Shown here: positions 1-64,000 of the stretch, one piece after another | Layout of the letters: every line of letters begins with the position of its first letter | How positions within the stretch are numbered: position 1 is the first letter of the stretch | NCBI GenBank assembly: GCA_008632985.1 | Contig: QPGO01000199.1 | Location: 1 to 64,000 of the forward strand | From: Psammoneis japonica | Taxonomy: Eukaryota | Direction: 5' to 3' | Length of the DNA: 64,000 nucleotides | Notes under the pieces: generated by a model | The model's input: only the letters and a program-made list of their open reading frames with translations | What the model was told of the DNA's origin: nothing | The model's database searches: none | Program-made: the position numbers and the translations under genes

Positions 1-503
1 ATCTGTAACGGTTCTATTACGTTTTTAAATATCGAACCTTCAGCTTTATAAGTAAATATGCAAACGAAGCACATGAATGCGGAACAGCACGATACGAAGC
101 ACCAAAAAAAAAAGAAACCATGACGAATGGTGAATGCGATGAAGCCAAAACAAGTGGTCGTAGCCTCTGTTCACAGCAGAATGCAGAAACGCATGGCCGC
201 AATGATCAAGGTGCTCCTTGGTCGTCATCATAAAACTTCAAATCACACGGTCCGATGTCAGATGACGCTCTGAACTGCTCAACGGAGAACAGAGTGGTGG
301 GGCGGCATGACGTCACCTCTGTCCTCCAGTTGTCCACTTGTCATCGGAGTGGCGAATGACGCAAAAGTTTGGGAATCCATGCCACAAGCAGCGTGGTCAA
401 TGCTGCACTTGTCATGCCTGGCTTTGACTGGATTGGACACGACTTTTGGGAGGACCAGCAGGTCAGAAGGGCGCGCAAATTCTCGCAGAACTGGGGCCTG
501 TTT

Positions 504-896
504 GACGCGTTCCAGCCCCAGGTGGGACTCCGTGTGACATTGGGCCCGCAGAATTCTGCGTGCGAGCTCCGCAACATGAGAATTTAATCAATGGATGCAC
601 ACATCTTCAACGTCAAACAAACGGCCAAGTTTGTGGCACAATTGCGCCTCTTGCCACTCAGTGTTTTTGCAGGCGCGCCTGCCCCACATGATTCTTAAGA
701 CATTGTGGAATCGCGCTGTGACAAAAAATGTCAAAAGTTGTTGGATGGATCGCTCAACAAGTGTGCCATAAAATGACACAAAACATCGAAAAAATCACGC
801 AGAAATCTGCGCGCATGACATGCGATGAGATTCAAAAAACTGTCGACGTCACAGCTCAGCAGTGCGAGGTCCCACCTGGCAGACCTGGAACACGTC
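504..896. mobile_element. MITE, GAC-terminus family, copy 1 (TpA-depleted)
   Basis: TIRs GACGCGTTCCAGCCCCAGGTGGGAC ... GTCCCACCTGGCAGACCTGGAACACGTC; 4-bp TSD GTTT on both sides; colinear with copy at 4011-4401. Confidence 0.9.
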
Positions 897-2692
897 GTTT
901 GCAGAAAATGTTGATGTGCTCAACGTCTTCATGGTGGATCCAACAAACCTCAATGTCTTGTTTTGTGAGGCGGGTGTCAGAGATTTGATCGACACTTGTG
1001 CTGAGACGCAAAACAAGCCTGCAAGTTGGGGAGCAAGGTTCGTTGTCACAGACGTCATGAACGACTTCAAGACAACTCAAAACTCAATCAGCTCATCAAG
1101 AGCATGTTCCAGCATTTCAGAATTTTGGACAGTCCACTGATGCCACCAACCTTGCGGCGCGAGTGACAGCCAACAGCTGGCGGCTCGGTTTCCCACTGGA
1201 CTCAACTTGGGGTCGATTGAAGGGTTGCACAGGGCCTTTGGTTTCTTCAGATTGTCTCGAAAACAACAGCTCTGATTCTGAAGTGCAGCTTCTCGGGAGA
1301 CATGAGACAAAAGACTCTTGAGGCACTTTTCAATGCTTTCTTCTTGGTCCTCAGACTTGAGGCTCGTTGATTTGGTCTCCCAATTCTCTCCAATGGTCTC
1401 TCCTTGCACAGCAGATGCACTTCTTGGACCTGATCGACTTGTGACCTGAAATTCCATCCAGCCTTGACTTGGTGCAGACCTTTCAACAATGCTGTGCTCT
1501 TGCAAAGTTTTTGGTCCTGAGGCACTTGAAATGGATCGTGTTGGAACGAATCCCTTTGTCTTGAAGACAAAAAATGGGGTTCCATCTTGAGGCACTGCTC
1601 GGATTGAGCTGCTTCCGCTCGGAAATCGATTCCAGCAGAACCAGCGCATTTCACACCTGCTCATGGAAGCATTTGCAAAGGCACGCTGGCTAAAATTTTC
1701 ATTTTCCATGTTTTTGCCTTCTGTGGTGTGTGCACACAATGCACCATGCTCGAAGAACAAGCACAAACAAAAGCAGAATCAAGCATGAAAAGTGGAAATT
1801 ATGAGATTGAATTTTGCTCTGTGATTTTTGGTTTCTCCAAACGAGCTCTCAATGGCCTGAAGCTTCTGCACTGCTTCTGCAGACAAAAGGCCTTTCGGAG
1901 AACATGTTCGTGACAACAGATTGTCCAGATGCAATTGCCATTGACACACAAGATGTCAACATCATCAATCGATCGTGTTTGCAATTTTTGACATCCGATC
2001 AACTCTGTGTGGTCATTCTGTCCTTTGTGCACATTGTGCGATTGACGTGCAAACACAGCGCACAATTGTGAACATGCATGTGACAGTCACACACTGCACA
2101 TTGTCTGGCTGGATCACCAAAAAATGAGGAAAGTCATTGCACAAGAGAGAAGCTGAAGCCACTCAAAAAATTTCATTCTCTGCCTTGCATGAAGAAGCAA
2201 GCATTTGACATCATTGAATGAGGCCCCTGTCAGCAGCCAGTGGGTGCAAAGCACAAAGCTGCAGCTGTGCACACCAGCCCAAAAGAAAGGTCTGAGCAGC
2301 GCATCTGAGATTGAAAAGCTGCCAGAACAATGTGAAAAGAGTGGCACAAGACAGCATTGCTCATGCAGAAGCTCTTTGATCTCATGTTTCTTTGTTCATT
2401 TGGGCTTGGAATCAGCTCTCTGGAGATGAGCTCCTCCTTGGAGGCCTTTCCTGTTGCTTTGCAAAAAGCTGTTCAAACATTTCACGAGCTGCTTTGACAG
2501 CTCTGTTGTCAGCAGATCCACACTTCAAATGTGTCGCTGAGCTCTCTCCTTTGATTTTAGAAAGACCACTCTCTCCATGCAATGTCATCTTGATGAGTCT
2601 GGTCGACAAATGACAGGATGCCCAGACCCTTGCTGGGTGCATTTGTTGACACCCCATTTTGTGACATTGTCTGTGGCACTCGGTTCAAAAGA

Positions 2693-3089
2693 GACACGTT
2701 CCAGGTCTAGGTGGGACCTCGTAGGGCCCTACTGCTGAACTGTGACATCGACAGTTTTTTGAATCTCGTCGTATGTCGCGCACGTAGAATTCTACGTGAT
2801 TTTTTGATATTTTGTGTCATTTTACGGTACACTTATTGAGCGATGCGTCCAAAAACTTATGACATTTTTTGTTACAGCGCGATTCTATAATGTCTTAAGA
2901 ATCGCGTAGGGCAGGTGCATTTGCAAAAACGTCGAGTGGTAAGAGGCATAATTGCACCACAAACTTGGCCGTTTATTTGATGTTGAAGACAAACACATCC
3001 ATTAATTAAATTCTCGTACTACGGAGCTCGCACGTAGAATTCTACGGGCCCAATGTCACACGGAGTCCCACCTAGGGCTGGAACGCGTC
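2693..3089. mobile_element. MITE, GAC-terminus family, copy 2 (TpA-intact, inverted relative to copies 1 and 3)
   Basis: TIRs GACACGTTCCAGGTCTAGGTGGGAC / GTCCCACCTAGGGCTGGAACGCGTC; TSD AAGA; near-identical reverse complement of 4011-4401. Confidence 0.92.
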
Positions 3090-4010
3090 AAGAGTCAGAG
3101 TTGAACTCCTCAAATTGCCTGTCAGGCAGTCCCTTGATGAACCCTGGCAGCAACATCAGAACAACCACCACAGAGCAAAGGACAACCAGCTTCACCCCTG
3201 CCAGATGGAGGGGCCATGGGATGAACCCTGGCATCATTGCAGGCACGTGCTTTGCCAAACCAAAAAAAAGACAAAAAACAGGGCCAAGAATGAACACAAC
3301 AAAGACAGCTCTCGACACAGCAACTTTCCTTCCCTGGCAGTGACTGCATTCTGGGGCTGTTTGTTAGACAGACAACTGCAGCTGCTCCCCCTTTGTCCCT
3401 TGGAAGCACTGGAGGGAGACAAACGACCCATGGCAAAAACAGGAAACATGCAAAGAAGTGCCGAGTGAAATGCCAGCGATGCAAAAAACAAAAAATTGCA
3501 AATGAAATTTTGTGCGAAGTCAAACGGATCAAAATGAAAATTTCAGAATGCCCATGACTGCAAGTTCAGTGCACCTGCAACAACATTGGATGCAGAGATT
3601 GAAATTTTTGTCAACAGGGAGGGAAAAAATCCCTGTGGAGAAAAAGAGGTCTCGGGGCATTGCTGGGAAAAATGACAGCACCACCCAAAAAGAGCTGGAG
3701 ACTTGCACAAAGAGCAAGTGCAGGGGGGCATGCAGGGGGTGTGGCAACTTGAACAATTGGTGAGTTTGCGTCTGTTTCTGGAAGGTTGTGAGATCAAATT
3801 GAGCCAAGGGGACGTCAATTGAATGTTGTTTGGCATGCCTGCAGGGTTGATGCGGGTGCCACTCGATTCAGTCAGGGCCACAAGAAATTGATGCAGGTCA
3901 GCTGCATTGAATGAAGGCAAGGGCTCATTTGATGAATGGAAACCCAACGGATTCATGCAAGACATGCGTTGAGCCCGCCTCTGATGAAGTTCAGATGACG
4001 GTTGAAGGCA

Positions 4011-4401
4011 GACGCGTTCCAGCCCCAGGTGGGACTCCGTGTGACATTGGGCCCGTAGAATTCTACGTGCGAGCTCCGTAGTACGAGAATTTAATTAATG
4101 GACACATTTATCTTCAACATCAAATAAACGGCCAAGTTTGTGGCGCAATTATGCCTCTTACCACTCGACGTTTTTGCAAATGCACCTGCCCTACGCGATT
4201 CTTAAGACATTATAGAATCGCGCTGTAACAAAAAATGTCAAAAGTTGTTGGACGGATCGCTCAATAAGTGCACCGTAAAATGACACAAAATATCAAAAAA
4301 AATCACGTAGAAATCTACGTGCGCGACATACGACGTGATTCAAAAAACCATCGATGTCACAGTTCAGTGGCACGAGGTCCCACCTAGACCTGGAACGCGT
4401 C
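4011..4401. mobile_element. MITE, GAC-terminus family, copy 3 (TpA-intact)
   Basis: TIRs as above; TSD GGCA; the empty site is visible in a homologous sequence at about 25775-25810 (reverse strand). Confidence 0.92.
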
Positions 4402-4708
4402 GGCACACACCAAATGAAGATTCCTTGCTTTTTAAAAGACTCACACCTTGTGATCACCATGATGTTTGAACATGCTCTCCAGGTGTTTCTTCTTGCATTT
4501 GGTGTTGAACGTTGCCGCCACTGCAGCCGATCCCATGGTCGACTTGAGATGCGTGGCGTGTCTCTGCATTTCCGAGAGAAGAGATTGATTTTGTGGGTTG
4601 TGTGCTTTCGGTCGAAATTCGACAGCGCGATTGCCGCGTGGCGGACGTGGCCCAAAAGCGTCGTGAACCGAAGAGGGATCTCAGATCGAACAAACACAAC
4701 AGCAGAGG

Positions 4709-6321
4709 ATGAGCAACCACACCATCATGGCCACGGAAAATGGCGAGGACAGCGTTTCAAGCAATGATGCGGACAATGGCGATGACAGCGTCTCTGTTGA
4801 AGATGAGGGACCAATCATCAGCGACGAAGATTTTGCCAAAAATGAGCCAAGGGTTTTGGAAGCGTTGACCAGTGGAGATCCACGCAACTGCAGAAACCTG
4901 ATTTTGCCTTTTGGCGGGACATCCCCGAGGAGCTGCAGACCAACCCAGCGTTTCTAGCCAAGGCGGTTAGTGCGGGTGTGCAGAATGTTGCTTTCGATGC
5001 TGACAACAATTTGACAGCCCCAGAGTTCTTGGATGACCTGACAGCGGTTCCTGGTGCAGATGCCCTCGACAGCATGATGGAACAAAACCCCAATTTGGCA
5101 AACAAGAGGAAGTTCTGGTTGGCCGTCGCTTGCTCCTGTGACGCTGATTGTGTCAGAGGTGCTCCTCCTGGGATGTGCTCTGACAAGGAGATCCTGACAG
5201 CAGCGTGTGCAAGAGGGTGTTTGTGGGACCTTCTGGACGAGACTGCATTGAACGACAGGGTCTTTTGGTTGACCATTGCTCGCACTCTGGAAGAGGATGA
5301 GCATGACCAACACTTTGTTGAACACCATTTTGAGCAGCATGCTCCTCATGCTGTGCTCTGTGACAAGGAAATCATGGTGGAAGTGTGTTCAAGGGGATTC
5401 ATGTGGGAGCATGCTGATGAGGCTGTGCTGAACAATCCAGCCTTTCTGAAGGACATCCCACAACGGGACCCGAAATTTTTGAACCGTTTGGAGCCTGCAA
5501 CATTGTCTCGATTCCCCAACACTCTCATTGCGTTCTTGCCAATCGCCTTCCGCAGAGTGTGTGATGGCAATGATGCTGACTTCTTTGCATGGGAGAGGTC
5601 CATGGCAGATCAGATTCCTCAGGAAATGTGGAACAACAATCGCCATGTTGTCTGGGCTTGGTTCAAGGCAGGAGGCGCTTTCTTGCAAGGGAAGCATGGA
5701 GAACATCAAAACGATCCGCTTGTTGGTGGTTGGATTTGCCAACATTTTTTGCTTTCTGAGAAACTTTTGGAGCATTTCAGACTTGCGGCACCTGCATTGT
5801 TGAGCGAAAAAGATTTCATGATCAAAGCTGCTGCTCTCAACCTGAACATCTTTCATGTGGCAGCAGATGGTCTTCAGCTTGATTTCTCATTTCAGTTGGC
5901 TGCCTTTGGGGAGAGGCCTGATCATTGTCCACACACCAATGGTGAAACGTGGCCGAATCTGCGCCACTGCATGATGCAGTTTCGCGCAAAGGCCTCCGAG
6001 GAATTGCAGTCGCACCGCGATTTTGAGTTTTCAGCTCAGCGAATTCCTGACGTGTTGCCTTTTCATGTGACTGCAAACTCGAAAGTTCTTCCGGACGATG
6101 CCAGGGTCAAAAAGCTTGAGGTTGTCATGGAGAACATTGCCGCCGCCTCATTGGTGAAGAGTGGCACCATCTTCTGTGAGTGTCGGCAGCTGCCGATGGG
6201 ACAACCCACAACTCTTGTAGTGTGTTTTCCAACTGGCAGCCCTTCTGCATGTTTTTTTTTAAATGAGTGCATGGTAAAAAGGCCAAAAGGACGGACTTTC
6301 TGTTGTTTCTTAAATGAGTGA
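4709..6321 (+). pseudogene. DUF4116-like repeat protein, frameshifted and TpA-mutated
   Basis: Repeated DKEI(L/M)xxxCxxG / LLSEKDFMIKAA motifs resembling DUF4116 repeats; frameshift between ORFs 4709-4957 and 4978-6321; no Tyr in 447 aa. Confidence 0.55.
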
Positions 6322-6665
6322 CGGTGCCGTCTTGGAGCTGCAACAAGCGCGCCAAACCATGATTTCAGCATTTTAGCTCGCATCACTCCATTGTTTGTGC
6401 TCAACGTCTCGACGGCTCCACTTTTTGTTGTGACGGGCTGTCATCACAATGCACGGGGACATTGCCTTTCACAGAGATGCAACGAAGCAGTTGGTGCAAG
6501 ACACCTGTGCGAGCAAAGCAAAAACTGCTTGCGCCCCCCTTAAAAGAGTTAAGCTGTTCATTTCGTAATTCAACACAACTTCAACAAGTTTGCCAATCTC
6601 ACATTCCCCATCACAACACACAATCATCACATGACAGGCTCGTCATTTTCCCACATTCCATCGTG

Positions 6666-8490
6666 TCAAATCGATCCATCGGGGTGTGCTTTGACACACT
6701 TGCTGTGTGCGGCACCCGCTTTCCATTCTCCCTTGCAGCAACGTCCATTGCTCCAAAAGCATTCCCCGGACCCATCGTAAAAGCCATCTCTCCATCCTCC
6801 CTTGCAGCAACCACCATTGCTAAATCGATGCTCATCCTCCCCGTCTTGCTGTCCGTGTGCAAAGTCACCGGCACACTGACTCCCATCGGGCCACGCAAAT
6901 TGGCCCTTGCCATGTCGCTTGTTGAATGCAAGCTCCCCGTTGCAGGTGCATCCATCTTGCCATTGATGCAAGCCACCGCCGTGGCGTTGATCAAAGTGGC
7001 ACTTGCCTTCACAGGAATCGCCATTGCCAAAGATGGCCTTGCCAAAACCGCGCCACATGTCGTGATGCCAATCGCCCTCACAGGTGTGCTCGTCGACCTG
7101 ATGGACCATTTTCCCCAAACCGTGGGGCATGCCAAAATTTGTGAATTGACCAATTGCTGTCGTTCCTCGTGATGGGTGGAGGAGGCCGCGGCAATGCTGG
7201 TCATGGTGGCATCGTCGCCGTCATTGTGGTTGCTGTTGTTTGGAATGTACAAGCGCTCCATGTTGTTGTTGTTCAGTGGCTTGCCATCCACCATGCTGGT
7301 TGGAACTTGTGGTTCATCCAGAGAATGACCCTTGGGAAGCAAGGCATCATCATTGGAGGGTGCAATCAAGCTCATTGGTGACAACGCGTCTTCCTCTTGT
7401 TGTTGCACTGCCGCCGGTTTTCGATCATCATCTTGAACTGTTTCGAGTGCTGCCGGTTTATGCTCGTCATCTTCTTCCTCTTCTGGTTCCTCCTCCATTC
7501 ATTCAAAGCTGGAAGATGTGCCGTGGTTGGGCTTTCAGTGGCAGCCGCTGCAGCAGCGGTTGGGTGTGGTGTTTGTTTGCGGCGCGCTGGCGCCATTTCC
7601 GGAGCAGCCGCCATTGGACCACTGCTCGACAGTGCCGCCGCTGCACCCACCGCTGCAGCCGTGCCAACTGCAGCCACGGCCGTGGCCGGAGCAGTGTCCA
7701 TCTTGTTGGAAGTGACGGGTGTTTCCACTCGACTGCTGTTGCTGCTGCTCATGGAGGAAGAATCATTTGGAAGCCTTGGCCGTCTTTTTCGATGCCGCAG
7801 CGACAGAACATTCTTCATCATCATCTTGTTCCTCATCATCGTCGTCTTGAGCCGTGACCATGACGTGATGCTTGCGGGGAGCAGTGGCAGGAGCGTCTTT
7901 GACAGACGCTGCTGCAGTCGTGATGGTGCTCTCCTCGGTGAGTGGAGACTTTTTCGCATCGGGAACGGGGCTCACATGCGTTGGTTTCACAATTTGAATC
8001 AAGCCTTGGATCTCTTGTTTGGCAACATGCTGCTTTTGCTTTTCCTCCTCCTCCTTGTCATCATCTTTACGACTGCTCTTGCTTTGATTCTCAATCGATT
8101 TCTCCACGTCTTTTACTTGCTTTTCGACATTTTCCGAGGGCACTCGCTGCATTGTGGCATTGTCATTGTTGCTGCTGTCACTGCCTGCTTCCATGGAGGC
8201 TTGCAGCTTGTGCCACATCGGATGCCGGTTCCAGGTCATGCTTGATTTGTTCTCATTGTTGCAACCAATGTGTTTGTTGCTGTTGCATCTTTTCCATTTG
8301 TTGCGCCAGCGTGGCAACCACGATGTTGTTGCTTTGTGGTGATTGCACCCAACCGTTGTCATCGTCGGCGTCCATGATTTTCATGTCCACACTGCCAGGA
8401 GCACCAGTGCTGATTGTGTTTGCATTCATCATGTCTGTGTGCGTGAGTGTGTGTGACTGACATGTGTTGCATTGTTGCAGCTGTTGTGGT
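6666..8490 (-). pseudogene. MORN-repeat protein with low-complexity N-terminus, frameshifted
   Basis: ORF 6666-7130 has about 6 MORN repeats (xEGxWxxxxxHGxG) with the consensus Tyr replaced by Cys; upstream acidic/Gln-rich segments in shifting frames; 5' limit approximate. Confidence 0.75.
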
Positions 8491-11400
8491 TCTCGTGCTG
8501 TTGCATGTTTGGGTTTTGTTGCATTCCCCTCTCGGAACAATCCGATGCATGATGATGCTTCGGCGGAGGTGCATCGCTGCGGTTGTGTGTGTGTGCTTGC
8601 TGCTTTCCGTCCCAGCTCCATGATGCCACGTGTAAAAATTGACCCCCAGTTTTTAACCAAATGCCCACCTCAATCGACTGACAGCACACAGATGCGCAGT
8701 TCAGCACAATTTTGGGGGCCTGGAATGGGGGCAGATGTCAGTTGCTTGCCAATCACTGAATGTTGACTCTTGCACTTGCCCGTGTTGCAAAGGTGCTCCA
8801 CGAAAAGTTGGCTCTGTTTTGAAACACCAGATGCCATGAACAATGCACACCTGTTGCATTCTCGCAAGACATCGGTTTGAAGAGCATGAGACCGACAATG
8901 CTCACATCTTGTGCATTTTGTGGCTCTGCTCTCTCTGGCCACACGGCAGACAGCGGGGGTCAAAGTCCAGCTGATCTCTTCCAAAAAATGTGAGTCGAGC
9001 GGGTCATGCGGGATTCAAGACGCGTGACTCACTGCACGTGAAGGGAAACTTGACCCTTTCTTGACACCGAGATCAGATGATGACATCAACACAAGAGCTG
9101 TTTCATGGCTGCACTCTATTCTCCAATCCATGGCTGGCCTCATGACAACTGTGTTTGACCTGTTTCATGCCATGGACAGGCCAAGCAATCCACGAGAACT
9201 CACCCCACAAGCACCAGCACACTTTTGGTTGAAGGGTCAAGGAAAATGATGGCAGTTTGAACATCCTGATCAGCGACAATGTTGACAGGAAGGTCAGTCC
9301 ATTGGATGTTCATTGTGGAAGCATGCTGTGTTGCTGCTTTCTGGAGAGAAGACAGAAAAGCATTCACACGAGCCTTGTTTGCATGTGCCGCCACCTCCAG
9401 ACAGCCAATCTTGATGATGTCTCTTGAAGCGACCTTCAGCCTTCAACACCTTCTCACCAAAGCCAAATGGCGACTTCTGAGTCATCATTTGAAAACACTC
9501 CAGTCATGAGAAAATGTCGTCATGTCATTGGGTCTGGCCGCAGCTGGCAGGTGTTAGAAAAAGCAGCCCCGCAGCCAATGGCAGCAACATTTTGCACCAG
9601 CGCACACAGGCATGTGGTGTTTGCTACATTGAAGCAGCATTTGCTGCTGCCGCCAGTCAAAATGTGCAGTGGCAGGCAGCGCCACAAGGGTGGTGCCATC
9701 TTCTGTCTCTCTTTTCCACGCGCGCCTTCTTTGTGTGTGGCCTCAGCACCATCCAGCTCTGCTTTGGTGGCTGACCATTCAACATGAGAAGAGCAACATC
9801 ATCGCAAGTTTTTTGGAAGACAAGGAGAGTGTGGCAGCTGTCTCAGATGTCTCCTGGGTTGACGCACAGCAATGACTGTGGGACAAGGGCTGGCATGCAA
9901 GAAAGTCTGTGGCAGAGCAGCACAGCACCAGCTGGGGCACAAAGTCATCACCAGGTTTGCCAGCGGAGGAGCGGCAATGTGGCAAACACTTGTGCTGCTT
10001 GCAACACATGACCTCTGGCTTGCCTGGTTGGTGTGCTCTCAGCTGGTGAGCACTTTGCTCAATTTGGCTCAACTGAGTGAATCCCCAAAATTTCCCGGGA
10101 TTGCCACATTTTGCTGCTGTGTTTTCCATGGGAAGTGCGATTTGCAGGGAGATGCAACACGTGTGCTGCTTGTCACACATTTGCTCCTGTCATTGATGCA
10201 AATTCACACATTGGCAGTTCCTTGTGCTTCATCTGTCATGCATTTCTGTGCTCCTTCTGCATCATGTTGGGCAGCGCACATGTGCCAGACAGCGGAAATC
10301 GACAATTGACCGCACCGGCCACAACAAAAATGGGCAACGTGCAGCTTTTGCTGACCAACCATGACTCCATTTGATGCATTTGACAATGTTGATTTAATGG
10401 GGTCGATGGCACAAAACACAAGATGAAATGTGATGGGCTGTGCTGTGCAGAAGAATGCCAGCACAATTGGCTGTCAGCCGCAATTTGTTTTTTTAATGTG
10501 CAGCCACAAATGCAAGCCATGAGGTGCACAGTGAAGGCCAAGGCAAAAGTGGAGCCATGCATGGTTGACAAACACAATGTGGCAGATTGAACAGACAATC
10601 TCGTTCTTCCAACTGACACGCATCTCGTGTGCATGTGCAGAACGAGCATGAACACTTCCGCGTGTGTCGGCATGCTTGGATCAATTTCGTCAAGAAATGC
10701 TCACCCAAGTTGATGGTGACAATCACACATTCAAATCCAATGTTCACATGTTGGAGTTTGGAGAATCAGCAAATCAACCGATGTTCTTCACAAGATGGAC
10801 CTTTTTTGGTGGAAGACGTGCAGACAAAAATCGCTGTTTGTGACAGATGCACTCCATGAAAGTTCTGCATCAGAGTTGCATTGTGGCTCAAAAGGTTTGA
10901 CCAAATGTTTTTGATTTTTGCTTGTCCATCATCCATGTTCTCCGTGCCTTTTGTGTGAAAAAAAAAGCCATCGACCATCATGAGTGCGCTGTTCCGAGGT
11001 CGTCAATGTCGACAATTGAGGAGGAATTGGGGAATGACAGTCTCTCTTGCCCCCAACAGAAGGACACTGTGAGGCAACTGCTCCTCAAAGTTTTGATTTT
11101 AGTGATGTTTTTTGCATTTTCACTGACTCAACCACATTCGCCTGTTGCCGTTGCCACCAACAGAGTGCGAACGCACCCAAGACCTCACCAGCAGAGGTGC
11201 GTGCTGCCGTTGACTCCTTTGTTGCCATGAGGGGTCAATGGCAATGATTGTTGGTGGTTGGAATGAATGGTGACAAAGTTTTTCAAGTGCTTGAGATGCT
11301 GGAAGCTGTTGGAATGGAGACTCCTGATGGATTGGGCTCATCTGACCAAACCAATGTAAGAAGTTCTTTGAGTGATGTTGCAACTGTTGGCACTCCATTG

Positions 11401-11922
11401 TTGATGCAACACATGCCCAAGCCAGCCATCTGGGGCTCTCAGGCTGGTTTGTCTAAAAAAAAACAGTGACAGCTGCTGCAAGGAGAGGCTCCTCAAAAGT
11501 TTGGTTTGAGCCAGTGCCACGAAACACACTCTCTGGGGTTTGCTGCACCTGCAATGCAGCAGGGAAGCCAACACCTTGCCAAAGCATTTGAGCCAATCAC
11601 CCAAACTGGTGAGACAATTTGAAGCACCACGACTTCTCAGTGGGCAGCTGTCTCAATGAATGCAACCTGATGCATGGCCAATTCTGCAATTGATGCTTGA
11701 GCATTTCAAAAGAACTGTGTTCAGTGCAAAAAAACTGGACCTGGAGCTTGTCTGGGCTTGACGATGTCACGTGATGGCATGGAAGAGCATCACACTTGGG
11801 GCATGCCATGACTGCTAATTCGCCCTTTTCCCAATCTCTCTGCCACCATGATCCCGTTGTAAGTGCCACCTGGTTTCAATTCTGTCCCACTGTTCAAACA
11901 TCGCGCGTCTTTGGTTGAGAAC

Positions 11923-11988
11923 AAGGATCTCTTTTTGCGTTGACAAACTCAAGAAAGGATCTCTTTTTGCGTTGACAAACTCAAGAAA
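11923..11988. repeat. 32-bp direct tandem duplication
   Basis: AAGGATCTCTTTTTGCGTTGACAAACTCAAGA x2. Confidence 0.85.
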
Positions 11989-13604
11989 AGACTCGATTTA
12001 CAATTCATCATTGAGCTCTTTTGTCTGTGAGCAGAGTCGTCGCTGCATGTCTTCTGACGTCTGCTTTCGCAGTTCCACTCTCGTGCAGCTACAGTGTTGC
12101 ACACCTGCCTCCTGCGGCTGCTTCTGTGAAGTCACTCATGTGCAACAGCTGCCAGGCCCTGAGTCTAAATGTCCAAGCGACAGACAGCACTGAGCAGGGA
12201 TGTCGGCATGGAAGAAGATCACACTTGCGGCATGTTTCGACTGATTCCTTTGCTCGGTGGCGTCTCATGCTTGGCGTCAATTCGCATGCCCATTTCACCT
12301 TGTCCCCAGCGTCTCTGCTGGCAAAGACTGGTCTGTGGCACCTCAACACCGCTCCCCTCTCATTCAAGTCTACTCCATGTCATTGTTGCCATCACTGTCT
12401 TGAGTCAACGCCCGAAAGAGTCCCTTGGTGTCATTTGCACCATGACAGCCACGGAATTGAAAGTCTTGCGACGACGTGGCAATGTTTTGAATTCTTGTGC
12501 TTGCGGGAGAATGCTCCAGTTGCAGCAGCAGTGGCAATGCCGTCAGTCTCACGCTCCACTTGTTTTTCTGCTTTCTTCCTTTCTAATTCTTGCTTGCACA
12601 CTTGCAATTGCTTCTGCGCCTCCTTCCACAGACTCTCCTCCTTTTCCAATGCCGCAAATTCCACCATGAGATTCAATCCCTCCTGCTTGGTGGCATGATT
12701 CAGCTCACACAGCTGCTTGGCTTTGAGCAGAGGCTGTTGCTTTTGCATCTCCTTTTTTCGAAACGACGCTTGGCTGCTTCTTGTTTTTCCAATTGCTTTT
12801 GTTCTTCAAGTGGAACACACACGACAGTCTCACGCTCGACACGCGTCTCTTGCGCTCCGCGCTGAACACCTGCCGCCACGGCTTGACAAATGGAAACCTG
12901 ACATTCCAAAAGCACTGTTCCAATCATCTGATTGATTTTGGTGCTTGTCAACATCATCTTGAAAAACATCCTCGTACAACACTTGGACCAGAGCCTTGGA
13001 CGGAACCTCGGTTTCGACGGGGCATTCTACGAGCGGTCGCACTGCAGAAGCAGCAGCGAGCAGCGGGTGGTGTGGATGTTTTGGGACGCTTCATGAGAAT
13101 CGACGTGGGCGATTGAAACCACAGTGACATCAAGGAACTTGGATGCTTCCTCGAAAGTGTGCAAATGACGAAAAAAGACATTGCAAGGTCATCGGCGTGA
13201 GCCGGGGCATCATCGTCGCAGTCACGACTCAACGTCATTCTGGTCGCATCTCACGACTGCAACCCAGACTCAGATTTTCTCTTCGAAATAAATGGCTCAT
13301 CACAAAATCGATTCAAACAGAAGCAATGACATTCGTCATAATTTTTAGACAACGACCGTCTGTTTGCCTCTGTCGCTGTTCACATTGCTGCCAACCTCTG
13401 AGGTCTTGTCCATCCTGCCCGCTGCAGGACTGCATCTCGACTGGTCACAGAGCCCAATTTGCGTGTTGACGAGAGCTCCTGACCGAGTCATTGTCACGGA
13501 CACTTTTGGTTTTTGATTTTGAAGCAAACCCAGGAAATGGCTGAGTCTCTCTCGCTTCTCTTGTCTTCATTCTAACAAGAACCTCCCACACTGCACTCTC
13601 TGTC

Positions 13605-16600
13605 ATGGCTGCCATCGATCCGGATGTTCTGGCGAAGGCGTTTGCCGATGCAATGGCTGCTGACACAGCAGCGAACGCTCCTCCGCCTCCAACCAAGCCG
13701 TTGCATGGTGGAGTTCACCCAACCCACGGGGTTTGCATTGGTGGCTCCAAACTCGACGACAACTGTGAACAATCCAACGACAGAACCTGCCGACTCGCCT
13801 CTCAGCGCCGTCATCCCAAGGCTCTTGACTCGATGGAACGATCTCTCCGCGATCAACAAGCTTCCGCAATGACTTCCAAGTTCAACGGTCGACTTGAGAT
13901 TTCGGACGGTCCCATCAACGAGCTTGACAAGGACCATTTTGTCAAGACCATTCGAGATCTAGCAGAAGCCCATGGTCAGCAGACGTTCTGCCATGTCAAG
14001 AACAGCGACGACAAGGTTCAATGTGTCTTCGAACATCTCCACGAGTTTGCTGTGACCGATCTCGTGAACGAATGCAAAGTTGGGAAAGCAGCTGCCGATG
14101 ACACCAAGTGCGACGAGATCGAGCTCGACGACATCGGGCTCTCTCAGCTGCTCGTTCACTCAAGAATCACCAATGCCTTTTGCGAGAAAATCGAGACCAA
14201 GTTCAACCATCTCAAGGACTGCCAAGACTGCCCTGGATCTGTTCCATTCATGATGGCTCTCGACACTTGCAATGCCAGCGCTCCAACGGATGTTGAGATG
14301 GCCAAGAAGCAGCCAGAAGACCTCAGTTTGGTCAACTGTCCTGGCAAGGATTGCACGGACTTTGCTGCCGAAGCTCTTCGCATCGTGAAAATCATGCAGA
14401 CCGACTGCACACTTCCGGCGAACACAAGCTCCAAGCTGCTCCAAAAGATCTCCTCTGCGTCCTCTGAACACTTCAATTGGAGAGTCCACAACAAGCTTGA
14501 CGACGTCAAGGCTGTGGAACGCAAGTGCCACCTCAAGAATCCTGCTGACATCACGTCCGACAGCAATTGCAACACGCTCGGACCGGTCGGCATCATTGCG
14601 TGGATTCAGGAGCAACACAATGAACTCGTGAAGGACGGGGAGTGGCCTGCTTTGGTTGCCAAGCCACCCAAGAGCAATCTTTTGACTGCGGATGACCCTG
14701 GGAAGACAAAGCACTGTCATGGTTGCGGTCTCGAGGGGTGCACCAAGAAGACGTGCCCGAAGTGCAATGCCAAACGGCCGCGCGACGATCCTCCTACGAA
14801 TCCGCCACCTGCAGACAACCCTTCCAAGAAGAAGCAGAGACCCATCACTGCCTGGCGCATTGAATTTGACGGAGAAACAAAGAAGGATAAGAATGGCAAA
14901 GAATGGAAGTGGTGTGCCACGTGCACGGCGAAGGGTGCCGACAAACCTGGAATCTGCCAGAAGCACTCTGCCGCGGAACATGCCGCAGACCACAAACGTC
15001 CTCCCAAGGAAACCCCAGCCGGGAATCTGTCTTCCGTTGCTGATCCAGACAGTGGCATGCCCATGGGTCTGCCAGCTCAGACTGCCAAGGAACCAGAGGG
15101 AGACGAATCCGACCCCAACGAGTTGGTTTTCACGGGAATGTGGTGCGCGGCTGCGGATGCCGTTGCCAACCCGGATTTCTTTTCCGACCCTGTCACTGCT
15201 GCAATTGTTGTCACTCCGGCTTCTTCGGCCGAGAGGGAGAGCGACACAGTTGTCAGCACTGAGGTGCTTTGCAACGAAACGAGCCCACCTGTGCTCACCT
15301 CAGTCGTGGATCCAGTCATGTCTCCCATTGTGGTTGAGACTGTCACTCCCGAAGACGCCGATGACTTCTGCGAATGCTCCAACGCTTTCTCTGCATTTGA
15401 AAACGAACCACCGGCTGTTGAGTTGTTTCTGGCCTCAAAGCTGTGCTCTGTCAAGCATCCAGATGAGTTCTTTGACGCTCCCGCAAATTTGACGGACATG
15501 CTGTCAGATGACACAAAGTCAGATCTCATCCTTGAACATGACGTGCACTTTGAAGACGCACACGACGACTTGCCTCCGTGTGTTGCATGTCGTGGCTTTG
15601 ATTTCTATGATCCAGAGATCCTGGACATGGATGATTGTCACGAGGATGTTGAAGACGAGCCCACTTCATGTCGATCAATCTTGGGACGGGTCAAGCTGTT
15701 CATGTTCTGGCTCACCGCCATGTTTTGGGAAATGGTGCTGCACTTTTGCTTTGCTCCGATCCCAAGTGTCCCTCGAGCTCCATGCCACCAGGGCAAACTC
15801 CCAACCTTGCACGGGTTTCCAGCCTCTTGGATGGTCCCATCCGTTGCAGTTGCGGCATGGTCAGCAGTTTGCGCCGGTCGACAGCCCGAGTGTCCATTCT
15901 CAAATGCACCAAGCCGTTTTTCGACCGCTGGCTCTCATGTCTGCCACACTGTGGAAGAGCTGGATGACCGGACAGTGTTGGATGCGGGGTCACTGTTCGA
16001 ATGTCACAGGATCAAAGGCACACAAGCACTCACCAAGTTTGTCGCACACCATCCGTCACACGCACTGAGCACTCGTCTCAAGGCCTGCTGGGAGAGCCTG
16101 GAAGCAGCTGAAAGGTCTGACGCGACAGACGAATCAGCCTTCTTTGAAACCTGTGAGGAACTGGAACCTCTCGACGACCAGAAGCATTTCTTCGACGCTC
16201 TTGAGGACTTCAGCCCAGATTTCTTCCAGTTTGACGAGCTCTGTCTGCCCAATCACATCGTGGACACTGCTCATTTTCAAGATCCTGTGGAGCCATTGGA
16301 GGACGCACGTGTTGGGCCAGTCGTCTGCAACACCTCCACCATCCAACTGCTCACCGGACAATCTCAAGCCGACCTTCTTGCACCCGATCCGCAGGCACTC
16401 ATCAGTCTGTCGGACGAAGCTCTCACGGTCGTCATGGATGCTGGTGCCATGCCAGCTGTCACCCCCGACAAAGATGATTTTGCGGGGCCCATGACTGTTC
16501 CCAAGACACCCTTGCAGATCAATGGGATTGCCAACGGTCTTGCCATCCAGGGTGCTGGCCCGGTTGCGTGGGTGTTCACCATGCTGAGTGGCGCCACCAC

Positions 16601-16769
16601 CCAACTGAACACCATGGCGTGCCACATCCCTGGAGCCCGTCAGTGCCCACTGTCGCCTCAACGCCTCTTCAATGAAGAGAAGGGGGTGCGTGGGAAGCAT
16701 GAGGGCAATGAAACCACTTTCCGCTTGCATTTGCCAGATGCATCACCCTGTCACATTGCGACAGTTTGA
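13605..16769 (+). mobile_element. Truncated Ty1/Copia (CoDi-like) retrotransposon gag + aspartic protease ORF
   Basis: Gag zinc-knuckle-like CxxCxxxxCxxxxC and WKWCATC...H motifs; protease-like VMDAGA...TP.K.DF.GP...I.GIA.GL.I.G.G.V.W.F; ends before integrase; only one Tyr seen in 1054 aa; LTRs not verifiable. Confidence 0.8.
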
Positions 16770-18629
16770 TTGAATTGCCACATGAAATTGGCGTGTTGAC
16801 TCGGCTCGTTTGTTTGCAAGTGAACTGTGACAATCTTGCTCCTTTGCCTCCAGAAATTGGTCAATTGCAGCGACTTTGTGAGCTGGATCTTTGTGGTTGC
16901 ACGAGTCTTGAGCAACTGCCTGCGGAGATTGGACAATTGCAAGAGCCAGAACACTTGGATTTGTCTCTTTGTTTTGGTCTTGAGCAACTGCCTGTGGAGA
17001 TTGGACAATTGCAAGAACTGGAAAACACTTGAACTTGAATGGTTGTCACAATCTTGAGAAACTGCCTGTGGAGATTGGACAACTGCAAGAACTGGAACAC
17101 TTGAACTTGTGCGCTTGCAAGTCCCTTGCACAGCTGCCGAGAGAAATTGGAAATCTCCGTGGGCTGCTTTCCCTTGATCTGTTTTGTTGCTCCGGATTGA
17201 CTTTTCTTCTGAGTGAAATGTTTCAGTTGACCAATTTGATGCGGTTGAATGTGTCTTGCTGCAAGCATCCTGAAGAATTGCCAGGAGCCATTGGGAATCT
17301 GGTGAATCTTAAAGAGTTGTCTCTGAGCGGCTGCTCTGGCATTGCACAGAGCTGTCAAGGGAGCTTGAGTCACTTGCGAGCTTGGAATGGCTGTGTCTTG
17401 ATGAATGCAAGCATGTTGAAGAATTGCCAGGAGCCATTTGGAATCTGGTGAATCTCAAAGCGTTGTGTCCATGCCGCTGCTCTAGCATTGCAGAACTGCC
17501 AAGGGAGCTTGAGTCACTTGCGAGCTTGGAAAGGCCACATCTTGATGAATGCAAGCATCTTGAAGAATTGCCAGGAGCCATTGGGAATCTTGCACATCTT
17601 GAAGAGTTGTCTCTAAGCGGCTGCTCTAGCATTGCAGAACTGCCAAGGGAGCTTGAGTCACTTGCGAGCTTGGAAAGGCTGTGTCTTGATGAATGCAAGC
17701 ATCTTGAAGAATTGCCAGGAGCTGTTGGGAATCTGGTGAATCTCAAAGCGTTGTCTCTAAGCAGCTGCTCTAGCATTGCAGAACTGCCAAGGGAGCTTGA
17801 GTCACTTGCGAGCTTGGAAAGGCTGTGTCTTGATGAATGCAAGCATCTTGAAGAATTGCCAGGAGCTGTTGGGAATCTGGTGAATCTTAAAGAGTTGTCT
17901 CCAAGCGGCTGCTCTGGCGTTGCAGAACTGCCAAGGGAGCTTGAGTCACTTGCGAGCTTGGAAAGTCTGATTCTTGATGGATGCACCCAACTAACGGAGA
18001 TCCCAGCTATTGGGAATCTTGTGCATCTTGAAGAGTTGTTTCTGCGCGGCTGCTCTAGCATTGCAGAGCTGCCAAGGGAGCTTGAGTCACTTGCGAGCTT
18101 GGAAAGGCTACATCTTGATGAATGCAAGCATCTTGAAGAATTGCCAGGAGCCATTGGGAATCTGGTGAATCTTAAAGCGTTGTATCTACGCCGCTGCTCT
18201 AGCATTACAGAACTGCCAAGGGAGCTTGAGTCACTTGCGAGCTTGGAAAGTCTGATTCTTGACGGATGCACCCAACTAACGGAGATCCCAACAGTCGTGC
18301 TACAGGCACTGACAAACTTGAGAATTCTCTCTTTGGAGGGTTGCTTGAGCCTAACGACAACACCGCAGGAAATTCGAGAGGCTTCGTATTCGCTCACGAG
18401 CGTGACTACTCCATTCAATGCCATGCAACCTGAAATGAATTGCCACACAGCTTGGAATAGGGCCGGACGCTATCTGCTCCGCCAGGACGACACGCCGTTG
18501 GCGTTGTGGCCCAATGTTTTGGAAAACTCGAGCGACAATCCAAATGCGTTGTTCTTGTTCTTGACAAACAAACCAGACATGTGTAAGTTTGGTACTACCG
18601 AGGAAACGCGCAAGAACAGAGATGAGTGA
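16750..18629 (+). pseudogene. Leucine-rich-repeat protein (LxxLxxLxLxxCxxLxxLP type), 5' part frameshifted, 3' ORF 17382-18629 open
   Basis: 24-aa LRRs in 144-bp (48-aa) tandem units; C-terminal N..GRYLL....P.ALWP.VL...LF.FL..KP motif of the kind seen in diatom LRR proteins; frameshifts near 17030 and 17350. Confidence 0.85.
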
Positions 18630-19356
18630 TCTTACACATTAGAAGTACATACGTGTGAACAATGCCACCGCCCACTACTGGAGAGTTTGGGCAGATACCA
18701 TAAGACGAGGACGAAGAAATTCCCCTCTCTATTATAGAGCACACTCTCTAGAGAGTATTGTAGTAGTTTTGCTGCTTTCCGGTTTTTGGGTTGTGCTGCT
18801 ATATGTTGTTGTCACAGGTTTCTCCATGAGTCGGGGAGCCTTCTCTCTCTCTCTTCATAGTCGAAGAGAAATAGTCTAAGAATATTATAGACTCCACACA
18901 AAGATATTGTATGCAAGGCAGTGGAAGTAGAGGTAGTTTCCGTTACCTGAGGCAATTTACTCTTTAGAGAGAGTATTGTACAAGTAGTGTGTTGCCTTAA
19001 GCTGCTTTCCGGCCGTTGGGTCGGTGCTGCTGCCTTGTCACTTGTCTCTCTTCATCGTCGAAGAGCAAACGTTGTTGAAAGTGCTTGCACGTCGCTTCAC
19101 TTTCTCTTACGTCCTTATTATCTGTCGCTTCAATCTATAGAACCGGAGGAAAAGGGAGCTAAGCCTGCCAAGCCCACAAAACAAAACAGAAGCAGAAGAA
19201 GTCGAAATCGGCAAAGACAAACAAGAACAGCATCGTTAGTATCGAGAGGGAATATCATGCCTTGCCTAAATCTGTATACTTTGGTTGTACTGATGCTGCA
19301 TCTCCTCTCTACACCTGGTATCGGTATTCAGCTAGGCAAAAACCGAAGGGCAAGCA

Positions 19357-20130
19357 ATGGCTCAAGTGCTGAGTACGTTCAATCGCATGGAACGGGTTCG
19401 TTTTGAAGCTTTCAAACGGTACACCTTTCGCGGCGATGCTGTGTCATCTTGTGTTGTGCACTGCATTGCTGCATCACATGAAAGAGCTTGTGCTGGTGGA
19501 GAAAAGATTCGACAGAGTTCCTGGGCTCCTCTACCTGGGAATTGGAGGTGAAGCCCAGAATTCCAACAACGCTTTGCCACGGCGATGTCCGTACATCCGC
19601 GATGGGACTGGCAGTAGTCTAATGGTCACAACAGCAGCGACACTAGTTCAGTGTCTGATGGTGAGAATGGACGACGAAACGGTGGTCGACCAAAGCGCTC
19701 CCTTGAAGATATGGTTACGCCTGCAGAATCTGAAGAGATTACTGTTGTTGTGTATCCACACTCTGGCGAAAGCATGTGCACAGCGACTGGGACGGCGGCG
19801 CGTCGAGTTGCATCTTCCAATGGGCGAGAAAATGGAGCACTATCTTTAAACGATTGTTTGATTATATTGCACACCAAGCTTGTGCCCGCGGCTGGTTTGG
19901 ATCCAGGGTTATTCTTGCAATCGAGCATGCATCGACTACTAACGTTGTGGCTGGTAATTCTCAAGCCTCGGCAACGGGCGGCTCTGGGTGTAGTCAACCG
20001 TTACGAACTGGTGAGAAATGCCGCCCTTGCAGCGCAAGAGGAGTATGACCAACAGCTAGAACAAAAAGGGGTCAAAGAATCTGAGAAACGCGTTGGCGAA
20101 GATACTGATGCGGCGGATGAGGAACCGAAA
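19357..20130 (+). pseudogene. TAF11: TAF11 (TAFII28)-like histone-fold protein, disrupted
   Basis: AQVLSTFNRMERVRFEAFKRYTF and EEITVVV/TLAKACAQRL segments match the TAFII28 histone-fold pattern across frameshifts. Confidence 0.55.
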
Positions 20131-20576
20131 GAAATGAAATCCAACAGACCTAATAATTCCTCTAGTTTGCCAATGCTTAATATTTATTGTACCGCTAAGA
20201 TCCTCATCCACCATGAGATAGAGATGATATGGTACGTAGACTACCGGTAGTTCTAACTAGATCATTCGCTCGTGTCCGTCACCGCCACAGGGCGAACTCG
20301 AACCGCCTCAGAAGAAACTTTATTATCGTTCCACAAGAAGTTGGTACAGGACCTATCTAATGCTGACTCTAGTAGAGAGTACTGTCATACTGTATCGACA
20401 AATTGGTGTGAGCTCCTTAAAGACATAGGCTCTAACTACAGTACTCTTTACTTTACACTCTAGCTGTTTGCTGGGGGGGGCTCCCAAGCAGCAGAGATTA
20501 GTAACTGACCAAACCCGGGGCTTATTCTTCGTTGCCAGTCGAAGACAAGAGAGGGCTCTTCTTTCTTCGAGCTCTC

Positions 20577-21940
20577 TTAATTCCCCGTAGATTTGCCTGG
20601 CATTCCGACGACTGGGTCACGCTCGTCCATGAAATTAAAAGTTGGTGCAGAAATCAACTTCTTGCGTTGCGCTCGTAGATACGTGGTTGAGAAATCCGCC
20701 TGCTTTTTGGCTTCCGAAAGGAATTCCTCGTCTGTTGCAGTACCCTCAGAGTTTGCAAGGATGATTCTCGATTGATCAAAATGAGCTCTGGACCATATCG
20801 GGGAAAGCAGTTGTGTCGGGAAATGTCGTCTGGTAGCTCCTTCCACATCATTCCCGGTCGTGCTGCTTCGCAGGCGCTGTCGTAGCAATAGCACAAACGT
20901 GCGAGCAGTCTGCACCGTATTGTAGCCTCCGCCTCCAAGAATTAGTAGCTTACAATCACAAACAATGTCAGCATCACTCGATTTATCATTGTTCACAATA
21001 TGGACTCCGTTTTTCATCGTATCGCAACTTATCTCGTTCTGAGAAGTACCAGAGCAAAACTCGCTGGCAACGCGGACACATTCGGCAAGTCCCTCGGGGG
21101 TGAGGCCCCAACCGTCTGTTTCTCCAACAAGCGGATCAGATTTCAGTCCATCAGCACCCACAGTGAGAACCAGTGCATCAGGACAGTACGAACTGTATAG
21201 ACTGTCCAATTTGTATCGAAAGAAATGACAGAACTCCAAGTCTCTTGTTGATTTCGCTAGTGGAATGTTGAGATTGTGTCCCCACTCCCGGTGTGCCGTG
21301 TTGACCCTTTTCTTTCACAGAACCCCGATGTTGACGGAAAGAAACCTGGTGTATGTCGATGAAACGATATGGTCAATACTCGATCCGTATCATAAAAGGC
21401 ACGTTGGACTCCGTCGCAGTGATGAATATCAATATCCATGTAAAGGACTCTCTGAAAAGTGTTTTGCAATCGTCGAATGGTCATTGACAAAGCAAAACCC
21501 ACCCGCCTGGTCCGCATGGGCGTGGGGCGTGGTGACGACGACCACCCCAACTGATTGCGACATTAGCCTGATTGGTTGCCAGCAAGTTGACCGCCTGCAG
21601 GGATGCACAAACTACGTGTCGACAATACTCCCATAGAGTCTTGCGTGCCTGTACGCTCGTGGGCAAAACACAATCCTCAGTAAGACCCAGCGAGGCCAAC
21701 AACTACTTCTAGTTTGGGTGGTTCCAGGACATTCAGATAATGCTCGTGATGAAATCTCTCGAGATGTTGTCTCGTTGCTTTTTTGGGTTACAACCTTTAG
21801 GAATTTGGGTGTTTCACGGAGAAAGCCGCAATAATCCAGTAATCCAGCTAACAATAAGTCGCGGTCTTGGTGAATATGTGAAACATGCTGCATGGTACTC
21901 TGCAAGACTTTCGTGTACTCGTCGGCTCGTTGGAATGTAA
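20577..21940 (-). pseudogene. Class I (HDAC8-like) histone deacetylase, multiple frameshifts
   Basis: Motifs [59 protein letters not shown] spread over several frames. Confidence 0.88.
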
Positions 21941-22489
21941 AAGAGCAACCCGTTGCGGGGATTTTCTTGACCTTCTACCACCGAAATTTGTCGACAACTC
22001 CGTCACCTGACAGTTCATCTTATGAAGAATCCTATGGAATGCAAACTATCACAGGGTAATACAAATCCTCTAGAGCCAGAGCACGGGTGTATCTGCGTAA
22101 CTTTTCTACCTAGGGCCCTACGTGATTTCTTATAAGAAGCTTTACTGACATATTCATAATTTAACTACCTTAGAGTCCATAGATAATGTTATTTTTCAAT
22201 CCTTGTACCATGAAGGTTTACAAATGATTCAAAATCCATATACAACCTTAACGAACTCGTACATAACTTATCCGGCCAGCTTGATTTCCATATCATTATA
22301 CAGGCTTCATTAATATTTCTTCATATTCTGTTCAAAAATAACGTCGCCGAGGCCGGCGCTCGGGAGATGGAACGATCGAAAACGAGTCCTCGATGACGCT
22401 GTCATTGTTGCGGCGTATCAAACGTTGTTGCTCTTTCGGTCCCTGCTCTTTCGGTTCCTACGACTACGATCACTGTATCTATCTCCAAG

Positions 22490-23658
22490 ATGAGTACTTC
22501 ATCCTATAACTACTCTAAGAACCCTACGATGCGCAGGTTAGTGGTCGATCCCGCTATTCGTGGCGAGTTGGATTACATCTTCGTGCCCGGCTTCCCAGCG
22601 TCGAAATTGTATGCGATGATTCCTCAGCTCCACGATGAATTTCCGGGCGAGGAAGCGAAGGTCGGAAGATGGCTATCCAAGAACAAGGGCCGCTGGAAGG
22701 AAACGCGTGACAAGTGCATGCCTTCTCTTCCCGCCAAGGTCGTCACGCCGGGGCCCAAGGCGGCCGCCATAGCTGCCACCAACCATGATGCTGATGGTAC
22801 CCCGGAGAGTGCAGCCTCCGACGACACCGACACCAAGCTTGCGAAAATAAAGCTCAAGAAGGATAGACTTGCCACGGAGGCTGAGTTGCAGAAGCAGACG
22901 GAAGCTCTCTTGATCGAGGCCAAACTCAACGCGGTCGGTCGTCGGAAAGACGCGAAACCAGAGCTCAAGGCCAACAATGATTTGATGCGAGAGATGGCTC
23001 AAGTCTCCGTGCAAAATGCGAAGGAAAACAAAGAGCTGCGCGAGAAGCTCGTGGAAAATGAGCAGAAGCACCTCGACTCTGCGTCTGTCTTTGCGGCACA
23101 AGCCCAGAAGGGGACCGACTTGCATGTCAGCCTCATCAGGGATGAAAAGGCCGCAGAGAAAGATCTCATTGAAGCTCGGATGGAAAGTCTACAGACAAAA
23201 AAGAAAGAGGCGGTGATCACTGAAGAGCTGTAAGTGCCATGCCAGCCTCCACAGTCCATTGTCCTTTGTTGTGCTCACAACGTCGATTCTGTTTCTCTGT
23301 TGCCAGCGGGCTTCTTCAACTCAAAGTAGATAAGAAGGAGAAAAAGAAGGAGAACACGTCTACCGTCGCTGCCGTCTCGGAAGGAACCAACGTTGCCAAC
23401 AAGGACGGAACTGCCAATGGCGGCTCTTGGTGGCCTCGTCGTATGAGCTGGAGCAAGAAGGACAGCGGCGCCGCCGCGGCCAAGGAAAATGTGGCGAATG
23501 GCGCTACTACCCCAGAGCCCAGCACCGATGTCACCCCCGAGAAGAAGGTCACTGTTGCAGGTGATACTGCGTTCGAGACCCCGCGCAAGAAGGCTGCCGA
23601 GACTCCGGCCCGTATGACTCGTTCCCAACGCAAGAAGGCCGGACTCCCTTTGCCTTGA
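22490..23658 (+). CDS. Hypothetical coiled-coil / Lys-Ala-Glu-rich protein, two exons (22490-23229, 23307-23658), about 363 aa
   Basis: GTAAGT donor at 23230, CTCAC branch site, TTGCCAG acceptor at 23306; splicing joins the 247-aa and 139-aa ORFs in frame. Confidence 0.75.
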
Positions 23659-23694
23659 TTTCGAATCGATACGACTCGTCCTCAATGTGTTTGG

Positions 23695-23830
23695 GAAAGG
23701 GGAATGCAACGTGCAATGTTCGGGGAATGCAACGAAAAACCTTCAGGAATGCAAGATGTAGTATTCGGAAAATACGACATGCATTATTCAGGAAATACGA
23801 CATGCAATATTCGGGAAAGTCAAAATGTGC
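23695..23830. repeat. Degenerate ~22-bp minisatellite
   Basis: Units resembling ATTCGGAAAATACGACATGCAT, about 5-6 copies, no unique spacers. Confidence 0.6.
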
Positions 23831-24789
23831 GGCACTTGTAGCACTTGTACTTATACTATTTTTGTAATTTGCTAAAATAGAGACAGGTAGCAAGGTGATT
23901 TTGAATTCTGTGGTATCGCTACTCGCCCTTCTGTACGAGTACCACATAATGCAAGAGAAGCTGCGATCGCAAGAGCGAGCAGCGGCAGTAAGCTCGGGAT
24001 TTTTGTTCTAGAGAGCATACCTTACACCAAACCGTATGAGTGTGTGGTAGGACACGAGGTGTGTGTGGCTGTGATGGTCCATACGGATCACCTCACTTAG
24101 TCTAGGAGGCGAAATCGATCTGCACTCATTCCACGCCCGGGTCCTACGTGTTCCCAACATTTCGGTGTGCGTAAGGTCCAGGCCCATGCTCAATACGTGT
24201 CCAGACCATCTCGGGTATCCACAGGGGTTCCTAGAATGCTAGAGAAGCAGAGCCGTACGTGTCGTCACAGTGTATTCTTGGTCCAGGTCTATTATGCTCT
24301 GCACCGCTTCGTGGCCCATAAGCATCACCACCAATTACTTTCGTAGATCCAAAGTTAGCAGCAGCAGGTCCATCCCAAATTCCTCTTCTTCGTTATGCTC
24401 CGCCGCCGCCGCCAAGCATCACCACAAATTACTATATTACTTTCGTAGGTCCAAGGTTAGTAGCAGAAGGTCCAAGGTTAGCAGCAGCAGGTCCATCCCA
24501 ACTTCTTCTTCGTTATGGTACGCCGCAACCGCCGCCGCCACTCCAGGTATCTCACTACTGTACCATCCCAAGAAGCAGCGTCACCTCCAATCGCGCCACC
24601 AGTATGTAGAAGATAAGGATACAGAGCACATTCAACTTTTCTGAATGTACAAAACACTCGGTACAGGGAGTGTTCACAAGAACCTCCACTAAGACGCCTT
24701 TCGAAGAGAGAAAAGATGCCTATCGCTTCATTGTTTCATGTATATCAAGACTTTTTGCAAGCTTTCTCCAGTGATTAGCACCTTGCCGA

Positions 24790-25420
24790 GAAGTCAGCCC
24801 CCAGAACGACATTACGACACAAGAACAGCCTGCTTTTCACTGCAAACTCTCGATCGCAATCTTGCGGTCCACTCGCAACGGTCTCGTCTTGGTAGTACAC
24901 GGCACAAGATCTGAAACATGCAAACCTCTGTGTGCTTCGTGTCTCTTAAGGTCCTCAAGAAATGTCTTGTCGCGGTACAAGCGTACCCTCGCACCTCCTC
25001 GTTCCTGTCCCTTTGTTTTCTGCTCGGCACAATCTTGGAACTCCTTTCCCACCAAGGTGCCTTGACGTTTAGCAGCACCGCATCTACAGAGAAACTTGTA
25101 AATATCCCTTGTATCAAACTGGTAGTCGTAAATCAGAAATTCTCCAGGAACAATGTTCATACAGGATTTGATGGCAACGTGCAAGTATCCTCCAACGTTG
25201 ACTCGGACCAGTTTGCAGTTTGGATCAAACGAATGATTAACGAATCAACTCTGTTGGCCTCATTGCTCGCATCAATGTACCATCCGGTGTCAAGATACAT
25301 CACGTAGAAAATGGCGTCGTTTGGACGGTCTCTAGCCCATGCTTCAAGGCGTTTCTTCGTTCTTTTTTTGTTGGCAGGAACAAGGGTTGAGTGGTATGAA
25401 TGGCTCACCTGACCTTTGAA
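24790..25420 (-). pseudogene. SET/post-SET domain histone methyltransferase fragment (SET2/ASH1-like)
   Basis: YIDA....N..RFVNHSFDPNC, GEFLIYDYQF and CRCGAAKRQG motifs across frameshifts; limits approximate. Confidence 0.75.
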
Positions 25421-25502
25421 TCCTCGTTGTGGTCGTGACTTGAGGCATTTCTCAAATTACTCTCGCTCGGTGTCGGCGTGTCGGCATTCGGCATGGAGGG
25501 TG

Positions 25503-25566
25503 TGGGATAATTATGGGATAATTATGGGACAATTATGGGACAATTATGGGACAATTATGGGACAAT
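25503..25566. repeat. 11-bp tandem repeat TGGGAYAATTA x ~6
   Basis: Seen directly in the sequence. Confidence 0.9.
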
Positions 25567-25810
25567 CACGATGCTTTTGGGCCACGTCCGCGCGTTTCGA
25601 CAAAACGCTCATAACCCATTCTTTCCATTTCCAAAACGCGACACGCGACGCAACTCAAGTCGACCATGAGATCGGTTGCGGCGGCGGCAATATTTAACAC
25701 CAAGTGTAAGAAACACCTGGATAGTATGTTAAAACCTCATTATGATCATAAGGTAAGGGTACTAAAGCAAGAAATCTTCATTTGATGCCTTTAATCGTCA
25801 TCTGAACTTT
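25566..25810 (+). repeat. Dispersed repeat; TpA-intact homolog of 3985-4010 + 4402-4670 (reverse strand)
   Basis: Shared blocks GCTTTTGGGCCACGTCCGC, CTCAAGTCGACCATG, AAGAAACACCTGGA, AATCTTCATTTG, CGTCATCTGAACTT. Confidence 0.8.
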
Positions 25811-28800
25811 TCACTCAATTTCTTTGTGTCTTCTGCATCCGACACGACAGCAAATGTTTTGAAGGTGTACAGTGGAATGTATTATGCAGGTACCCATGAC
25901 TTGGACGATATATTCGATAAAGGTGACATAGAAAGTCACAAGCTCTTTCTTTGGAAGCATTTTCCGTGTCAAAAACAAAAGCAAGCGCGGCAATCCTTGC
26001 TGTCACGATCATTTTCGACAATCAAATCGGCTCAATGTCTACATTAAACCATCCAAAAGTTTCAACCTACGCCTCATACTCCTCCCTCTATGCCTAAATG
26101 AGACGATCCTGGGTGGTTGTCAGAAGTCAAGAATCCATGCGAGTTCCTGAGGAGCCGTAAGCAGTTGGACCTCTGATCCTGTGAATGCACCAGCTCCAAC
26201 CAAATCGATGCGGAGCACAGCTTAAATTGTTCATATTGTCTGCAAAGATGCTTTTTTATGCGGTCAATGCTTCTTAAGATCGGGATCAAACTGTAGAAAA
26301 TACTACCAGTGACTGGTAATTGACGATAGCTGGCCGGAACCCTTTTTACGGACACCCATTTTCATCATTTTGAGTGCACGGAACGATGCGTAGTTTGTTC
26401 ATAATGTAGATTTAAGGCTTAACAATAGTCCAGGAAGCATCCACTACATAGAAGGACATTGAATATGAGTAGTGGCAAGAGTCAACAAAAACAATAAGTG
26501 CCATTGAAGCCCAAAAGTGGATTTGATCCGGAACTTGGTGAGCGCAAGCAGTTCTCTCTTGAAGGCTCCAAGCGCTAGAAATCATCACTTCAATGATAAG
26601 AATAGATTATAAATGCGTAATATGATAAATTAGCATGGACTAGTGCTTAGAATTGCTGGTTAAAACTAGGAGTCGTCTCCTACATTGCAAATTGTCTCCG
26701 GTGGTAGATTGGCAGATTTGTGGGTCCACCAGCTTGCGGGTTCTCACGTCCTTGAATTGCTCTTTTGTTTCCTTGTCTTGCCCATAGTAGCTTCCTTTAT
26801 TACATGAAGGGGCTCTCTAATTCCTTGAACAACCCCTTCTCATGAATTTCTTGGCATTCTGAGTCGATCAGGCGGTTGCGACAGGACCAAGGCGACGGAT
26901 GCACATTTGGATGAGCTCTTGTTTTCAGCTCAGCATCACCTCCCACAACAGTCAGGATATTTTCTCCTTCATCTCGATCATAAATATCGACGAATGAACG
27001 TTATCCCATACCACACCTTCTATGTTGAACCTTGAGAACGTCGCCTGAAGTTGTCGGAAGCAGCGACATCGGGTGAAACAAGTGGGCGGCAGCAAAAGTC
27101 TTTTTTTCGCTCTGCAAGTGGCAAAAGTCGCAATGTTTTTACATAGAACGACACACATGTAAGTAAATGATGAGATACAATTGAAACATTGCGAATGTTG
27201 ACCCAAGAACGCAAGCAGTAACGTTCTTACCGATGAACGGCGACTCACCATTTTCGTTCCGTAACTTTTACGCATTTTTTGTACTGGGAATTGTGGGAGG
27301 CAGATCTGAATTTCGGCCCAAAAAAAAGAAGGAAGGAGCGGCTTTTCAGTACTGCCGTAGAATCTACGTGCAAGATGACGTCACAGTACAAAATGCCATT
27401 TCTACGCAGCGGTGGCCGCTCCGCGAGCGTCGTGCGTTATTGTCGTCGAGACTCCTCACCGCGCGCTCGCCGTGCAAAATTTTGAAATCGAACTTCTCCC
27501 TCCGACCCGACCAAGACGGACGGAAGACGCACGAAGTTGATTGCGCGCGAGCGCGCGGCGATCGGCGATGGCATCGGCAAAAACGCGGGCAGCCTTTTAC
27601 CATGGTGGGCGACCGGCTACCGCTGAAGGCTGAAGGGGCCGTGATAGCGCAAAAGGCCAACCCTGTGGACTGATACTTCAATATGCGTTTGCTGCATAGC
27701 TTCTATTTGCTGCTCGTGTTATATTATGCCCAGTTCCTGAGCCAGCGAACGGCATCAGCGTTTGTTGTTGTGTCACCTGCTGCAACATGTGTTCAACGAT
27801 GTAGCTGGAGAGTCGTCTCCTTTCTCTCGTCAGATACCGCTGCTACTGCGAAAGAAACCTGAAACATCCATGAGCTGTTTTGATTTGTTAGCAAAAATAA
27901 TGACTGCAGCAGTGACTATTGTTGGGGGGGAAGAGTTTACTCATCAAGTCACCTACCTTTGAAGAAATGCAAGCTCTTGATCCCGTTTAAAAGGCGGCAG
28001 AAGAAATGAAGCAAGCCGAATGTGACTATTCAAAAGTTGATCCCACCTTGGTTCAGCCCATGCCGACGGGATTGCTACACTCTCTAGACGAAAAGACGGG
28101 CGTTAGTACTGACAACGATGCTTCTCCCCCGAAAACAGCTCTGCTGAGACCCCTCATGATGAAGCGCAACACGTGTGGAACCTTGCATGTCGGAACAAGC
28201 TCCCGATAAGGATGCCGTGCAGACTGCCATTTTTAAGGCACAATACAGTGGAAAGGATGAGGACGGAAAAGATGGTTCTACTGGTGGAGATCAGTACGAA
28301 ACAAGGGTGGTGTCAGTTTGGAACACATTGCCAACATGTAGAGACTACTGTATGCGGTAGTGCATATACAAATGGTATTGTTAAGCTACGGCTGCGCTTA
28401 TTTGGCGGCACTCTCACTTGCAAGAATCTCTCCTACGCTACAGTACGTAGCTCCTGACGAAGAGAAGAGGCTCGCCAAGAAATCGGGGTAGCGTTTCAGT
28501 GCCTTCTTATGAGTATTGCTAAGTAGTAGAGCTCATACATAGCCATACCAGCTACTTCTAACAAAAATGTGTAGCAAAGAACGGAAGCTCACAATAGACC
28601 CTGTCCTCGAAACGAACCGCTAACAAAACTGCGACGAGAACTAGAGAGCTCTACAATACGTCATAGTAGTCGTAGGCTAGCCCATGCAGAGTCCAGACGG
28701 TTCAACGTACTGCACAGTTGATGGCTGGATGATTATAGTACATTGCGTCATCCACTACGCCCTGCTGAACTACTGTAGACTCATCATCGACAAATGCTTA

Positions 28801-31111
28801 AAACAAAAGCTCGTCATCTCTAGCGTCCATCATTGGAAGAAACTCGGGCTTCCAGACGAAGCAGACGAATATGCCAATAATGAGACAAGAAGAACCAAAC
28901 AATGCAATGCTTGTGCCAAGAGATCAACTCGTATGTGGCACACGGAGTCGACTTAGCCTCAACACGTCCATGGCTTGCGAAAGAGTGAATGGCGCACGCA
29001 GAGATGACGAGAATCGGCGAAAATTGATGCGCAAATCTTTTGTTTGTGTGTGTGAAATCGAGAAAGGTTGTTTGTTTGCACCAAATGCCTCTTTCCACAA
29101 ACGCCACCCACCATCTGACAATCACCTTTTGTGTCTCAAACAATGTCGTGCACTTGGCATCATTGAAAACTGTGGGCTGTAAAAAAAATGCAGGAGAGCA
29201 CGGGAAAATTGAATGGCTGTTGTTCTTCGGACATTTGTGAAAAGAAGTTATTAAATACATTTCAAAGGGCTTATGTAGAATTTGTATGTGGGCAATAATT
29301 ATAATCGCTAAAAAAGTTTGTGTTGGCGATTTCGCTAAATAACATTGGCGAGAACGGCTTGACGTTGAGTCGTGCGGTAAAAAAAACAGCTTGAACGGCT
29401 CAACTTACTTTGCGTCGTCCGGTAAAAATACTGTTCGCACACAGCATCAGCGATCGCTCTCTGATGCCATAAAAAAAACACCATGGCCTATACTGAGTCC
29501 TTCTTTCTTCCCTTAGGGCTTCGTATGATCGGATGCTTGGCGGAGGATGCGGAAAGCTCAAAGACAAACGTCAGCATGGAAAACGTCCGTCGATTCTCAT
29601 GCTGAAACCGGAGACGGTTTTGAATTGCGTCAACGGCAAAAGTTTAACGTCTCCGTTACCGTACGGTAAGAGCATCTTCGCCAGTGAGTCGTAAACATAA
29701 ACCTATGTCCGTACGTCTTCCGATACGAATGAGATTCACAAAAAATCATCATTTTCGGTGGATCGTAAACATATTTTTTGCGCTAATAACCCTTTTCGAA
29801 TTTACGATTCATGAAAGTGAATCGCAAATCAGGCCTTGGATACGATCCACCTCCAAAATCGTAAACGAAAATCGTAAATTTCTGGTACAAAAAGGGTGTA
29901 GAAATCCTGTAGAAAGTGCGTGTCACCATGACGAAACGACAATCGACGCTTTCTTGATGAGAGGACCTTACAGAGGCCCAACAATTAAGACTTTGTCGTA
30001 TCTTATGAACTTACATACGGCCGCATCGAGATATGGGAGGAGAACCGACATATGGGGGGTTTATGGGGTCAGAAGAGAATAAGGCATAAATCGTGTGATA
30101 ACATTTCGCTTGTTTTCGCGATGTAGAATGACTTTCACAACATAGTAACACATAGACATATAATATGAATTATTCTCTATTGATAGACGTCGACATATCT
30201 TTGAATAGACGGTGATTTGTGTCGTATATTGCGTTCAAAGCCGCCATGGCGTCATGTAAAATTCAACAAGTCCGTCCTACCATCAGTTAGTTATTGATAT
30301 ACGTGTATGCAGTTGGTTGTTACCTCAACGTCTGCCCAACCATCGGCCGAATGTGAATACGATTGTGATCGACTGAAAATGATGGTCGCGTGCAGAATCG
30401 TAAACTTATACGGGGCAGTCTGTTCGCTTGTCCTTTTAGGTTATGTTCCTATGTTTATGTTTATGTTTACGACTCACTGGCGAAGATGCTCTAAAAAAGA
30501 ATCCTATTTTTTTACCGTCCGGTAAAAAAAAACTGCTCGAACGGCACGCGTTTTGGCGATCCGGTAAAAAATAACTGCGCGGCACGTCGACGTCCGAGCA
30601 AAAGCGCGCGCAAATTTTTGCGATAGCGGACCGTTGAATATATACATTCTTCTCTAATATGTTACATACTGTACAACGGAAAACAAGGTAAAATTGCGCA
30701 CCGTCTGGGCGGACGCCCTGTTTTCCCGTGGTCTCCAGGAACTTGCCGAGCGCAATTTTGTCGCGCGGAAATCATCGACACACACCGAAAGAGCAACCAA
30801 AGCAGACTTTTGTGTTGACAATCCAGCAATCCAACACCATGATGAATTGTCCAAAAGTGTGACTTTGTAATTGCTGTGGCTGTCAACAGGCCATCCTCTC
30901 ATTTGTCTTGATTGCACTGCGTTGGAGCCTGGAAACTCAATTGGGCCAGGGCGGGGCCATCAGAAAATGTTTGGACAGCGACAAAAATGTCGCACAAAGA
31001 GTGGTTCTGGACAAAAACGAAAAGCCAAATGACATGGTTTGAGCCAAAGATGAGATGGCACATGTTGAAATGCAAGATGTTGAATGGAGCAAGATGGCGC
31101 GACACTCGAAT

Positions 31112-31518
31112 GACGTGCTCCAGCTCCAGGTGGGACCTCGTGCTGCTGAGCTGCGACACACTTGTTTTTCATCATCCGTCGCATGTTTCGCGTGCACATT
31201 TCTGCGTGTTCCATCATAAAAAATTGTTCCACACTGCCTGTTTTGCGAAGCCAAAGGCTTTCTGTTGTCTGCACTTGTGTCAACAAAAATGCGCTGGGTG
31301 TGCTCTTCAATGTCTGAAGAATGTGCCCGGGCATGCTGCAGAGAATGTGCTTCAAGTGTGGAGGAGGAGATGCGTTCGCAAAATTGCCTCAAAATTGCCT
31401 CTTTTTCTGTTGGCGATCATTCATACATTCGCTGCTCAACAATTTTGCTGCGGAGCTCGCACGCAGAATTCCACGGGCCCAATGTCACAAAAAGTCCCAC
31501 CTGGGGCTGGAACCCGTC
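31112..31518. mobile_element. MITE, GAC-terminus family, divergent copy 4 (TpA-depleted)
   Basis: TIRs GACGTGCTCCAGCTCCAGGTGGGAC / GTCCCACCTGGGGCTGGAACCCGTC; TSD GAAT; right end matches copy 2. Confidence 0.85.
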
Positions 31519-33451
31519 GAATGGACATCAGAGGTGTTGATGGGGCAAGGTGTTGAGTTGGGGATGTTGCAAAAACAGCAGAACAAAATGCTGCACTCAA
31601 AAGTGTCAACATGTGACATTGTGCTCTGTCTGTGGGGACAAGCGAATCCATCACTTTGCAAATGAGCTGCATCATTTGCAGCTGCTTTCAGTGCTGCCTG
31701 AGTCAAGGTTTCTGGCTGGCGGCTGAAAGTGGTCCTGGGCAACGGATGGTTTTTTCTTGGCCCTGCTCTGCCTGCTGCACATTTGGGGTGAGCAAGATGC
31801 TGGCGATCCCAGGACAGCAAAAACCCAGGAAGACGATGCAAGAAGGGCTTGCCGCTTGAGCATCTTTGGCGGCCGTTGCACCATTCAACGTGCCCTCCCA
31901 CCAGCAAGGGTGACTTTGACTTGATCTTGCACATGTGCTGACTCACTTGCTTGACTCAGGCATGGACACCAGCCAAACCCTTCTCAGCTGCACATCACAT
32001 GTGTCGCTTTGCCTGGCCCTCCACACTTGTTTCAGTTTTCTTGTCATGCTCCACATGATGTTTCTTGACAGCCTCAGGCAACTTGGAGACACACTCATCA
32101 TCCGCAGGGAGCCTCACTTTGCCATCCCAGGATTTTGTGACAATTGGGTCTGCTGCAGAATGCCTGCATCACATCCAGCACCAGTGTGATGTGTGAGCCT
32201 TGGATTTCTTTTTCAATTTCCCCACTCACAAAAGCACCTTTCCAGTGGGCATGCCAGCAGGTGCACTTTCCAACCCCCGGCAATTCGTCCCAGGCAGCAT
32301 CTGCACCAAATGTTCCAACAGCATGTCCGAGTGAAAAGTCCACATTTGCTCCTCATGCACAACCTTCAAAGTGACAACCCATGTGCTTGCTTCCAAGCAA
32401 AACCAAAGCAAAAGTCAAAGAACTGCTGGAACTTCTGACGACACCTTCAGAATGTTGTCGTCAACAACAAGCCCACGGGTGGTCTTTTTAAACTTCTTCC
32501 TCAAAATCTGGAGACTGTCCTCTTCACCTCCATTGATTGACAACGACAACGAGCTCATTGAGCGAGCCTTTTTCTTTTCCTCTCAAGTTCCCCCACTCAT
32601 GGCTCAGATTTGGCAATGAACTGACAATGCCGTGCTCTGGTTTTTCTGAGCTGGTGGTGCCTGGCAGCAGCAGATTGTGTGCTGGGTGTCATTTGTGGCC
32701 AACTGTTTTCAACAGTGCCATGTGCATGGTGGCACTTGAGATGCAAACAACCTTTCTTGATTTCACATGGACAAAACAATGACTTGCGAGTCAATTTTTG
32801 CCAATTGCCATTCTTGGTGGTGCGCGTTGCTCGCTCTTTTGCTTTGCAGCCTTGTGAAGCTGTGCCGCCGAAAGAAGAAGGTGATGCATTGCACATCAAT
32901 CAACCACACAATCAGCCAGCAGCAGAAAGTGACAAAGACTCAAATGCATCATGGCAGGCCTGGGTCATTTTGAAGCACCCAAATCAGCAGTGTGTGGGCG
33001 AGCGGTGGGTTGGCGGGGATCTTGTTGTTGGCGCTGGCCCGCATGTTCAGCGCAGCAGCACTGCCAAAGAAACATGAATCAAATCATTCTCGTTGGGAGT
33101 CAACTTGGATCCAAGGACTCATGGTTCATTTCCTGGGCACTGCAAGAGGATCAAGCCATTCCCTGAGCTGGGGAAATCTTGAGAGTGGAGCCGCCCGTCA
33201 CAACAAGCGCTTGCTCCTGCCATTGTGGTGGTGTGGCATGACTCCTCAAGAAAAAAAAGGCAGTGTGTCCTTGACAGACCCATTTGGAGGGTTCGCTCGT
33301 GAGATGAGTGAAACAATGGCAATTTGGTCTGACCAAAATGCACATTCTCAGGAAACACTGCTGTTCATCAGCCTTGTCACTGTGTTGTTCATGCGCTTTT
33401 GATTTCGCGCGAAGTGTTGGAGTCCCTAGGTACCGGCATCGTACCGGTAAC

Positions 33452-33782
33452 CAACAGGAATCATTCGAAAATGTCGCGTGGGTCATAATTAATATTTTAC
33501 ATAAGGAAAAACACAAAATCGTGTAGAAATGTACACAATGTCATACGAGAGAGTGATTAGAGCTAATAACTTTTCGGGAACTGAATTGAAATGCTATCTG
33601 ATTGACGGCATTGGCCTTCACTATGTGAATCAAAATACCGTCAATCAGATAGCATTTCAATTGATTTCCCGAGAAGTTGATATTCGTATACGGACGGATG
33701 GACAGACTGATAATAATTATTTTTAGTACTCTCCTACACAATTTCTACGTGATGACTCTCAGGACCCGAATGATTCCTATTG
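33452..33782. mobile_element. Foldback/MITE-like element with nested inverted repeats
   Basis: Outer 16-bp IR CAACAGGAATCATTCG / CGAATGATTCCTATTG; inner 29-bp IR 33584-33612 / 33634-33662; no clear TSD. Confidence 0.6.
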
Positions 33783-34117
33783 TAGACTAGTAGAAGTAAC
33801 AAATCCACCATTCACCATCATGTCAAAGCGGTGACGACGGCGAAAGAGAACGCAACGAACGCCCAGCAGTCTCTTGCCAACATGCAGTAATGCTCTATCT
33901 ACATATCGTAACAACGACAACATCATCTCTATGCCGTCGTTCTCGTTCCTGATCTTTTTGAGTCGAACTGGAAGTGTGTGTAAGATATCTGTCTACCACC
34001 ACCGCATGCTTCATCCATACTGCCATGCGTCTCACCACGTAGGGAGCTTCTTGGTGTTCATAGGACGAAAAGGACTATTCAAGATGATACCCGGGTCCGT
34101 GCTGATTGATGGCATAA

Positions 34118-34621
34118 TTTCTCCAGTCCGTAACAGCGTCATACATTGAAGGCTTTTGGCGGTACTTTAATCACATTCCCCGACCCTCTGAGGTTTTCTT
34201 TGACGGTGACAGTCGCAAGCGCATCGGACCCGAGGGAAAGACCGTGGAGGAGTACAGCCTTTTCAAACGGGGTATTGAGCCCGAATGGGGTGATCCCAAG
34301 AACGTGACGGGGGGAGAGTGGTTTTGTCGACAGTACTTTGAGGGGGACGTCCTGGATTTGTACTGGCAGAATCTCGTCCTGGCGGTGGTGGGCGAAGTCA
34401 TTGAAGACGGGCACGGGGAAGTGGAGAGTCATGTCAATGGAGCCAGAGTCGTTGATAAGGGCAGGGGGTATCCCATGTTTCGCCTAGAACTGTGGATCAA
34501 CACGAGAAACCCAGATTTTAAGGAACGGATTCGCCAGAAAATGGTGGATGTCATGACGGATGGACAGCCACCCTCGAGAAAGGCTCACCCAAAGTTTGAT
34601 TGGAAAGACCACAGCAGTTAA
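34118..34621 (+). CDS. eIF4E: Eukaryotic translation initiation factor 4E family; C-terminal part open, 5' exon region appears disrupted
   Basis: IEGFWRYFNHIPRPS, YSLFKRGIEPEWGDPKN..GGEW, WQNLVLAVVGE, RLELW motifs; probable upstream intron about 33979-34042; in-frame TAA at 34115. Confidence 0.85.
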   Translation, partial: FLQSVTASYIEGFWRYFNHIPRPSEVFFDGDSRKRIGPEGKTVEEYSLFKRGIEPEWGDPKNVTGGEWFCRQYFEGDVLDLYWQNLVLAVVGEVIEDGHGEVESHVNGARVVDKGRGYPMFRLELWINTRNPDFKERIRQKMVDVMTDGQPPSRKAHPKFDWKDHSS

Positions 34622-34701
34622 TTTTTTCATCTCTAGTAGAGACAGCCACCCCCCATACAACACTCCCCATAGAACACTCTACTCCTATTTGTTATTAGAT
34701 T

Positions 34702-37700
34702 TTAGGATGTAGATTTTACGGCAACCTTTGCCATTGATCCAAGCTCTTCCAACGACAGGGGTTTCCACTGAGAGCCCTGAAAGGCAAACACGACATTCGA
34801 GTCCAAGTATATGGGGACAGGGCCGAATAGAAACATTTGCTTCCCGTCCTTGAGGGCGTTGGCACCCATGCGGGGAAGAAAGTCAACATCTTGTTCTCGT
34901 GCATAGTCTTGCACCACATCACGAAAGATCGAGCTCTCTTCCTTCTTGTATGTCGACGTGGATGCAAAGCCCTTTTGATCTTGATGAGCGTCTCGTTCCG
35001 CTTGATTCAATTCTGATTGGGCCTTCACTTGCTTCTCCTTTTGGCGGCGGGCCAACACGACACGGTAGTTGACGTCACTGTTGGGACGCAAATCGTAAAG
35101 TGCATCTTGAGTAACATCAGAAGAATCCGGCTGTTTGACAGCTTGAATCATTAACAAACCACCGTAGAAAATTCGACATATTCTGCTGTCCTTGCACAGT
35201 AGCAGCCAAGGTTTCCCTTCGTATCCAGCTTCCTTCATGCCGTTGCGGGTGTCAAAGAAGAGTCGCCATTTCCACTCGAGATAGTACTCTGCAACACTCT
35301 TCATGTCGAGTTCCTCTTTGTTGGACGATGTCAAGATCCATGTATTAAGAGTCTTGGCCCAGTTCTGTAACAGCTCGCCCTCTACCATACTCAAAAACTC
35401 GACATCGGAAAGCAAACCTAGTCCATTCAGTCGAAACAAGACACGAACCGGTGACAATTCATTGCCATTCGTGGCGCCCTCGTTGCTCCTCATTTTGCAA
35501 CGACCCAGTCTAGGTGTTATGTAGTGAGACGTTAGATCGTGCACCGTGGTGGATTTGAAAACAAATTTCCAAGGTTTCAGCGTCTCCAAGGACGCCTGCA
35601 GAAATTCATTGTCGTTGGAGACCTTGCGTTGTAGAAACGACATGGCGCTCTTGATCTTTCTCTTGATATCAGAAACCAATGCTGGAAGAATAGAACGATT
35701 GTAGTCCAAGTGCTGTACCCAGGGAAGGACCCAGAGGTCGACGCGGTCTTGGAGTTGAGCACGTGCTGAAGCCTCCCCGTTCTCAACGAATTGTGGCTTC
35801 CATTGACTTACGCATCGTGCGAGCTTGGGATAGATGGTATCATGGACAAGTTCATCTTGTATTACATGGACGAGGTTTGGTAAACCGCCATGGTCATCAT
35901 CGGGAGCATCTGAAGTCATGAGTACGTGGTTTTCGTCTTGTTTGTGATCGGCAGTTGGTGATATAAGGGCAGCTGCTCGAATCATTGCTTCGTACAAGGC
36001 CAGGGGTCGTTCGACGTTGCTGATGGGATCCCATTTCACTGACTGGAGCGCCTTTTTAAAACTCTAGGAACAACGTGATTCACGAAAAGGGACTGCCTCA
36101 TTGCAATGATATCCTTTTCGTTGACTGAAGAATTTGATTCCGCATCTTTTCCATTCAACGTCAAAACGAAATTGATGAGTGCTTCAGATGTACTGATCGA
36201 GTCTTCCAGAGGCTCCCATCCACTCAACCGATTCTCTACAAGGGAACTGAATAACGACGGTGCGAGAACTGTGTTGAATCGCAGAGACGCCTTTTCTTCA
36301 GAGGTAAAGGTATCGCCCAACTCTTTGACCAACGATTCAACCTTGGCTGCCGCTGCAGGATCGCCGCTCTTTTGCAAACCATCAATTTGATCCATTATTC
36401 TCAAGACACGTTGCATTTTGTCAATCCGTTCTTGTCCATCCTTTTGTCTCCGTTTCATATCTGCAATGTCTGATTCTATGCTATGGACTTTACGCTTGGT
36501 TGACTGAACAAAGTGAGACGTCGAGTGGAGTGTGTTTTCGTAGGTGTTGAGAATCAAGGTTACATTGTGCAGAAGCTCTTCGGCGAGCGGAACCTCCTTT
36601 TTGGATCCATCGGCTGACGTCGACAAGGAAGGACCCCTCATATCTAACATGACTGGCTTGTCTTGTTGATTCTCTAAAACTTGCGTAGCAGACACAATGT
36701 TTCGCTTGGGTCTTGGTTTGGCGTTTCGAGTATTGTCCGCCCTTTCTCCACGATTCCTGCTCCAAGAGTTCCTGCGTACTGGGTAACGCCGATGCCGAGA
36801 GCGGCATGGCCATACCATCATCCGCCTGCTGCTTCTTTTGTTTCTTTGGCAATTCGATACCACGAACCTCAGCTTCAATTTGTTGGTTCACCTTGAGCTT
36901 TGTTGCTTCCTTGAAATTCCCGTAACCAAGGCCGAGGTTGTTTGGTCGAACGACAACTTCGACAAGACGCGAAATACCTTTTCGGGACTTTGCCTCTGTT
37001 TGCAGCTCTGTTTGACCTTCTTGGTCTTGTCCCTTTTCGACTTCCTTTTTCACAACTCGTCGATTCGATCCCAGCCCCCCACTGCCTTTGTATCCCATTT
37101 TGGTAAGCAGCTTCATCCCGATACCTTTTGTGTGCTTCTCCCATTTCCCAAGGTTTGGGTCAATTTTCGGTTTCTAAGACACAAAACCGCCACCGCTTCC
37201 TAATCCGAATGATGCGGCCACGTTGGAAGACATGCCCAAGCCCATCTGAGACATGCCAAACGGTTGCTGGTCAGGCTCCTGACTCGGTTTCTGAGACGAC
37301 GGCTCAAATCCCAAGCCACCACCTGGCGTTACCATATCTATATCGTTTCTTCTGGTAGGAGGCTCTGATGGGGCTGACGTACTAAGAGGTCTTTTGCGAC
37401 CGCCACCCTTTTTCTTCCCTCGTCCCAACAATTCCAGGAATCTCTTATTTGCCGCGTCCTTTTCCTCTTTTAGCAGTTGCTTTTGTTCCTCCTCTTCTTT
37501 TTTTCCGTATAGCTTCTTCCTCTAATTCTTTCGGGCTCTTACTTTCCCGTCTATCAGATGTGCCATCGTTTAGATCCGCTTCATCGACTTGAGTCTTTTC
37601 TTGTTCTTTTACAAAGCTATCTTCCGTTTTGCTCTTGACAAAGTTCATGGTCGACGGACCGTCGTTCTTCTTATAGTGAATATGACGCCTCGAGGTAAAA

Positions 37701-37912
37701 CGATCATCTTCATCATTGTCCGAGTCTAAAAAGACCCCATACGTCGCAACATCATGTCCATTCTCGGTCTGCTCTTCGCGGTCTTCGTCGCCAAATGTGG
37801 TGTAGGCGAACTTTCGTTTCTTGGAAGCCACAAACTCCACAACATCATCATCGTCACTGTCTACAGATATAGCGTCACTATCATCGTGGTAACCACCATG
37901 GGGGTCTTCCAT
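34702..37912 (-). pseudogene. TFIP11: Tuftelin-interacting protein 11 / Ntr1-like spliceosome disassembly factor (G-patch + GCFC), disrupted
   Basis: G-patch GKWEKHTKGIGMKLLTKMGYKGSGGLG, ELLHN coiled coil, C-terminal FRDVVQDYA...F.P...DGKQ.F.FG...IY.D; split into 5 ORFs by frameshifts and an in-frame TAG at 37174-37176. Confidence 0.85.
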
Positions 37913-39740
37913 TATGTGTAAGCGTAAGAATGTTTCGGATTATAGAGCGGCAAGGTGCGGAGAAGGGGATTTCTACAACCGTACCTGTCGCATCATTGTC
38001 ACCGAGTGAAACTGTGATGCGTGATGCGAATGGGCACAGAAAGAAAGCAAGGAGCGGATGGACGGACAGCCTCTCACGTCTGAAAAGCGCGGGAAACCGT
38101 ACAACGTACAGACCCCAAAATTTGACGCACGTTGTCTTCGCTCTTCCATGAACATGAGGATGATGAGACATGGTCCATTGGAGCAAAGCGAGGACAGGAA
38201 GTGGAAGTTTATCCTGGAGTTGTTGTCAGTCAAAAATCAAGCAGAGAAAAGTGGCCTCAGATTCTGGAAAATGTTTGTCATTTGAAAAACCAAAAACAGG
38301 CAAAACGGCGAAAACGGATCAGCGCGAAAGGCGCGCGACATAGTCATCCCTGTACCGTAACGCGCGACCAAGACGGATGACCGGACCCAAGGATTTATAA
38401 GTCTGTCAGGATGTACAAGCTACGTAGAACGCGTGTTGCCATGCGTGGTCAACAGCCTCTAAGTAATCTTGACGGTGCGAACTCCGCCGTTAAAGTATAT
38501 AAATTTATGTATTTTGTATATGTATTTGTAAAGCAAGAGACCGGACACGAGACTTCCAGTCTCCTCATTTTTTCAAGGGTTCGCGCATCATTCAAAAAGG
38601 CACCACACACCATGATAATCGGAGCGGCTTATTAGACTATTGACGATCCTTTCAACAATACCAACGCTATCTACTAGTCTTTACCTTCATATATAAACAG
38701 CTTATGTTGCTTTTTCGAAGGTAAGCAGCCAATAGTAAGGTGAAAAAAGGATTTTGTATTGACACCACGGTTCGAGACTCATTATCGCTCTCTGTCGCAA
38801 TCGAATTATATTGCGCTTTTGTTTCGGCATCTCACTCATTTTCTTTGACATGTTCGTCTTTATAACTCATATAGAGAAGATCTTGAGCAATGTATCACCC
38901 CTACGGACGAACAATGGCTCATAGTTTCGTGTCGGTGTCGACACCATTTTTTCTTTTCAACTCATGTTCTTCCTTATATCGGAATGGGGCTGTGGTGTGT
39001 CCTACGCTCTCTTTTGGCCTGAGCCAAGAAACATACAGTTGATACTATCACGAATAATGACAATTATAATGTGCAATGGGTTGGATATTGACGTCCATGA
39101 CCTTGCCGAGTGCCGGTTAGTAGTACTCCCTCGTTCAGGGACCGAAAACTGGGGTAAATCTTGGTGGCGTGGAGACTCTGCTATTGGAATGCGAGCGAGC
39201 GGGCTGGAATCTCGTGCAGTTTACTTCTGAAGGATGTGTACAATAAGGTATGTTTACATTTAAAGCAGTATTGATGCATCATGCATACAGTACTGGTATG
39301 AGGATTTACAAACTGACAATTTCATTCTCCGTCTCCATTTTTCCCATGTAGGCGGTGTCTTAATTTTGTTTCTTGCGGCCTTTCGGATCTACAAAGGAGG
39401 ACGGGAACGACTTGTACCTTATCAATCTAGGGTTGTCGTCATTAGGTCCATAATTTGTGGTGACGAGGTGTCTGTTAGTTGCAGGAACTAAGACGCACCT
39501 CACGGAGTGCCGGTACCCCAAGACGCACCTCAAGACGACGCACCACCATGTGTGCATTATTTTATGTTTCTTGTTGCCTTTCAATCTGCAAAGGAGGTCT
39601 GAGACACGACCTGAATAATTTTGGATCGTTGTTGGGAACGACTTGTACCTTACAATTCTAGGGTTGTCGTCAGAAGACCGTGTGCTTTGTGGTGACGAGG
39701 TGTCAACGAGTTTTGCAAACTTAAGACATACAGTACAGTG

Positions 39741-40085
39741 CCTCAAGAAATACAGCACCTCAAGACACCATCACGGAACACGGTACATTATACCTCAAGT
39801 TCGTCTCATTTCTTGTCAAGTGGTGCATGACTGTCCTCTCTGTACTGCAGTAAGGTTGCGGTGTGCGCTGGATGAGTTGAGACAGCGCCTCAAGAAATAC
39901 AGCACCTCAAGACACCATCACGGAACACGGTACATTATACCTCAAGTTCGTCTCATTTCTTGTCAAGTGGTGCATGACTGTCCTCTCTTTACTGCAGTAA
40001 GGTTGCGGTGTGCGCTGGATGAGTTGAGACAGCGCCTCAAGAAATACAGCACCTCAAGACACCATCACGGAACATAGTACATTAT
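39741..40085. repeat. 147-bp tandem repeat, about 2.3 near-identical copies, inside the P element
   Basis: Unit starts CCTCAAGAAATACAGCACC at 39741, 39888 and 40035. Confidence 0.92.
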
Positions 40086-40250
40086 GTACGGTATCCATGC
40101 ACATGATCGGCATACTTTCTTATAGGCTTGAGTGCCTTTTCAAGTGGAAGTCTTTACTGTAAGTAACCCAAACCCCACCAAATGGATAGGGCAATCTGGA
40201 GCAGAGAGCGCTTTAGAGAAACCAACTGAGAGTGATCAAACAGAACGTGT

Positions 40251-43200
40251 TTAAAAGTTACTTGTGACCTCGACGCTTGACTTTTTGACTTGAGCTCTGA
40301 GATTCTGTTGGAATGCAACGTCTGACGAGCCTTTTGCATAATGCCCTGTGTTGTCCTCTTTGTACTTGTCTGTAACAGCCCCGAATCTTGCGTGAGCTGT
40401 CTTCGAAATAAGCTGCTTGTATACTTTGAGCTTGTCGTCCGTCGTAATTGAGTTGTCACTCTCGAAGCACTTGAGAAAAGCTTTCTCCAAATCCTTGTGC
40501 CCCATGATACTCTCATATGCTTCCTTGACACATTCTTTTCCCTTGCTTTTCATAGTTCCTTCGTTGCACCCCAATCGGATACAACCCAACAACCTCTTCC
40601 CGAAGTGGAATACTATCGGTGCCACCAAGGTAAGTCCGCCTCTGTTTCGAATCTTGTCAGAAGTAGCGTAGCAGTTAGCCATGTAGTTCTCATCTTTGAG
40701 TGCCTCGTGGTGCAAAATTCTCATCCGTTTCAGGAAATCGATTTTGGCTTGGGTCTTGTCGCTAACTTCCTCCGAGAGTTCGTCATTGTTCAGATGAATC
40801 GTCTTTTGCAGTACGTCTTTAATTGCCCAGCCAAAGATTCGATTGACTTCGGAATTCGCATCATCTACCGACACCTCAATGCCAGTAGACTTCCTCTTGC
40901 GTGTTGATGCACCCCCCGCCTTCTTGACAAGCTCATGATGAACTTTGTCCATAGCCGAAAGGACCCAACCAACAAACATCTCACCTATCGTCATCCCTAT
41001 CAAGCACCACGGCAGACGTTCTCGCATACCCTCAGGAGCCAGCTTGCTCGCCTCGTCAATAGTACCGCTCTGAAGACATCGCCAGATTTGAAGGTAGAAG
41101 CTGTTATAGACAGATGCACTTGTGATGATGGACATTTCAAGGTAAGAAAGTAGCTTGTCTGTAATCGTCTTGCACGCTCTATCAAACGACTCATGCTCGC
41201 TTGCATTCAATTGGAACAGCTTTTCGAAAAAGCCTTGAGATTGCGTGAACATGCTTGCCCATGCTATCTTGGAGAAGTCTCCAAATTCGAGCAGAGTCGG
41301 AGCGAAGTGCTTTGAGAGACATTGCTCACGGAGCTTTGACACCGCCAAAGAACCGGCGGTTCCAAGAAATTCCATGTCTGGATCGCTGGTGTCAGAGAAG
41401 CAGGAAATATCAACGTCTCCTTGCACCGACTGGGGAGATTTCAGCTTGGTAAGCCACTCATCCCTCTTCTTATCGCGACGTAAAAATACACGCTCCATCT
41501 GATTCGCGCCCTTCTCTTCTTCTGGGGTCTCTTCGACGTCATCCGCAGAGTAGCATTTGTTGTTCGCCAGGGCTTGTTTTCCTCTTGACTTGTCCATGCA
41601 CGACACAGCAGCTCTGTATCCAACGGCAGTATCGCGATTCTTGGACCGAACCAGGGAAAACCAAGCCTCTATTGAGCTCTGGTTGGAGTGAAGAAAAGGC
41701 ACATATGCCGGTCCATTCTCCATATTCAGGACATATCGTGCATACCCAAAGAATCCCACGACACCGACCCGCATATTGAGGTACGTTTCACTTGATAAGA
41801 ACTTCTTCTCCCACAATGGATCCTTCTGTGCTTTCAACTCAAGCTGTTTCTTCTTCCATTTTTCAAAGTAGTCAAGAGCCTCTCTCGTCTTCAACTCGCA
41901 CTCGTCAATGTTATCCTTGGTGAGGTTTCGCATTTTCTTCATGAACGTCTCGTTGTAAATACACGAAACGTTGACTGCATACTCAAGACAACACAGCGTC
42001 TGACGAATCGGCTCTGGGGCTTTGCTATCCAATTCAGACACCTTTTCCTTCAGTATCTTCAATCGATCCTGCATGAGTTGAACGTTCCCAATATCCTTGC
42101 CCGTATTTCCTTCTGTCATGAGGTCGCTCACACAGCCAAGTTCGGATCCAAGGTAAGTCATCTGCTCCGTGATTGTGTCATAGGTAAAGGGAGCCTTGGC
42201 GTCGGATACTCCCATCATGTTCCATTTGTTTGGATACGTGGAGGATTTGCGGAGGTCTGTCTGTTGGAGGGATCTTCGCATGTCTCGTTTGTAAGTATTT
42301 TCCACCTGTGGCCAGCCAAACTTGGTGCCGTCCATTTCAAATTGCCTTGGTGCGCTCACTGTTTCTTGTCCCCCCTTTTTCTTGCAGATGCCGTCGTCGT
42401 CGTGATTGGTACCATTGTCATTAGACCCTTCAACCTCGACCTCTCCGACACTCACGCCGGCCACTTTCTTGGCGACTGCGTCGCTCCCTGTTGCAGCGAT
42501 GATGACTTGCTCGGTGGCAGAATCAGCTTCTATCGGAGTGGCTTTGGCTGTCTCAGCGGTTGAATCATCATTCCCAGCTTCTTGTCCGCGTTTCTTCAAG
42601 GATCTTCGTCTGCCATTCGTTGCCTTGTCCATCAACTTCTTGCTAACTCTCTTCCTCTTGCTCTTTTTCGTTTTGGAAGCAGGACGCACCTTGGGAGGTC
42701 TACTCTTCTCGAGAGCATTCCTCACAGCCTTGAGGTTGTGAGTGCTGCAATGCCACAGCCATATCTTCCGTAGAGGGTCGACCGGATGAATAATCGATAC
42801 AAATTCATCGGTAAGCCACGCTTGGTCCGGCACCGCTCGTCCCTGCCTCAACAGCTTGTACATTCGTGCATTGTTTCCTCCTGCATCGCATACCAAACCA
42901 TGAATATGTATACCAACCATTTCATACAGGAGCACAACGTGCGTGAATTGGCGTACAAGATCGTCTCCAGACAGAGAATTAACGAAAAAGTACTCAGCAT
43001 TGTGAGTCTCGTTATAAAAGGATCGGAATCGCCATTGATTGACGCTAACAGCAGGCTCCTTGTCCTGAGCATCTTGAGGTGAGTACTCTTTGTCATCTTC
43101 AACCAACATATTCCTGAGCTCTTCTTTGACATTCAAACTTTTTGATTCGCTTGTAAACCCCGCCATATGGTGAGTCGTTGAACTCCAGGAGATCCCATGC

Positions 43201-45281
43201 TTCGTATGCAATTCATCACACATTACGTGGCCATCCAGACGCTTCCCTGGCTTCCTTGAATCGGTTTCATCGTTTTTCCATGCATACACTTCAGGGGCAT
43301 AGCCGTCACTGTACATCATGGCCGCTTTCGTCTTTTTCAGCTTGGACTCGGATGGCATAATCTGAAGGGACGTCTCTTGGAACTCTTTGTACGCAGTAGG
43401 AGAAGTGAGCCAGAGAGATAGAGCCATTCGGATAACACCCGCCGAATACTCAAGAGCCGTGTGTTTGCCGGCCATTTTCTTGCCGTGCTTTTCGATTTCG
43501 TCTGATATGAGGGCAGCGATTCTCTCACGTTCATCGTCATCCATTTTCGACCCACCTTGATCTTCCGTCTCAAGCTCGAGTAAGACTGAAACTATCTTTT
43601 TCCGAAATGCTGCCTTGTTTTCCTTGCAGGCAGCAAAAGCTTTCTCCAGGACGGACTTCATTTGCTCGTCGCTGTCCTGTACCTCGATCTTGTCGTTCAG
43701 CTTTTTTAATTTGGCTTCTAACCGCTTGAATCTGATTTGTTGCTTCTTCTTCTCTTTTTGTACATTGCGGAGACGTTCGTCTTTTTCTTCGGGGCTCAAG
43801 AAGCGAAGATTCGTTTTGGAGTTGCTAACGGTTTGCTGCTTACGGTTGCTTTCCTTTCGCTTGATTCGACGTGCTTCATTTCGTAAAATGTTCTTGCAAG
43901 AATGGCATTCGTTTGTTTCGGGACTGGGTTCTACCGCGAGGTAAAGGCCATTGCAGTCGGGTGATCGCTGCTCACTGCATTGATGGAGGAGCAATCCTTT
44001 CTCAAGCTCAATCGGGAAGCAATCGCTTTCGTGCAGGTCCAACAAACGAACGAGTTGGTTTACTTCCCGTGAGTTCAGAAAATTCGATACGTTCTTGTCG
44101 GACGAGTTCCAAGAGAATCCGAGTTTGAAAGATATTTGATCAATCGGCGGTAGCATCTCTTGTACGGAATGCTCTTCAATGAAGAGAAATGGGAACCTGT
44201 CCTTTCGAATATTTTGGTCGCAATAGAAGCACTTATCACACTGTCGAGTCGTGCTCTTTGGAGACGCCACACCTGTGCAGTCAATGCTTCGCCATGTTTT
44301 ACTCTTTCGATAGTAGTCAAAGAATTCAAGGCACTTTCCTCGAATATGAGGTGAGACCGTACATCTTTCAAGTCTTCTGTTTCGCATGCCGACGCAGCTC
44401 GAGTCGAGACTGTCGTGCGATCGTTGCTCACTCTCGCTTGGTGTGATCTGGACAGGATTGGGCTCTGGACTTTTGTTTTCTTTGTTGGTCTCCCCCATCG
44501 ACAGTTCCAAGAGCGGTTTTGTGGTTGTATCAAGTGACGTTCGTATTGATGGAGTTGCGCAGGTCGTCTCGATAGGATTTGGAGAAAGAAGAGTCGGGCC
44601 TTGTTCAAGTCGACGCGAGTCTGTTGAAGTTCCTTTCTCGGCATCCTGCATTTCGACAGTTGTGAGGGAAGTTGACGTTGATGGAATGTCTGTATTGCCG
44701 GCTGTGATAGAAGCATTCGACAAAAGCGCGCGTTCGATGGCAATTGTCCGTTCTGTGGACGACTCTTGCGGCTCTTGTGGCGTTTGTTCCGGCGAGGATA
44801 GACTGTCAATAAAAGCTGAAACGACTTCGTGTTTGCAGCAAGGGGCTTGTACGAAAAGTGTTTTGTTACTGTCAATGGCGTCGCGGCTGTTATTCATACC
44901 GAACGAGTTTGCTTCTTCGAAAGAAAGCGGCGAAACCCATTGTGGCTTGACGTTGCAGGAGTCACGGAACTCCCAGAATTCTCTCGGCCAGTGATGAGGG
45001 GCAATGCATAAAATTTTTGTGCTTCTCTCGGGCTTCAAGTAATGGACAATGCTTTCGACGAGACGCTTGCATCGTGTGTTTTGCGTCACGCGTATCCTTG
45101 CCAGCGGGCGACCCCAAAGTGGATCATTAGCGTGAATCAGCGCTTGTCGAAGCACATGACAATTTGGGGAACTACAGCAGCATACATCATGACTCATCGT
45201 TGCAACAATCAATCGGTCATTGGGTTGATTGTCATCGGCGGCAGATTTTCCTTTTGAATTTCCATTTCGTCTGTCTTCCAT
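40251..45281 (-). CDS. P-element/THAP9-like transposase, 1676 aa, uninterrupted
   Basis: N-terminal THAP-like C..C...LC...H; RNase H-like core motifs VMCDE, LVCDAGGNN, HNLKAVRN, NQSSIEAWFS..R matching P transposase D/D/HxxKxxRN/E motifs. Confidence 0.88.
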   Translation of the reverse strand: MEDRRNGNSKGKSAADDNQPNDRLIVATMSHDVCCCSSPNCHVLRQALIHANDPLWGRPLARIRVTQNTRCKRLVESIVHYLKPERSTKILCIAPHHWPREFWEFRDSCNVKPQWVSPLSFEEANSFGMNNSRDAIDSNKTLFVQAPCCKHEVVSAFIDSLSSPEQTPQEPQESSTERTIAIERALLSNASITAGNTDIPSTSTSLTTVEMQDAEKGTSTDSRRLEQGPTLLSPNPIETTCATPSIRTSLDTTTKPLLELSMGETNKENKSPEPNPVQITPSESEQRSHDSLDSSCVGMRNRRLERCTVSPHIRGKCLEFFDYYRKSKTWRSIDCTGVASPKSTTRQCDKCFYCDQNIRKDRFPFLFIEEHSVQEMLPPIDQISFKLGFSWNSSDKNVSNFLNSREVNQLVRLLDLHESDCFPIELEKGLLLHQCSEQRSPDCNGLYLAVEPSPETNECHSCKNILRNEARRIKRKESNRKQQTVSNSKTNLRFLSPEEKDERLRNVQKEKKKQQIRFKRLEAKLKKLNDKIEVQDSDEQMKSVLEKAFAACKENKAAFRKKIVSVLLELETEDQGGSKMDDDERERIAALISDEIEKHGKKMAGKHTALEYSAGVIRMALSLWLTSPTAYKEFQETSLQIMPSESKLKKTKAAMMYSDGYAPEVYAWKNDETDSRKPGKRLDGHVMCDELHTKHGISWSSTTHHMAGFTSESKSLNVKEELRNMLVEDDKEYSPQDAQDKEPAVSVNQWRFRSFYNETHNAEYFFVNSLSGDDLVRQFTHVVLLYEMVGIHIHGLVCDAGGNNARMYKLLRQGRAVPDQAWLTDEFVSIIHPVDPLRKIWLWHCSTHNLKAVRNALEKSRPPKVRPASKTKKSKRKRVSKKLMDKATNGRRRSLKKRGQEAGNDDSTAETAKATPIEADSATEQVIIAATGSDAVAKKVAGVSVGEVEVEGSNDNGTNHDDDGICKKKGGQETVSAPRQFEMDGTKFGWPQVENTYKRDMRRSLQQTDLRKSSTYPNKWNMMGVSDAKAPFTYDTITEQMTYLGSELGCVSDLMTEGNTGKDIGNVQLMQDRLKILKEKVSELDSKAPEPIRQTLCCLEYAVNVSCIYNETFMKKMRNLTKDNIDECELKTREALDYFEKWKKKQLELKAQKDPLWEKKFLSSETYLNMRVGVVGFFGYARYVLNMENGPAYVPFLHSNQSSIEAWFSLVRSKNRDTAVGYRAAVSCMDKSRGKQALANNKCYSADDVEETPEEEKGANQMERVFLRRDKKRDEWLTKLKSPQSVQGDVDISCFSDTSDPDMEFLGTAGSLAVSKLREQCLSKHFAPTLLEFGDFSKIAWASMFTQSQGFFEKLFQLNASEHESFDRACKTITDKLLSYLEMSIITSASVYNSFYLQIWRCLQSGTIDEASKLAPEGMRERLPWCLIGMTIGEMFVGWVLSAMDKVHHELVKKAGGASTRKRKSTGIEVSVDDANSEVNRIFGWAIKDVLQKTIHLNNDELSEEVSDKTQAKIDFLKRMRILHHEALKDENYMANCYATSDKIRNRGGLTLVAPIVFHFGKRLLGCIRLGCNEGTMKSKGKECVKEAYESIMGHKDLEKAFLKCFESDNSITTDDKLKVYKQLISKTAHARFGAVTDKYKEDNTGHYAKGSSDVAFQQNLRAQVKKSSVEVTSNF

Positions 45282-45365
45282 CCACCATCACATTTCGTGC
45301 CGTCTGTTATCCCCCCTCCATCACGTTTCGTGCCGTCTGTTTTCCCCCCTCCATCACGTTTCGTC
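45282..45365. repeat. ~33-bp tandem repeat just upstream of the transposase ATG
   Basis: CCATCACGTTTCGTGCCGTCTGTT(A/T)TCCCCCT-like unit, about 2.5 copies. Confidence 0.8.
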
Positions 45366-45374
45366 TTCGAGGTA

Positions 45375-45736
45375 TGGGGACATACCGAATGATTTTAGCC
45401 AGTGGCTAAAATCTTGTGTAGACACATACCAGGTTTGCACGATAGTATATTTTCTACACAGAAAATATTTACTATCCATTTTACTGAATCTATAAATGTC
45501 ATATCTGTAACGGTTTGCTGCTAACTATAACGTTCATTAATATAAAACCTGGAGCTTTTAAGCCTTTAAAAATAAATACAAAAACAAAAAACTCCAAAAA
45601 AGTATATGTATATAAAAGAAAACAATGGGGTGGCGTTAAAAGGCGTTATCATTAAATAAATCGCATACCAGGAGAAATGCGTAGAATTCTACAGGAGGTT
45701 TTTAGCCACTGGCTAAATTTATTCGGGATGTCCCCA
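45375..45736. mobile_element. MITE nested in the P element (possible TA TSD)
   Basis: TIRs TGGGGACATACCGAATGATTTTAGCCAGTGGCTAAAA / TTTTAGCCACTGGCTAAATTTATTCGGGATGTCCCCA flanked by TA; AT-rich interior. Confidence 0.75.
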
Positions 45737-46009
45737 TATATATGATATTTGTGAATGGTTATTTATAAATGATAAGTTCGTCCCGTCAGAAGCCCTACGT
45801 AGACTGCCGTAAAATGCAGTACAAATTTTAACGGTGTTCGTACCACGCATGGCAACAGGCTCGCACGTAGATTTGTGCCGGAGCTTGTACATCCTGATAG
45901 ACTTATAAATCCTTGACCGGACCCATCTACTTCTATCGGAGATCGGAGCGATGCACCATGATGAGCGACGGAAGTTCGTTGCCCCCGTCGCCCCGTTGCT
46001 GCTAAAACA

Positions 46010-47175
46010 ATGTCGTCTACGACGGGTGAGAAGATCTTGCATTGCGTGGTGGAGAATGAGCAGCTGCTGATGCTGGTGATGGTCACAGAGCAGCATCAAA
46101 ACGAGCACGAACCGCTGCCACTGCTCTCCGTCTATCTGCCCTGTGCGAGCACTGTCAGGGAGCTGAAAATGATCATTCAGGAGCAAGCTGGCACAGAAGC
46201 AAAGGACCAGCGTTTGTGTGTTGCTGGAAATGCGATCTTTCATGGTGCCACTGCGGAAGCGCGCCAAGATGTGTTCCAAGTGGGGTTGCGCAGGGTGCCG
46301 CTCGACACACGTCTCGAAGCCCTTTGCGACATGACTGGATGTCATGGAGACGTTCACGAGCGCGATGAAATCATGGCCAAAATGACCACTCCACGAGATG
46401 CGCAAAATTGTCCTGGAGGTCACCAATTGACGGCTCTCTTTGACGATGATGTGGAAAGCACAGAGGAAGTGCAAGAGGAGTGCAAGCGGCATGTCTGTGT
46501 CAAATGCCGCACACCCGGAAACCCCAATGTGAGAATCACGTTGGATGACGGTTTGGTGAGGTTTCTGCCTCTTGTTTGTCGGGAGTGCAACTTTTCTCTC
46601 TGTGGGTCTTGTCGCCGTGATGATGTCGGAAGAGGCGAGATCGACGATCCGCATGAGAGCCTCCAGGATTTGGCCACCGGCGTCGGTCGTAATGTGGCAG
46701 GTTGTGCTTGCTGGTTTGGAGGCCGTGGTCACACGAATGGCCACCAGGTCATTGGGTGCAGGTCAGAACATGCGAACAAGTGACTTCGAAGGGACGATGA
46801 ACATGGAAAATCAACAGAGATCAGCAGGTTCTTCAACGAGGCGTCCGTGTCCAAGTCCATTTTGATGAAGATGCGAGGAGCATTCTGACTGCCGCAGGAA
46901 AGGAGGACTCACCAATGAAGCTTGAAATTGACACCATTCTGGAAGATGGAGCAACCACGATGGATGTGGCTAAACTTCGGGGGATTCTACATGGGGAAGA
47001 CCTTTGGTCTGTTGTCACAAATGAATTGAAAGATAGGTTCCCGATGTGCACAGATCCGCATGCCTGTGAAACAATGAAAGTTGTGTCCTTTGAGGCCGGA
47101 GAAGTCGTTCTCGAGATCAGCTTCAAAGTTTCTGATGCCGCAGACTGCTGGAGGTGTCCAGTTTTACACGTGTGA
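46010..47175 (+). pseudogene. Ubiquitin-like domain + Cys-rich zinc-finger protein, frameshifted and increasingly TpA-mutated
   Basis: STVRELKMIIQEQAGTEAKDQRLCVAG (Ubl pattern); CPGGHQL...CVKC...CRECNFSLCGSC. Confidence 0.5.
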
Positions 47176-49056
47176 TGCACCAAAGAGAGCACATTCAGCA
47201 GTTGGCTGTCGACATGTTTGGGCCTAACTCACAAAGTACAGTGCGATGCAGTCACTACACAATGAGCTTGTCAACTTTCTACTCGTGCGGCGCTGATTGT
47301 CTGAAACTGGCGAAAACGCCGAATTTCATGCGGCTGATCGGAGGACAGACCAGAGGCAAATTTTGGACGGTTTTTCGGGACAGCAACCAGGACAAGCCAT
47401 GCAGCCAGAAGAAGAGGGATGGGAGGGGAAAACAGCATGTGAACAACAGGGGTCAGACAGGCAGTAAAACGAACAGGGGAGAGACACATTGTTGAAGCAC
47501 ACAGACAATCAAAATCTGGCTCTGCCTGCCTGGCAGACGACTTTTCAGATTGCTTGCTTCATGCGCGCACTCACAGGAGCATCTGGCCCATCTGGCGACC
47601 TCGAGCACGGCAACTTAGTGTGACTTGCATGTTGTCATCATCCAGGCCAGAACAAGACCCTTTGCTTCAAGGTGGGACTTGGCTGTTTTGTCAGCTTTTG
47701 AAGAGCGTGTGAAGCCAATTGCGAGAGGCAGGATTTGCTCACACCATGCAAAAACAATGGCATGAGATTTGAGCTGTCCAGTTTGCAAGGTGATTGATCT
47801 CAAGTCATCGCATGTGTGCTTTCTTGACTGCATGTGTGGATCAAGCAGATGGAGAGTGACAGCATCAGGCAGAGCTGTCAAACCTCTCTGTGAGGCTGTT
47901 GTTGAGGCTGCAGGTGCTGGAAAAAGCACCATGATGAGTGCATTGGTGGTGTGCTGCTGTTCAACGAGAGATGTTTCAACCAAATGGTGGTGTGTTCATG
48001 GGTGGGCCAACTGGGTCATCAGCTGCATTTGAGGCTTTGGGGAGACATTGCGCTGGGGCTGTTTTCCACACCTGTCTGCAACTCAAGCTCAGCCAAAATG
48101 CTGCCATTGTTTGGAACCACCTCTGCTTTGCTGTGACCTCCTGAAATGGAAGGACAATTGCAGGGGGGGTGGGTCGAGCAAAGTTTGGCTTTGCTGGCTT
48201 CCATGGGCTGTGCTTCCCACAATTTTTGGCAAACTGCATGTGATGGGAGTTGTTGTGGTGAGAACCCATGCAGGAATGAGATCCAAGCACTTGGGCAGAT
48301 GTTTTGGGTGTTGCGCGAATCACCAAACCATTTTGGCAGAACGCACATGCACGCAATGGAGGGACACACAGAGCTCAAGTCATTGCACAGAGTCAGCCAC
48401 ACTTGGCACCAAACAGATCCTGTGAGGACCCTTCACACAATGCACATCAAGAATTGTGTGGCAGCCAGACATGGCACAGATCAAATGTGTGGAACTCCTG
48501 CAGCCAACCACAGGCTCAGCATGCTGGAAGTCATGTTTTCATCACAACTGCACTTTTGCACAATCAGCTGTCAGCTGTGGACAGCTTCAGATGCACAAAG
48601 GTGGCAGGACACATGCTGCTGCAGGGATGCCTGTGGCAGCAGAGACAAAGCTTTCTTTCTGCAATGCGCCAATCTCCAGATGTTGGTTGGAGTTGACTTG
48701 TCAGAGTTGCTGCCTGTTTCTTGTGGTGTGTTTGGCACTCCTCTGGGTCCTTCTGCCAACACCAAGCATTTCTTGAGAGCAGAGTTGTTGAGCATGCAGG
48801 TGTTCCTTCAATGCAGGCCAGTGATGTCATGACCATTCTGTCAAAGAAGAAGCATCAGACTGAGGGGCAAAAGAAGAACATCAAAGGCTGCTTGATGACA
48901 AGAGGGTTGGCTCTTTGATGACAGCAAATGCTGAGACAAGCTGTTGGATGAGTTGCATCTTGTCAGAGGTGTGCACAGCAACAACAACAGGGAGCTTGTT
49001 TTGGGTGTGATGCGTTGTTTCTTTCTGTCAGCAGGAAACCCATCAATGAGTGCAAT

Positions 49057-49332
49057 TGACAGAAATTGAAGGCAAATGGCAAGAATTCAAACAACAACTC
49101 CTTGCTGCTGTCTAAACAGCAGATGAGTCTCCGCTCAGAGACCGTCACAGGAGCCAAAAGACGTGCAAGTCGGTGTGATCGGGCTGCTGTTGTCATTCTT
49201 GTGAGCCTTGTGGCTCAAAAGCAAAGTGCATCGCGCGTGAACGCGCGGAGCTGAAGCACACAAAACTGTGCGCGGCAAACTAAACAGCACGCGACACTTC
49301 GCGCGCACCCAAATCCTGTTCAAATCCTGTCA
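49057..49332 (-). repeat. 3' LTR of the Copia element
   Basis: Direct repeat of 55793-56068. Confidence 0.95.
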
Positions 49333-52300
49333 CTCCCCAGTTTGCTTGAGGAGCCACAGAAACAGATTCGACTTCGGATGAAATGAAGTTCCAGAACATG
49401 AGGGGGTGGAGAAGGTCCCAAATTTGGGAGCAACCCCAATGCTTGCTGAGAATGTCAGCAGGGTTGCGGGAGCCTTCGATGAAGTGGAACTCAAGGCAAC
49501 CAGAGGCAATTGCCTCACGCACACGGTGGAACGACAGTGCGGTGTGTCGCTTGTGTAACTTGGAGTGCGGGATGGTGGCACTGTCTGCAACCAACTTGTT
49601 GTCACCGAACATGCAACTGACATTACGGATCGGGACGCCAAGGCAGCGCAGGGTGATGCGCAGGTCGACAATCTGCTCAACACAAGTCCTTGCGGCAACA
49701 AATTCAGACCCGCAGGTCGCAGTCTCCACGGTGGCTTGTTTCTTAGAGAACCAATCAGCCGGGAATTTGTTGAGGAAGTGGAGCATTCCCATGACAGAGC
49801 GTCCGGTGAGCATGCAATGGTGCAAGTTTGCATCGACGTAGTGGGTGGCAGTGATGAACTTGCCAAGGGGCGGTGGAGCGTCCTTCGGGATCATCTCTTC
49901 TGCTTCACCACACACGGAATGCATCCATTCACAGGCCGGAGCAGGGAGATCCGAACAGTCGGGCTCTTCCGTGCGAACGCGGAGAGCACCGTGTCGCATC
50001 TTGGAGAGGTGCCCACAGACGCGTTTGGCACGATCCAAGTGGCCTTGACGGGGCGCAGCTCGGAAGCTAGAGAGTGACATGACGGCCGTGGTGATGTCAA
50101 TTCGACCAAGGGACACTGCCCATTGGAGCAAACCAACAAGAGACTGGAACTTGTGAATGCCATCGGGTCCCAGCAGTTTGGAAGTGTCCAGTTCGGGGTG
50201 GTCACCCTTCTCTAGAGGTGACAGGGTGTTGGCGGTGGGTTTCTCCCCAAACAGTCGGGCGCAGCTGTCGACCATGCGCTCGATGTACTTGCGCGGAGAC
50301 AGGCACAAGGTTCCGTCGGGGTCCCGGGAAAAGTCGCAACCCAGATGGAACTCAATGGGTCCCGCACCCTTGAGCTTGAACTTGTGCTTTTCCGTGAGAG
50401 TGTCGACGAAAGATTGAGGGTCCTTCATGGCAATGGCGAGGTCATCCACATGAACGGCAATGCATTCACAGTGGTCGCCGTTCCTGTGCATCCAAATGTC
50501 GGGTTCGGCGCTGCAGGGGAAGAAGCCTTCAGCTCGCAGGCAGTCGGCGAAGCGTTCGTGCCAGCGGAGACCGGAGCTGCACAGTCCATGCAGTGCCTTG
50601 TGGATGACAAGGATGTGTCCTTCGAGTTTGCCAAATTCGGGTCCAGCTGCAATGCAAAGCTTCTCCTTGGTGGTGGCTTCAAGGTGGGCATTGCCAATGT
50701 CGGTGGCCCATGTCTCCAACTCGTTGAGTTCGGCCAGGAAAATCATCAGCCGAAGGCCACAGAGGGAGACTGCTCCGGAGCAGACACTGTCGACAGGTGC
50801 GTCCGTGAGGTGCCCGTCGGCTACGAGTCGTGCCTTGTGGCGACCGTCGTGTTTCACGTCGTGCACTGGGTGCACTCGGATCTTCTTGTGTCCCGCAGGA
50901 GGAGTGGAAGACTTGAAGGGCCCGCAGTCATGGAAGACTTCGCATTCGTCGAGTTGGTCCATCTCGAGATTAGTTGCGTCTCCCCACTTGCGGTTGCTGT
51001 TGCGTTCGTCTGGTGACATGGCGTGTTTGTGGTTCCAGGGAACTTCGCATCCGCACTTGCAGCGAGGTGCAGTGCGGAAGGAGCGAAGCTTGGCTTGGTT
51101 GGCCATGCGAAATAGCTTCTTTTGGCGCCTCGCGATGGTGCGGAACCGCTTCCAGCCATCCGTGTCGAGGAGTCTGTTCTCTCGTGCATAGATGGCACAG
51201 GTGACGGGGTCGTCCTTGGCGATGATGGCAAGAGGCTCGGACGTGATCTCCCCACTTTCCCATTCAAGCATGATGTTGTAGCTTGAGCCTTTCCAGGTTG
51301 GGTCGTGAGGCTTCAGAGGTCCTTCGTGTGACACGATGCGTCGAAATTTCCAAACAGTGGTGTCTTCGTCTTCTTGCTCAATGTGATTCATGATGTCATT
51401 GCAGGCAAGGACTTCCTCGCATTCGTCATTGTTGACAGAGCAGACGAACTTGGTGAGCTCGGGATTGCCGTTCACTTTCCATTCGTGGTCTTCGACGGCC
51501 TTGACGATGCGAGCTCTGTGGCGTTGTCCGTCCTCTTGTGGCTGCATGAGGAAGGCACGTCCAATGATGTCTTGCGGATCGAAAGCTGGCATCTTGGGTG
51601 TCCTGATCTCCCCATCAGGAGAATCGACGGGGTTGTCGTCATGGCGAGATTTGATGATGGGTTCAGGTGGCTCCCCATCAGGAGGATCAAGACGCAGGTT
51701 TCGAACGGCAGGATCGGGGGCAGCGGAGCAGACGTTGGACCGGCAGAGGATCTTCTGAGTGTCATCAGATAGAATCTTGAAGGTCATCTGGTGGCCGACG
51801 TGCTCAGCAATGCCAACGAAGCGTCCATGCAACTCATGGGATTCGGACGGCCAATCGGAGTTATCGAGGTGGAAGCACACGGGTTCCCACCAGTGAAAGC
51901 GAAGCAATGGGCTGATGTCCGGGGTGGAGCCAGTGAGAGTCTCGAGGGGCGTGCGCCAGTGGAGACGTGGGGACGCTGTGTGGTTGAGTGTGAAGCACAC
52001 GCACATGAGCGCCAGCAGCCATGTGTGGGCGGGCGAACCAAAACGATCCATGACAGTGTTCGCCATGCGCTTCACGGTCTGGTGTCGACGCTCGGCAAAG
52101 TTTTGGTGTTGCTGGTGAGGCTCACTTTGCCAGCTGGAGATGAAGAGGGCGCGCAGGATCCCGAGCACTTTGTTGCTGATCTCAACCTGAGCACGGTCGC
52201 CAATGAGTTTGGACGGGGCACCACGTTCACGGATCTGATCCTCGAGTGTGTTGACAAACTCCTTGTCCGTCTCAGTGCCGCAGACGTCAGTGATGGTAGA

Positions 52301-54951
52301 CTCGGTGCCAACAAACAGTTGGGCGCTGGTGCAACCAGAGTCGACAGCCGGGGTGTCGGCACAAACGGTGTCAGTGGCGACAGGCTCGTTGCGGCGGTGC
52401 ACATCAAGGGCGGGGTTGGGTGATTTGCAGGCCTTGCGAAGGTGTGCACCGGCGGGCATGCGGGCGTGCTGCGTGGTGCAGGCAGGAAGCCAAAGCAAGG
52501 CCGAAGAGACTCGAAGGGGGGGTCCTTGGGCTGCACAGTGCGCTCCGGAGGTGGAACGTCATCGCCCTTGGGGTCAATCGCATGCAGATGACACTCGTAG
52601 AACACGTCGTCGTTCGGAATGAGGTGATCATCGAGGGCGGACGCGTGATCGGCAGACAAGGAAGCGGACATGATGGTCTCGTTGACAACGACACGATGAC
52701 GGCAGTTGCCGTGTTCGTCAAATGGGTTGGCAGTGGGATCGTCCTGCAGGTCAGAGATCGCGTCGCACCACTGGTCGTCGTCAGTGACAGAGTGATCGAG
52801 GACGGAAGGGTCCCATGTGTCATCACTGGTGAGGATGACATGGGGCAGGGTGTCCCATTCGGTGTCAGTGTGAGGTCGCATGGCAACATGAGGCAGGCCA
52901 GCCTTGATGTCAATGGGGGTGACATGGCCATCAGGAGCGGCAACACGTTGCAAGCCGTTGGGCACCTTGACAGAGCGATCGTTGACATCCTGTTTGCACC
53001 ATTCGAGCTGGCCGCAGGAATGGATGGTCTTGCCCTTGCCCGTGTGTGCGCACTGATGGAGGATGGCAATGACGGGACCACGCTGGGTCTCAATGACGGC
53101 ACCAGCGGTGACAATGGGGATGTCCACCAATTGATGATCGGCAATGCCCTGAACGTCGACTTGGCGAGAGGTGCGTGCAATGACGCGAACGTCGTTGCCA
53201 GCAATGCCGCCGTTGGCCCCACGATCAACTGGAGCGCCAGTGCGTGTGGAGCGATGAGCAGAGGCAGAGCAAATGACATTGTGGTTGTTGACGCGGCGGC
53301 AAGTGCGGCCGTTGAGTTCCATGTCATCTGCAGAAGCTGGCGGGGTAGAGGAAGTGGCGGATGGCCCCGGTCGACTGGCACTGGGGGCTTGGTTAGGAGA
53401 CAACAGACGTCGCAGATCACCGGGTGGCAGTGGCTTGCGCTTGGTGAGGTGCGCCAGGATGGGATCATCCGAAGTGGCGTCCACATGTGGAGCAGAGTCA
53501 CCAGAGTCAGCAGGAGTCGTGTTGGACAAGTGGACATCACCGTCACTCCCAAGGCGTTGGTCGTGAAGGTTGGCCGTAACAGACTCATGGTGGTCACTGG
53601 CTCGCGGGTTGCAGGGAGGCGGACGAGAATGTGCAAGGATGATCGCCTTGGAGGAATCGGGCAACGAATCCCAGAGCCATTGGTGGTCGGGAGGGAGACG
53701 TCTCCATTGGTCACCGGTGAGGCTGGGACCGCGGGTGCAGGCAGCATTGGCCTGAAGGACGTCAATGTCGCTGTCAATGTCGTAGAACACATCGTCGGAC
53801 GGTTCCTCGGAGCAGACGTCGTGTGCGCATGTGGCGCGTTGGGGAGCTCGAGGTGTCGTCTTGGGTTGAAACGCACTGCTGCACTGAGCTGCCGCGGAGA
53901 GGAGCAAGCCACAGTGTTGATTGCATGTGAGGCTCTTGCCACTCTGCGTGCGATGCTGATCAGCTTGGTTCTTGACAGCACAGAGTTCCTCGACAGGGTG
54001 CACGGCATTCTCGAGCATGACGCGCTTCTGTCCTTCAGAGAAGTGGTCACTGGCCGGGATGAGTGCCTCGCACTTGCGCAACTGATCTTGCCAATGAAGG
54101 ATGAACCCATGGGTCGGACCTTTCCAAGTGCCATCACCAAGACGTGCGGTGGTGAGGTGTGTGAGCAGGGTGGAGGACTCGATGGATGCGCGGGTGGAGG
54201 CAAGCGCGTGCTCAGACAAGGCGCGGCAGACGGTCTGTGCGTCAGAAGACCCCACATTTTCGCGAATGAGAGCCTTGCCCTTGTCGGTGAGAAGGATGCG
54301 TTCGAAGACGGCGAACATGTGCTTTTGCTGTTTAGCAAAGAGCAGTTTGTCTTCGGGGCTGGTTGGTTTGTACGACGAGTCTAGAATGCACTCGACGTCT
54401 TGGGCGCGGACTTGTGCCACAAGTGAGGTGTGCCAAGTGTGCCACTGCTTGTCGGATTTGAGAGCCGTGAAAGCGGTGGGATCGCGCTTGATGCCTCGCT
54501 TGAAGTCCCGCACCGGGTCGCGTGCCTTGGTCGGGTTGGTGACATGCGGGGGTGCAAGGGGTGAGCTGCCGATGGACACAGAAGACATGCAGTCGGGGCT
54601 GAGGCGGCAGGCAAGGAACTCGTCATGCGTGAACAAAGAGGAGTCGTTGGCAACGTCAAGACCTTTGTGTGCTTTGACAATGTGCAGACTGACCAGTGCT
54701 GCCAACATGTTCTTATAACCACGGGGCAAAGGGATCACATTAGTGCCGTTGTCGTGCTCAAGCGAGTCGATTTGGGACGGCATGAACGTGAACAGTTCCT
54801 GATGCGAGTCCGTGCCGTCTTGGGCCAAAGCCAAACGAAGAGGACTCCCAGCACCTTGGGCAAGCACGGTTCCAACAACGTGCTCGAAACCATCGGTTTG
54901 TTGCTGACGAGTGAGAACCATGGTGGACAAAAGTGGTGTCAGGACAATCAA
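49280..54951 (-). pseudogene. Copia gag-pol polyprotein (frameshift/deletion near 52490; RT YVDD changed to HVDD)
   Basis: DRGANGG protease; VATDTV / SEPHQQHQNFAERR integrase; HKARLVADGH and HVDDLAI RT; YVDANL, ETATCGSEFVAAR, NPADILSK RNase H. Confidence 0.93.
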
Positions 54952-55792
54952 TGCTGGTTGGGAAGCGAAGGCAGACTCGAAACTTGGGTGAGAATGGACT
55001 TGACTTGAAGTGGACTTGACTTGAAATCTTGAGCTGTCTTAAAATCAGAAGTCGCCGGGCTTTGCTGTCCCGTTCGTTGTTGGGTGCTAAACTTCCCATC
55101 CGGTCCGCAGAGTTGTGCCGGCACGTCCGAACCCGCAGCTGGCGGCGCTTTGGGTTGCTTGCGAGCGGAGCAGCGGTTGGATTTCCCGATCAGGCTGGCC
55201 AGTTGACGCAGGCGTCAGGCACTGTGGACGAACGAACAAATGCGGGAAAGCACCCTCGCCCCAACGCAGGCTGCAATCACGGCTGCTTGCTCTCACAGTC
55301 GTCCTCGTGGACCTAGCAGAACTGCAGAGCACCAGCAGTCCGGGGTGGATCAGGTGCAATGGACTCGGTGTGCTTGCAGAGTGGTGGCAAAACCGCAGTC
55401 CGAAGAGTGGGTAAAGGTTCTTGGCCGTGAAGACATGCATGTGCACACACATGTCTTCAGCGACTAAGATCCTTGAACATGTGGGGTTCTTGACCGTTAA
55501 CCGAGGAACAGGTGTGTCAAGGGATGTTGATCAAGGACAGACTTGGATGTGACCGTTGAACACATGTCTTCAGCGATCAAAGGCAGCATGATCAATCCAG
55601 ACATCCAGCGGCAAGGAGACTTGACGGTGACGTTAACTTCCTGCCGATGCCCTGGTGTTGAATGCGCGTAGACTTGCCGATGTATGTAGAACATGTGCGG
55701 AGGTCCACGCAGGATTGAAGTGGCGTCGTTGGTAAATCAACGACGACGATGGCGGTTGCTCAATGGGTTGACAATGACCAAGACTGTTGGTC

Positions 55793-56068
55793 TGACAGAA
55801 ATTGAAGGCAAATGGCAAGAATTCAAACAATGACTCCTTGCTGCTGTCTAAACAGCAGATGAGTCTCCGCTCAGAGACCGTCACAGGAGCCGAAAGACGT
55901 GCAAGTCGGTACAATCGGGCTACTGCCATTATTCTTGTGAGCCTTGTGGCTCGAAAGCAAACTACATCGCGCGTGAACGCGCGGAACTAAAGCACACAAA
56001 ACTGTGCGCGGTAAACTAAACAGCGCGCGATGCTTCGCGCGCACCCAAATCCTGTTCAAATCCTGTCA
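55793..56068 (-). repeat. 5' LTR of the Copia element
   Basis: Direct repeat of 49057-49332. Confidence 0.95.
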
Positions 56069-59059
56069 GCAATCACTTGTGTTTGTCAAGGGTTTGTTTG
56101 GAGGATGATCCTTTTGTGATTGCAAAGTCATCAACAAGAGGCAAAATGAGGTTGGAGTTTCTAATCACTTTGACACTGGTTGTCTCATTGAGGCTTGTGG
56201 CTCATGCTTGCACCGGGGCAAAAGTTTCTTCTTTGCAGGGTTGTGACTTCAAGAACCCTTCATGGGGGCTGTTTCATGGTTTGATGGGAGCCAGTGAGGA
56301 GATTGTTTTTGCACCATGAGACAACCCAAATGAAGGACACTGGTCATTGCATGTTGTTGTCAACTTCAACAGCTGTTGTGGGCCACAGCATGAGATTCAT
56401 CTTGTCCAAAGGCATGTGTTTGGGTGTGCTTGGCCAGGTGTCATGACAGCATGCTCATCTCCACATGGAGTGCTTGTCTTTGACCAAGTGGCGTGCTCCT
56501 GCGGTTCTTTGCATTGCACATCCTTGCAGCAGGCCCTGATGCTGTGAGAAAATCCCTTGTCCATTGAGGCTGTCATTTGCTTGCTGGACAGAGGGTGCAT
56601 TTCAAGGACAAACGGCTGGGCAGGTTGAACCTGGGAAGCCACCTGATGATGTCCTTTGTGTCATTTTGGATGCTGGCTCTTGTTTTTTTTAGGTGTGCCA
56701 CAAGCTTGGGATTTTCTGTGTTGTGCTTGGAAGGAGAATGTTGATCAGAGAGCTGCTGGGGTTGAGGATGGCAAGCACATGGGCTCTGCCATGTTCTTCC
56801 TTGACTTTGGGCTCAGACTGGTGGCGCAGACTGCTTTGTCAGCTGCAGGGGATGGTTGGCTTGCCAGACAAACTGCACAGTGCCATTGACGTGACAAATG
56901 GATTGAACACCTCAAAGCTCATCCTTGTCCAGCAGGGCCAACAGTTGAAGATGTTGAGTTTCTGCATTGGTGGACCATGACAACAAGAATCTTGCCATTG
57001 TGCGCTGGCACATGATGGACTGAGAAGCTGACAAAGGCGTTTGCACCAGACACACCTTGGCTGACATTTTTTGTGGTGCTTTGAATGGCAAGAAGCTTGT
57101 GTGCCCACAATGTGTCAAGTGCTTGCAGCACTGCCTTTGCAACAAACTGGCAATTTGGCCCTTTTTGACAAGCTCCACATCATGTGGAGCTCTCATTTTC
57201 ATGTTGCTTCCACATGGAAGCTCGCCAGACCATGCAGGCCGCCAGTGGCTGTTTTGAAATGGTTGTCCGGCCCCTTTTTGTAAAGACTGTTCAGAGAAAA
57301 CATGTTTTTGATGATGTTCTTCAATGTCTGGAATCAGGGTGTTCTCATGGCAGCTGTGTGGATGTTGGCATTGAATGTGTGCATGTCCACATGAGCCTGT
57401 CCACCACCAAAAAAATGTTTGTGCTCTGAAGAAACATTTTGTCTCAACTGTGATTGGAGCTTGGCAGATCAGACAAATGCCGCCAGTTTTCCTCAAATTT
57501 GAACAAATTTCAACGCTTGTTTGAGGGCACCTGTGCCCCAGCTTTGGAAAGATGTGCCTTGATGGCCAACAAATGATGCAGCCTTTGGCGCGGCATGCAC
57601 ACCTGAAATGACAGAGGGCCCACAGGGCACAGAGTGTGCAAAGTTGACATTCAACCATGGCAAAGTTGACACACCTGCTTTTCTTTTTTTGTGTGAACCC
57701 ATGTGCCACAATGGCAATGCAGAGCCAACACACAAAGCATCTTTGTGGTCTGGGGACTCCATTGCATGGCATGCATGGTTGCAAAATGGACAAAAATGCC
57801 TTGAAAATTGAGTCGAACATTGTGCCCACATTCCAAACTGCTCCACACTCTGTGTTTCAAACTGCTGACCACCATGAACAGACACAGTGCCCAGCATGAT
57901 GAACAAGCTCATGCCAACAAACTGCAAGAGCATGGCTGCATCAATCATGGTCAAGAGGTGTCCAACATTCCCAATGCCTTCCTCATGTTGCAAGCCATGG
58001 GCAAGTGCAAAAACAAGGGGAGGTGCTGAAAGCAGCGCAGCTGCAGTGCATGGCAGACTGCTGCAGTGACACCCTGACAATGGTTTTGCTTGAACAGCCA
58101 GTGGGCGGTGCACTCATTTTGTGAAGTCTCTTCCTCTGATGCAGTGAAATCTGAGAGCAGCAATGACAAGCAATGCTCGCTGCACAATGATTGTGTGTGA
58201 CACCTCATTGTCATTGCCCACACATGCTTGAAGAGGACAAGGATGAACTCTGGGAACAACCCACTCAGCTGGCCAAGCAGCACACCACCCAAGTGAGTTT
58301 GTTTCATGCAACAGAGTGGTGATTGCCAAAGAAGACAAAGCACAAGTGCAGCTGATCCTGCCATGCGCTGATCTGGAACATTTTTTGCCATTCTTTCTTT
58401 GAGAGGAGAGTGCCAAGACAAGCAAAACCAAAAGACAACATTTGCAACAGACATGCAGTGTTTTGCAGACCACAATGTCATTGTGAAGTGTGCTGTGCAC
58501 ATGACAACATGATGCTTGCTTTGCAGTTCAATTGTGTCAACAAGCTTTTGACTGATGAAAGATTTGCAGTTTCGCCAAGTGGGCACAAACAAAAACTCTG
58601 GGCAACCATGCTGCTGCATGACAACACAAACAAGGGATCACATGAAGAAAACAAATGCCATGCATGAACAGACTGTGTGCTCTGCAATGACAGAGAGACA
58701 ATCCAATGACATGCGGTCATGATCCATTTTCACATGAGATTTCTCCCTGTTCTTGGGCTTGGAGTTTGGAAAGCAATTCAACCTTCTTTTCCAAGTTCTG
58801 ACATTTGTTTTTCACATCCACACCAGAGCCAACTAAGAGCAATGTTGTGAACCAGGAGATTGCTCTTGATCTGACTCCAGCTTCATTTGCCATGTTTCTT
58901 CAAGGCATGATGCAATGCCTGAGTCTCCTCATCAGCCCATTGAAAGCAGCACTCCCCCCCCCCCCACACACACACACACACATGCACACCACACACACCT
59001 CCTGGACCAGTTGGTTGCATCCCACCCACCACCTTGCCCTCTCCTCACAAGCAGGAGTT

Positions 59060-60700
59060 TAGACCTTGGAATGTTCTGGAGCAGTGCTGAGCTTCACACC
59101 CTCCTCCAATTCTTCCTCCTCCTCCAATGTGCAGCTGAGCCCCAGTGCTCATGCAGTTGGCTTTGGGGTCATGGCTGTGTGTTGCTCATCAATGGGGCTG
59201 GGCCAGCTGGGTGACCAGGAAGGAAATTGCACAGACAGAGTGGGAGTGGCAGACAACTCCTCTCTGACAGATGCTGGTTTGTGGGACAACAGAAGGGTGT
59301 GAGCAGGGAGGGGCTGGGGCTGGGCAGCAAGGTGCTGCAAAAACTCACAACAATTGCAATGGGCTTCTGTGGCATCTGGGAAGGGGGAGTGCCACACAGT
59401 GTGGGAACTGGGGTGTCGGGATCAAAGCTGCAGCAGACATTGGAGACAAGGAGATGGGGCAAAGAGGAGATGGCACAGCAGATGTGGTGGAGGGTGCTCT
59501 TGGTCTGAGATGGACAAACGGTCATGATCAGTGTGGAGCAAGGAAGCTTTTTGTGCAAGGCAAGTGCAGACAAAGTCAGCGCTGCCCTGACAGGCTGGCC
59601 AAGGAAGTGGAGGCCAGCTGCAACTTCTGGTGAAAGCAGAGGGTTGGCAGCGGGGTTGAGGAAGGCAAGTGCCTTGTGCAAGGCATCTGTGCTGTCAGGC
59701 AGGGGACAGTCTTGGAGTGGGCTAGAACCAGAGATGGAGGTTGGGATGCACATCTTCAAGCAATTGAGTTTTGTGCCATGCTGTGGGCCAATCTGGGTGA
59801 GCTGCAGAAAGAACCATGGCAGCTTGGCATGCAGCAGCCAGACACTGGCATCATTTGATGATGGGAAAACAGCAGAAGTTGTTTGAGGAAAGCAACCTGG
59901 CTTCCAGCTGCAGCAAGACACTCCATTTGTCAGAGTTGTCACAATGCCAACATGTGTTGGGAGAGGCACAGCAGAGGTCAAGTGAAGAGAGGCACCAGAG
60001 AGTGCGGGGTTCTGCACAACAAGCGGGGTTGGCGTTTGGCATCAAGAGCCTCTCTGTGGCATTCAATGTTGGTGTGGGTGGTGCGGATGAGGCAGCCAAG
60101 GCCACCTTTGATGCCGGCCCTGAATTGGCCATCTGGGAGGAGGCAGTGGGTGAGGGCAGGAGCCTTCAGAGTGAGAGAGCCTGTGACACATTGGATGTCA
60201 GTGTTGCCACAGCCAATGGGCCATGGCTTCTTGAGGTTTGTTTGGTCTTTGTGTGGTGTGACATGGATGGAGCAACTGCTGGCTGGCAGAGGGGTGGGCA
60301 GATTTCATCAGAGGGGCCAAACTGGCTTGGGCCAGGAGAGTGAACTGCTTCTTGAGTGTTTTGAAGCATGTGGGCCTCATTTGAGTCTTGGGGGGTGCAA
60401 AGACTTTAAAGAAGGTGCAGGCCTTGAGTGGGTTGACGGAGTTGACACCAAGGATTGGCAGCAGTGCCCAGCTTCTTGCAGCAGCACTTGCAGCCAAGAG
60501 CTGCCAGGAGCTGCTTGTGTCCATCTGTTGCCTCAGAGGTGGGGGGGCTGGAGGAGGGGTGGGGTGGGGTGGCAGGCATTGTGTGTGGTGGTTTTTGAAG
60601 TGCAGGCAATTCAGGGTGGGCACAGCAATTGTGTGATGGGACTGTGGTGTGAATGGGGCATCATGGCATGGCTGTGATGTGGGCATCAACAAGCAAAGAG
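59060..60700 (-). mobile_element. Decayed non-LTR retrotransposon (CRE-like RT) fragment
   Basis: GLHFLGQPV...QTKSTL...LPHLL segment; partly homologous to 62850-63950; limits approximate. Confidence 0.6.
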
Positions 60701-60739
60701 CAAACTGACAGAAAGATGTTCACTGCAATTTCCCATGAT

Positions 60740-62830
60740 GCACGCAGATGAATGAATGTGGCATCACACATGCCACTGCAGGGGTGCCTGCTGCAACGGA
60801 GATGAAGCTTTCTGTTGTGTGTCAATCCTGATGTTGGCCAGAGTTGACTGTCAACTGTCACCTGTTTCTCATGATGTGTTTGGTGCTCCTCTTGGCCCTT
60901 CTGCCAACACAAAGCATTTCTTGAGAGCAGAGTTGTTGGGCATGCTGGTGTTTCTTCAACACGGGCCGATGATGTCATCGCCGTTCTGTCAAAGAAGAAG
61001 AGTCAGGCTGAGGGGCAGGAAGAACATCAAAGGTTTCTTGATGCTGCCAGGGCCAGCTCTCAGATGACAGCCAATGCCAGGACAAGCTGTTGGATGAGTG
61101 ATGCATCTTGGCAGAGGCAAGCTCGCTGATGAAGATGGGGAGCTTGTTGTTGAGCACAAATGCACCATTTTGCTCTGTCAGCAGGGAACCTGTTGATGAG
61201 TGCAATCACTTGTGTTTGTCAAGGATTTTGTTTGGAGGATGATCCTGTTGTGATTGCAAAGTCTCATCAATGAGGGGCAAAAATGAGGTTGGAGTTTCTG
61301 GCCACTTTGATGCCAGTTGTCTCATTGTGGCTCATGCTTGCTCTGGGGCAAAGGTTTCCTTTTGCAGGGCTCTGCAACTCCAACCCTGCATGGGCTTTTT
61401 TTGTGGACAACCCAATTAAACAAGGAGATCAGCCACCACATGTTGTTGTCAACTTTGGCAGCTGCTGTGGACTGGCATGGGACAATTCATGTTGTCTGAA
61501 GGTGGCACATGTTTTGATGTGCTTGGCTGGGTGTCATGACAGAGCACATGCTCATCTAAATGGAGTGCTTGTCTTTCTCCAAGTGTGCTCCTGTTTCTTG
61601 CATTGCACATCTTTGCAGCTGCCTTTGCTGCAAGCAAACCTCTTGTCCACTGAGGCAGCCACTTGCTTGGACAGCAAATGCATTTTGAGAACAAACGGCT
61701 GGGCAGACTGAGCCTGGGAAGCCACCTCCTGATGACATTTTTTGGACCCTGGTTCTTGTGCTTTTAAGGTGTGCAACAAGCCTGGGATTTTCTGTGATGT
61801 GTTTGGAAAGGAAAAGTCAACTGGAAAACTGGGGGAGGATGGCAGGTGCATGGGTTCTGTGGCATTCTTCTGCAAGTTTGGGCTTGGGTTGGTGGGCACT
61901 GCTTTGTCAGCACCATGAGTTGCCAGTGCGCAAGGCAGGGATGGCTGACTTGCCAGACAAAATGCACAGCACCATCATTTGATGTGACAAGTGGGTTGAA
62001 CACCTCAAAACTCATGCTTTTCCACCAGGGCTGACAGATGAAAATGCTGACTTTCTGTTTCAGTGGGCCAAGACAACAAAAATCTTGCTGTTGTGTGGGG
62101 TGCATGGGTTGAGAAGCTGACAAAGGCATTTGTGCCAGATGGGCCTCATTGGCTGGCATTTTTTGTGGTGTTTTCTGTGTGGCCAGAAGTTTGTGTGTCC
62201 ACAGTGTGCAAAGTGCTTGTGGCACTGCCTTTGCAATGAACTCTTCTCATCAGACCACACAGGCCAATGGCTGTTGCAAAGTGGTTGTCTGTCCCCCTTT
62301 CACAAAGTCTGTTGAGAAAACAGATGCTTTTGGTGCTCTTCAACTGGGGTGCTCTCATCACTGTTGCATGGATGACATTGGCATTGAATGTGCCCATGTC
62401 CACACAAGCCTGTTCACCACCAAAAAACATGTGCTCTGAAAAAACATGTTGTCTCAACTGTGATCAGAATTTCAAACTGCTGACTGTGACAAACCGACAT
62501 TGTGCTCTGTGCTCCAATTCAAACTGCTGACTGTGACAAACAGACACAGTGCCAAGCATGACAACAACAAACCACAAACTTTGTTGGCAGTCTTGCAAAC
62601 AAACTGCAAGAGTGTGGCTGCATGAGTGGCCATGATTGGGAGGAGCTCAATGTTTCTGAGGGTCTCATGTTGCAAGCTGTGGTTGATGAATGCAAAAATG
62701 AGGAGAAATGCTGAAAGAGATGCTGCTGCAGTGCGTGACAGACTGCTGCCATGACACCTTGACAATGGCTTGAAGAGCCAAAATGTGGTGCATTTCACAA
62801 AGAAGTCTCTTCCTCTGATGCAGAGAGGAA
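60740..62830 (+). repeat. Diverged duplicate of 48580-49056 + 56069-58150 lacking the Copia insertion
   Basis: Colinear blocks such as CTTCTGCCAACAC.AAGCATTTCTTGAGAGCAGAGTTGTTG; empty site GAGTGCAATCACTTGTG at about 61198-61214. Confidence 0.85.
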
Positions 62831-62849
62831 TCTGAGAGAGCAATGATGA

Positions 62850-63950
62850 CAAGTGGTGCTTGTCACAGGACTGGAACCAGAGATGGAGGCAAGAATGCAC
62901 ATCTTTGAGCAGCTGAGTTTTGTGCCATGCTGTTGGGCAACATCTGGGTGAGTTGCTCAAGGAACCACATGGCAGCTTGGTGGGTGGCAACCAGATGCCA
63001 GTGGCACAGTCTAATGACAGGGGAGCCACAGAAGTTGAGAGTTGGATGGAGGGAGATGCAAGCACAGCTTGGTGCTCAGCTGCTTGAGGATGATGCTCAG
63101 AGCTCAGGCAGAAAATGGCGGGCCTGGCAGGCAGCATTGGATGAAGCCCTCCAGCTGCAGAAAGGCGCGCCATTTGCTGGGGTCATTGCGAGACACCAGC
63201 ATGTTTTGGGATGGGCAGCCACAGCAGAGGTCAAGTGAAGAAGAGAGAGGGGGAGAGTGTGGTGCAAAAGACAGGGTTGGCATCAAAAACCTCCCTGCAA
63301 ATCTCACAAGAGCACTCATTAAAAACGTTGATGAGGTCAAGGGTGAAAAAGGAGTGTGTTGGAATTTCTTCATCCAAGCAGCAGCAGCAGCCAAGGCAGT
63401 TGAGGCCACCTTTGGTGGCTGCCATCCCTGAGAATTGTCTGTCTCTGGGAGGAGGGAGCAGAGGCAAGGGCAGGAGCCTTGGCAGTCATGGCAAAAGTGC
63501 CTTGACACACTGGGTGGCCATGGGGCGCAACTTGTTGGGGTTTGTTTGGTCTCTGTGTGGCGCCAGCACCAGATGGACAAAGCAGCTGGCTGGCATGAGC
63601 AGGCTGATCTCATCAGGGGGGCCGCCAAGCTGGCTTGAGCCAGGAGAATGAGCTGATTGAGTGTTGCAAAGCAGGGCCTTGTTTTGGATTTGAGGGTGGT
63701 GCAGAGACTTTCAAGAGGGGGCACAGGCCTGGAGTGCATGTCAGCAGCAGAGTCGACGCAACAGTGTGCCTGGCTTGCACACTTGCTGAGAGCTGCCAGG
63801 AGAAGAGCTGCTCATCTGGCATTTGAAGGGTGGGCAATTCGGGGAGGGCACAGGGATTGTGTGATGGGATGCGAACGGGGCATCATGGCATGGCTTGGGG
63901 GCATCGACAAGCAAAGAGCGGACAGACAGGCAGACGTTCACTTCTAAAAA
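62850..63950 (-). mobile_element. Decayed non-LTR retrotransposon (CRE-like RT) fragment, second copy
   Basis: LDLINVFNECS.EICRE and W..FLQ.EGF.Q.C..GP.FS resemble RT motifs LD..NxFN and QG.PL; limits approximate. Confidence 0.65.
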
Positions 63951-64000
63951 GCGAGGGACGACATGGAAACCGCAAACGCACACACCCAAAAAATTTGGCG

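Follow-up and report, generated by a model that had tools for sequence, protein, structure and literature searches.

Domain-restricted erasure of TpA dinucleotides in transposon-rich DNA of the diatom Psammoneis japonica

We analyzed a 64,000-nt stretch of the genome of the diatom Psammoneis japonica (contig QPGO01000199.1, positions 1 to 64,000; hereafter, the window), which carries host genes together with mobile and repeated DNA (Table 1). Pieces of a histone deacetylase gene and of a SET domain gene lie in one of its two large gene regions. The other contains genes for eIF4E and a TFIP11-like G-patch/GCFC protein and also carries a TNP/P-element-like transposase frame that is intact over 1,676 codons. 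The short island between these regions includes a decayed MITE copy (31109-31521). One complete mobile element is a Copia-type retrotransposon, whose 276-bp LTRs (49057-49332 and 55793-56068) begin with TG, end with CA and are flanked by a 5-bp target-site duplication, GCAAT. A second Copia-like element is related to P0145, which has gag-pre-integrase and Pol beta-barrel domains.

Table 1 Features of the window and segmentation by TA content
Feature	Position	Strand	Details
Depleted segment (HMM)	162..2707		7 TA, TA o/e 0.04, CG 0.57
Hypermutated MITE-like copy, ~395 bp, terminal inverted repeats	502..897	+	3 TA left
TA-keeping MITE-like copy inside depleted domain	2693..3091	-	26 TA
Depleted segment (HMM)	3074..4055		1 TA, o/e 0.02; flanked by two TA-keeping MITE copies
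Second TA-keeping MITE-like copy	4011..4402	+	22 TA; 93% identical to 2693-3091
Depleted segment, largest of the left half (HMM)	4434..17991		50 TA in 13,558 bp, o/e 0.06, CG 0.63
MORN-repeat coding remnant, in depleted domain	6669..7220	-	Pfam E 1.9e-15
Second Copia-like element, 1,074-codon open frame	13545..16766	+	Relative P0145
Tandem array coding for leucine-rich repeats, seven units of 144 bp	17260..18270	+	Span domain edge
Comparison region, normal TpA (HMM)	17992..30689		617 TA, o/e 0.69, CG 1.01
Depleted island between gene regions (HMM)	30690..33426		4 TA, o/e 0.02, sharp edges
Comparison region, normal TpA (HMM)	33427..46018		518 TA, o/e 0.59, CG 0.99
Depleted segment (HMM)	46019..55633		46 TA, o/e 0.10, CG 0.77; most of Copia element inside
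Older repeat split by Copia insertion	48588..49056 and 56069..57460		Paired with 60745..62470
Complete Copia-type LTR retrotransposon	49057..56068	-	LTR pair, target-site duplication, RVT_2 E 1.3e-21
Reverse-transcriptase active-site box	50432..50479	-	CECIAVHVDD here, YEYIAVYVDD in relatives
TA-richer patch (HMM)	55634..56017		12 TA, o/e 0.52; over Copia 5′ LTR
Depleted segment, oldest-looking (HMM)	56018..64000		13 TA, TA o/e 0.03, CpG o/e 0.14

Observed/expected ratios (o/e) of dinucleotides over the whole window were 0.33 for TA, 1.41 for TG and 1.43 for CA. A two-state HMM applied to the TA positions of the 64,000 nt called six depleted segments, which total 37,421 bp (58% of the window); 121 TA remain in them, whereas their base composition would give 2,179 (o/e 0.056; 0.02-0.10 per segment). 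The remaining 26,579 bp have 1,204 against 1,882 (o/e 0.64). No TA at all was present in 103 of 183 200-bp windows within the depleted segments and in 0 of 128 elsewhere. For TG and for CA the o/e reached 1.45-1.99 within depleted segments, compared with 1.08-1.18 across the two large normal ones. CpG was reduced in every depleted segment (o/e 0.14-0.77 versus ~1.0 outside), and GC content was 0.48-0.55 within and 0.47 outside. The domain edges were resolved to tens of bases: at the island between the gene regions, TA is spaced at 5-30 bp as far as 30689 and is then found only at 30868 and 31217, and a TA-free run from 32490 to 33426 ends where dense TA resumes at 33427. AT-rich non-coding stretches adjoining the domains retain TA, and putative introns outside them carry it at 0.5-0.76 of expectation.

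A sequence-only reading of this DNA had described TA-poor, TG/CA-rich stretches at 240-2690, 3090-4010, 4402-17900, 30700-33400 and 46150-64000, with abrupt boundaries and confined to repeat-rich domains. These stretches are real, and the HMM borders fall near the proposed ones; the TA spacing at 30689/30690 and 33426/33427 confirms the abruptness, and the confinement is supported for domains that are also CpG-poor and sharp-edged. A small island proposed near 28960-29240 corresponds to one 226-bp TA-free gap (28955-29179), which by itself is borderline. Two features, the TA-keeping patch at 55634-56017 and the domain-wide low CpG, were absent from that reading. The affected domains are sharply bounded, transposon-rich and CpG-poor, and they are probably silenced and cytosine-methylated.

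A systematic miscall could give this very pattern, TA being read as TG or CA on a random strand in silent chromatin only, if a modified base at TpA in heterochromatin were misread in long-read basecalling. The raw-read confirmation suggested in the sequence-only reading came out in favor of the letters as assembled: a contig of 1,409 nt, put together from exact 31-mers of a public run, which stems from the same sample (the one sample for which runs were found) and is possibly the assembly's own data, matched 31491-32899 with 0 differences at a mean depth of 63.6. Read depth in depleted bins (73-143) was similar to that in gene bins, and none of the five listed differences between reads and assembly inside the 30690-33426 island restored a TA. 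Such accuracy would imply polymerase-read data, in which a modified A or T is read by base pairing. Moreover, a like signature in the alga Bigelowiella natans was called from Illumina data, according to the main text of a preprint (Mettrop et al., bioRxiv 10.64898/2026.01.13.699255). We consider that a sequencing or assembly artefact has only a slight chance of being the explanation.

The direction of the change can be read from the coding regions of the mobile elements. We defined a conserved Tyr column as one with Tyr in at least 80% of 59 full-length Copia relatives (n = 38). At these columns the Copia element of the window has Cys 21 times, His nine times, Tyr five times, Phe twice and Trp once. 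Thirty of the 38 are now Cys (TGY) or His (CAY), while other conserved columns were kept in 631 of 700 cases. In the reverse-transcriptase active-site box, the three Tyr residues have become Cys, Cys and His. The Tyr content of the element is 0.4%, as compared with 3.3-5.0% in 120 of 120 relatives among the matches listed. The second Copia-like element, with a single Tyr in 1,074 residues, has 12 Cys, four His and no Tyr at the 25 Tyr positions of P0145. Among metagenomic loci of the Copia family, TA o/e was 0.33-1.07 in 80 of 80, and a median of 94% of the conserved Tyr columns was kept in 75 of the 80; no hypermutated relative was found among these 80 loci, in a search biased in that Tyr codons are required by one of the two patterns used.

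These comparisons bear on the reverse polarity, in which the TA-poor state would be original and a RIP-like C-to-T process at CpA/TpG would have made TA in the normal copies. The three-copy MITE comparison, taken alone, is compatible with that scheme because the two TA-rich copies are sisters. The scheme is contradicted, however, by the 59 relatives, whose Tyr residues stand opposite Cys or His in the window, by the 80 relatives with normal TA and by the second Copia-like element, which likewise has Cys or His at Tyr positions of P0145; to our knowledge, there is no sequence class with a TA o/e of 0.02-0.10. We regard its probability as negligible, and the proposal that the TA-poor copies are ancestral, which the sequence-only reading had named as a possible refutation, is ruled out. 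Polarized against these outgroup sequences, TA is the ancestral state in the depleted domains, and the claimed direction, TA to TG or CA (A:T to G:C at TpA on either strand), is borne out by both Copia elements.

The same change recurs in sequences of other kinds. At 20 TA sites common to the other two MITE copies, the hypermutated copy has CA at nine, TG at eight and TA at three; the two TA-keeping copies, both within the depleted domain, differ from each other by 7%. Six repeat starts in the MORN remnant read C-x-G (CEGDW, CEGKC, CNGEL, CAGDF, CKGGW and CKGEW), where the MORN consensus has Tyr. The leucine-rich repeat units have 1-2 TA each on the left of the domain edge and 4-5 on the right, and they vary at TA/TG/CA sites (e.g., CTGTGTC, CCACATC and CTACATC). 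Between the paired copies of the older repeat, CA-versus-TG double mismatches number 53, and every other class of double mismatch at most six. The two Copia LTRs mismatch as TA/TG, TA/CA or TG/CA in 14 of 20 cases and differ at only ~3 positions outside TA and CpG sites; the 5′ LTR retains eight TA versus two in the other. Since the Copia LTRs and the older repeat copies were hit independently, the hits postdate the duplication of those sequences. The change occurs in DNA and extends to paired LTRs, to a copy of a DNA transposon, to repeat genes and to nested repeats. Neighboring genes and putative introns escape it, as do some repeats. Its target is neither any repeat nor any DNA within a domain: the two MITE copies inside the depleted domain keep their TA, several stretches shared with many read contigs do so too, and some depleted stretches are at single-copy depth, depth being a poor proxy for copy number.

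RNA-level A-to-I hyperediting of transposon transcripts by an ADAR-like enzyme, fixed by reverse transcription and reinsertion, has some likeness to what we observed: its outcome is A to G, U is preferred 5′ of the edited A, as T is here, and retrotransposons are among the targets. ADAR hyperediting is found in metazoa. Unlike ADAR, which acts on double-stranded RNA, the process in the window has marked chromosomal DNA; both strands are affected about equally, and the DNA transposon, leucine-rich repeat units, MORN repeats and nested older repeat have been hit as well. Most differences between the two LTRs of a single insertion lie at sites of the TA type, and the 3′ G preference of ADAR (hotspot 5′UAG) is opposite to the window, where G is disfavored and TAG survives best. 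This route is extremely unlikely.

A further possibility is that nothing is targeted, a genome-wide neutral bias against TpA showing only where DNA is old and free of constraint, with selection preserving TA in genes. One segment, 56018-64000 (TA 0.03, CG 0.14), combines the strongest TA depletion with the strongest CpG decay, so age plays some part. By contrast, the Copia element, with LTRs only slightly diverged outside TA and CpG sites, has 37 TA in its interior against 294 expected, and CpG there is near expectation (454 versus 517). With ~90% of TA lost while CpG is near expectation, TA loss must be much faster than CpG decay. Nearby AT-rich non-coding stretches and putative introns, moreover, keep TA, the edges are only tens of bases wide, and we judge an untargeted bias to be very improbable. 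CpG decay is a second, slower process in the depleted domains. Two familiar processes could be set aside, as the sequence-only reading had claimed: 5-methylcytosine deamination as the source of TG and CA cannot remove TA and does not account for a Copia TA o/e of ~0.1 beside nearly intact CpG, and fungal RIP runs in the opposite direction, TpA being destroyed here, GC being higher inside than outside, and no stops being made.

Within the depleted segments the target is strictly TpA. AA, TT, AG, CT and AT are unchanged, AA o/e being 1.09-1.40 there versus 1.14-1.17 in normal segments and AG 0.89-1.05 versus 0.96-1.00. Surviving TA was scored against the gene regions of the window, taken to stand for the ancestral composition (the corresponding check on the Copia family is confounded by differing GC content). 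Its densities relative to normal regions were 0.011 in RTAY, 0.058 with mixed flanks and 0.239 in YTAR (chi-square p 5e-24); ATAT had 0 survivors, ATAC/GTAT stood at 0.004, and TAG-type flanks survived best. The direction of change at asymmetric MITE sites fits T-A-Y in 10 of 13, and TAY codons of the two Copia elements gave Cys and His at 33:13. The flanks favor 5′-T-A-Y, the order at the 3′ position being T > C > G ~ A. We detected no strand-coordinated runs of either TG or CA, and hence no sign of processive action on a single strand.

The sequence-only reading had offered pol-eta-like error-prone repair synthesis in heterochromatin as a candidate. Pol eta is prone to A-to-G errors at WA, a motif that comprises the dinucleotides TA and AA. 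As AA is untouched, however, and AG does not rise, its WA signature does not fit, and the near-total loss of a single dinucleotide would be hard to obtain from occasional repair patches; we hold this candidate to be very unlikely. A different chemistry within the same domain-restricted TpA process would put the lesion on thymine: an oxidized or hypermodified T, resembling 5-hydroxymethyluracil or 5-formyluracil, mispairs with G to give T to C. 5-Formyluracil induces T-to-C mutations, and in dinoflagellates 5-hydroxymethyluracil is concentrated at TpA and TpC. TpA is self-complementary, so that every TA-to-TG change is also T to C on the opposite strand and the T-A-Y rule is equally R-T-A; sequence therefore gives no preference between the two chemistries. 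The thymine lesion nevertheless offers no counterpart to the match of T-A-pyrimidine with the context of tRNA deaminases, and we see it as an unlikely alternative.

We propose, as the likely explanation, that a mutational process converts TpA to TpG or CpA in diatom chromosomal DNA, far above background and restricted to domains, and that an adenine deaminase is its probable agent. The process is a real, domain-restricted mutator resembling a genome defence. Each event would be an A:T-to-G:C transition at TpA on one strand or the other, leaving TpG or CpA: a nuclear enzyme of TadA/ADAT type, deaminating adenine in DNA, would make hypoxanthine at T-A, to be copied as G. It might be targeted by chromatin state, by small RNA or by homology. 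TadA and ADAT convert adenine to hypoxanthine, giving the A-to-G change seen here, and natural enzymes act on tRNA, their substrate A34 being preceded by an invariant U33; activity of TadA on DNA is known from engineered adenine base editors. The U-A-C context of these enzymes is compatible with T-A-pyrimidine, although in the window a 3′ T is favored no less than a 3′ C. A review table gives 5′ACG as the context of TadA/ADAT2 and 5′UAG as that of ADAR, and amphioxus ADAT2 is cited in the B. natans preprint as active on DNA. By analogy, a TadA/ADAT-like enzyme is the most likely mutator; the 64-kb window contains no candidate gene for it. Elements would be disabled by missense, as Tyr codons become Cys or His, also in the YxDD box of reverse transcriptase. 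Since TA-to-TG/CA changes cannot make a stop and remove TAA and TAG, frames stay open, and frames of 1,074 and 1,092 codons are indeed still open in dead elements.

RIP, in Neurospora and other fungi, changes C to T at CpA, creates TpA and makes stop codons. The footprint in the window resembles it in its massive dinucleotide-specific transitions in situ in repeated and mobile DNA, independent between copies, with sharp edges and dead elements, but the diatom process destroys TpA, raises GC and cannot make stops. RIP is also triggered by duplication above a threshold of length and identity, takes place before meiosis and depends on RID/DIM-2. In the window repeats are affected and some escape, two MITE copies having kept TA. 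AID/APOBEC3 deaminases change C to U on single-stranded cDNA and leave strand-biased clusters of G to A before integration. With the diatom process as proposed they would share enzyme-driven editing of mobile DNA, a short context and a role in innate defence; unlike them, it makes A:T-to-G:C changes in DNA that is already integrated, on either strand and also in DNA transposons, with no strand runs detected.

The closest counterpart is the one described in B. natans, where TpA-to-TpG/CpA hypermutation was measured in mutation-accumulation lines (10.64898/2026.01.13.699255). Of 302 de novo mutations reported in the main text of that preprint, 231 fell within two integrated viral regions; every one of these was at TpA and produced TpG or CpA. 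Its authors suggest an adenine deaminase as a candidate enzyme. TpA-erasing hypermutation has thus been reported once before, very recently and in an alga unrelated to diatoms, and the claim that the phenomenon is undescribed falls in general; for diatoms it stands, as we found no description in the literature searched. As far as the preprint's main text goes, the two cases share a strict TpA target, both products and confinement to regions of the nuclear genome, and TpA-poor, CpA- and TpG-rich clusters of B. natans are enriched in reverse-transcriptase and DDE domains. The hosts differ, a diatom being a stramenopile and B. natans a chlorarachniophyte (rhizarian), and so do the targets: LTR retrotransposons, a MITE and repeat-gene arrays in the diatom versus giant-virus and virophage inserts. 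Depletion is near saturation in the diatom (TA o/e 0.02-0.10) versus 0.45 in the B. natans giant-virus region. The diatom record is a historical footprint, from which its rate is judged, whereas the preprint reports de novo mutations at regional rates orders of magnitude above background, with activity in some lines only. The T-A-Y flank rule and the link to CpG loss are diatom features that do not appear in the preprint's main text, its supplementary tables aside.

On our reading, the diatom may represent a second lineage with the B. natans system. More tentatively, and with less confidence than an even chance, we suggest that a genome-defence system of ancient origin could be common to diatoms and chlorarachniophytes and may extend across SAR. 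In it, a nuclear deaminase derived from TadA/ADAT, guided by chromatin or small RNA and recognizing T-A-Y, would act on adenine in DNA and so remove TpA from mobile DNA that has been silenced. If so, this system would be a mirror image of fungal RIP, killing elements by Tyr-to-Cys/His missense while their frames stay open, and it would have reshaped a large share of the genome, 58% in the case of this window.

Over the whole window, TA occurs at an observed/expected (o/e) ratio of 0.33, with TG at 1.41 and CA at 1.43. We segmented the window with a two-state HMM on TA positions, which returned six TpA-depleted segments (listed in the table). These segments, 37,421 bp in sum, hold 121 TA against the 2,179 predicted from base composition, as compared with 1,204 against 1,882 in the remaining 26,579 bp; windows of 200 bp without any TA make up 103 of 183 in the depleted segments and 0 of 128 elsewhere. 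TpA depletion in the window is a real observation, and the HMM coordinates differ by no more than tens of bases from those of the TA-poor stretches in a sequence-only reading made earlier. That reading had also described abrupt boundaries, and such switches are found at 30689/30690 and 33426/33427: on the left of this island TA occurs every 5–30 bp until 30689 and afterwards only at 30868 and 31217, and on the right the stretch 32490–33426 has no TA, whereas from 33427 on TA is dense again. A search for terminal repeats or target duplications at these two edges found none. The small island proposed at 28960–29240 does contain a TA-free gap, but this is a single gap of 226 bp and only borderline.

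Features of the window, with coordinates on contig QPGO01000199.1
Feature	Position	Strand	Basis or content
TpA-depleted segment	162–2707		HMM
TpA-depleted segment	3074–4055		HMM
TpA-depleted segment	4434–17991		HMM
TpA-depleted segment	30690–33426		HMM
TpA-depleted segment	46019–55633		HMM
TpA-depleted segment	56018–64000		HMM
Copia-type LTR retrotransposon, complete	49057–56068	minus	276-bp LTRs, GCAAT target-site duplication, RVT_2 domain
Second Copia-like frame	13545–16766	plus	relative P0145 carries gag-pre-integrase and Pol beta-barrel domains
MITE-like element, mutated copy	502–897		
MITE-like element, decayed copy	31109–31521		

Public sequencing runs of one sample cover the stretch, and we compared one of them, X1, with window positions 28001–48000. 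A 1,409-nt X1 contig (mean word depth 63.6) matched 31491–32899, inside the depleted island, without any difference or gap. These reads keep the TA-poor letters, and of the 5 differences listed within the island none brings back a TA. We infer from exact 31-mers at this depth that the data are accurate polymerase reads. X1 may be the assembly's own data and hence possibly not independent of it; with an identical contig and a depth in depleted bins (73–143) similar to that in gene bins (89–125), we nevertheless consider it very improbable that the TA-poor letters are a sequencing or assembly artefact.

The direction of change was addressed by aligning the translation of the complete Copia element with 59 full-length relatives. 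Tyr is encoded by TAY, Cys by TGY and His by CAY. In 38 columns at least 80% of the relatives have Tyr; here the window's Copia has Cys 21 times, His 9, Tyr 5, Phe 2 and Trp 1, whereas of the other 700 conserved columns 631 still show the consensus residue. The reverse-transcriptase box, YEYIAVYVDD in the relatives, reads CECIAVHVDD. Tyr makes up 0.4% of the window's frames as against 3.3–5.0% across all 120 relatives listed. Of the 1,074 residues in the second Copia-like element 1 is Tyr, and where its relative P0145 has Tyr (25 positions) it has Cys 12 times, His 4 times and Tyr never. All 80 metagenomic loci of the Copia family have a TA o/e of 0.33–1.07, and 75 of them retain the conserved Tyr columns (median 94%). 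Judged from these outgroups, TA is the ancestral state in the window, in agreement with the proposed direction from TA to TG or CA. The opposite reading, that the TA-poor copies are ancestral or that TA is created as in RIP, is excluded, since the relatives have Tyr and normal TA where the window reads Cys or His.

No hypermutated Copia relative, that is, no locus below a TA o/e of 0.33, was found among the 80, a count biased by three Tyr in one of the two search patterns. Searches for relatives in viral contigs, and for nucleotide relatives above 70% identity for finer polarization, found none. The lowest TA o/e of the 80, 0.33, belongs to L026, a metagenome contig of 2,561 nt without a close nucleotide relative for polarizing; it keeps only 9 of 16 conserved Tyr columns, with His at 5 and Cys at 0, a state that either partial hypermutation on one strand or natural variation could produce. 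Another metagenome contig, L055, carries a TA-normal Copia relative whose flank (1–618) is TA-poor with raised TG and CA: its first 500 nt have 2 TA against about 29 expected, and the change at about 619 is abrupt. This flank has no sequence similarity to the window and may carry the same footprint at a different site or in a different organism.

Repeated copies within the window point to chromosomal DNA as the substrate of the TA to TG/CA change. The Copia LTRs differ at 20 positions, 14 of which pair TA/TG, TA/CA or TG/CA, with 3 of CpG type and 3 others. The 5′ LTR (55793–56068) keeps 8 TA and the 3′ LTR (49057–49332) 2, and 384 bp around the 5′ LTR are normal in the HMM; therefore, parts of a single insertion are mutated to different degrees. 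Editing before integration could account for some of these LTR differences. It cannot account, however, for the changes in the MITE and the arrays, for the nested structure or for domains that run unbroken across unrelated fragments. MITEs are DNA transposons; of the 20 TA sites that its two relatives share, the mutated MITE copy has lost 17, of which 9 now read CA and 8 TG. The units of a tandem LRR array at a domain edge likewise differ at TA/TG/CA sites. The Copia element itself sits inside an older repeat, of which a second copy lies at 60745–62470; over 1,676 bp the two copies show 78% identity and 53 CA-versus-TG sites, with every other double-mismatch class at 6 or fewer, so a palindromic ancestor (TA, or CG in this CpG-poor stretch) was resolved independently in each copy.

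The change is specific to TpA. AA, TT, AG, CT and AT do not differ between the domains and the DNA around them, which speaks against the polymerase eta WA motif and therefore against the pol-eta-like enzyme (WA to WG) suggested at first. We defined survival as residual TA density in depleted relative to normal segments. It was 0.011 for RTAY (6 sites), 0.058 for mixed flanks (52) and 0.239 for YTAR (63; chi-square p 5e-24), with 0 survivors for ATAT, 0.004 for ATAC/GTAT and 0.28 for CTAA/TTAG. A rough fit of an additive per-strand model ranks the base 3′ of the mutated A as T > C > G ~ A. The resulting motif is 5′-T-A-Y, equivalently R-T-A for the thymine. Directions of change agree with this model: at MITE sites with asymmetric flanks the predicted strand was changed in 10 of 13 (one-sided p 0.046), and TAY codons gave Cys over His at 33:13 (p 0.0045). 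The flank rule was drawn solely from NTAN survival. The gain of NTGN/NCAN was dropped as a measure of context, as composition confounds it relative to both gene regions and 57 Copia relatives because the window's Copia is more GC-rich. A Wald–Wolfowitz test on TG/CA order in the depleted segments found no clustering into strand-coordinated tracts (z −1.5 to +0.9), with power limited by the largely background TG/CA.

Among 88 open frames in the depleted segments, Pfam matched only MORN and LRR coding remnants and, weakly, DUF4116; much of the remaining depleted DNA gave no recognizable family in this search, nor were the integrase and gag of the Copia element recognized by Pfam even at E≤1. TA-normal regions hold ordinary host genes (histone deacetylase, SET domain, eIF4E, G-patch/GCFC). 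A TFIP11-like exon at 34702–36060 (minus strand) has 24 homologs at identities of at most 41%, and the 4 with a named organism are all from diatoms (Attheya, Cylindrotheca, a Bacillariaceae MAG and Chaetoceros). An intact transposase-like frame of 1,676 codons (40251–45281, minus strand; TNP-like RNase H domain of P-element/THAP9 type, Pfam E 1.6e-07) has near-normal TA (o/e about 0.4–0.55). Directly upstream lies a tandem repeat of ~147 bp with copies 98% identical (39735–40085). A high-depth read contig links 39286 to 44982 and skips 5,695 bp, suggesting related copies of the flanking repeat without the transposase-frame insertion. Contigs of a second public run, X2, skip 39246–39349, 40159–40555 and 40628–40731 with GT..AG ends at each; X2 is therefore probably RNA-derived, and the gaps probably correspond to introns in some transcribed gene or element. 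X2 leaves several depleted bins uncovered, and we did not count lack of cover as evidence.

A genome-wide neutral bias against TA does not explain the pattern: non-coding DNA directly outside the domains retains TA, and three putative introns called from GT..AG joints in X2 have it at 0.5–0.76 of expectation. CpG o/e is 0.14–0.77 in every depleted segment versus about 1.0 in large normal segments. Diatom transposons are methylated, and the CpG loss would be consistent with present or past cytosine methylation of these domains. The two losses can be told apart in the Copia interior, which has 37 TA where 294 are expected but 454 CpG where 517 are; in the block 56018–64000 both are lost. TA loss is thus far faster than CpG decay. 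Inside a depleted domain, the MITE copies at 2693–3091 and 4011–4402 keep 22–26 TA and are 7% apart, which may reflect late insertion or an episodic process. They are inverted, 93% identical and flank 920 bp of TA-free DNA, and may form a composite element or have inserted late and separately. Some stretches matched by many read contigs keep TA and some depleted ones are at single-copy depth; read depth is a poor proxy for copy number.

Changes from TA to TG or CA can create no stop codon in any frame and remove TAA and TAG. Frames longer than 1,000 codons thus survive in dead elements, and open frames also arise on the antisense strand; inactivation would be by missense, above all by loss of Tyr. 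Owing to the loss of TAA and TAG, depleted DNA has long frames on both strands, such as 17309–18469 (minus) with 17313–18629 (plus) and 52420–54384 (plus) opposite the Copia frames. Gene finders will report such false frames as genes, and repeat annotation will undercount hypermutated copies because they diverge fast.

The window is best read as a diatom case of domain-restricted, TpA-specific A:T to G:C hypermutation that strikes mobile and repeated DNA and acts like a mirror image of fungal RIP. The edited A34 of tRNA is preceded by an invariant U33, and the U-A-C context of TadA/ADAT tRNA deaminases resembles the T-A-Y rule; by contrast, the 3′ G favored by ADAR is the least favored flank here. 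A review lists 5′ACG for TadA/ADAT2 and 5′UAG for ADAR. The same TpA hypermutation is reported for Bigelowiella natans in a preprint (bioRxiv 10.64898/2026.01.13.699255). Of the 302 nuclear point mutations in its mutation-accumulation lines, two integrated viral regions received 231; all but one of these were A to G or T to C, and every such transition lay at TpA. The rate in these regions was about 6e-7 per site per generation, and the effect was seen in only some lines. The genome has 124 TpA-poor clusters rich in CpA and TpG and 324 TpA-poor coding sequences, enriched in reverse-transcriptase and DDE domains, and an ADAT2-like deaminase is proposed; we found no mention of diatoms or flanking bases in the accessible text. 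The literature on diatoms and TpA hypermutation, RIP-like processes or deaminases, subscription-only papers aside, yielded nothing else relevant. The process had been called undescribed, which holds for diatoms in this literature but not in general: the diatom process belongs with that of B. natans and is not categorically new. What the window adds is the diatom lineage, ordinary transposons as targets, depletion near saturation, the T-A-Y flank rule, the link with CpG loss and the open-frame consequence.

A natural, context-specific DNA adenine editor would be of interest to the genome-defence and base-editing fields. The T-A-pyrimidine rule is a requirement that any candidate enzyme must reproduce, and comparative genomics, through genes that lineages with the footprint share and lineages without it lack, would offer a route to that enzyme. 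In the literature covered, TpA-directed A-to-G hypermutation has one report to date, the 2026 preprint on one rhizarian alga. With its saturated footprint in a diatom, the process would no longer be a one-species curiosity, and ordinary transposons would join integrated viruses among its targets.

Follow-up and report, generated by a model that had tools for sequence, protein, structure and literature searches.

At the beginning of a 64-kb stretch of contig QPGO01000199.1 from Psammoneis japonica (positions 1 to 64,000, here called the window), copies of one short transposable element lie close together, one of them almost free of the dinucleotide TA and two of them rich in it. The surrounding DNA has lost this dinucleotide nearly completely, as is the case over more than half of the window. 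The locus therefore raises two questions, namely whether TA was lost or gained and whether the TA-rich copies were already in place when the change took place. Our analysis shows that TA was lost, and we consider it quite likely that a TpA-specific hypermutation rewrote early copies together with their surroundings while the TA-rich copies inserted after erasure.

The transposon family

The window contains four copies of one inverted-repeat element, 391–407 bp long and each enclosed by a perfect 4-bp target duplication (TSD) of different sequence. Copy c1 (504–896, 393 bp, + strand; TSD GTTT at 500–503 and 897–900) is saturated with changes and has 3 TA. Copy c2 (2693–3089, 397 bp, − strand; TSD AAGA on the + strand at 2689–2692 and 3090–3093) has 26 TA and a private 8-bp insertion, and copy c3 (4011–4401, 391 bp, + strand; TSD GGCA at 4007–4010 and 4402–4405) has 22. 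A fourth copy, c4 (31112–31518, 407 bp, − strand; TSD GAAT at 31108–31111 and 31519–31522; 2 TA), was absent from an earlier sequence-only reading of this DNA; it lies in a 2.4-kb TA-depleted block and resembles c1–c3 over the terminal ~100 bp on each side, with an unrelated core. The limits of the elements were set from the reading of their ends and from the alignment of the copies, and the strings quoted in the sequence-only reading were located at 545–578 (copy 1) and 4052–4085 (copy 3). A 25-bp TIR pattern, with at most 2 mismatches allowed, matched seven times in the window, at seven of the eight element ends, versus no match in 100 shuffles. The one end without a match, on the right of c1, is interrupted by a 3-bp insertion, and no further TIR match beyond the four copies was found in the 64-kb window.

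The four repeats represent one family of non-autonomous TIR transposons (MITE), with 25-bp TIRs, 4-bp TSDs and no room for a transposase; they are short (391–407 bp) and, with four copies in 64 kb, abundant without a transposase gene. Summed word depth, which is not equivalent to copy number, reaches 54,576–130,237 in the bins of c2 and c3 versus 55–70 in the single-copy flanks, i.e. ~900–2100 times the depth of the flanks. To the family 5358 contigs were assigned, 1033 of them less than 90% alike. In a metagenome scan, no match to a 28-letter pattern of the conserved end turned up. Such an abundant family also offers many potential donors for gene conversion, which is a point against the explanation preferred here. 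The direct copy-by-copy study comprised the four copies inside the window.

Distribution of TA

Copies c1, c2 and c3 share a TA-depleted block (250–17800) with 1.5–3.7 TA/kb outside c2 and c3. Across the window, depleted blocks with 1.5–5.4 TA/kb directly adjoin TA-normal blocks, the large ones of which (at least 1.5 kb) have 30–56 TA/kb, so that the depletion is regionally clustered and sharply delimited; block edges lie near 17.9, 30.9, 33.3 and 46.1 kb. The depleted blocks together retain 119 TA in 36,428 bp, and some depleted flanks have 0 TA per 500 bp. Within 2001–4700, the 788 bp of c2 and c3 contain 48 TA and the remaining 1912 bp only three (at 2558, 3365 and 4433), corresponding to 61 versus 1.6 TA/kb (Fisher p = 6e-23); the density in c2 and c3 is that of gene-bearing blocks. 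The outermost TA of the two copies lie 15, 15, 45 and 15 bp inward of the four element edges, and the flanks adjoining these edges are TA-free for ~134, 275, 645 and 31 bp. The description of copies 2 and 3 as TA-rich islands that end at their TSDs inside TA-depleted flanks is thus borne out.

A fixed rule applied to the alignment of c1–c3 defined 28 ancestral TA sites, with the ambiguous columns 97 and 384 left out. As the sequence-only reading had stated from a comparison with copy 3, most sites are converted in copy 1, namely 25 of 28 (13 to CA, 12 to TG), and three are kept. In comparison, c2 keeps 23 and has converted 5 (p = 1e-7 against c1), and c3 keeps 21 and has converted 7 (p = 2e-6). 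All 11 alignable sites in the shared ends of c4 are converted, as judged by eye from the alignment. The two TA-rich copies are not alike at TA sites and differ from each other at 8 of the 28. Four of the five sites changed in c2 are also changed in c3 (hypergeometric p = 0.008), an overlap that would reflect hot contexts or shared history.

The loss in c1 is concentrated at TA and is therefore hypermutation rather than general decay. Besides the 25 changed TA sites, c1 shows changes at 12 of ~30 CpG, 11 other transitions and 0–1 transversions in 333 non-TA columns; ~4% of the non-TA columns are changed, and the signature is in this sense confined to TpA. CpG changes number 2 in c2 and 0 in c3, and the block 56131–64000 has 8.1 CG/kb. 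In c1 and in the flank of c3, the TA changes occur together with indels and CpG decay; the latter, of the methylation type, goes along with TA loss and does not explain it. Transversions were considered as a clock for the age of c1 relative to c2 and c3 and rejected, as the three lineages have had the same time since their common ancestor and very few transversions are available (0–1, 4 and 1).

Direction of change

Column 46 of the alignment reads TA in c2 and c3, CA in c1 and TG in c4, and at six columns among c1–c3 one copy has CA where another has TG. Such a pair of products at one site requires TA as intermediate. An independent comparison is provided by segment A (25565–25815, − strand), a TA-normal paralog of the DNA around c3 that has no element and contains GGCA once. 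Of its 13 TA, 12 can be aligned to the mutated paralog, flank B (3976–4672, + strand, consisting of 3976–4010 and 4406–4672), and none of the 12 is kept there. Flank B shows TG at six of these sites, CA at one, CG at one and other changes at four, so that 8 of 12 were lost by TpA-type transitions and 4 of 12 by other changes. Segment A and flank B are 79% identical over 155 bp with a small indel beside the site, and segment A is a paralogous, not an allelic, empty site. A contig with exactly the junction of segment A has a word depth of 580.

The TA-free flank of c3 also contains a DUF4116-like ORF (4727–6318, + strand) with 0 Tyr and 19 Cys, which has His, Cys and His at the three columns where at least two of three homologs have Tyr. 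This ORF is probably a dead, TA-erased copy of a gene. From the CA-versus-TG sites, the TA-normal paralog, the His and Cys residues in place of Tyr and the de novo signature in Bigelowiella natans (Mettrop et al., bioRxiv 10.64898/2026.01.13.699255) it follows that TA was changed to CA or TG. The loss of TA that had been read from the side-by-side copies is thereby confirmed.

Strand and sequence context

Under the assumption that the TA-normal blocks represent the former state of the depleted blocks, the 119 surviving TA fit a four-parameter model in which each strand is hit separately (chi2 3.9 on 6 df), and this model is superior to a single rate (p = 3e-26). Grouped by the nucleotide on the 3′ side of the A, the relative rates of loss are 4.3 for T, 2.9 for C, 1.2 for G and 1.0 for A. 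To the described TpA signature we thus add that TA loss fits a per-strand model in which the A is changed more often when T or C follows. Of the 16 informative sites in c1, 12 show the choice of strand that this rule predicts (p = 0.038); in c3 the choice is contrary to the rule at both of two informative sites. The ratio of product 4-mers, (YTGY+RCAR)/(YCAY+RTGR), is 1.36 in depleted versus 1.22 in normal blocks, a weak fit to the rule in a measure that is confounded by CpG decay and composition. The ranking T > C > G ~ A limits what the putative enzyme can be and is open to an in vitro test.

Order of events and alternative explanations

The best reading of the locus is that c2 and c3 were probably inserted after the TA of the block had been erased. 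The same order, insertion after most of the mutagenesis, had been proposed before, and it agrees with the fit of all four edges, the TSD of each copy and the single GGCA in the element-free paralog. Flank B keeps 0 of 12 paralog-defined TA compared with 21 of 28 in c3 (p = 9e-6), and a flank site 9 bp away from where c3 inserted is converted, as expected of a flank that had already been erased. Since c2 and c3 have their own TSDs and the paralog has no element, the insertions were independent, and since the same ends are saturated in c1 and c4, the sequence confers no immunity.

Retention of TA has to be interpreted with care. The Copia-type LTR retrotransposon at 49057–56068 (− strand, RVT_2 domain, TSD GCAAT) has LTRs of the same age at 49057–49332 and 55793–56068, of which one has 10 of 12 TA sites converted and the other 4 of 12 (p = 0.036). 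Equal age with unequal loss means that TA retention is not a pure measure of age and not a plain clock. A retention patch by itself is no proof of youth.

The few TA-site differences of c2 and c3 are most simply inherited lineage markers, because their letters are common in the family. Among the sites listed, those of c2 at 2990, 2994 and 2996 are found in 94, 89 and 92% of the depth and those of c3 at 4349, 4369 and 4371 in 40, 30 and 57%, while the private letters of c1 at 612 and 847 make up only 3% and 1.4%. We also considered the 12 conversions in c2 and c3 as changes after insertion on one strand of the window (10 of 12, p = 0.039); this is unsupported, as the letters at the six sites listed are common to 30–94% of the depth. 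Contigs of run X1 match the TA-free flanks at 2003–2720, 3062–4035 and 4377–6400 with 1, 1 and 4 differing letters. They reach only 25–28 letters into c2 and c3, below the 31-letter bridging rule, and none among the pieces listed spans the stretch. X1 may be the source sample of the window assembly and is then not independent.

Alternatively, c2 and c3 might be old insertions that lost their TA as c1 did and regained it through ectopic gene conversion by unmutated family members, with the limits of homology producing the edges. The great abundance of the family and the many copies that share the letters of c2 and c3 are in accordance with this scenario. However, TA is kept 15 bp from both ends of c2 and from the right end of c3, so that tracts of nearly the whole element would be needed twice, none of the four copies is a mosaic of mutated and restored segments, and c2 has kept four private transversions as well as its 8-bp insertion. 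We regard restoration by gene conversion as unlikely.

Shielding of c2 and c3 during the mutagenesis, for example by a chromatin state or a protein on active copies, appears very unlikely. The LTR pair demonstrates that neighbouring DNA can receive unequal doses, but c1 and c4 are saturated despite having the same TIRs and subterminal sequence. Moreover, the partly spared patch at 55470–56130 ignores the edges of the LTR, whereas the islands of c2 and c3 track four element edges within 15–45 bp.

The TA-free state could also be an artefact if modified TA in silent DNA were misread as G or C and c2 and c3 were unmodified. It speaks for this reading that X1 has no recorded library type and is possibly the sample behind the window assembly. 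Yet the contigs that match the flanks with 1–4 differences have a word depth of 55–70, many diverged family copies exist as distinct contigs, and the TA changes in c1 and flank B come with indels and CpG decay. In addition, Illumina sequencing of B. natans lines showed the same signature to be genuine de novo mutation, and we give little credence to an artefact. A reversed direction, with c1 as the original and RIP-like C-to-T changes at CpA/TpG as the source of the many TA in c2 and c3, has next to no probability: RIP does turn CpA into TpA and a comparison of two copies alone gives no direction, but CA versus TG at the same site across copies is already contradictory, c2 and c3 have the TA density of gene-bearing blocks, flanks with 0 TA per 500 bp require an eraser, and homologs have Tyr where the ORF has His or Cys.

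Proposed explanation

We therefore return to insertion after erasure, an order of events that we infer from the evidence above. We propose that silent, repeat-rich blocks undergo a TpA-specific A:T-to-G:C hypermutation, in which a change of the A on the shown strand would turn TA into TG and a change of the A on the opposite strand would turn it into CA. Copies c1 and c4 would be early insertions that were rewritten along with their surroundings. Copies c2 and c3 would be separate, recent insertions from two abundant sub-lineages of the family in a recent burst, and would have entered a block that had lost its TA before. The mutator would be an enzyme that deaminates adenine on one DNA strand at a time and prefers T-A followed by T or C, and its targeting is presumably by region or chromatin and not by the sequence of the element.

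The sub-lineage haplotypes at the overlapping hot sites differ in their products, with 4 TG and 1 CA in c2 versus 6 CA and 1 TG in c3. We tentatively speculate that a DNA adenine deaminase which treats each strand separately and prefers T-A-pyrimidine is aimed at silent chromatin rather than at sequences or repeats, that it acts in discrete doses, and that the haplotypes of c2 and c3 were single-strand, light hits on a still-mobile master copy. If such doses exist, the MITE family in its burst phase, whose near-identical copies in erased and intact DNA number on the order of a thousand, would be a genome-wide dosimeter that could show when and where doses fall, including whether they fall at the sexual phase. 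More generally, an abundant young transposon family can be used as a probe of whether the process is continuous, episodic or finished.

Comparison with known systems

RIP is premeiotic and triggered by homology, and young copies escape until the next round. In Neurospora and other ascomycetes (PMC2621366, PMC7296669), RIP resembles the process in Psammoneis in being made up of dinucleotide-specific transitions on both strands of repeats with spill to neighbouring DNA. In contrast, RIP changes C to T at CpA and makes TpA, while here TA becomes CA or TG, so that the window does not show the fungal RIP signature. RIP is also homology-triggered, whereas the multi-copy segment A is unmutated.

The action of APOBEC on retroelement DNA (PMC4866542) and of ADAR on dsRNA likewise produces strand-wise clustered transitions in mobile DNA. 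For ADAR, a U before the edited A is preferred (10.64898/2026.01.13.699255). Here, a cut-and-paste element and non-repeated flanks were changed in place on both strands, and no RNA or cDNA intermediate therefore explains the change. The tRNA adenosine deaminases TadA and ADAT2, from which base editors have been derived, have as their natural substrate an A of the anticodon loop with U before it and C after it. By analogy, this U-A-C substrate may correspond to the T-A-Y preference in Psammoneis, with the difference that here a T following the A is favoured over a C and the enzyme is putative.

The closest counterpart is found in B. natans, where a hypermutation restricted to TpA affects integrated DNA of giant viruses and virophages; in the literature covered, to which subscription journals do not belong, no other description of TpA hypermutation was found. 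According to this preprint, only TpA is changed, to TpG or CpA depending on the strand, and the change is regional and three orders of magnitude above background. TpA-poor coding sequences are enriched in transposon domains, and an ADAT2-like adenine deaminase was proposed (10.64898/2026.01.13.699255). The tie to the sexual cycle suggested in the sequence-only reading finds no support in the window, and its four copies would fit a cumulative as well as an episodic process. In B. natans the changes appeared in mutation-accumulation lines that had been founded by isolating single cells from a clonal culture; in the text available, the words 'sexual', 'meiosis' and 'trinucleotide' do not occur and no context beyond the dinucleotide is given (10.64898/2026.01.13.699255).

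Both systems thus share a TpA-only change to TpG or CpA, its regional character and a link to transposons. In B. natans the change was measured de novo and the affected regions still have 3.3–9.2% TpA, whereas in Psammoneis it was deduced from copies and is near saturation (1.5–3.7 TA/kb). The targets reported there are viral inserts; in Psammoneis the process affects transposons, k-mer-unique DNA and a gene copy that is probably dead, together with a loss of CpG. To a precedent that consists of a single 2026 preprint on viral inserts of an unrelated alga, the Psammoneis locus adds evidence from a single site that is internally controlled for direction, by CA versus TG and the paralog pair, and for relative timing, by the young inserts.

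TA landscape and the MITE family

By dinucleotide count, the observed/expected ratio over the window is 0.33 for TA, 1.43 for CA and 1.41 for TG. Kilobase-scale, nearly TpA-free blocks alternate with blocks of ordinary TpA content, and many 500-bp bins contain no TA. A simple segmentation on TA density places the depleted blocks at 250-17800, 30859-33290 and 46107-64000 (1.5-5.4 TA per kb) and the normal blocks at 17974-30858 and 33291-46106 (30-56 TA per kb in segments of at least 1.5 kb). A 144-bp tandem array at 17250-18350, encoding leucine-rich repeats (Pfam LRR matches on ORF 17382-18626), spans the depleted/normal boundary near 17.8-17.97 kb, so that this boundary falls within an ORF. 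An uninterrupted ORF of 1676 residues on the minus strand of a TA-normal block (40254-45281), whose RNase H domain is TNP-like (P-element-type transposase), is a transposase-like gene that escaped TA erasure; just downstream of it on that strand lies a 147-bp tandem repeat of three units, 95-99% alike (39735-40085).

Repeat finding, four-way alignment and reading of the element ends defined four copies of one MITE, a non-autonomous terminal-inverted-repeat (TIR) transposon: c1 (504-896, plus strand, 393 bp, target site duplication (TSD) GTTT), c2 (2693-3089, minus strand, 397 bp, TSD AAGA on the plus strand), c3 (4011-4401, plus strand, 391 bp, TSD GGCA) and c4 (31112-31518, minus strand, 407 bp, TSD GAAT). 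The 25-bp TIR pattern matches at 7 ends of these copies and nowhere in 100 shuffles; the right end of c1 was missed because of a 3-bp insertion there. c4 shares ~100 bp per end with c1-c3 around an unrelated core, as is usual among elements derived by deletion from a single autonomous one. A TIR pattern search found no autonomous partner with the same TIRs in the window, and a TSD of 4 bp whose sequence varies is not enough to name the superfamily. c2 and c3 lie 921 bp apart in opposite orientation; since each has its own TSD, they represent two insertions, and one inverted duplication is ruled out. In the contigs of X1, the one public sequencing run found to contain the window (84% of sampled words), summed word (k-mer) depth over c2/c3 is 54,576-130,237, which is not a copy number, and 55-70 over 2063-2683, 3305-3925 and 4754-6400. 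The MITE family is therefore very abundant. The right flank of c1 (821-2062) is TA-free and itself repetitive, at a summed word depth of 1,200-52,000, and is probably another, older transposon family.

TA loss among the copies

The contrast in TA content among copies and flanks is real and highly non-random. c1 and c4 hold 3 and 2 TA, c2 and c3 26 and 22, and c2 and c3 are the sole two exceptions that segmentation finds within depleted block 250-17800. Between 2001 and 4700, 48 TA fall within the 788 bp of c2 and c3 and 3 in the other 1912 bp (p = 6 × 10⁻²³). Their outermost TA lie 15, 15, 45 and 15 bp inward of the element edges, which are adjoined by TA-less stretches of about 134, 275, 645 and 31 bp; at ~45 TA per kb, as in TA-normal DNA, the first three gaps have chance probabilities of 2 × 10⁻³, 4 × 10⁻⁶ and 2 × 10⁻¹³. 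The sequence-only reading had described c2 and c3 as TA-rich islands within TA-depleted flanks, and this holds.

We counted a site as ancestral TA when no copy had anything but TA, CA or TG there and when at least one had TA or, failing that, CA and TG both occurred. Applied to the c1-c3 alignment with ambiguous columns 97 and 384 excluded, this rule gives 28 sites, of which 25 are converted in c1 (13 CA, 12 TG), 5 in c2 (4 TG, 1 CA) and 7 in c3 (6 CA, 1 TG). In the ends that c4 shares with c1-c3, all 11 TA sites of c4 are converted (four-copy alignment, by eye). The 333 non-TA columns of c1 show 5 other transitions and 0-1 transversions, besides the decay of 12 of about 30 CpG to TpG/CpA; in c2 there are 2 CpG changes along with 4 private transversions, and in c3 a single transversion. 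Thus, TA loss in c1 lies far above other changes and is distinct from general divergence, as the earlier reading required, rather than tracking other transitions.

CpG decay accompanies TA loss, which suggests that erased blocks consist of silent, methylated DNA. Two TA-free blocks differ in CpG, which is lost at 56131-64000 (8.1 CG per kb) and kept at 47426-55469 (58.7 per kb), so that TA erasure and CpG decay are separable. At six further sites, including 612 and 847, c1 has CpG where c2/c3 have TpG/CpA. At two of the six, 97-99% of family depth is TpG/CpA, and the private c1 letters at 612 and 847 account for only 3% and 1.4% of local depth (X1 contigs, among the matches listed). The master from which c1 descends may be older, or else CpA/TpG is at times turned into CpG by the mutator. 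One TA in the DNA around c3 (flank B) has likewise become CG.

Direction of change

The direction TA to CA/TG is established. CA and TG are each one transition away from TA and two from each other, and at six sites in c1-c3 one copy has CA and another TG; column 46 of the four-copy alignment reads TA in c2/c3, CA in c1 and TG in c4. An element-free relative of flank B, paralog A (25565-25815, minus strand), lies in a TA-normal block, matches the c3 flank at 79% over 155 bp (BLAST) and has GGCA once. Paralog A runs straight into a tandem array of 11-bp units (CCCATAATTGT and variants; 25500-25565, minus strand). Twelve of the 13 TA in paralog A align with flank B, which there has TG 6 times, CA once, CG once and other letters 4 times; from paralog A to flank B, substitutions are 12 A>G and 8 T>C versus 4 G>A and 3 C>T. 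The DUF4116-like ORF immediately right of c3 has no Tyr in 447 residues, with 11-18 in homologs P0001-P0003 (35-50% identity), and 19 Cys, with 7-9 in the homologs; at three columns with Tyr in at least two homologs it has H, C and H. Together, the CA/TG discordance, the paralog and the loss of Tyr exclude a RIP-like process in the reverse direction.

Order of insertion and erasure

c3 keeps 21 of 28 TA sites and flank B none of 12 (p = 9 × 10⁻⁶), one converted flank site being 9 bp from the insertion point. The saturated c1 and c4 prove that the element sequence confers no immunity. The simplest account is thus that c2 and c3 landed in a block whose TA had already been erased. This order, in line with the sequence-only reading that they inserted after most of the mutagenesis, is well supported, based on four copies.

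The reading had also called these copies unmutated. This is fair for the time since insertion, in which they may have undergone no TA change at all; their masters already bore a few TA-site changes. Of the 12 conversions in c2 and c3, 10 affect one strand of the window (p = 0.039), which could point to early post-insertion changes; the read data speak against this. The c2 letters at 2990, 2994 and 2996 make up 94, 89 and 92% of local depth and the c3 letters at 4349, 4369 and 4371 40, 30 and 57% (X1 contigs, among the best-supported matches listed; 246 more exist). Because these letters are common in the family, c2 and c3 come from two abundant sub-lineages, and in each of these the few TA-site changes of the master favour one strand.

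The two LTRs of one element are identical at insertion. A Copia-type retrotransposon (RVT_2 domain; 49057-56068, TSD GCAAT) carries LTRs of 276 bp each, at 49057-49332 and 55793-56068. Of 12 TA sites, 10 are converted in one LTR and 4 in the other (p = 0.036), and 4 sites are discordant, CA versus TG. The pair directly demonstrates post-insertion mutation and shows that equal age does not bring equal TA loss. A spared patch (55470-56130) overlaps one LTR without following its edges, unlike the c2/c3 islands. TA-loss states in the window (at most 18-25% for c2/c3, then 33%, 83%, 89% and 100%) are too few to be called bimodal.

Context preference

On one strand or the other, the changes read as A to G. 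Survival of TA in the depleted blocks (119 in 36,428 bp) relative to the normal ones (1137 in 25,701 bp) varies strongly with context, being highest in YTAR (CTAA 0.28, TTAA 0.24, CTAG 0.19) and lowest in RTAY (ATAT 0 of ~133 expected, ATAC 0.004, GTAC 0.035); TTAA holds 2 of the 3 surviving TA of c1. A model in which the loss rate of each strand's A depends on its 3' neighbour alone fits all ten classes (chi2 3.9, 6 df, p = 0.69) and is better than a single rate (p = 3 × 10⁻²⁶), with relative rates of 4.3 for T, 2.9 for C, 1.2 for G and 1.0 for A. Survival data would look alike under the effect of a purine two positions upstream; strand choice tells the two apart. The 3'-pyrimidine rule is obeyed at 12 of 16 informative sites in c1 (p = 0.038), 3 of 3 in c2, 0 of 2 in c3 and 5 of 6 in c4 (alignment, by eye).

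Being repeated is apparently not enough to bring on erasure, since unmutated paralog A is multi-copy, lying in a unit of depth 580, about nine times single-copy. The c2/c3 flanks are single-copy by k-mer depth, as heavily mutated repeats would appear anyway.

Comparison with known systems

The locus is a single-site natural experiment on TpA erasure and is also valuable for the context rule. U-A-C is the context of tRNA adenosine deaminases, which the T-A-pyrimidine preference resembles. The only description of a TpA to TpG/CpA signature that literature searches turned up is a preprint on Bigelowiella natans (Mettrop et al. 2026, bioRxiv 10.64898/2026.01.13.699255), whose available text reports it in two integrated viral regions, at about 6 × 10⁻⁷ per site per generation; the window shares this signature. 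The context given in that text stops at the dinucleotide, and the proposed mutator is an ADAT2-type adenine deaminase, with which the preference seen here is in line. The mutations arose de novo in 11 of 15 mutation-accumulation lines, which supports a TpA process that is real, regulated and non-constitutive. The lines were founded by single-cell isolation out of clonal culture, and the available text mentions neither sex nor meiosis. Only by analogy, this weighs against the tie to the sexual cycle that the sequence-only reading had suggested.

Follow-up and report, generated by a model that had tools for sequence, protein, structure and literature searches.

Loss of TpA fades along a leucine-rich-repeat remnant adjoining a TpA-erased transposon-like fragment in a diatom

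RIP is an ascomycete mutator aimed at repeats that changes C to T at CpA, producing TpA and AT-rich DNA; it depends on the RID/DIM-2 cytosine methyltransferases, acts premeiotically and is triggered by sequence duplication. Where genes lie within repeat-rich DNA, its leakage can diversify them or destroy their function. According to Rouxel et al. (2011, PMC3105345), this leakage overruns into adjacent single-copy genes. The opposite exchange, an A:T to G:C hypermutation restricted to TpA, has been measured in Bigelowiella mutation-accumulation lines, and in Bigelowiella natans (Mettrop et al.) the hypermutated DNA is integrated giant-virus and virophage DNA; the same preprint proposes an adenine deaminase of the ADAT2/TadA type and describes low-TpA genes as enriched in reverse-transcriptase and DDE Pfam families (bioRxiv 10.64898/2026.01.13.699255). 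The substrate motif reported for TadA is UACG, within the hairpin loops of tRNA or mRNA that are its natural substrates, and fungal ADAT-type mRNA editing is reported to favour a purine at +1 (PMC10027721). A full-text literature search retrieved no description of a TpA-specific A:T to G:C mutator for diatoms. To our knowledge, such a mutator has so far been described in one 2026 preprint only, for an unrelated alga.

The stretch analysed here (the window, 64,000 nucleotides of contig QPGO01000199.1) comes from a diatom, Psammoneis japonica, and contains kilobase-sized blocks nearly without TpA. TA observed/expected was 0.33 window-wide and fell to 0-0.1 in the blocks, where CA and TG were in excess ((CA+TG)/(AC+GT) of 1.4-2.8), TpA/ApT was 0-0.1 and GC content was the same or higher; three untouched ORFs gave a TA observed/expected of 0.43-0.48. 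A TG/CA ratio of 0.93-1.25 in the erased blocks indicates that both strands were affected about equally. The low-TA blocks carry a Copia reverse transcriptase and other repeats, and internally repetitive remnants of MORN and DUF4116 genes also lie inside an erased block. Two inverted copies of 290 nt, 96% complementary and 0.9 kb apart inside an erased block, are unmutated, so that short nearby repeats as such are not hit. The blocks end sharply, and their ends fall at elements: at 30.7, 33.4 and 46.0 kb an erased block meets an unmutated flank with no leak, which argues against leakage as a general rule, and four edges of young insertions are also sharp. With all seven of these edges having a logistic scale below about 20-110 bp, the graded edge in the leucine-rich-repeat (LRR) array described below is exceptional in the window, and the spill-over calls for a special reason at this locus.

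The direction and sequence context of TA loss were read from copies within the window. In three copy pairs the TA-type differences go from the unmutated to the mutated copy only, with 0 reversed; they account for 18 of 62 differences in the first pair, 19 of 56 in the second and, in the LTR pair of one element, 6 of 34, all in the same direction. The other differences in the old copy pairs were CpG-type, other transitions and transversions, a spectrum blurred by long divergence times. Among pairs of known direction, targets followed by a 3' pyrimidine had changed in 18 of 28 cases and those followed by a 3' purine in 7 of 32 (p = 0.0015), the best 3' neighbour of the target TA being C (13/19 changed). 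Per-bp TA survival in erased relative to normal DNA was 0.13-0.25 for Y-TA-R, 0.035-0.08 for mixed contexts and 0-0.035 for R-TA-Y. T-A-pyrimidine sites are lost first and Y-TA-R sites last, and the context classes therefore work as a dose meter from which the delivered dose can be read.

The LRR array at 16740-18629 adjoins a TA-erased transposon-like ORF. The features of the locus are as follows:

13545..16739, plus strand: TA-erased ORF of 1074 codons from a high-copy transposon-like element, gag/protease-like, stopping where the LRR starts
16724..16754, plus strand: junction where the first LRR unit meets the transposon-like ORF, placed by tblastn, ORF overlap and depth drop
16740..17259, plus strand: zone 0, divergent 72-bp LRR units, wholly TA-free (Pfam LRR_14)
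17024..17032, plus strand: first +2 frameshift, due to two additional A within a unit; an in-frame TGA comes after it
17260..17978, plus strand: zone 1, partial erasure across five near-identical 144-bp superunits
17344..17346, plus strand: second +2 frameshift, uncertain, two extra bases in unit 17260 in the alignment
17979..18269, plus strand: zone 2, the last two superunits, TA at the normal coding level, sensitive contexts included
18270..18629, plus strand: zone 3, the last LRR unit, a non-repeat C-terminal tail and a TGA stop, normal TA

The transposon-like ORF retains 5 TA (observed/expected 0.03). Summed read-contig word depth was 2166-8188 over this ORF versus 89-593 over the LRR, falling at the 16737/16738 bin limit; the latter values resemble those of single-copy flanks, so the LRR itself is not high-copy. 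When the LRR protein was searched against the window by tblastn, similarity began at 16724-16754, where the ORF frames also overlap. The earlier note had called the neighbour a Copia fragment, for which the Atlas leads (zf-CCHC, Pol_BBD and copia gag, with scores of 0.78-0.86, all below 0.9) speak faintly. The ORF had no Pfam match, even at E up to 10, a homologue search with it found none, and BLASTP against the gag region of the window's RVT_2-bearing Copia element detected no similarity; its possible Copia affinity is thus kept as a weak lead.

TA is absent from 15606 to 17310, that is, across the junction and well into the array. Counts of TA were 7 in 17260-17978, 9 in 17979-18269 and 10 in 18270-18629, and TA observed/expected was 0.00, 0.15, 0.49 and 0.45 in zones 0 to 3, respectively. 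Zone 0 has TA at none of its 107 TA/TG/CA sites, compared with 228 of 1323 in normal ORFs (Fisher p = 7.8e-9). In zone 1, TA was kept at 7 of 54 Y-TA-R sites and at 0 of 89 sites of the mixed and R-TA-Y contexts, for which normal ORFs gave 205 of 995 (p = 6e-9); on the aligned columns the corresponding figures were 7 of 14 and 0 of 11 (p = 0.008), or 0 of 15 when one inferred column was added (p = 0.002). The resistant class, Y-TA-R, separates zone 0 (0/31) from zone 1 (7/54; p = 0.044). By arithmetic, with hazards scaled as in the old blocks, a zone that kept half of its resistant sites would be expected to keep about a quarter of the mixed ones; none were left, which counts against the dose reading given below. 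Zone 2 retained 5 of 35 mixed plus R-TA-Y sites, which differs from zone 1 (p = 0.0014) and not from the 205 of 995 in normal ORFs (p = 0.52), and kept TA in 5 of 8 aligned non-Y-TA-R columns versus 0 of 11 in zone 1 (p = 0.005). Zone 3, with 10 of 66, resembled normal ORFs (p = 0.74).

The seven 144-bp superunits were aligned over 149 columns, 40 of which are variable. Twelve of the 40 fall in a divergent segment of unit 17979, and 10 of the remaining 28 form six dinucleotide columns limited to the states TA, TG and CA, a share well above the 7% expected (binomial p = 1.1e-5); all three states occur in four of the six. Equivalent positions of the repeats therefore differ largely by TA-derived changes, as the earlier note had proposed from strings that were recovered where it placed them (TTGTATCTACGC at 18180 and TTGTGTCCATGC at 17463; AGGCTACATCTT at 18105, AGGCCACATCTT at 17532 and AGGCTGTGTCTT at 17676; ATTACAG at 18204). 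For the last of these, the proposed comparison with ATTGCAG is ambiguous in direction, since TA stands in one unit and TG in six. That one column can read TG in some units and CA in others indicates that the repeats were hit independently and in place. TG/CA is 1.8-2.3 even in the unmutated zone 2, the LRR coding sequence being naturally TG-rich, and for this reason strand bias of the products is uninformative within the LRR. The number of TA kept per unit over the six columns was, from 5' to 3', 1, 1, 2, 2, 1, 3 and 4 (within-column permutation p = 0.025; Spearman 0.77, p = 0.044), a trend drawn from only seven superunits that are copies of one another, so that the columns are not fully independent. 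The decrease with distance from the neighbouring fragment that had been described from the sequence is borne out by the zones and by this unit trend, over about 1.2 kb, although TA is normal again at about 17980 and not at about 18300, and an alignment-free comparison of a ramp with a sharp step gave a log-likelihood gain of only 1.6-1.8 (1.6 for the coding part, and 1.8 between the best ramp and a step), which was not significant. The gradient rests on the context-resolved and aligned-column tests, not on the ramp-versus-step test, and because zone 2 is indistinguishable from unmutated DNA it may consist of two steps.

In its assembled form the LRR lacks a promoter and a start codon and is a remnant, not a working receptor. 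Pfam matches on 17313-18629 were LRR_14 (4.7e-38), LRR_4, LRR_8 and others, LRR_14 also matching two upstream frames, zone 0 included, and Pfam detected no domains other than LRR in the array. The similarity is spread over three frames, and no ATG occurs until the final 50 codons of the main ORF. A functional receptor would have an uninterrupted ORF opened by a start codon, together with a signalling or nucleotide-binding domain; neither is present. At the first frameshift the repeat spacing is 72 and then 74, and the reading frame closes at 17032; a public-run contig of 386 nt equals 16915-17300 without a difference, confirming both this frameshift and the TA-free stretch. At the second, the sole contigs placed there in X1 and X2 are without the two bases, their placement within the repeat being ambiguous. 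The changes substitute Cys or His for Tyr, Pro for Leu, Glu for Lys and Val for Ile, the leucine-to-proline changes falling at core positions of the LRR. The earlier note had suggested that receptor variation or decay could be sped up: the missing start codon, the two +2 frameshifts (one uncertain) and the start at the transposon junction point to decay and not to adaptive diversification, and the leucine-to-proline changes likewise tell against faster receptor variation. A homologue search with the 438-residue LRR ORF yielded only generic LRR relatives (25-51% identity, at most 78% of the query), hence no orthologue with which to polarise the changes. The last LRR unit plus tail, compared with 1.84 billion representatives, gave 2426 hits, which among the matches listed covered the LRR part only, the best matched stretches listed ending by query residue 107 of 139 and mostly near 50-60.

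We hold it somewhat more probable than the contrary that a TpA mutator aimed at transposons ran on in cis into the adjoining LRR remnant, its dose falling with distance. A diatom mutator would turn TpA into TpG or CpA (A:T to G:C), on both strands and in place, in transposon-derived DNA; its target at this locus would be the high-copy transposon-like fragment at 13545-16739, from which it would have run on in cis into the remnant of the LRR gene. Counted from the junction, the dose would have sufficed for complete erasure over about 0.5 kb and for partial erasure over the next 0.7 kb, where only Y-TA-R TAs survive, and from about 1.24 kb it would leave no effect measurable in composition. Each LRR unit was hit separately, which explains why equivalent positions read TA, TG or CA in different units. 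Within this account the TpA signature and its direction, the action in place, the reach past the junction and the ranking of contexts are established by the observations above, whereas the role of distance and the kind of enzyme are inferred. The distance to the transposon probably sets the dose, for instance through the spreading of a domain marked by silent chromatin or guide RNA, or through read-through from the truncated element. The candidate enzyme would be a DNA-acting adenine deaminase of the TadA/ADAT2 type, a reading that fits the preference for T-A-pyrimidine, especially TAC.

It is unlikely that the LRR array was itself the target, through RIP-like recognition of its 72/144-bp units or of dispersed paralogues, with the transposon incidental. 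The erasure does stop within the tandem array, and the unique tail has a normal composition; read contigs about 90% similar to 16843-17239 indicate that LRR paralogues exist, so that some of the array might have drawn the mutator directly, and the repetitive MORN and DUF4116 gene remnants likewise lie in the erased block. However, zone 0, whose units are the least self-similar (74-82% identity), is the most erased, whereas in zone 2 the B-A-B stretch, no less repeated than zone 1 and as similar to its units as those are to one another, keeps its sensitive TAs, indicating that position outweighs similarity. The single-copy depth of the LRR contigs and the unmutated state of the 290-nt copies also speak against the array as target.

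A sharp mutator edge followed by later mosaicism, with the intermediate zone produced by gene conversion or unequal crossing-over among units or by the mixing of erased and untouched haplotypes, is considered improbable. Tandem LRR arrays are prone to such exchange, some derived states are common to neighbouring units (17694 and 17838, for instance, both have TG at column 32), and the plain test is compatible with a single step. A mosaic predicts, however, that all context classes are kept or lost together, whereas in zone 1 the 0/11 mixed and sensitive TAs kept and the 7/14 resistant ones are interleaved within units, the class-selective loss that a lower dose predicts.

The process changes chromosomal DNA in place, and not RNA or cDNA ahead of integration, as seen from the TA-type changes between the two LTRs of one element and from the LRR columns with both products. 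Very little probability is accordingly given to A-to-I editing of retroelement RNA or cDNA that was fixed by reverse transcription, the LRR being part of the retrotransposed unit, even though a U-A preference recalls ADAR and ADAT editing, which the Bigelowiella preprint discusses (bioRxiv 10.64898/2026.01.13.699255), and the LRR lies on the same strand as the element ORF and downstream of it. Besides the six single-direction TA-type changes between LTRs and the tandem units with different products, the single-copy depth of the LRR next to a high-copy element and the near equality of the two strands in the erased blocks contradict it. That nothing special happened, the pattern being ordinary divergence of LRR units with codon bias or else a systematic error of base calling in the assembly, is hardly credible: LRR coding sequence is indeed TG-rich by nature and the public run that confirms the assembly has no library type on record, but TA-type columns far exceed expectation, TA is scarcer in zones 0 and 1 than in zones 2 and 3 of one and the same array, the 386-nt contig is identical to the TA-free stretch, and the block edges are sharp and lie at elements.

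The assembly was also compared with contigs from a public DNA run of this organism, for which three DNA entries from one sample are listed; the comparison covered 40 of 173 difference rows and 16 of 1338 contig pieces, no outgroup entering it. One class of difference bears on the locus:

17902, 18444, 18740, 18742, 19635, 19657, strand not assigned: at least six places where the window has CA or TG and the run contigs have TA

Of the 19 listed rows at or after 17902, six have TA in the run and none is of the opposite kind (sign test p = 0.03); position 17902 itself, a C>T, lies in a repeat unit where contig placement is ambiguous. TA erasure is possibly still spreading at this locus, the six places reading TA in another haplotype or strain, in an unpolarised comparison.

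A broader reading, which we regard as possible but doubtful, is that diatoms carry a still-active DNA adenine deaminase of the TadA/ADAT2 type, directed at transposons and favouring T-A-C/T, which marks domains and not sequences and spills over 1-3 kb into host DNA beside truncated or read-through elements. If so, its leading edge would be the six polymorphic sites, which reach about 1 kb past the LRR stop; any gene beside a transposon, an LRR receptor for example, would be a standing hot spot of mutation; and the process would be a counterpart, with reverse chemistry, of the RIP leakage thought to drive fungal effector evolution. For the locus itself, the run-on in cis that we favour means that a mutator can leave its target, enter the host sequence alongside and damage it there. 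A graded exception among sharp edges points to something that sets the boundary, be it chromatin, read-through transcription or guide RNA. The enzyme can be sought more narrowly given the T-A-C preference, and a context-resolved TA index is a practical tool to date and map such events in any genome.

Compared with TadA/ADAT2, the process is alike in having T before the affected A and a pyrimidine preferred after it, C above all (13/19); unlike the hairpin-loop substrates reported for those enzymes, its substrates are kilobase-long DNA domains. With RIP, as portrayed in the leakage literature cited above, it shares the character of a genome-defence-like, repeat-aimed mutator that alters chromosomal DNA in place and overruns into neighbouring single-copy sequence. 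The RIP-like leakage proposed in the earlier note holds to this extent, since TA loss is densest beside the transposon-like fragment and fades into adjacent single-copy-like sequence (the ramp-versus-step test alone being not significant), but the chemistry runs in reverse: TpA is destroyed, not made, the DNA becomes GC-richer, and CpA to TpA change with AT-rich DNA is not what is found. Also unlike RIP, most edges here are sharp and the nearby 290-nt pair that matches at 96% is untouched; as to duplication as a trigger, high-copy elements are affected and this inverted pair is not. The signature agrees with that of Bigelowiella, as far as the preprint describes it, in the change of TpA to TpG or CpA on either strand and in its confinement to local, foreign-derived regions that are poor in TpA and rich in CpA plus TpG. 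Bigelowiella is, however, a chlorarachniophyte with viral insertions, whereas here, in a diatom, transposon blocks are stripped nearly to zero TpA, and the main text of the preprint treats neither edges, spill-over and wider sequence context nor diatoms. To this type of mutator the present locus adds a graded spill-over and a T-A-pyrimidine preference that serves as a dose meter.

The window, 64 kb of eukaryotic DNA, was strikingly two-state in composition, with an overall TpA observed/expected of 0.33. Values of 0.0-0.1 were found at about 0.6-2.6, 3.1-4.1, 4.4-17.3, 30.9-33.4, 46.1-55 and 56-64 kb, and of 0.4-1.0 in the rest of the window. The depleted blocks, referred to here as erased, showed an excess of CA and TG and contained, besides the second feature below, further repeats as well as MORN and DUF4116 repeat-protein remnants.

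13545-16766, plus strand: TA-free ORF of 1074 codons, transposon-like, from the ORF search
49283-52558, minus strand: Copia-type reverse transcriptase (RVT_2), in a depleted block

A MORN-repeat ORF (6669-7220, minus; E = 1.9e-15) and an ORF weakly matching DUF4116 (4846-6318, plus) lay in an erased block; TA erasure may have hit host-type genes for repeat proteins beyond the LRR gene as well. CpG observed/expected was 0.14 in the 56020-64000 block vs 0.77 in the equally TA-free fragment 13545-16739, the loss of CpG and of TpA being separable. An open 1678-codon ORF (40254-45287, minus) with a TNP-like RNase H N-terminal domain (E = 1.6e-7) had normal TA (observed/expected 0.45) 1 kb from an erased block and is apparently an unmutated transposase-like gene; a 147-nt tandem pair (39735-40028, 99% identical) also lay in TA-normal DNA. 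The named relatives of an eIF4E ORF (34118-34618) in the homologue search were diatoms only (Ditylum brightwellii 69%, Pseudo-nitzschia multiseries 65%, Nitzschia inconspicua 62%), with two Bacillariaceae bins also among them, and the best matches lacking a species name reached 76-77%.

The direction of the mutation was read from three copy pairs within the window. The depleted copy of a 290-nt element (504-794) differed from the TA-normal copies at 2800-3091 and 4011-4301 by TA to TG/CA changes in 18/62 and 19/56 differences, with no reverse change in either comparison. The LTRs of one element are identical at insertion; those of the Copia element (55793-56068 vs 49057-49332) showed 34 differences, six of them TA-type and none reversed, indicating that the mutation acts on the chromosome after integration. 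The TG/CA ratio in erased blocks was 0.93-1.25, indicating that both strands are mutated. Two copies of the roughly 290-360-nt element form an inverted pair (2735-3091, minus; 4011-4367, plus; 96% complementary) with normal TA inside an erased block, the 921 nt between its arms being erased, as are a third copy (502-794, or 502-873 at its widest) and a partial one (31446-31521); the pair represents either young insertions postdating the mutation episode or short repeats that escape it. In the Copia element (49057-56068, minus), TA survivors were concentrated at 55.0-56.0 kb (16/189 TA/TG/CA sites, vs 0-4 per 500 bp deeper), another dose difference within one feature; an older block beside it begins sharply at about 56020.

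The TAs left in erased DNA were non-random by context. Survival per base, erased relative to normal, was 0.13-0.25 for Y-TA-R (resistant: CTAA/TTAG, TTAA, CTAG), 0.035-0.08 in mixed contexts and 0-0.035 for R-TA-Y (sensitive: GTAC, ATAC/GTAT, ATAT). In the direction-known pairs, counting one adenine per strand for each TA, adenines with a 3' pyrimidine were mutated in 18/28 cases vs 7/32 with a 3' purine (p = 0.0015; C 13/19, T 5/9, A 4/18, G 3/14), so the favoured target is T-A-C/T.

For the ORF at 13545-16766, Pfam gave nothing with E relaxed to 10, the homologue search gave no relative, and there was no likeness to the window's Copia gag region. The summed word depth of contigs from public DNA sequencing of this organism is a crude guide rather than a copy number, but it was 2166-8188 on this ORF vs 89-593 on the LRR and its downstream flank, falling at the 16737/16738 bin limit, which marks the ORF as belonging to a high-copy element; it is probably the gag-protease portion of an LTR retrotransposon. 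The Copia identity that the earlier note gave this neighbour is plausible from protein atlas leads (zf-CCHC, Pol_BBD and copia-type gag clusters, 0.78-0.86 only) but unproven.

LRR similarity starts at 16724-16754, where this ORF ends, and occurs nowhere else in the window. It runs through three reading frames (16712-17032, 16984-17451 and 17313-18629), all matched by LRR profiles. Of its two +2 shifts, the one near 17030 was borne out by a 386-nt contig identical to 16915-17300; the other, at about 17345, was missing from the only contigs placed there, their placement being ambiguous within the repeat. The main ORF (17313-18629) had no ATG before its last fifty codons, and among the matches listed for the LRR tail the best stopped by query residue 107 of 139. 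As assembled, the LRR is a 3' remnant of an LRR gene fused to a truncated element, so the faster receptor variation proposed previously finds no support here. Its array comprises divergent 72-bp units (16740-17259) followed by seven 144-bp superunits (17260-18266). Read contigs about 90% similar to 16843-17239 skipped 152-155 nt (16959/16962 to 17115), which shows that the organism has related LRR paralogues elsewhere that differ in unit number.

TA was scored as TA/(TA+TG+CA) sites per context class in four successive segments of the array, 5' to 3'.

TA retention along the LRR array and in normal ORFs
Zone 0, 16740-17259: 0/107, all classes
Zone 1, 17260-17978: resistant 7/54; mixed and sensitive 0/89
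Zone 2, 17979-18269: resistant 4/21; mixed and sensitive 5/35
Zone 3, 18270-18629: 10/66, all classes
Normal ORFs: resistant 23/328; mixed and sensitive 205/995

Resistant sites differed between zones 0 and 1 (p = 0.044), and mixed plus sensitive sites between zones 1 and 2 (p = 0.0014), while zones 2 and 3 were indistinguishable from normal ORFs (p = 0.52 and 0.74). Since the units are copies of one another, the test was redone on aligned ancestral-TA columns. In zone 1, TA was kept at 7/14 resistant vs 0/11 other sites (p = 0.008; 0/15, p = 0.002, with an inferred column added), and non-resistant columns kept 0/11 in zone 1 vs 5/8 in zone 2 (p = 0.005). TAs kept per unit rose along the array (1, 1, 2, 2, 1, 3, 4; p = 0.025). 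Past the junction, TA loss is therefore total over about 0.5 kb and partial over the next 0.7 kb, with no compositional loss detectable beyond about 1.24 kb; TA is normal again from near 17980, sooner than the 18300 or so of the earlier note.

The superunit alignment had 149 columns, 40 of them variable, including 12 in a divergent segment of unit 17979. Ten of the other 28 fell within six dinucleotide columns with the states TA, TG and CA only (7% by chance, p = 1.1e-5), bearing out the TA-derived unit differences described earlier; all six strings quoted for them were found in place, although the direction of the ATTACAG example is ambiguous. Four of the six columns held all three states, making TA the parsimonious ancestor and indicating that units mutated independently once the array existed. 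Two more columns would fit an ancestral TAT, from which Leu-Cys, Leu-His and Pro-His at one position would be single TA steps from Leu-Tyr. At the protein level, Tyr became Cys or His, Lys became Glu, Ile became Val and Ser became Gly; three sites in zone 1 had a core leucine replaced by Pro.

When TA vs TG+CA sites were fitted with a logistic ramp, the LRR edge spanned about 840-880 bp from 10 to 90%, and seven other edges in the window had zero width, with scales below about 20-110 bp by profile likelihood. The optimum scale at the LRR edge was 200 bp, a sharp step being only 1.8 log-likelihood units worse; the gradient was thus not significant on the plain ramp-vs-step test, and the context-resolved and aligned-column evidence carries it. 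At 30.7, 33.4 and 46.0 kb the sharp edge lies between an erased block and unmutated flank, and the other four are ends of young TA-normal insertions within erased block, making spill-over the exception in this window.

Sequencing run X1 shared a 0.68 fraction of the words sampled from 16600-19400, indicating another haplotype or strain. Among the differences compared (40 of 173 rows, 19 at or after 17902), at least six sites had CA/TG in the window and TA in X1 (17902, 18444, 18740, 18742, 19635 and 19657), with no reverse difference among those 19 rows (sign test p = 0.03). The sites extend about 1 kb beyond the LRR stop, and 17902 falls in a repeat. With polarity read without an outgroup, they hint that low-level spill-over may be recent and may reach further than composition shows.

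We lean, by a modest degree, towards a mutator that was aimed at the transposon-like element and would have continued in cis across the junction into the dead LRR remnant at a declining dose. The dose might be set by a silent or guide-marked domain spreading across the promoterless remnant, or else by read-through from an element lacking its 3' end, an option because the ORF and the LRR share a strand, with the LRR on the 3' side. That the array was a target in its own right is unlikely: the most erased units are the least self-similar, zone 2 has a B-A-B stretch that kept sensitive TAs despite being as repeated as zone 1, LRR depth is like single-copy, and the nearby 96%-matching 290-nt pair is untouched. 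A recombination mosaic in the intermediate zone is more doubtful still, because in zone 1 no sensitive site survived, while half of the resistant sites did, the two kinds being interleaved. Editing before integration is very improbable, and so is chance or artefact.

The T-A-C/T preference recalls the U-A-C-G motif of TadA and is unlike fungal ADAT-type editing, which has a purine preference at +1; both are described in the parts of PMC10027721 consulted. Full-text literature searches found no description of TpA-erasing hypermutation in diatoms, and the only published counterpart found was a Bigelowiella natans preprint, consulted in part (bioRxiv 10.64898/2026.01.13.699255). For the overrun from element into LRR remnant, the analogy with RIP leakage drawn in the earlier note is apt as to the way of working, but the chemistry is reversed; in the fungal counterpart, according to the sections consulted of Rouxel et al. 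(PMC3105345), leakage into repeat-embedded genes may diversify or extinguish them.

What the first reader, a model, noticed from the sequence alone, without database searches (positions are those of the whole stretch)
49057..56068. LTR pair shows the TpA mutations arose in genomic DNA after insertion
LTRs are identical at integration. By-eye alignment of the 276-bp LTRs: 6 sites where the 5' LTR keeps TA and the 3' LTR has TG or CA (e.g. CGGTAAAC/CGGCAAAC, GCTACTG/GCTGCTG); 4 sites with CA in one and TG in the other (independent hits on an ancestral TA or CG); 3 CG/CA sites; about 3 other changes. Hits on both strands argue against RNA editing or reverse-transcriptase error, which would be strand-biased and copied into both LTRs. 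LTR-based age estimates would be inflated.
Basis: partly seen in the sequence, partly recalled or inferred. Interest (0 to 1): 0.82.

Follow-up and report, generated by a model that had tools for sequence, protein, structure and literature searches.

The report
LTR pair records TpA hypermutation
The two once-identical ends of a jumping gene have drifted apart mainly because this genome rewrites the DNA step T-A to T-G or C-A, one site at a time, after such elements land in the chromosome, an unusual kind of targeted mutation otherwise reported in one preprint on an unrelated alga.

Summary
Observation confirmed exactly. A minus-strand Ty1/copia element (TSD GCAAT on both sides) has LTRs differing at 20 of 276 nt: 6 TA-vs-TG/CA sites, 4 CA-vs-TG sites, 3 CG/CA, 3 others. 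Among 110 other LTR copies these sites read TA, TG or CA, almost never CG (2 of 1650), so TA is ancestral. In 41 TSD-verified pairs, 424 of 555 differences sit on 16 TA sites; doubly hit sites agree only as often as independent hits predict (130 vs 128.9). Hits are about 150-fold above background, prefer TAY, show no strand coordination and grow with age: gradual mutation of chromosomal DNA. The promoter end is often spared (22 of 64 5' LTRs vs 2 of 64 3' LTRs nearly untouched), whatever the flank. LTR divergence is inflated about tenfold. Enzyme unknown; DNA adenine deamination in silenced chromatin is my best guess. Closest: TpA hypermutation of integrated viruses in Bigelowiella natans (2026 preprint). 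This scan already found the process many times on other DNA of this genome, including LTR pairs, TAY and promoter sparing.

The parts
49052..49056 (.). target-site duplication, left copy (GCAAT)
49057..49332 (-). 3' LTR, 276 nt, TG...CA ends; 14 of 16 family TA sites lost, 3 of 20 CG sites lost
49333..49345 (-). short purine-rich tract next to the 3' LTR (PPT by position; inference); a 24-nt pattern over this junction occurs 403 times in the genome
49280..52558 (-). pol part, 1092 aa stop to stop; RVT_2 reverse transcriptase at about 50264-50899; 13 of 16 conserved tyrosines read Cys/His
52072..55038 (-). upstream (gag-side) frame, 988 aa, no Pfam hit; overlaps the pol part in another frame, so this copy is broken there
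55039..55792 (-). 5' leader; TA-rich in the family, spared in many copies, about 76-88% erased in this one
55793..56068 (-). 5' LTR, 276 nt; 8 of 16 family TA sites lost, 0 of 20 CG sites lost
56069..56073 (.). target-site duplication, right copy (GCAAT)
46000..64000 (.). TpA-erased domain that holds the element (TA o/e 0-0.13 per kb, 0.32 at the 5' end of the element); older flanks have also lost CG (o/e 0.04-0.29 in 56-64 kb)

Best explanation
Shown: after a copy integrates, A:T pairs in TpA steps of its chromosomal DNA are changed to G:C (TA>TG when the sense-strand A is hit, TA>CA when the other is), independently site by site, on both strands, about 150 times faster than other sites, twice as fast at TAY as at TAR, first in the body and 3' LTR and later at the promoter end. 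A slower CG>TG/CA decay runs over the same ground. Tyrosine codons are destroyed, which should kill the copy. Inferred: the target is marked by silent, CG-methylated chromatin rather than by sequence homology, since two identical LTRs 6.7 kb apart are treated differently and CG loss follows the same map. Inferred, weakest step: the chemistry is deamination of adenine to hypoxanthine in DNA by a TadA/ADAT2-like host enzyme, fixed at replication, a few hits per generation over many generations.
For: Three-state sites: TA 769, TG 426, CA 449, CG 2, other 4 of 1650; TG 3666, TA 3665, CA 2579, CG 17 at 240 sites in 42 full-length copies. 424 of 555 and 291 of 446 pair differences at TA sites. Independence of the two LTRs, 130 vs 128.9 of 230. 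A>G per opportunity TAT 0.22, TAC 0.20, TAA 0.14, TAG 0.08, other A 0.002-0.008; hazard TAY 1.15 vs TAR 0.56, P=1e-11. No strand coordination in 7 distance bins, z -1.5 to 2.0. TA loss 18-87% per copy, rho 0.78 with CG loss and 0.53 with background transitions. 3' LTR more hit than 5' in 16, less in 6, equal in 4 of 26 pairs picked by a TA-free pattern, P=0.003; sparing independent of flank (rho -0.04); CG loss lower in spared ends (14 of 683 vs 338 of 7638). TadA-derived editors prefer YAY/TA/TAT (PMC11983105, passage). ADAT2-like and TadA-like genes and 27 C5-methyltransferase matches exist.
Against: No enzyme is tied to the process: the deaminases read look like housekeeping genes, and endonuclease V, which acts on inosine, is present. 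Sequence cannot tell whether A or its partner T is the damaged base (TAY on one strand is RTA on the other). No methylation, chromatin or RNA data. No processive clusters, which a deaminase on exposed single strands often leaves. 5' sparing is confounded with age and subfamily: spared copies are younger (background 0.0080 vs 0.0096, P=0.005) and lack variants shared by 11-13 of the other copies. The mild sense-strand excess is weak (58 vs 35 of 97 sites, P=0.04).
Confidence: 0.6

Rival explanations
1. Same timing and target, other chemistry: error-prone repair or replication in methylated DNA puts G opposite T (Y-family polymerase, or repair of T:G mismatches misfiring at TpA), so TA loss is a by-product of CG methylation.
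For: TA loss tracks CG loss across copies (rho 0.78) and along the element; hits are scattered, not clustered; many C5-methyltransferases.
Against: A in AA, CA or GA mutates 20-100 times less than A in TA, unlike the broad WA spectrum I recall for polymerase eta (recalled, not from a call). TA loss is about tenfold greater than CG loss and hit status shows little local correlation (residual 0.02-0.06 below 300 nt), so it does not look like repair patches.
Confidence: 0.22
2. A modified base laid at TpA in silent DNA (methylated A or oxidised T) decays passively; the mutation is a side effect of an epigenetic mark, as CpG decay is.
For: Strict dinucleotide symmetry and domain-limited action resemble CpG decay; gradual accumulation.
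Against: No such mark is shown; the Tet/JBP search found nothing but its control rang nowhere, so it is uninformative. A rate near saturation in copies with under 1% background divergence is very high for passive decay.
Confidence: 0.13
3. Editing before integration: of the RNA, by reverse-transcriptase error, or of the linear cDNA.
For: An LTR pair cannot by itself exclude editing of finished cDNA; no identical pair among 64 (minimum 2 differences) fits early action.
Against: RNA or RT changes would be shared by both LTRs and one-stranded: no excess sharing, both strands hit. One burst on cDNA should segregate to one strand per lineage: none seen. Load rises with age; one TSD pair differs by TA/CA; non-LTR DNA of the window is erased too.
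Confidence: 0.04
4. Direction reversed (RIP-like CA/TG>TA in the 5' LTR), or LTRs of two elements joined by recombination.
For: Fungal RIP makes TA from CA/TG (PMC12543289, passages); 7 of 47 pairings had mismatched TSDs, so recombinant or nested copies exist in the family.
Against: TG and CA coexist with TA and without CG at the same sites; outside relatives keep Tyr; this copy's TSD is perfect.
Confidence: 0.01

Closest known systems
TpA hypermutation of integrated NCLDV and virophage DNA in Bigelowiella natans (Mettrop et al., bioRxiv 10.64898/2026.01.13.699255; read parts 1-3 of 5, abstract to conclusion; methods and supplements not seen)
   Same: A:T>G:C transitions confined to TpA, both strands, limited to regions of foreign DNA, far above background; ADAT2 proposed there too.
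   Different: There measured in mutation-accumulation lines on single-copy viral inserts with mild depletion (rho TpA 0.45); here a high-copy retrotransposon driven to near-total loss (o/e about 0.1), with a 3' pyrimidine preference, promoter-end sparing and coupled CG decay. The preprint's text has no 'LTR', 'retrotransposon', 'diatom', 'flanking' or 'trinucleotide', though it notes TE-type Pfams among TpA-poor genes.
Repeat-induced point mutation (RIP) of ascomycetes (PMC12543289, passages)
   Same: Repeat DNA mutated by dinucleotide-specific transitions after insertion; LTR pairs diverge fast.
   Different: Opposite direction (RIP: C>T at CpA, making TA; here TA is destroyed). RIP reads homology in premeiotic cells and needs Rid1; here identical LTRs are treated unequally.
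TadA-derived adenine base editors and ADAT2/3 (PMC11983105, passage)
   Same: A>G in DNA with 5' T and 3' pyrimidine preference.
   Different: Engineered or tRNA-directed; no natural enzyme is linked to this signature.
CoDi Ty1/copia elements of diatoms (PMC2806351, passages)
   Same: Copia-type RT, TG/CA LTR ends, TSD; LTR pairs 94-100% alike there.
   Different: Lineage placement not tested; 118 of 120 outside relatives (52-73% identity, unnamed) show no Tyr>Cys/His at 16 conserved sites.

Membership tests
Ty1/copia LTR retrotransposon | two direct LTRs with TG...CA ends and a short TSD | tested here: met
Ty1/copia LTR retrotransposon | RVT_2-type reverse transcriptase | tested here: met
   PF07727, E 1.3e-21
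Ty1/copia LTR retrotransposon | integrase upstream of RT | tested here: inconclusive
   no Pfam integrase hit in either frame
CoDi lineages of diatoms | RT groups with CoDiI/CoDiII; host is a diatom | not tested
   no named reference sequences; 'diatom' comes from earlier notes of the scan
B. natans-type TpA hypermutation | A:T>G:C transitions almost only at TpA | tested here: met
   424 of 450 polarised A>G changes at TA
B. natans-type TpA hypermutation | both strands (TpG and CpA products) | tested here: met
   426 TG, 449 CA in LTRs
B. natans-type TpA hypermutation | confined to regions of foreign DNA, genes spared | tested here: met
   TA o/e per kb 0-0.39 in repeat blocks, mostly 0.4-0.87 in gene blocks, sharp borders; one window only
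B. natans-type TpA hypermutation | rate about 1000-fold per generation, active in some lines only | not testable with these tools
   relative rate about 155-fold per base, saturating, so a lower bound
B. natans-type TpA hypermutation | acts on single-copy integrated viruses | not tested
   only repeats examined
Fungal RIP | C>T at CpA/TpG, creating TpA | tested here: not met
Fungal RIP | targets chosen by sequence homology | tested here: inconclusive
   identical LTRs hit unequally argues against homology alone
Fungal RIP | premeiotic, Rid1-dependent | not testable with these tools
   -
APOBEC/ADAR-type editing of retroelement intermediates | one-strand bias, clustered, copied to both LTRs (features recalled) | tested here: not met

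The most novel reading that the evidence does not exclude
This organism has a natural genomic adenine base editor: a host deaminase, guided by silent chromatin, that steadily rewrites TAY in resident transposons until tyrosine codons and TA-rich promoters are gone, a mirror-image RIP shared with a chlorarachniophyte and so possibly old and widespread among protists. Promoters are spared while still open, so 5'/3' LTR asymmetry records when each copy was silenced.
Probability: 0.4. Interest if true: 0.9.

Novelty: new variant of a known kind. Interest (0 to 1): 0.72.

Why it matters
It extends TpA hypermutation from integrated viruses in one rhizarian to a 400-copy retrotransposon family in another lineage, and fixes properties that any mechanism must explain: chromosomal, cumulative, two-stranded, TAY-biased, promoter-sparing, tied to CG decay. 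The TAY fingerprint gives an assay for finding the enzyme, which would be a natural DNA adenine deaminase. Practically, LTR dating with one substitution rate, as done for diatoms with the P. tricornutum rate (bioRxiv 10.1101/2025.10.24.684338, passages), would overstate ages here 5- to 10-fold: 33 of 64 pairs have no difference outside TA/CG sites yet average 11.8 differences.

Tried and rejected
Polymerase-eta-like WA spectrum: rejected, non-TA adenines are 20-100 times colder. Strand-coordinated bursts: not found (the 2-10 nt bin at z=2.0 is one of seven). Inheritance of TA losses from a mutated parent in the LTRs: no excess sharing. Protection of the 5' LTR by a neighbouring gene: rejected for 5' LTRs (18 of 22 spared ones have TA-empty flanks), weakly present for 3' LTRs (rho -0.37, P=0.003; flanks of only about 155 nt for most of the second sample). 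Ascertainment bias: real in the first sample (24:2 with the 5' query, 4:6 with the 3' query), hence the second sample. Tet/JBP search uninformative. No RNA holder listed. UV TA photoproduct considered and dropped because I recall it giving mostly transversions (recalled). Literature searches for a diatom report: searches found none; one search found the B. natans preprint; subscription journals are mostly not held.

Full report
The element. 49057-56068 is a 7012-nt Ty1/copia-type retrotransposon on the minus strand: 276-nt LTRs with TG...CA ends, TSD GCAAT on both sides, RVT_2 hit at E 1.3e-21, coding region split into two overlapping frames of 988 and 1092 aa. The right LTR is the 5' one. The genome (91.4 Mb, 597 contigs) holds 403 exact matches to the 3' LTR junction. 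I did not test the host; earlier notes of the scan call it a diatom. The window alternates between blocks almost empty of TA (1-18 kb, 31-33 kb, 46-64 kb) and gene blocks with ordinary TA, with borders sharp to about 200 nt.

The observation. 14 of the 20 fall on 32 nt of family TA sites (P=1e-10).

Direction. From the 40 scored of about 950 candidates in each of two searches I fetched 60 stretches and counted states per column in 110 other LTR copies. At 15 TA columns: TA 769, TG 426, CA 449, CG 2, other 4 of 1650; a sixteenth site reads TG 51, CA 43, TA 15. TG and CA are two steps apart and joined only through TA or CG; CG is absent, so TA is the source. An outside check agrees: of 305 residues conserved in at least 85% of 120 relatives from other sources, the window copy reads Cys or His at 13 of 16 tyrosines and differs at 19 of 289 others; 118 of the 120 relatives have no such change.

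After reverse transcription. One search gave 47 pairings, 40 with a 5/5 TSD; 41 TSD-verified pairs including the window were used, the rest dropped for mismatched TSD or no partner. 424 of 555 differences lie on TA sites, 73 on CG sites, 45 are other transitions, 13 transversions. Where both LTRs have lost a TA (230 cells) they agree 130 times against 128.9 expected for independent hits (partner shuffle P=0.21). Nothing detectable was inherited from a mutated template.

After integration. Edited cDNA would also pass that test, so I looked further. In 42 full-length copies (of 64 pairs; length 6850-7330) 240 TA sites read TG 3666, TA 3665, CA 2579, CG 17 (55 cells are masked N, which inflates two copies' background there; skips N). 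TG and CA are mixed at random within a copy at every distance (z -1.5 to 2.0) and the TG share is not overdispersed; a single unrepaired burst would leave one strand's changes per lineage. This argument fails if repair fixes both strands in one molecule. Loss per copy runs from 18% to 87% (window 81%) and rises with CG loss (rho 0.78) and background transitions (rho 0.53). One element has TSDs differing by TA/CA (1 case). Contigs of run X1 carry 2 other letters in 4654 nt of the neighbouring gene but 48 in about 1800 nt of the TA-poor flank, at half depth; of 23 events among the 30 shown positions there (40 of 186 rows were shown), 7 are TG/CA swaps, 5 TA vs TG/CA, 5 CG/CA, 6 other. This fits independent hits on two alleles, but X1 may be the assembly's own sample and the contigs may be paralogues.

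Specificity. A>G per opportunity: TAT 0.22, TAC 0.20, TAA 0.14, TAG 0.08, all other A 0.002-0.008; in the body, hazard TAY 1.15 (177 strand-sites) vs TAR 0.56 (125), P=1e-11. Per base the rate is about 155 times background. The 5' base matters little. A slight sense-strand excess (mean TG share 0.55 at 97 symmetric sites, P=0.04) is weak.

Position. The first sample was biased by its queries, so I took the first 46 of the 100 listed junction matches in contig order: 36 stretches fetched (one covers two entries), 6 already held, 3 not fetched; 23 new and 3 held TSD-verified pairs remained, 13 stretches dropped for partial LTRs or no partner. 291 of 446 differences are at TA sites; the 3' LTR has lost more in 16, fewer in 6, equal in 4 (P=0.003); 8 of 26 5' LTRs and 0 of 26 3' LTRs lost 4 or fewer of 16. 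Over all 64 pairs it is 22 vs 2. In spared copies loss is 6-12% over the first 550 nt and reaches body level by about 1.1-1.4 kb. It does not depend on the flank (rho -0.04); 3' LTRs next to TA-normal DNA are hit a little less (rho -0.37). CG loss is also lower at the 5' end (14 of 683 vs 338 of 7638 in spared copies; 53 of 907 vs 1000 of 10148 in the others). Against over-reading: spared copies are younger and of a different subfamily, so sparing may be a lag. Since both LTRs have the same homologues, something other than homology, most simply chromatin state, sets the rate.

Dating. Pooled divergence is 957 of 17643 (5.4%) against 69 of 12787 (0.54%) outside TA and CG columns; for this pair 20 of 276 against 3 of 200 (K2P 0.078 vs 0.015).

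Mechanism. I favour adenine deamination in DNA: the strict 5' T and 3' pyrimidine match TadA-derived editors (PMC11983105, passage), and the B. natans authors propose ADAT2. The genome has ADAT2-like, TadA-like, AID/APOBEC-like and two A_deamin loci (the ADAT2 and TadA labels rest on recalled motifs, Pfam gives only the shared fold). The ADAT2-like gene has the asparagine the preprint highlights, which I recall as usual for ADAT2. None is tied to the process, and sequence cannot say whether A or T is the damaged base.

Comparison. Same signature as B. natans (bioRxiv 10.64898/2026.01.13.699255, parts 1-3 of 5 read; its supplements may hold flanking-base or TE data I could not see). Not RIP (direction reversed; PMC12543289 passages). 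Searches found no other report. The scan has noted the process, LTR-pair evidence, TAY and promoter sparing on other DNA of this genome; these are unchecked notes and not counted as support. What I tested here at family scale: independence of LTRs, lack of strand coordination, age dependence, bias-controlled and flank-independent 5' sparing, and the size of the dating error.

Verdict. Real; interpretation supported. Post-insertion TpA mutation about 0.95; deaminase guided by silent chromatin about 0.6; new variant of a known kind; interest 0.72.

Noticed in passing
window 16878-18629: Tandem LRR gene (144-nt and 72-nt repeats, Pfam LRR_14, E 5e-38) lies across a domain border; TA is absent in its repeats before about 17.3 kb and returns by 18.3 kb.
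   Followed up: no
window 30800-33400: Small TA-empty island (0-1 TA per 200 nt) inside gene-like DNA, with borders sharp to 200 nt; holds part of a repeat related to 501-877, 2731-3091 and 4011-4401.
   Followed up: partly
window 48000-49056 and 56069-64000: Older duplicated DNA around the element has lost both TA and CG (CG o/e down to 0.04); the element landed inside it (48713-48953 matches 60861-61099).
   Followed up: no
window 40251-45287: 1678-aa frame with a TNP-like RNase H N-terminal hit (E 1.6e-7) that keeps TA (o/e about 0.4-0.6) and is bridged by GT..AG joints in run X2: a transposase-derived gene that is spared.
   Followed up: no
L159 (G000:C79:87300-89500), 19-1491 minus: One open frame joins a cytidine-deaminase-fold domain to a 2OG-Fe(II) dioxygenase (DIOX_N, 2OG-FeII_Oxy).
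   Followed up: no
L163 (G000:C2:247032-247994), minus: 320-aa AID/APOBEC-like deaminase (SNAD4, NAD1, APOBEC_N over cut-off; HAE and PCxxC motifs).
   Followed up: partly
element family, 42 copies: The family is TA-rich only in its first 1.1 kb (78 sites) and TA-poor in the body (about 145 sites in 5.7 kb; 68 of 146 coding sites begin a codon, mostly Tyr), suggesting long coexistence with the process; site calling may miss fully erased sites.
   Followed up: partly
L088, L118, L124, L136, L155: Copies often insert into or beside other copies of the family and nearly always into DNA already empty of TA (53 of 64 3' flanks with o/e under 0.25).
   Followed up: no
window 49056: An X1 contig (48256-49056) ends exactly at the insertion point, a weak hint that the site also exists without the element.
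   Followed up: no
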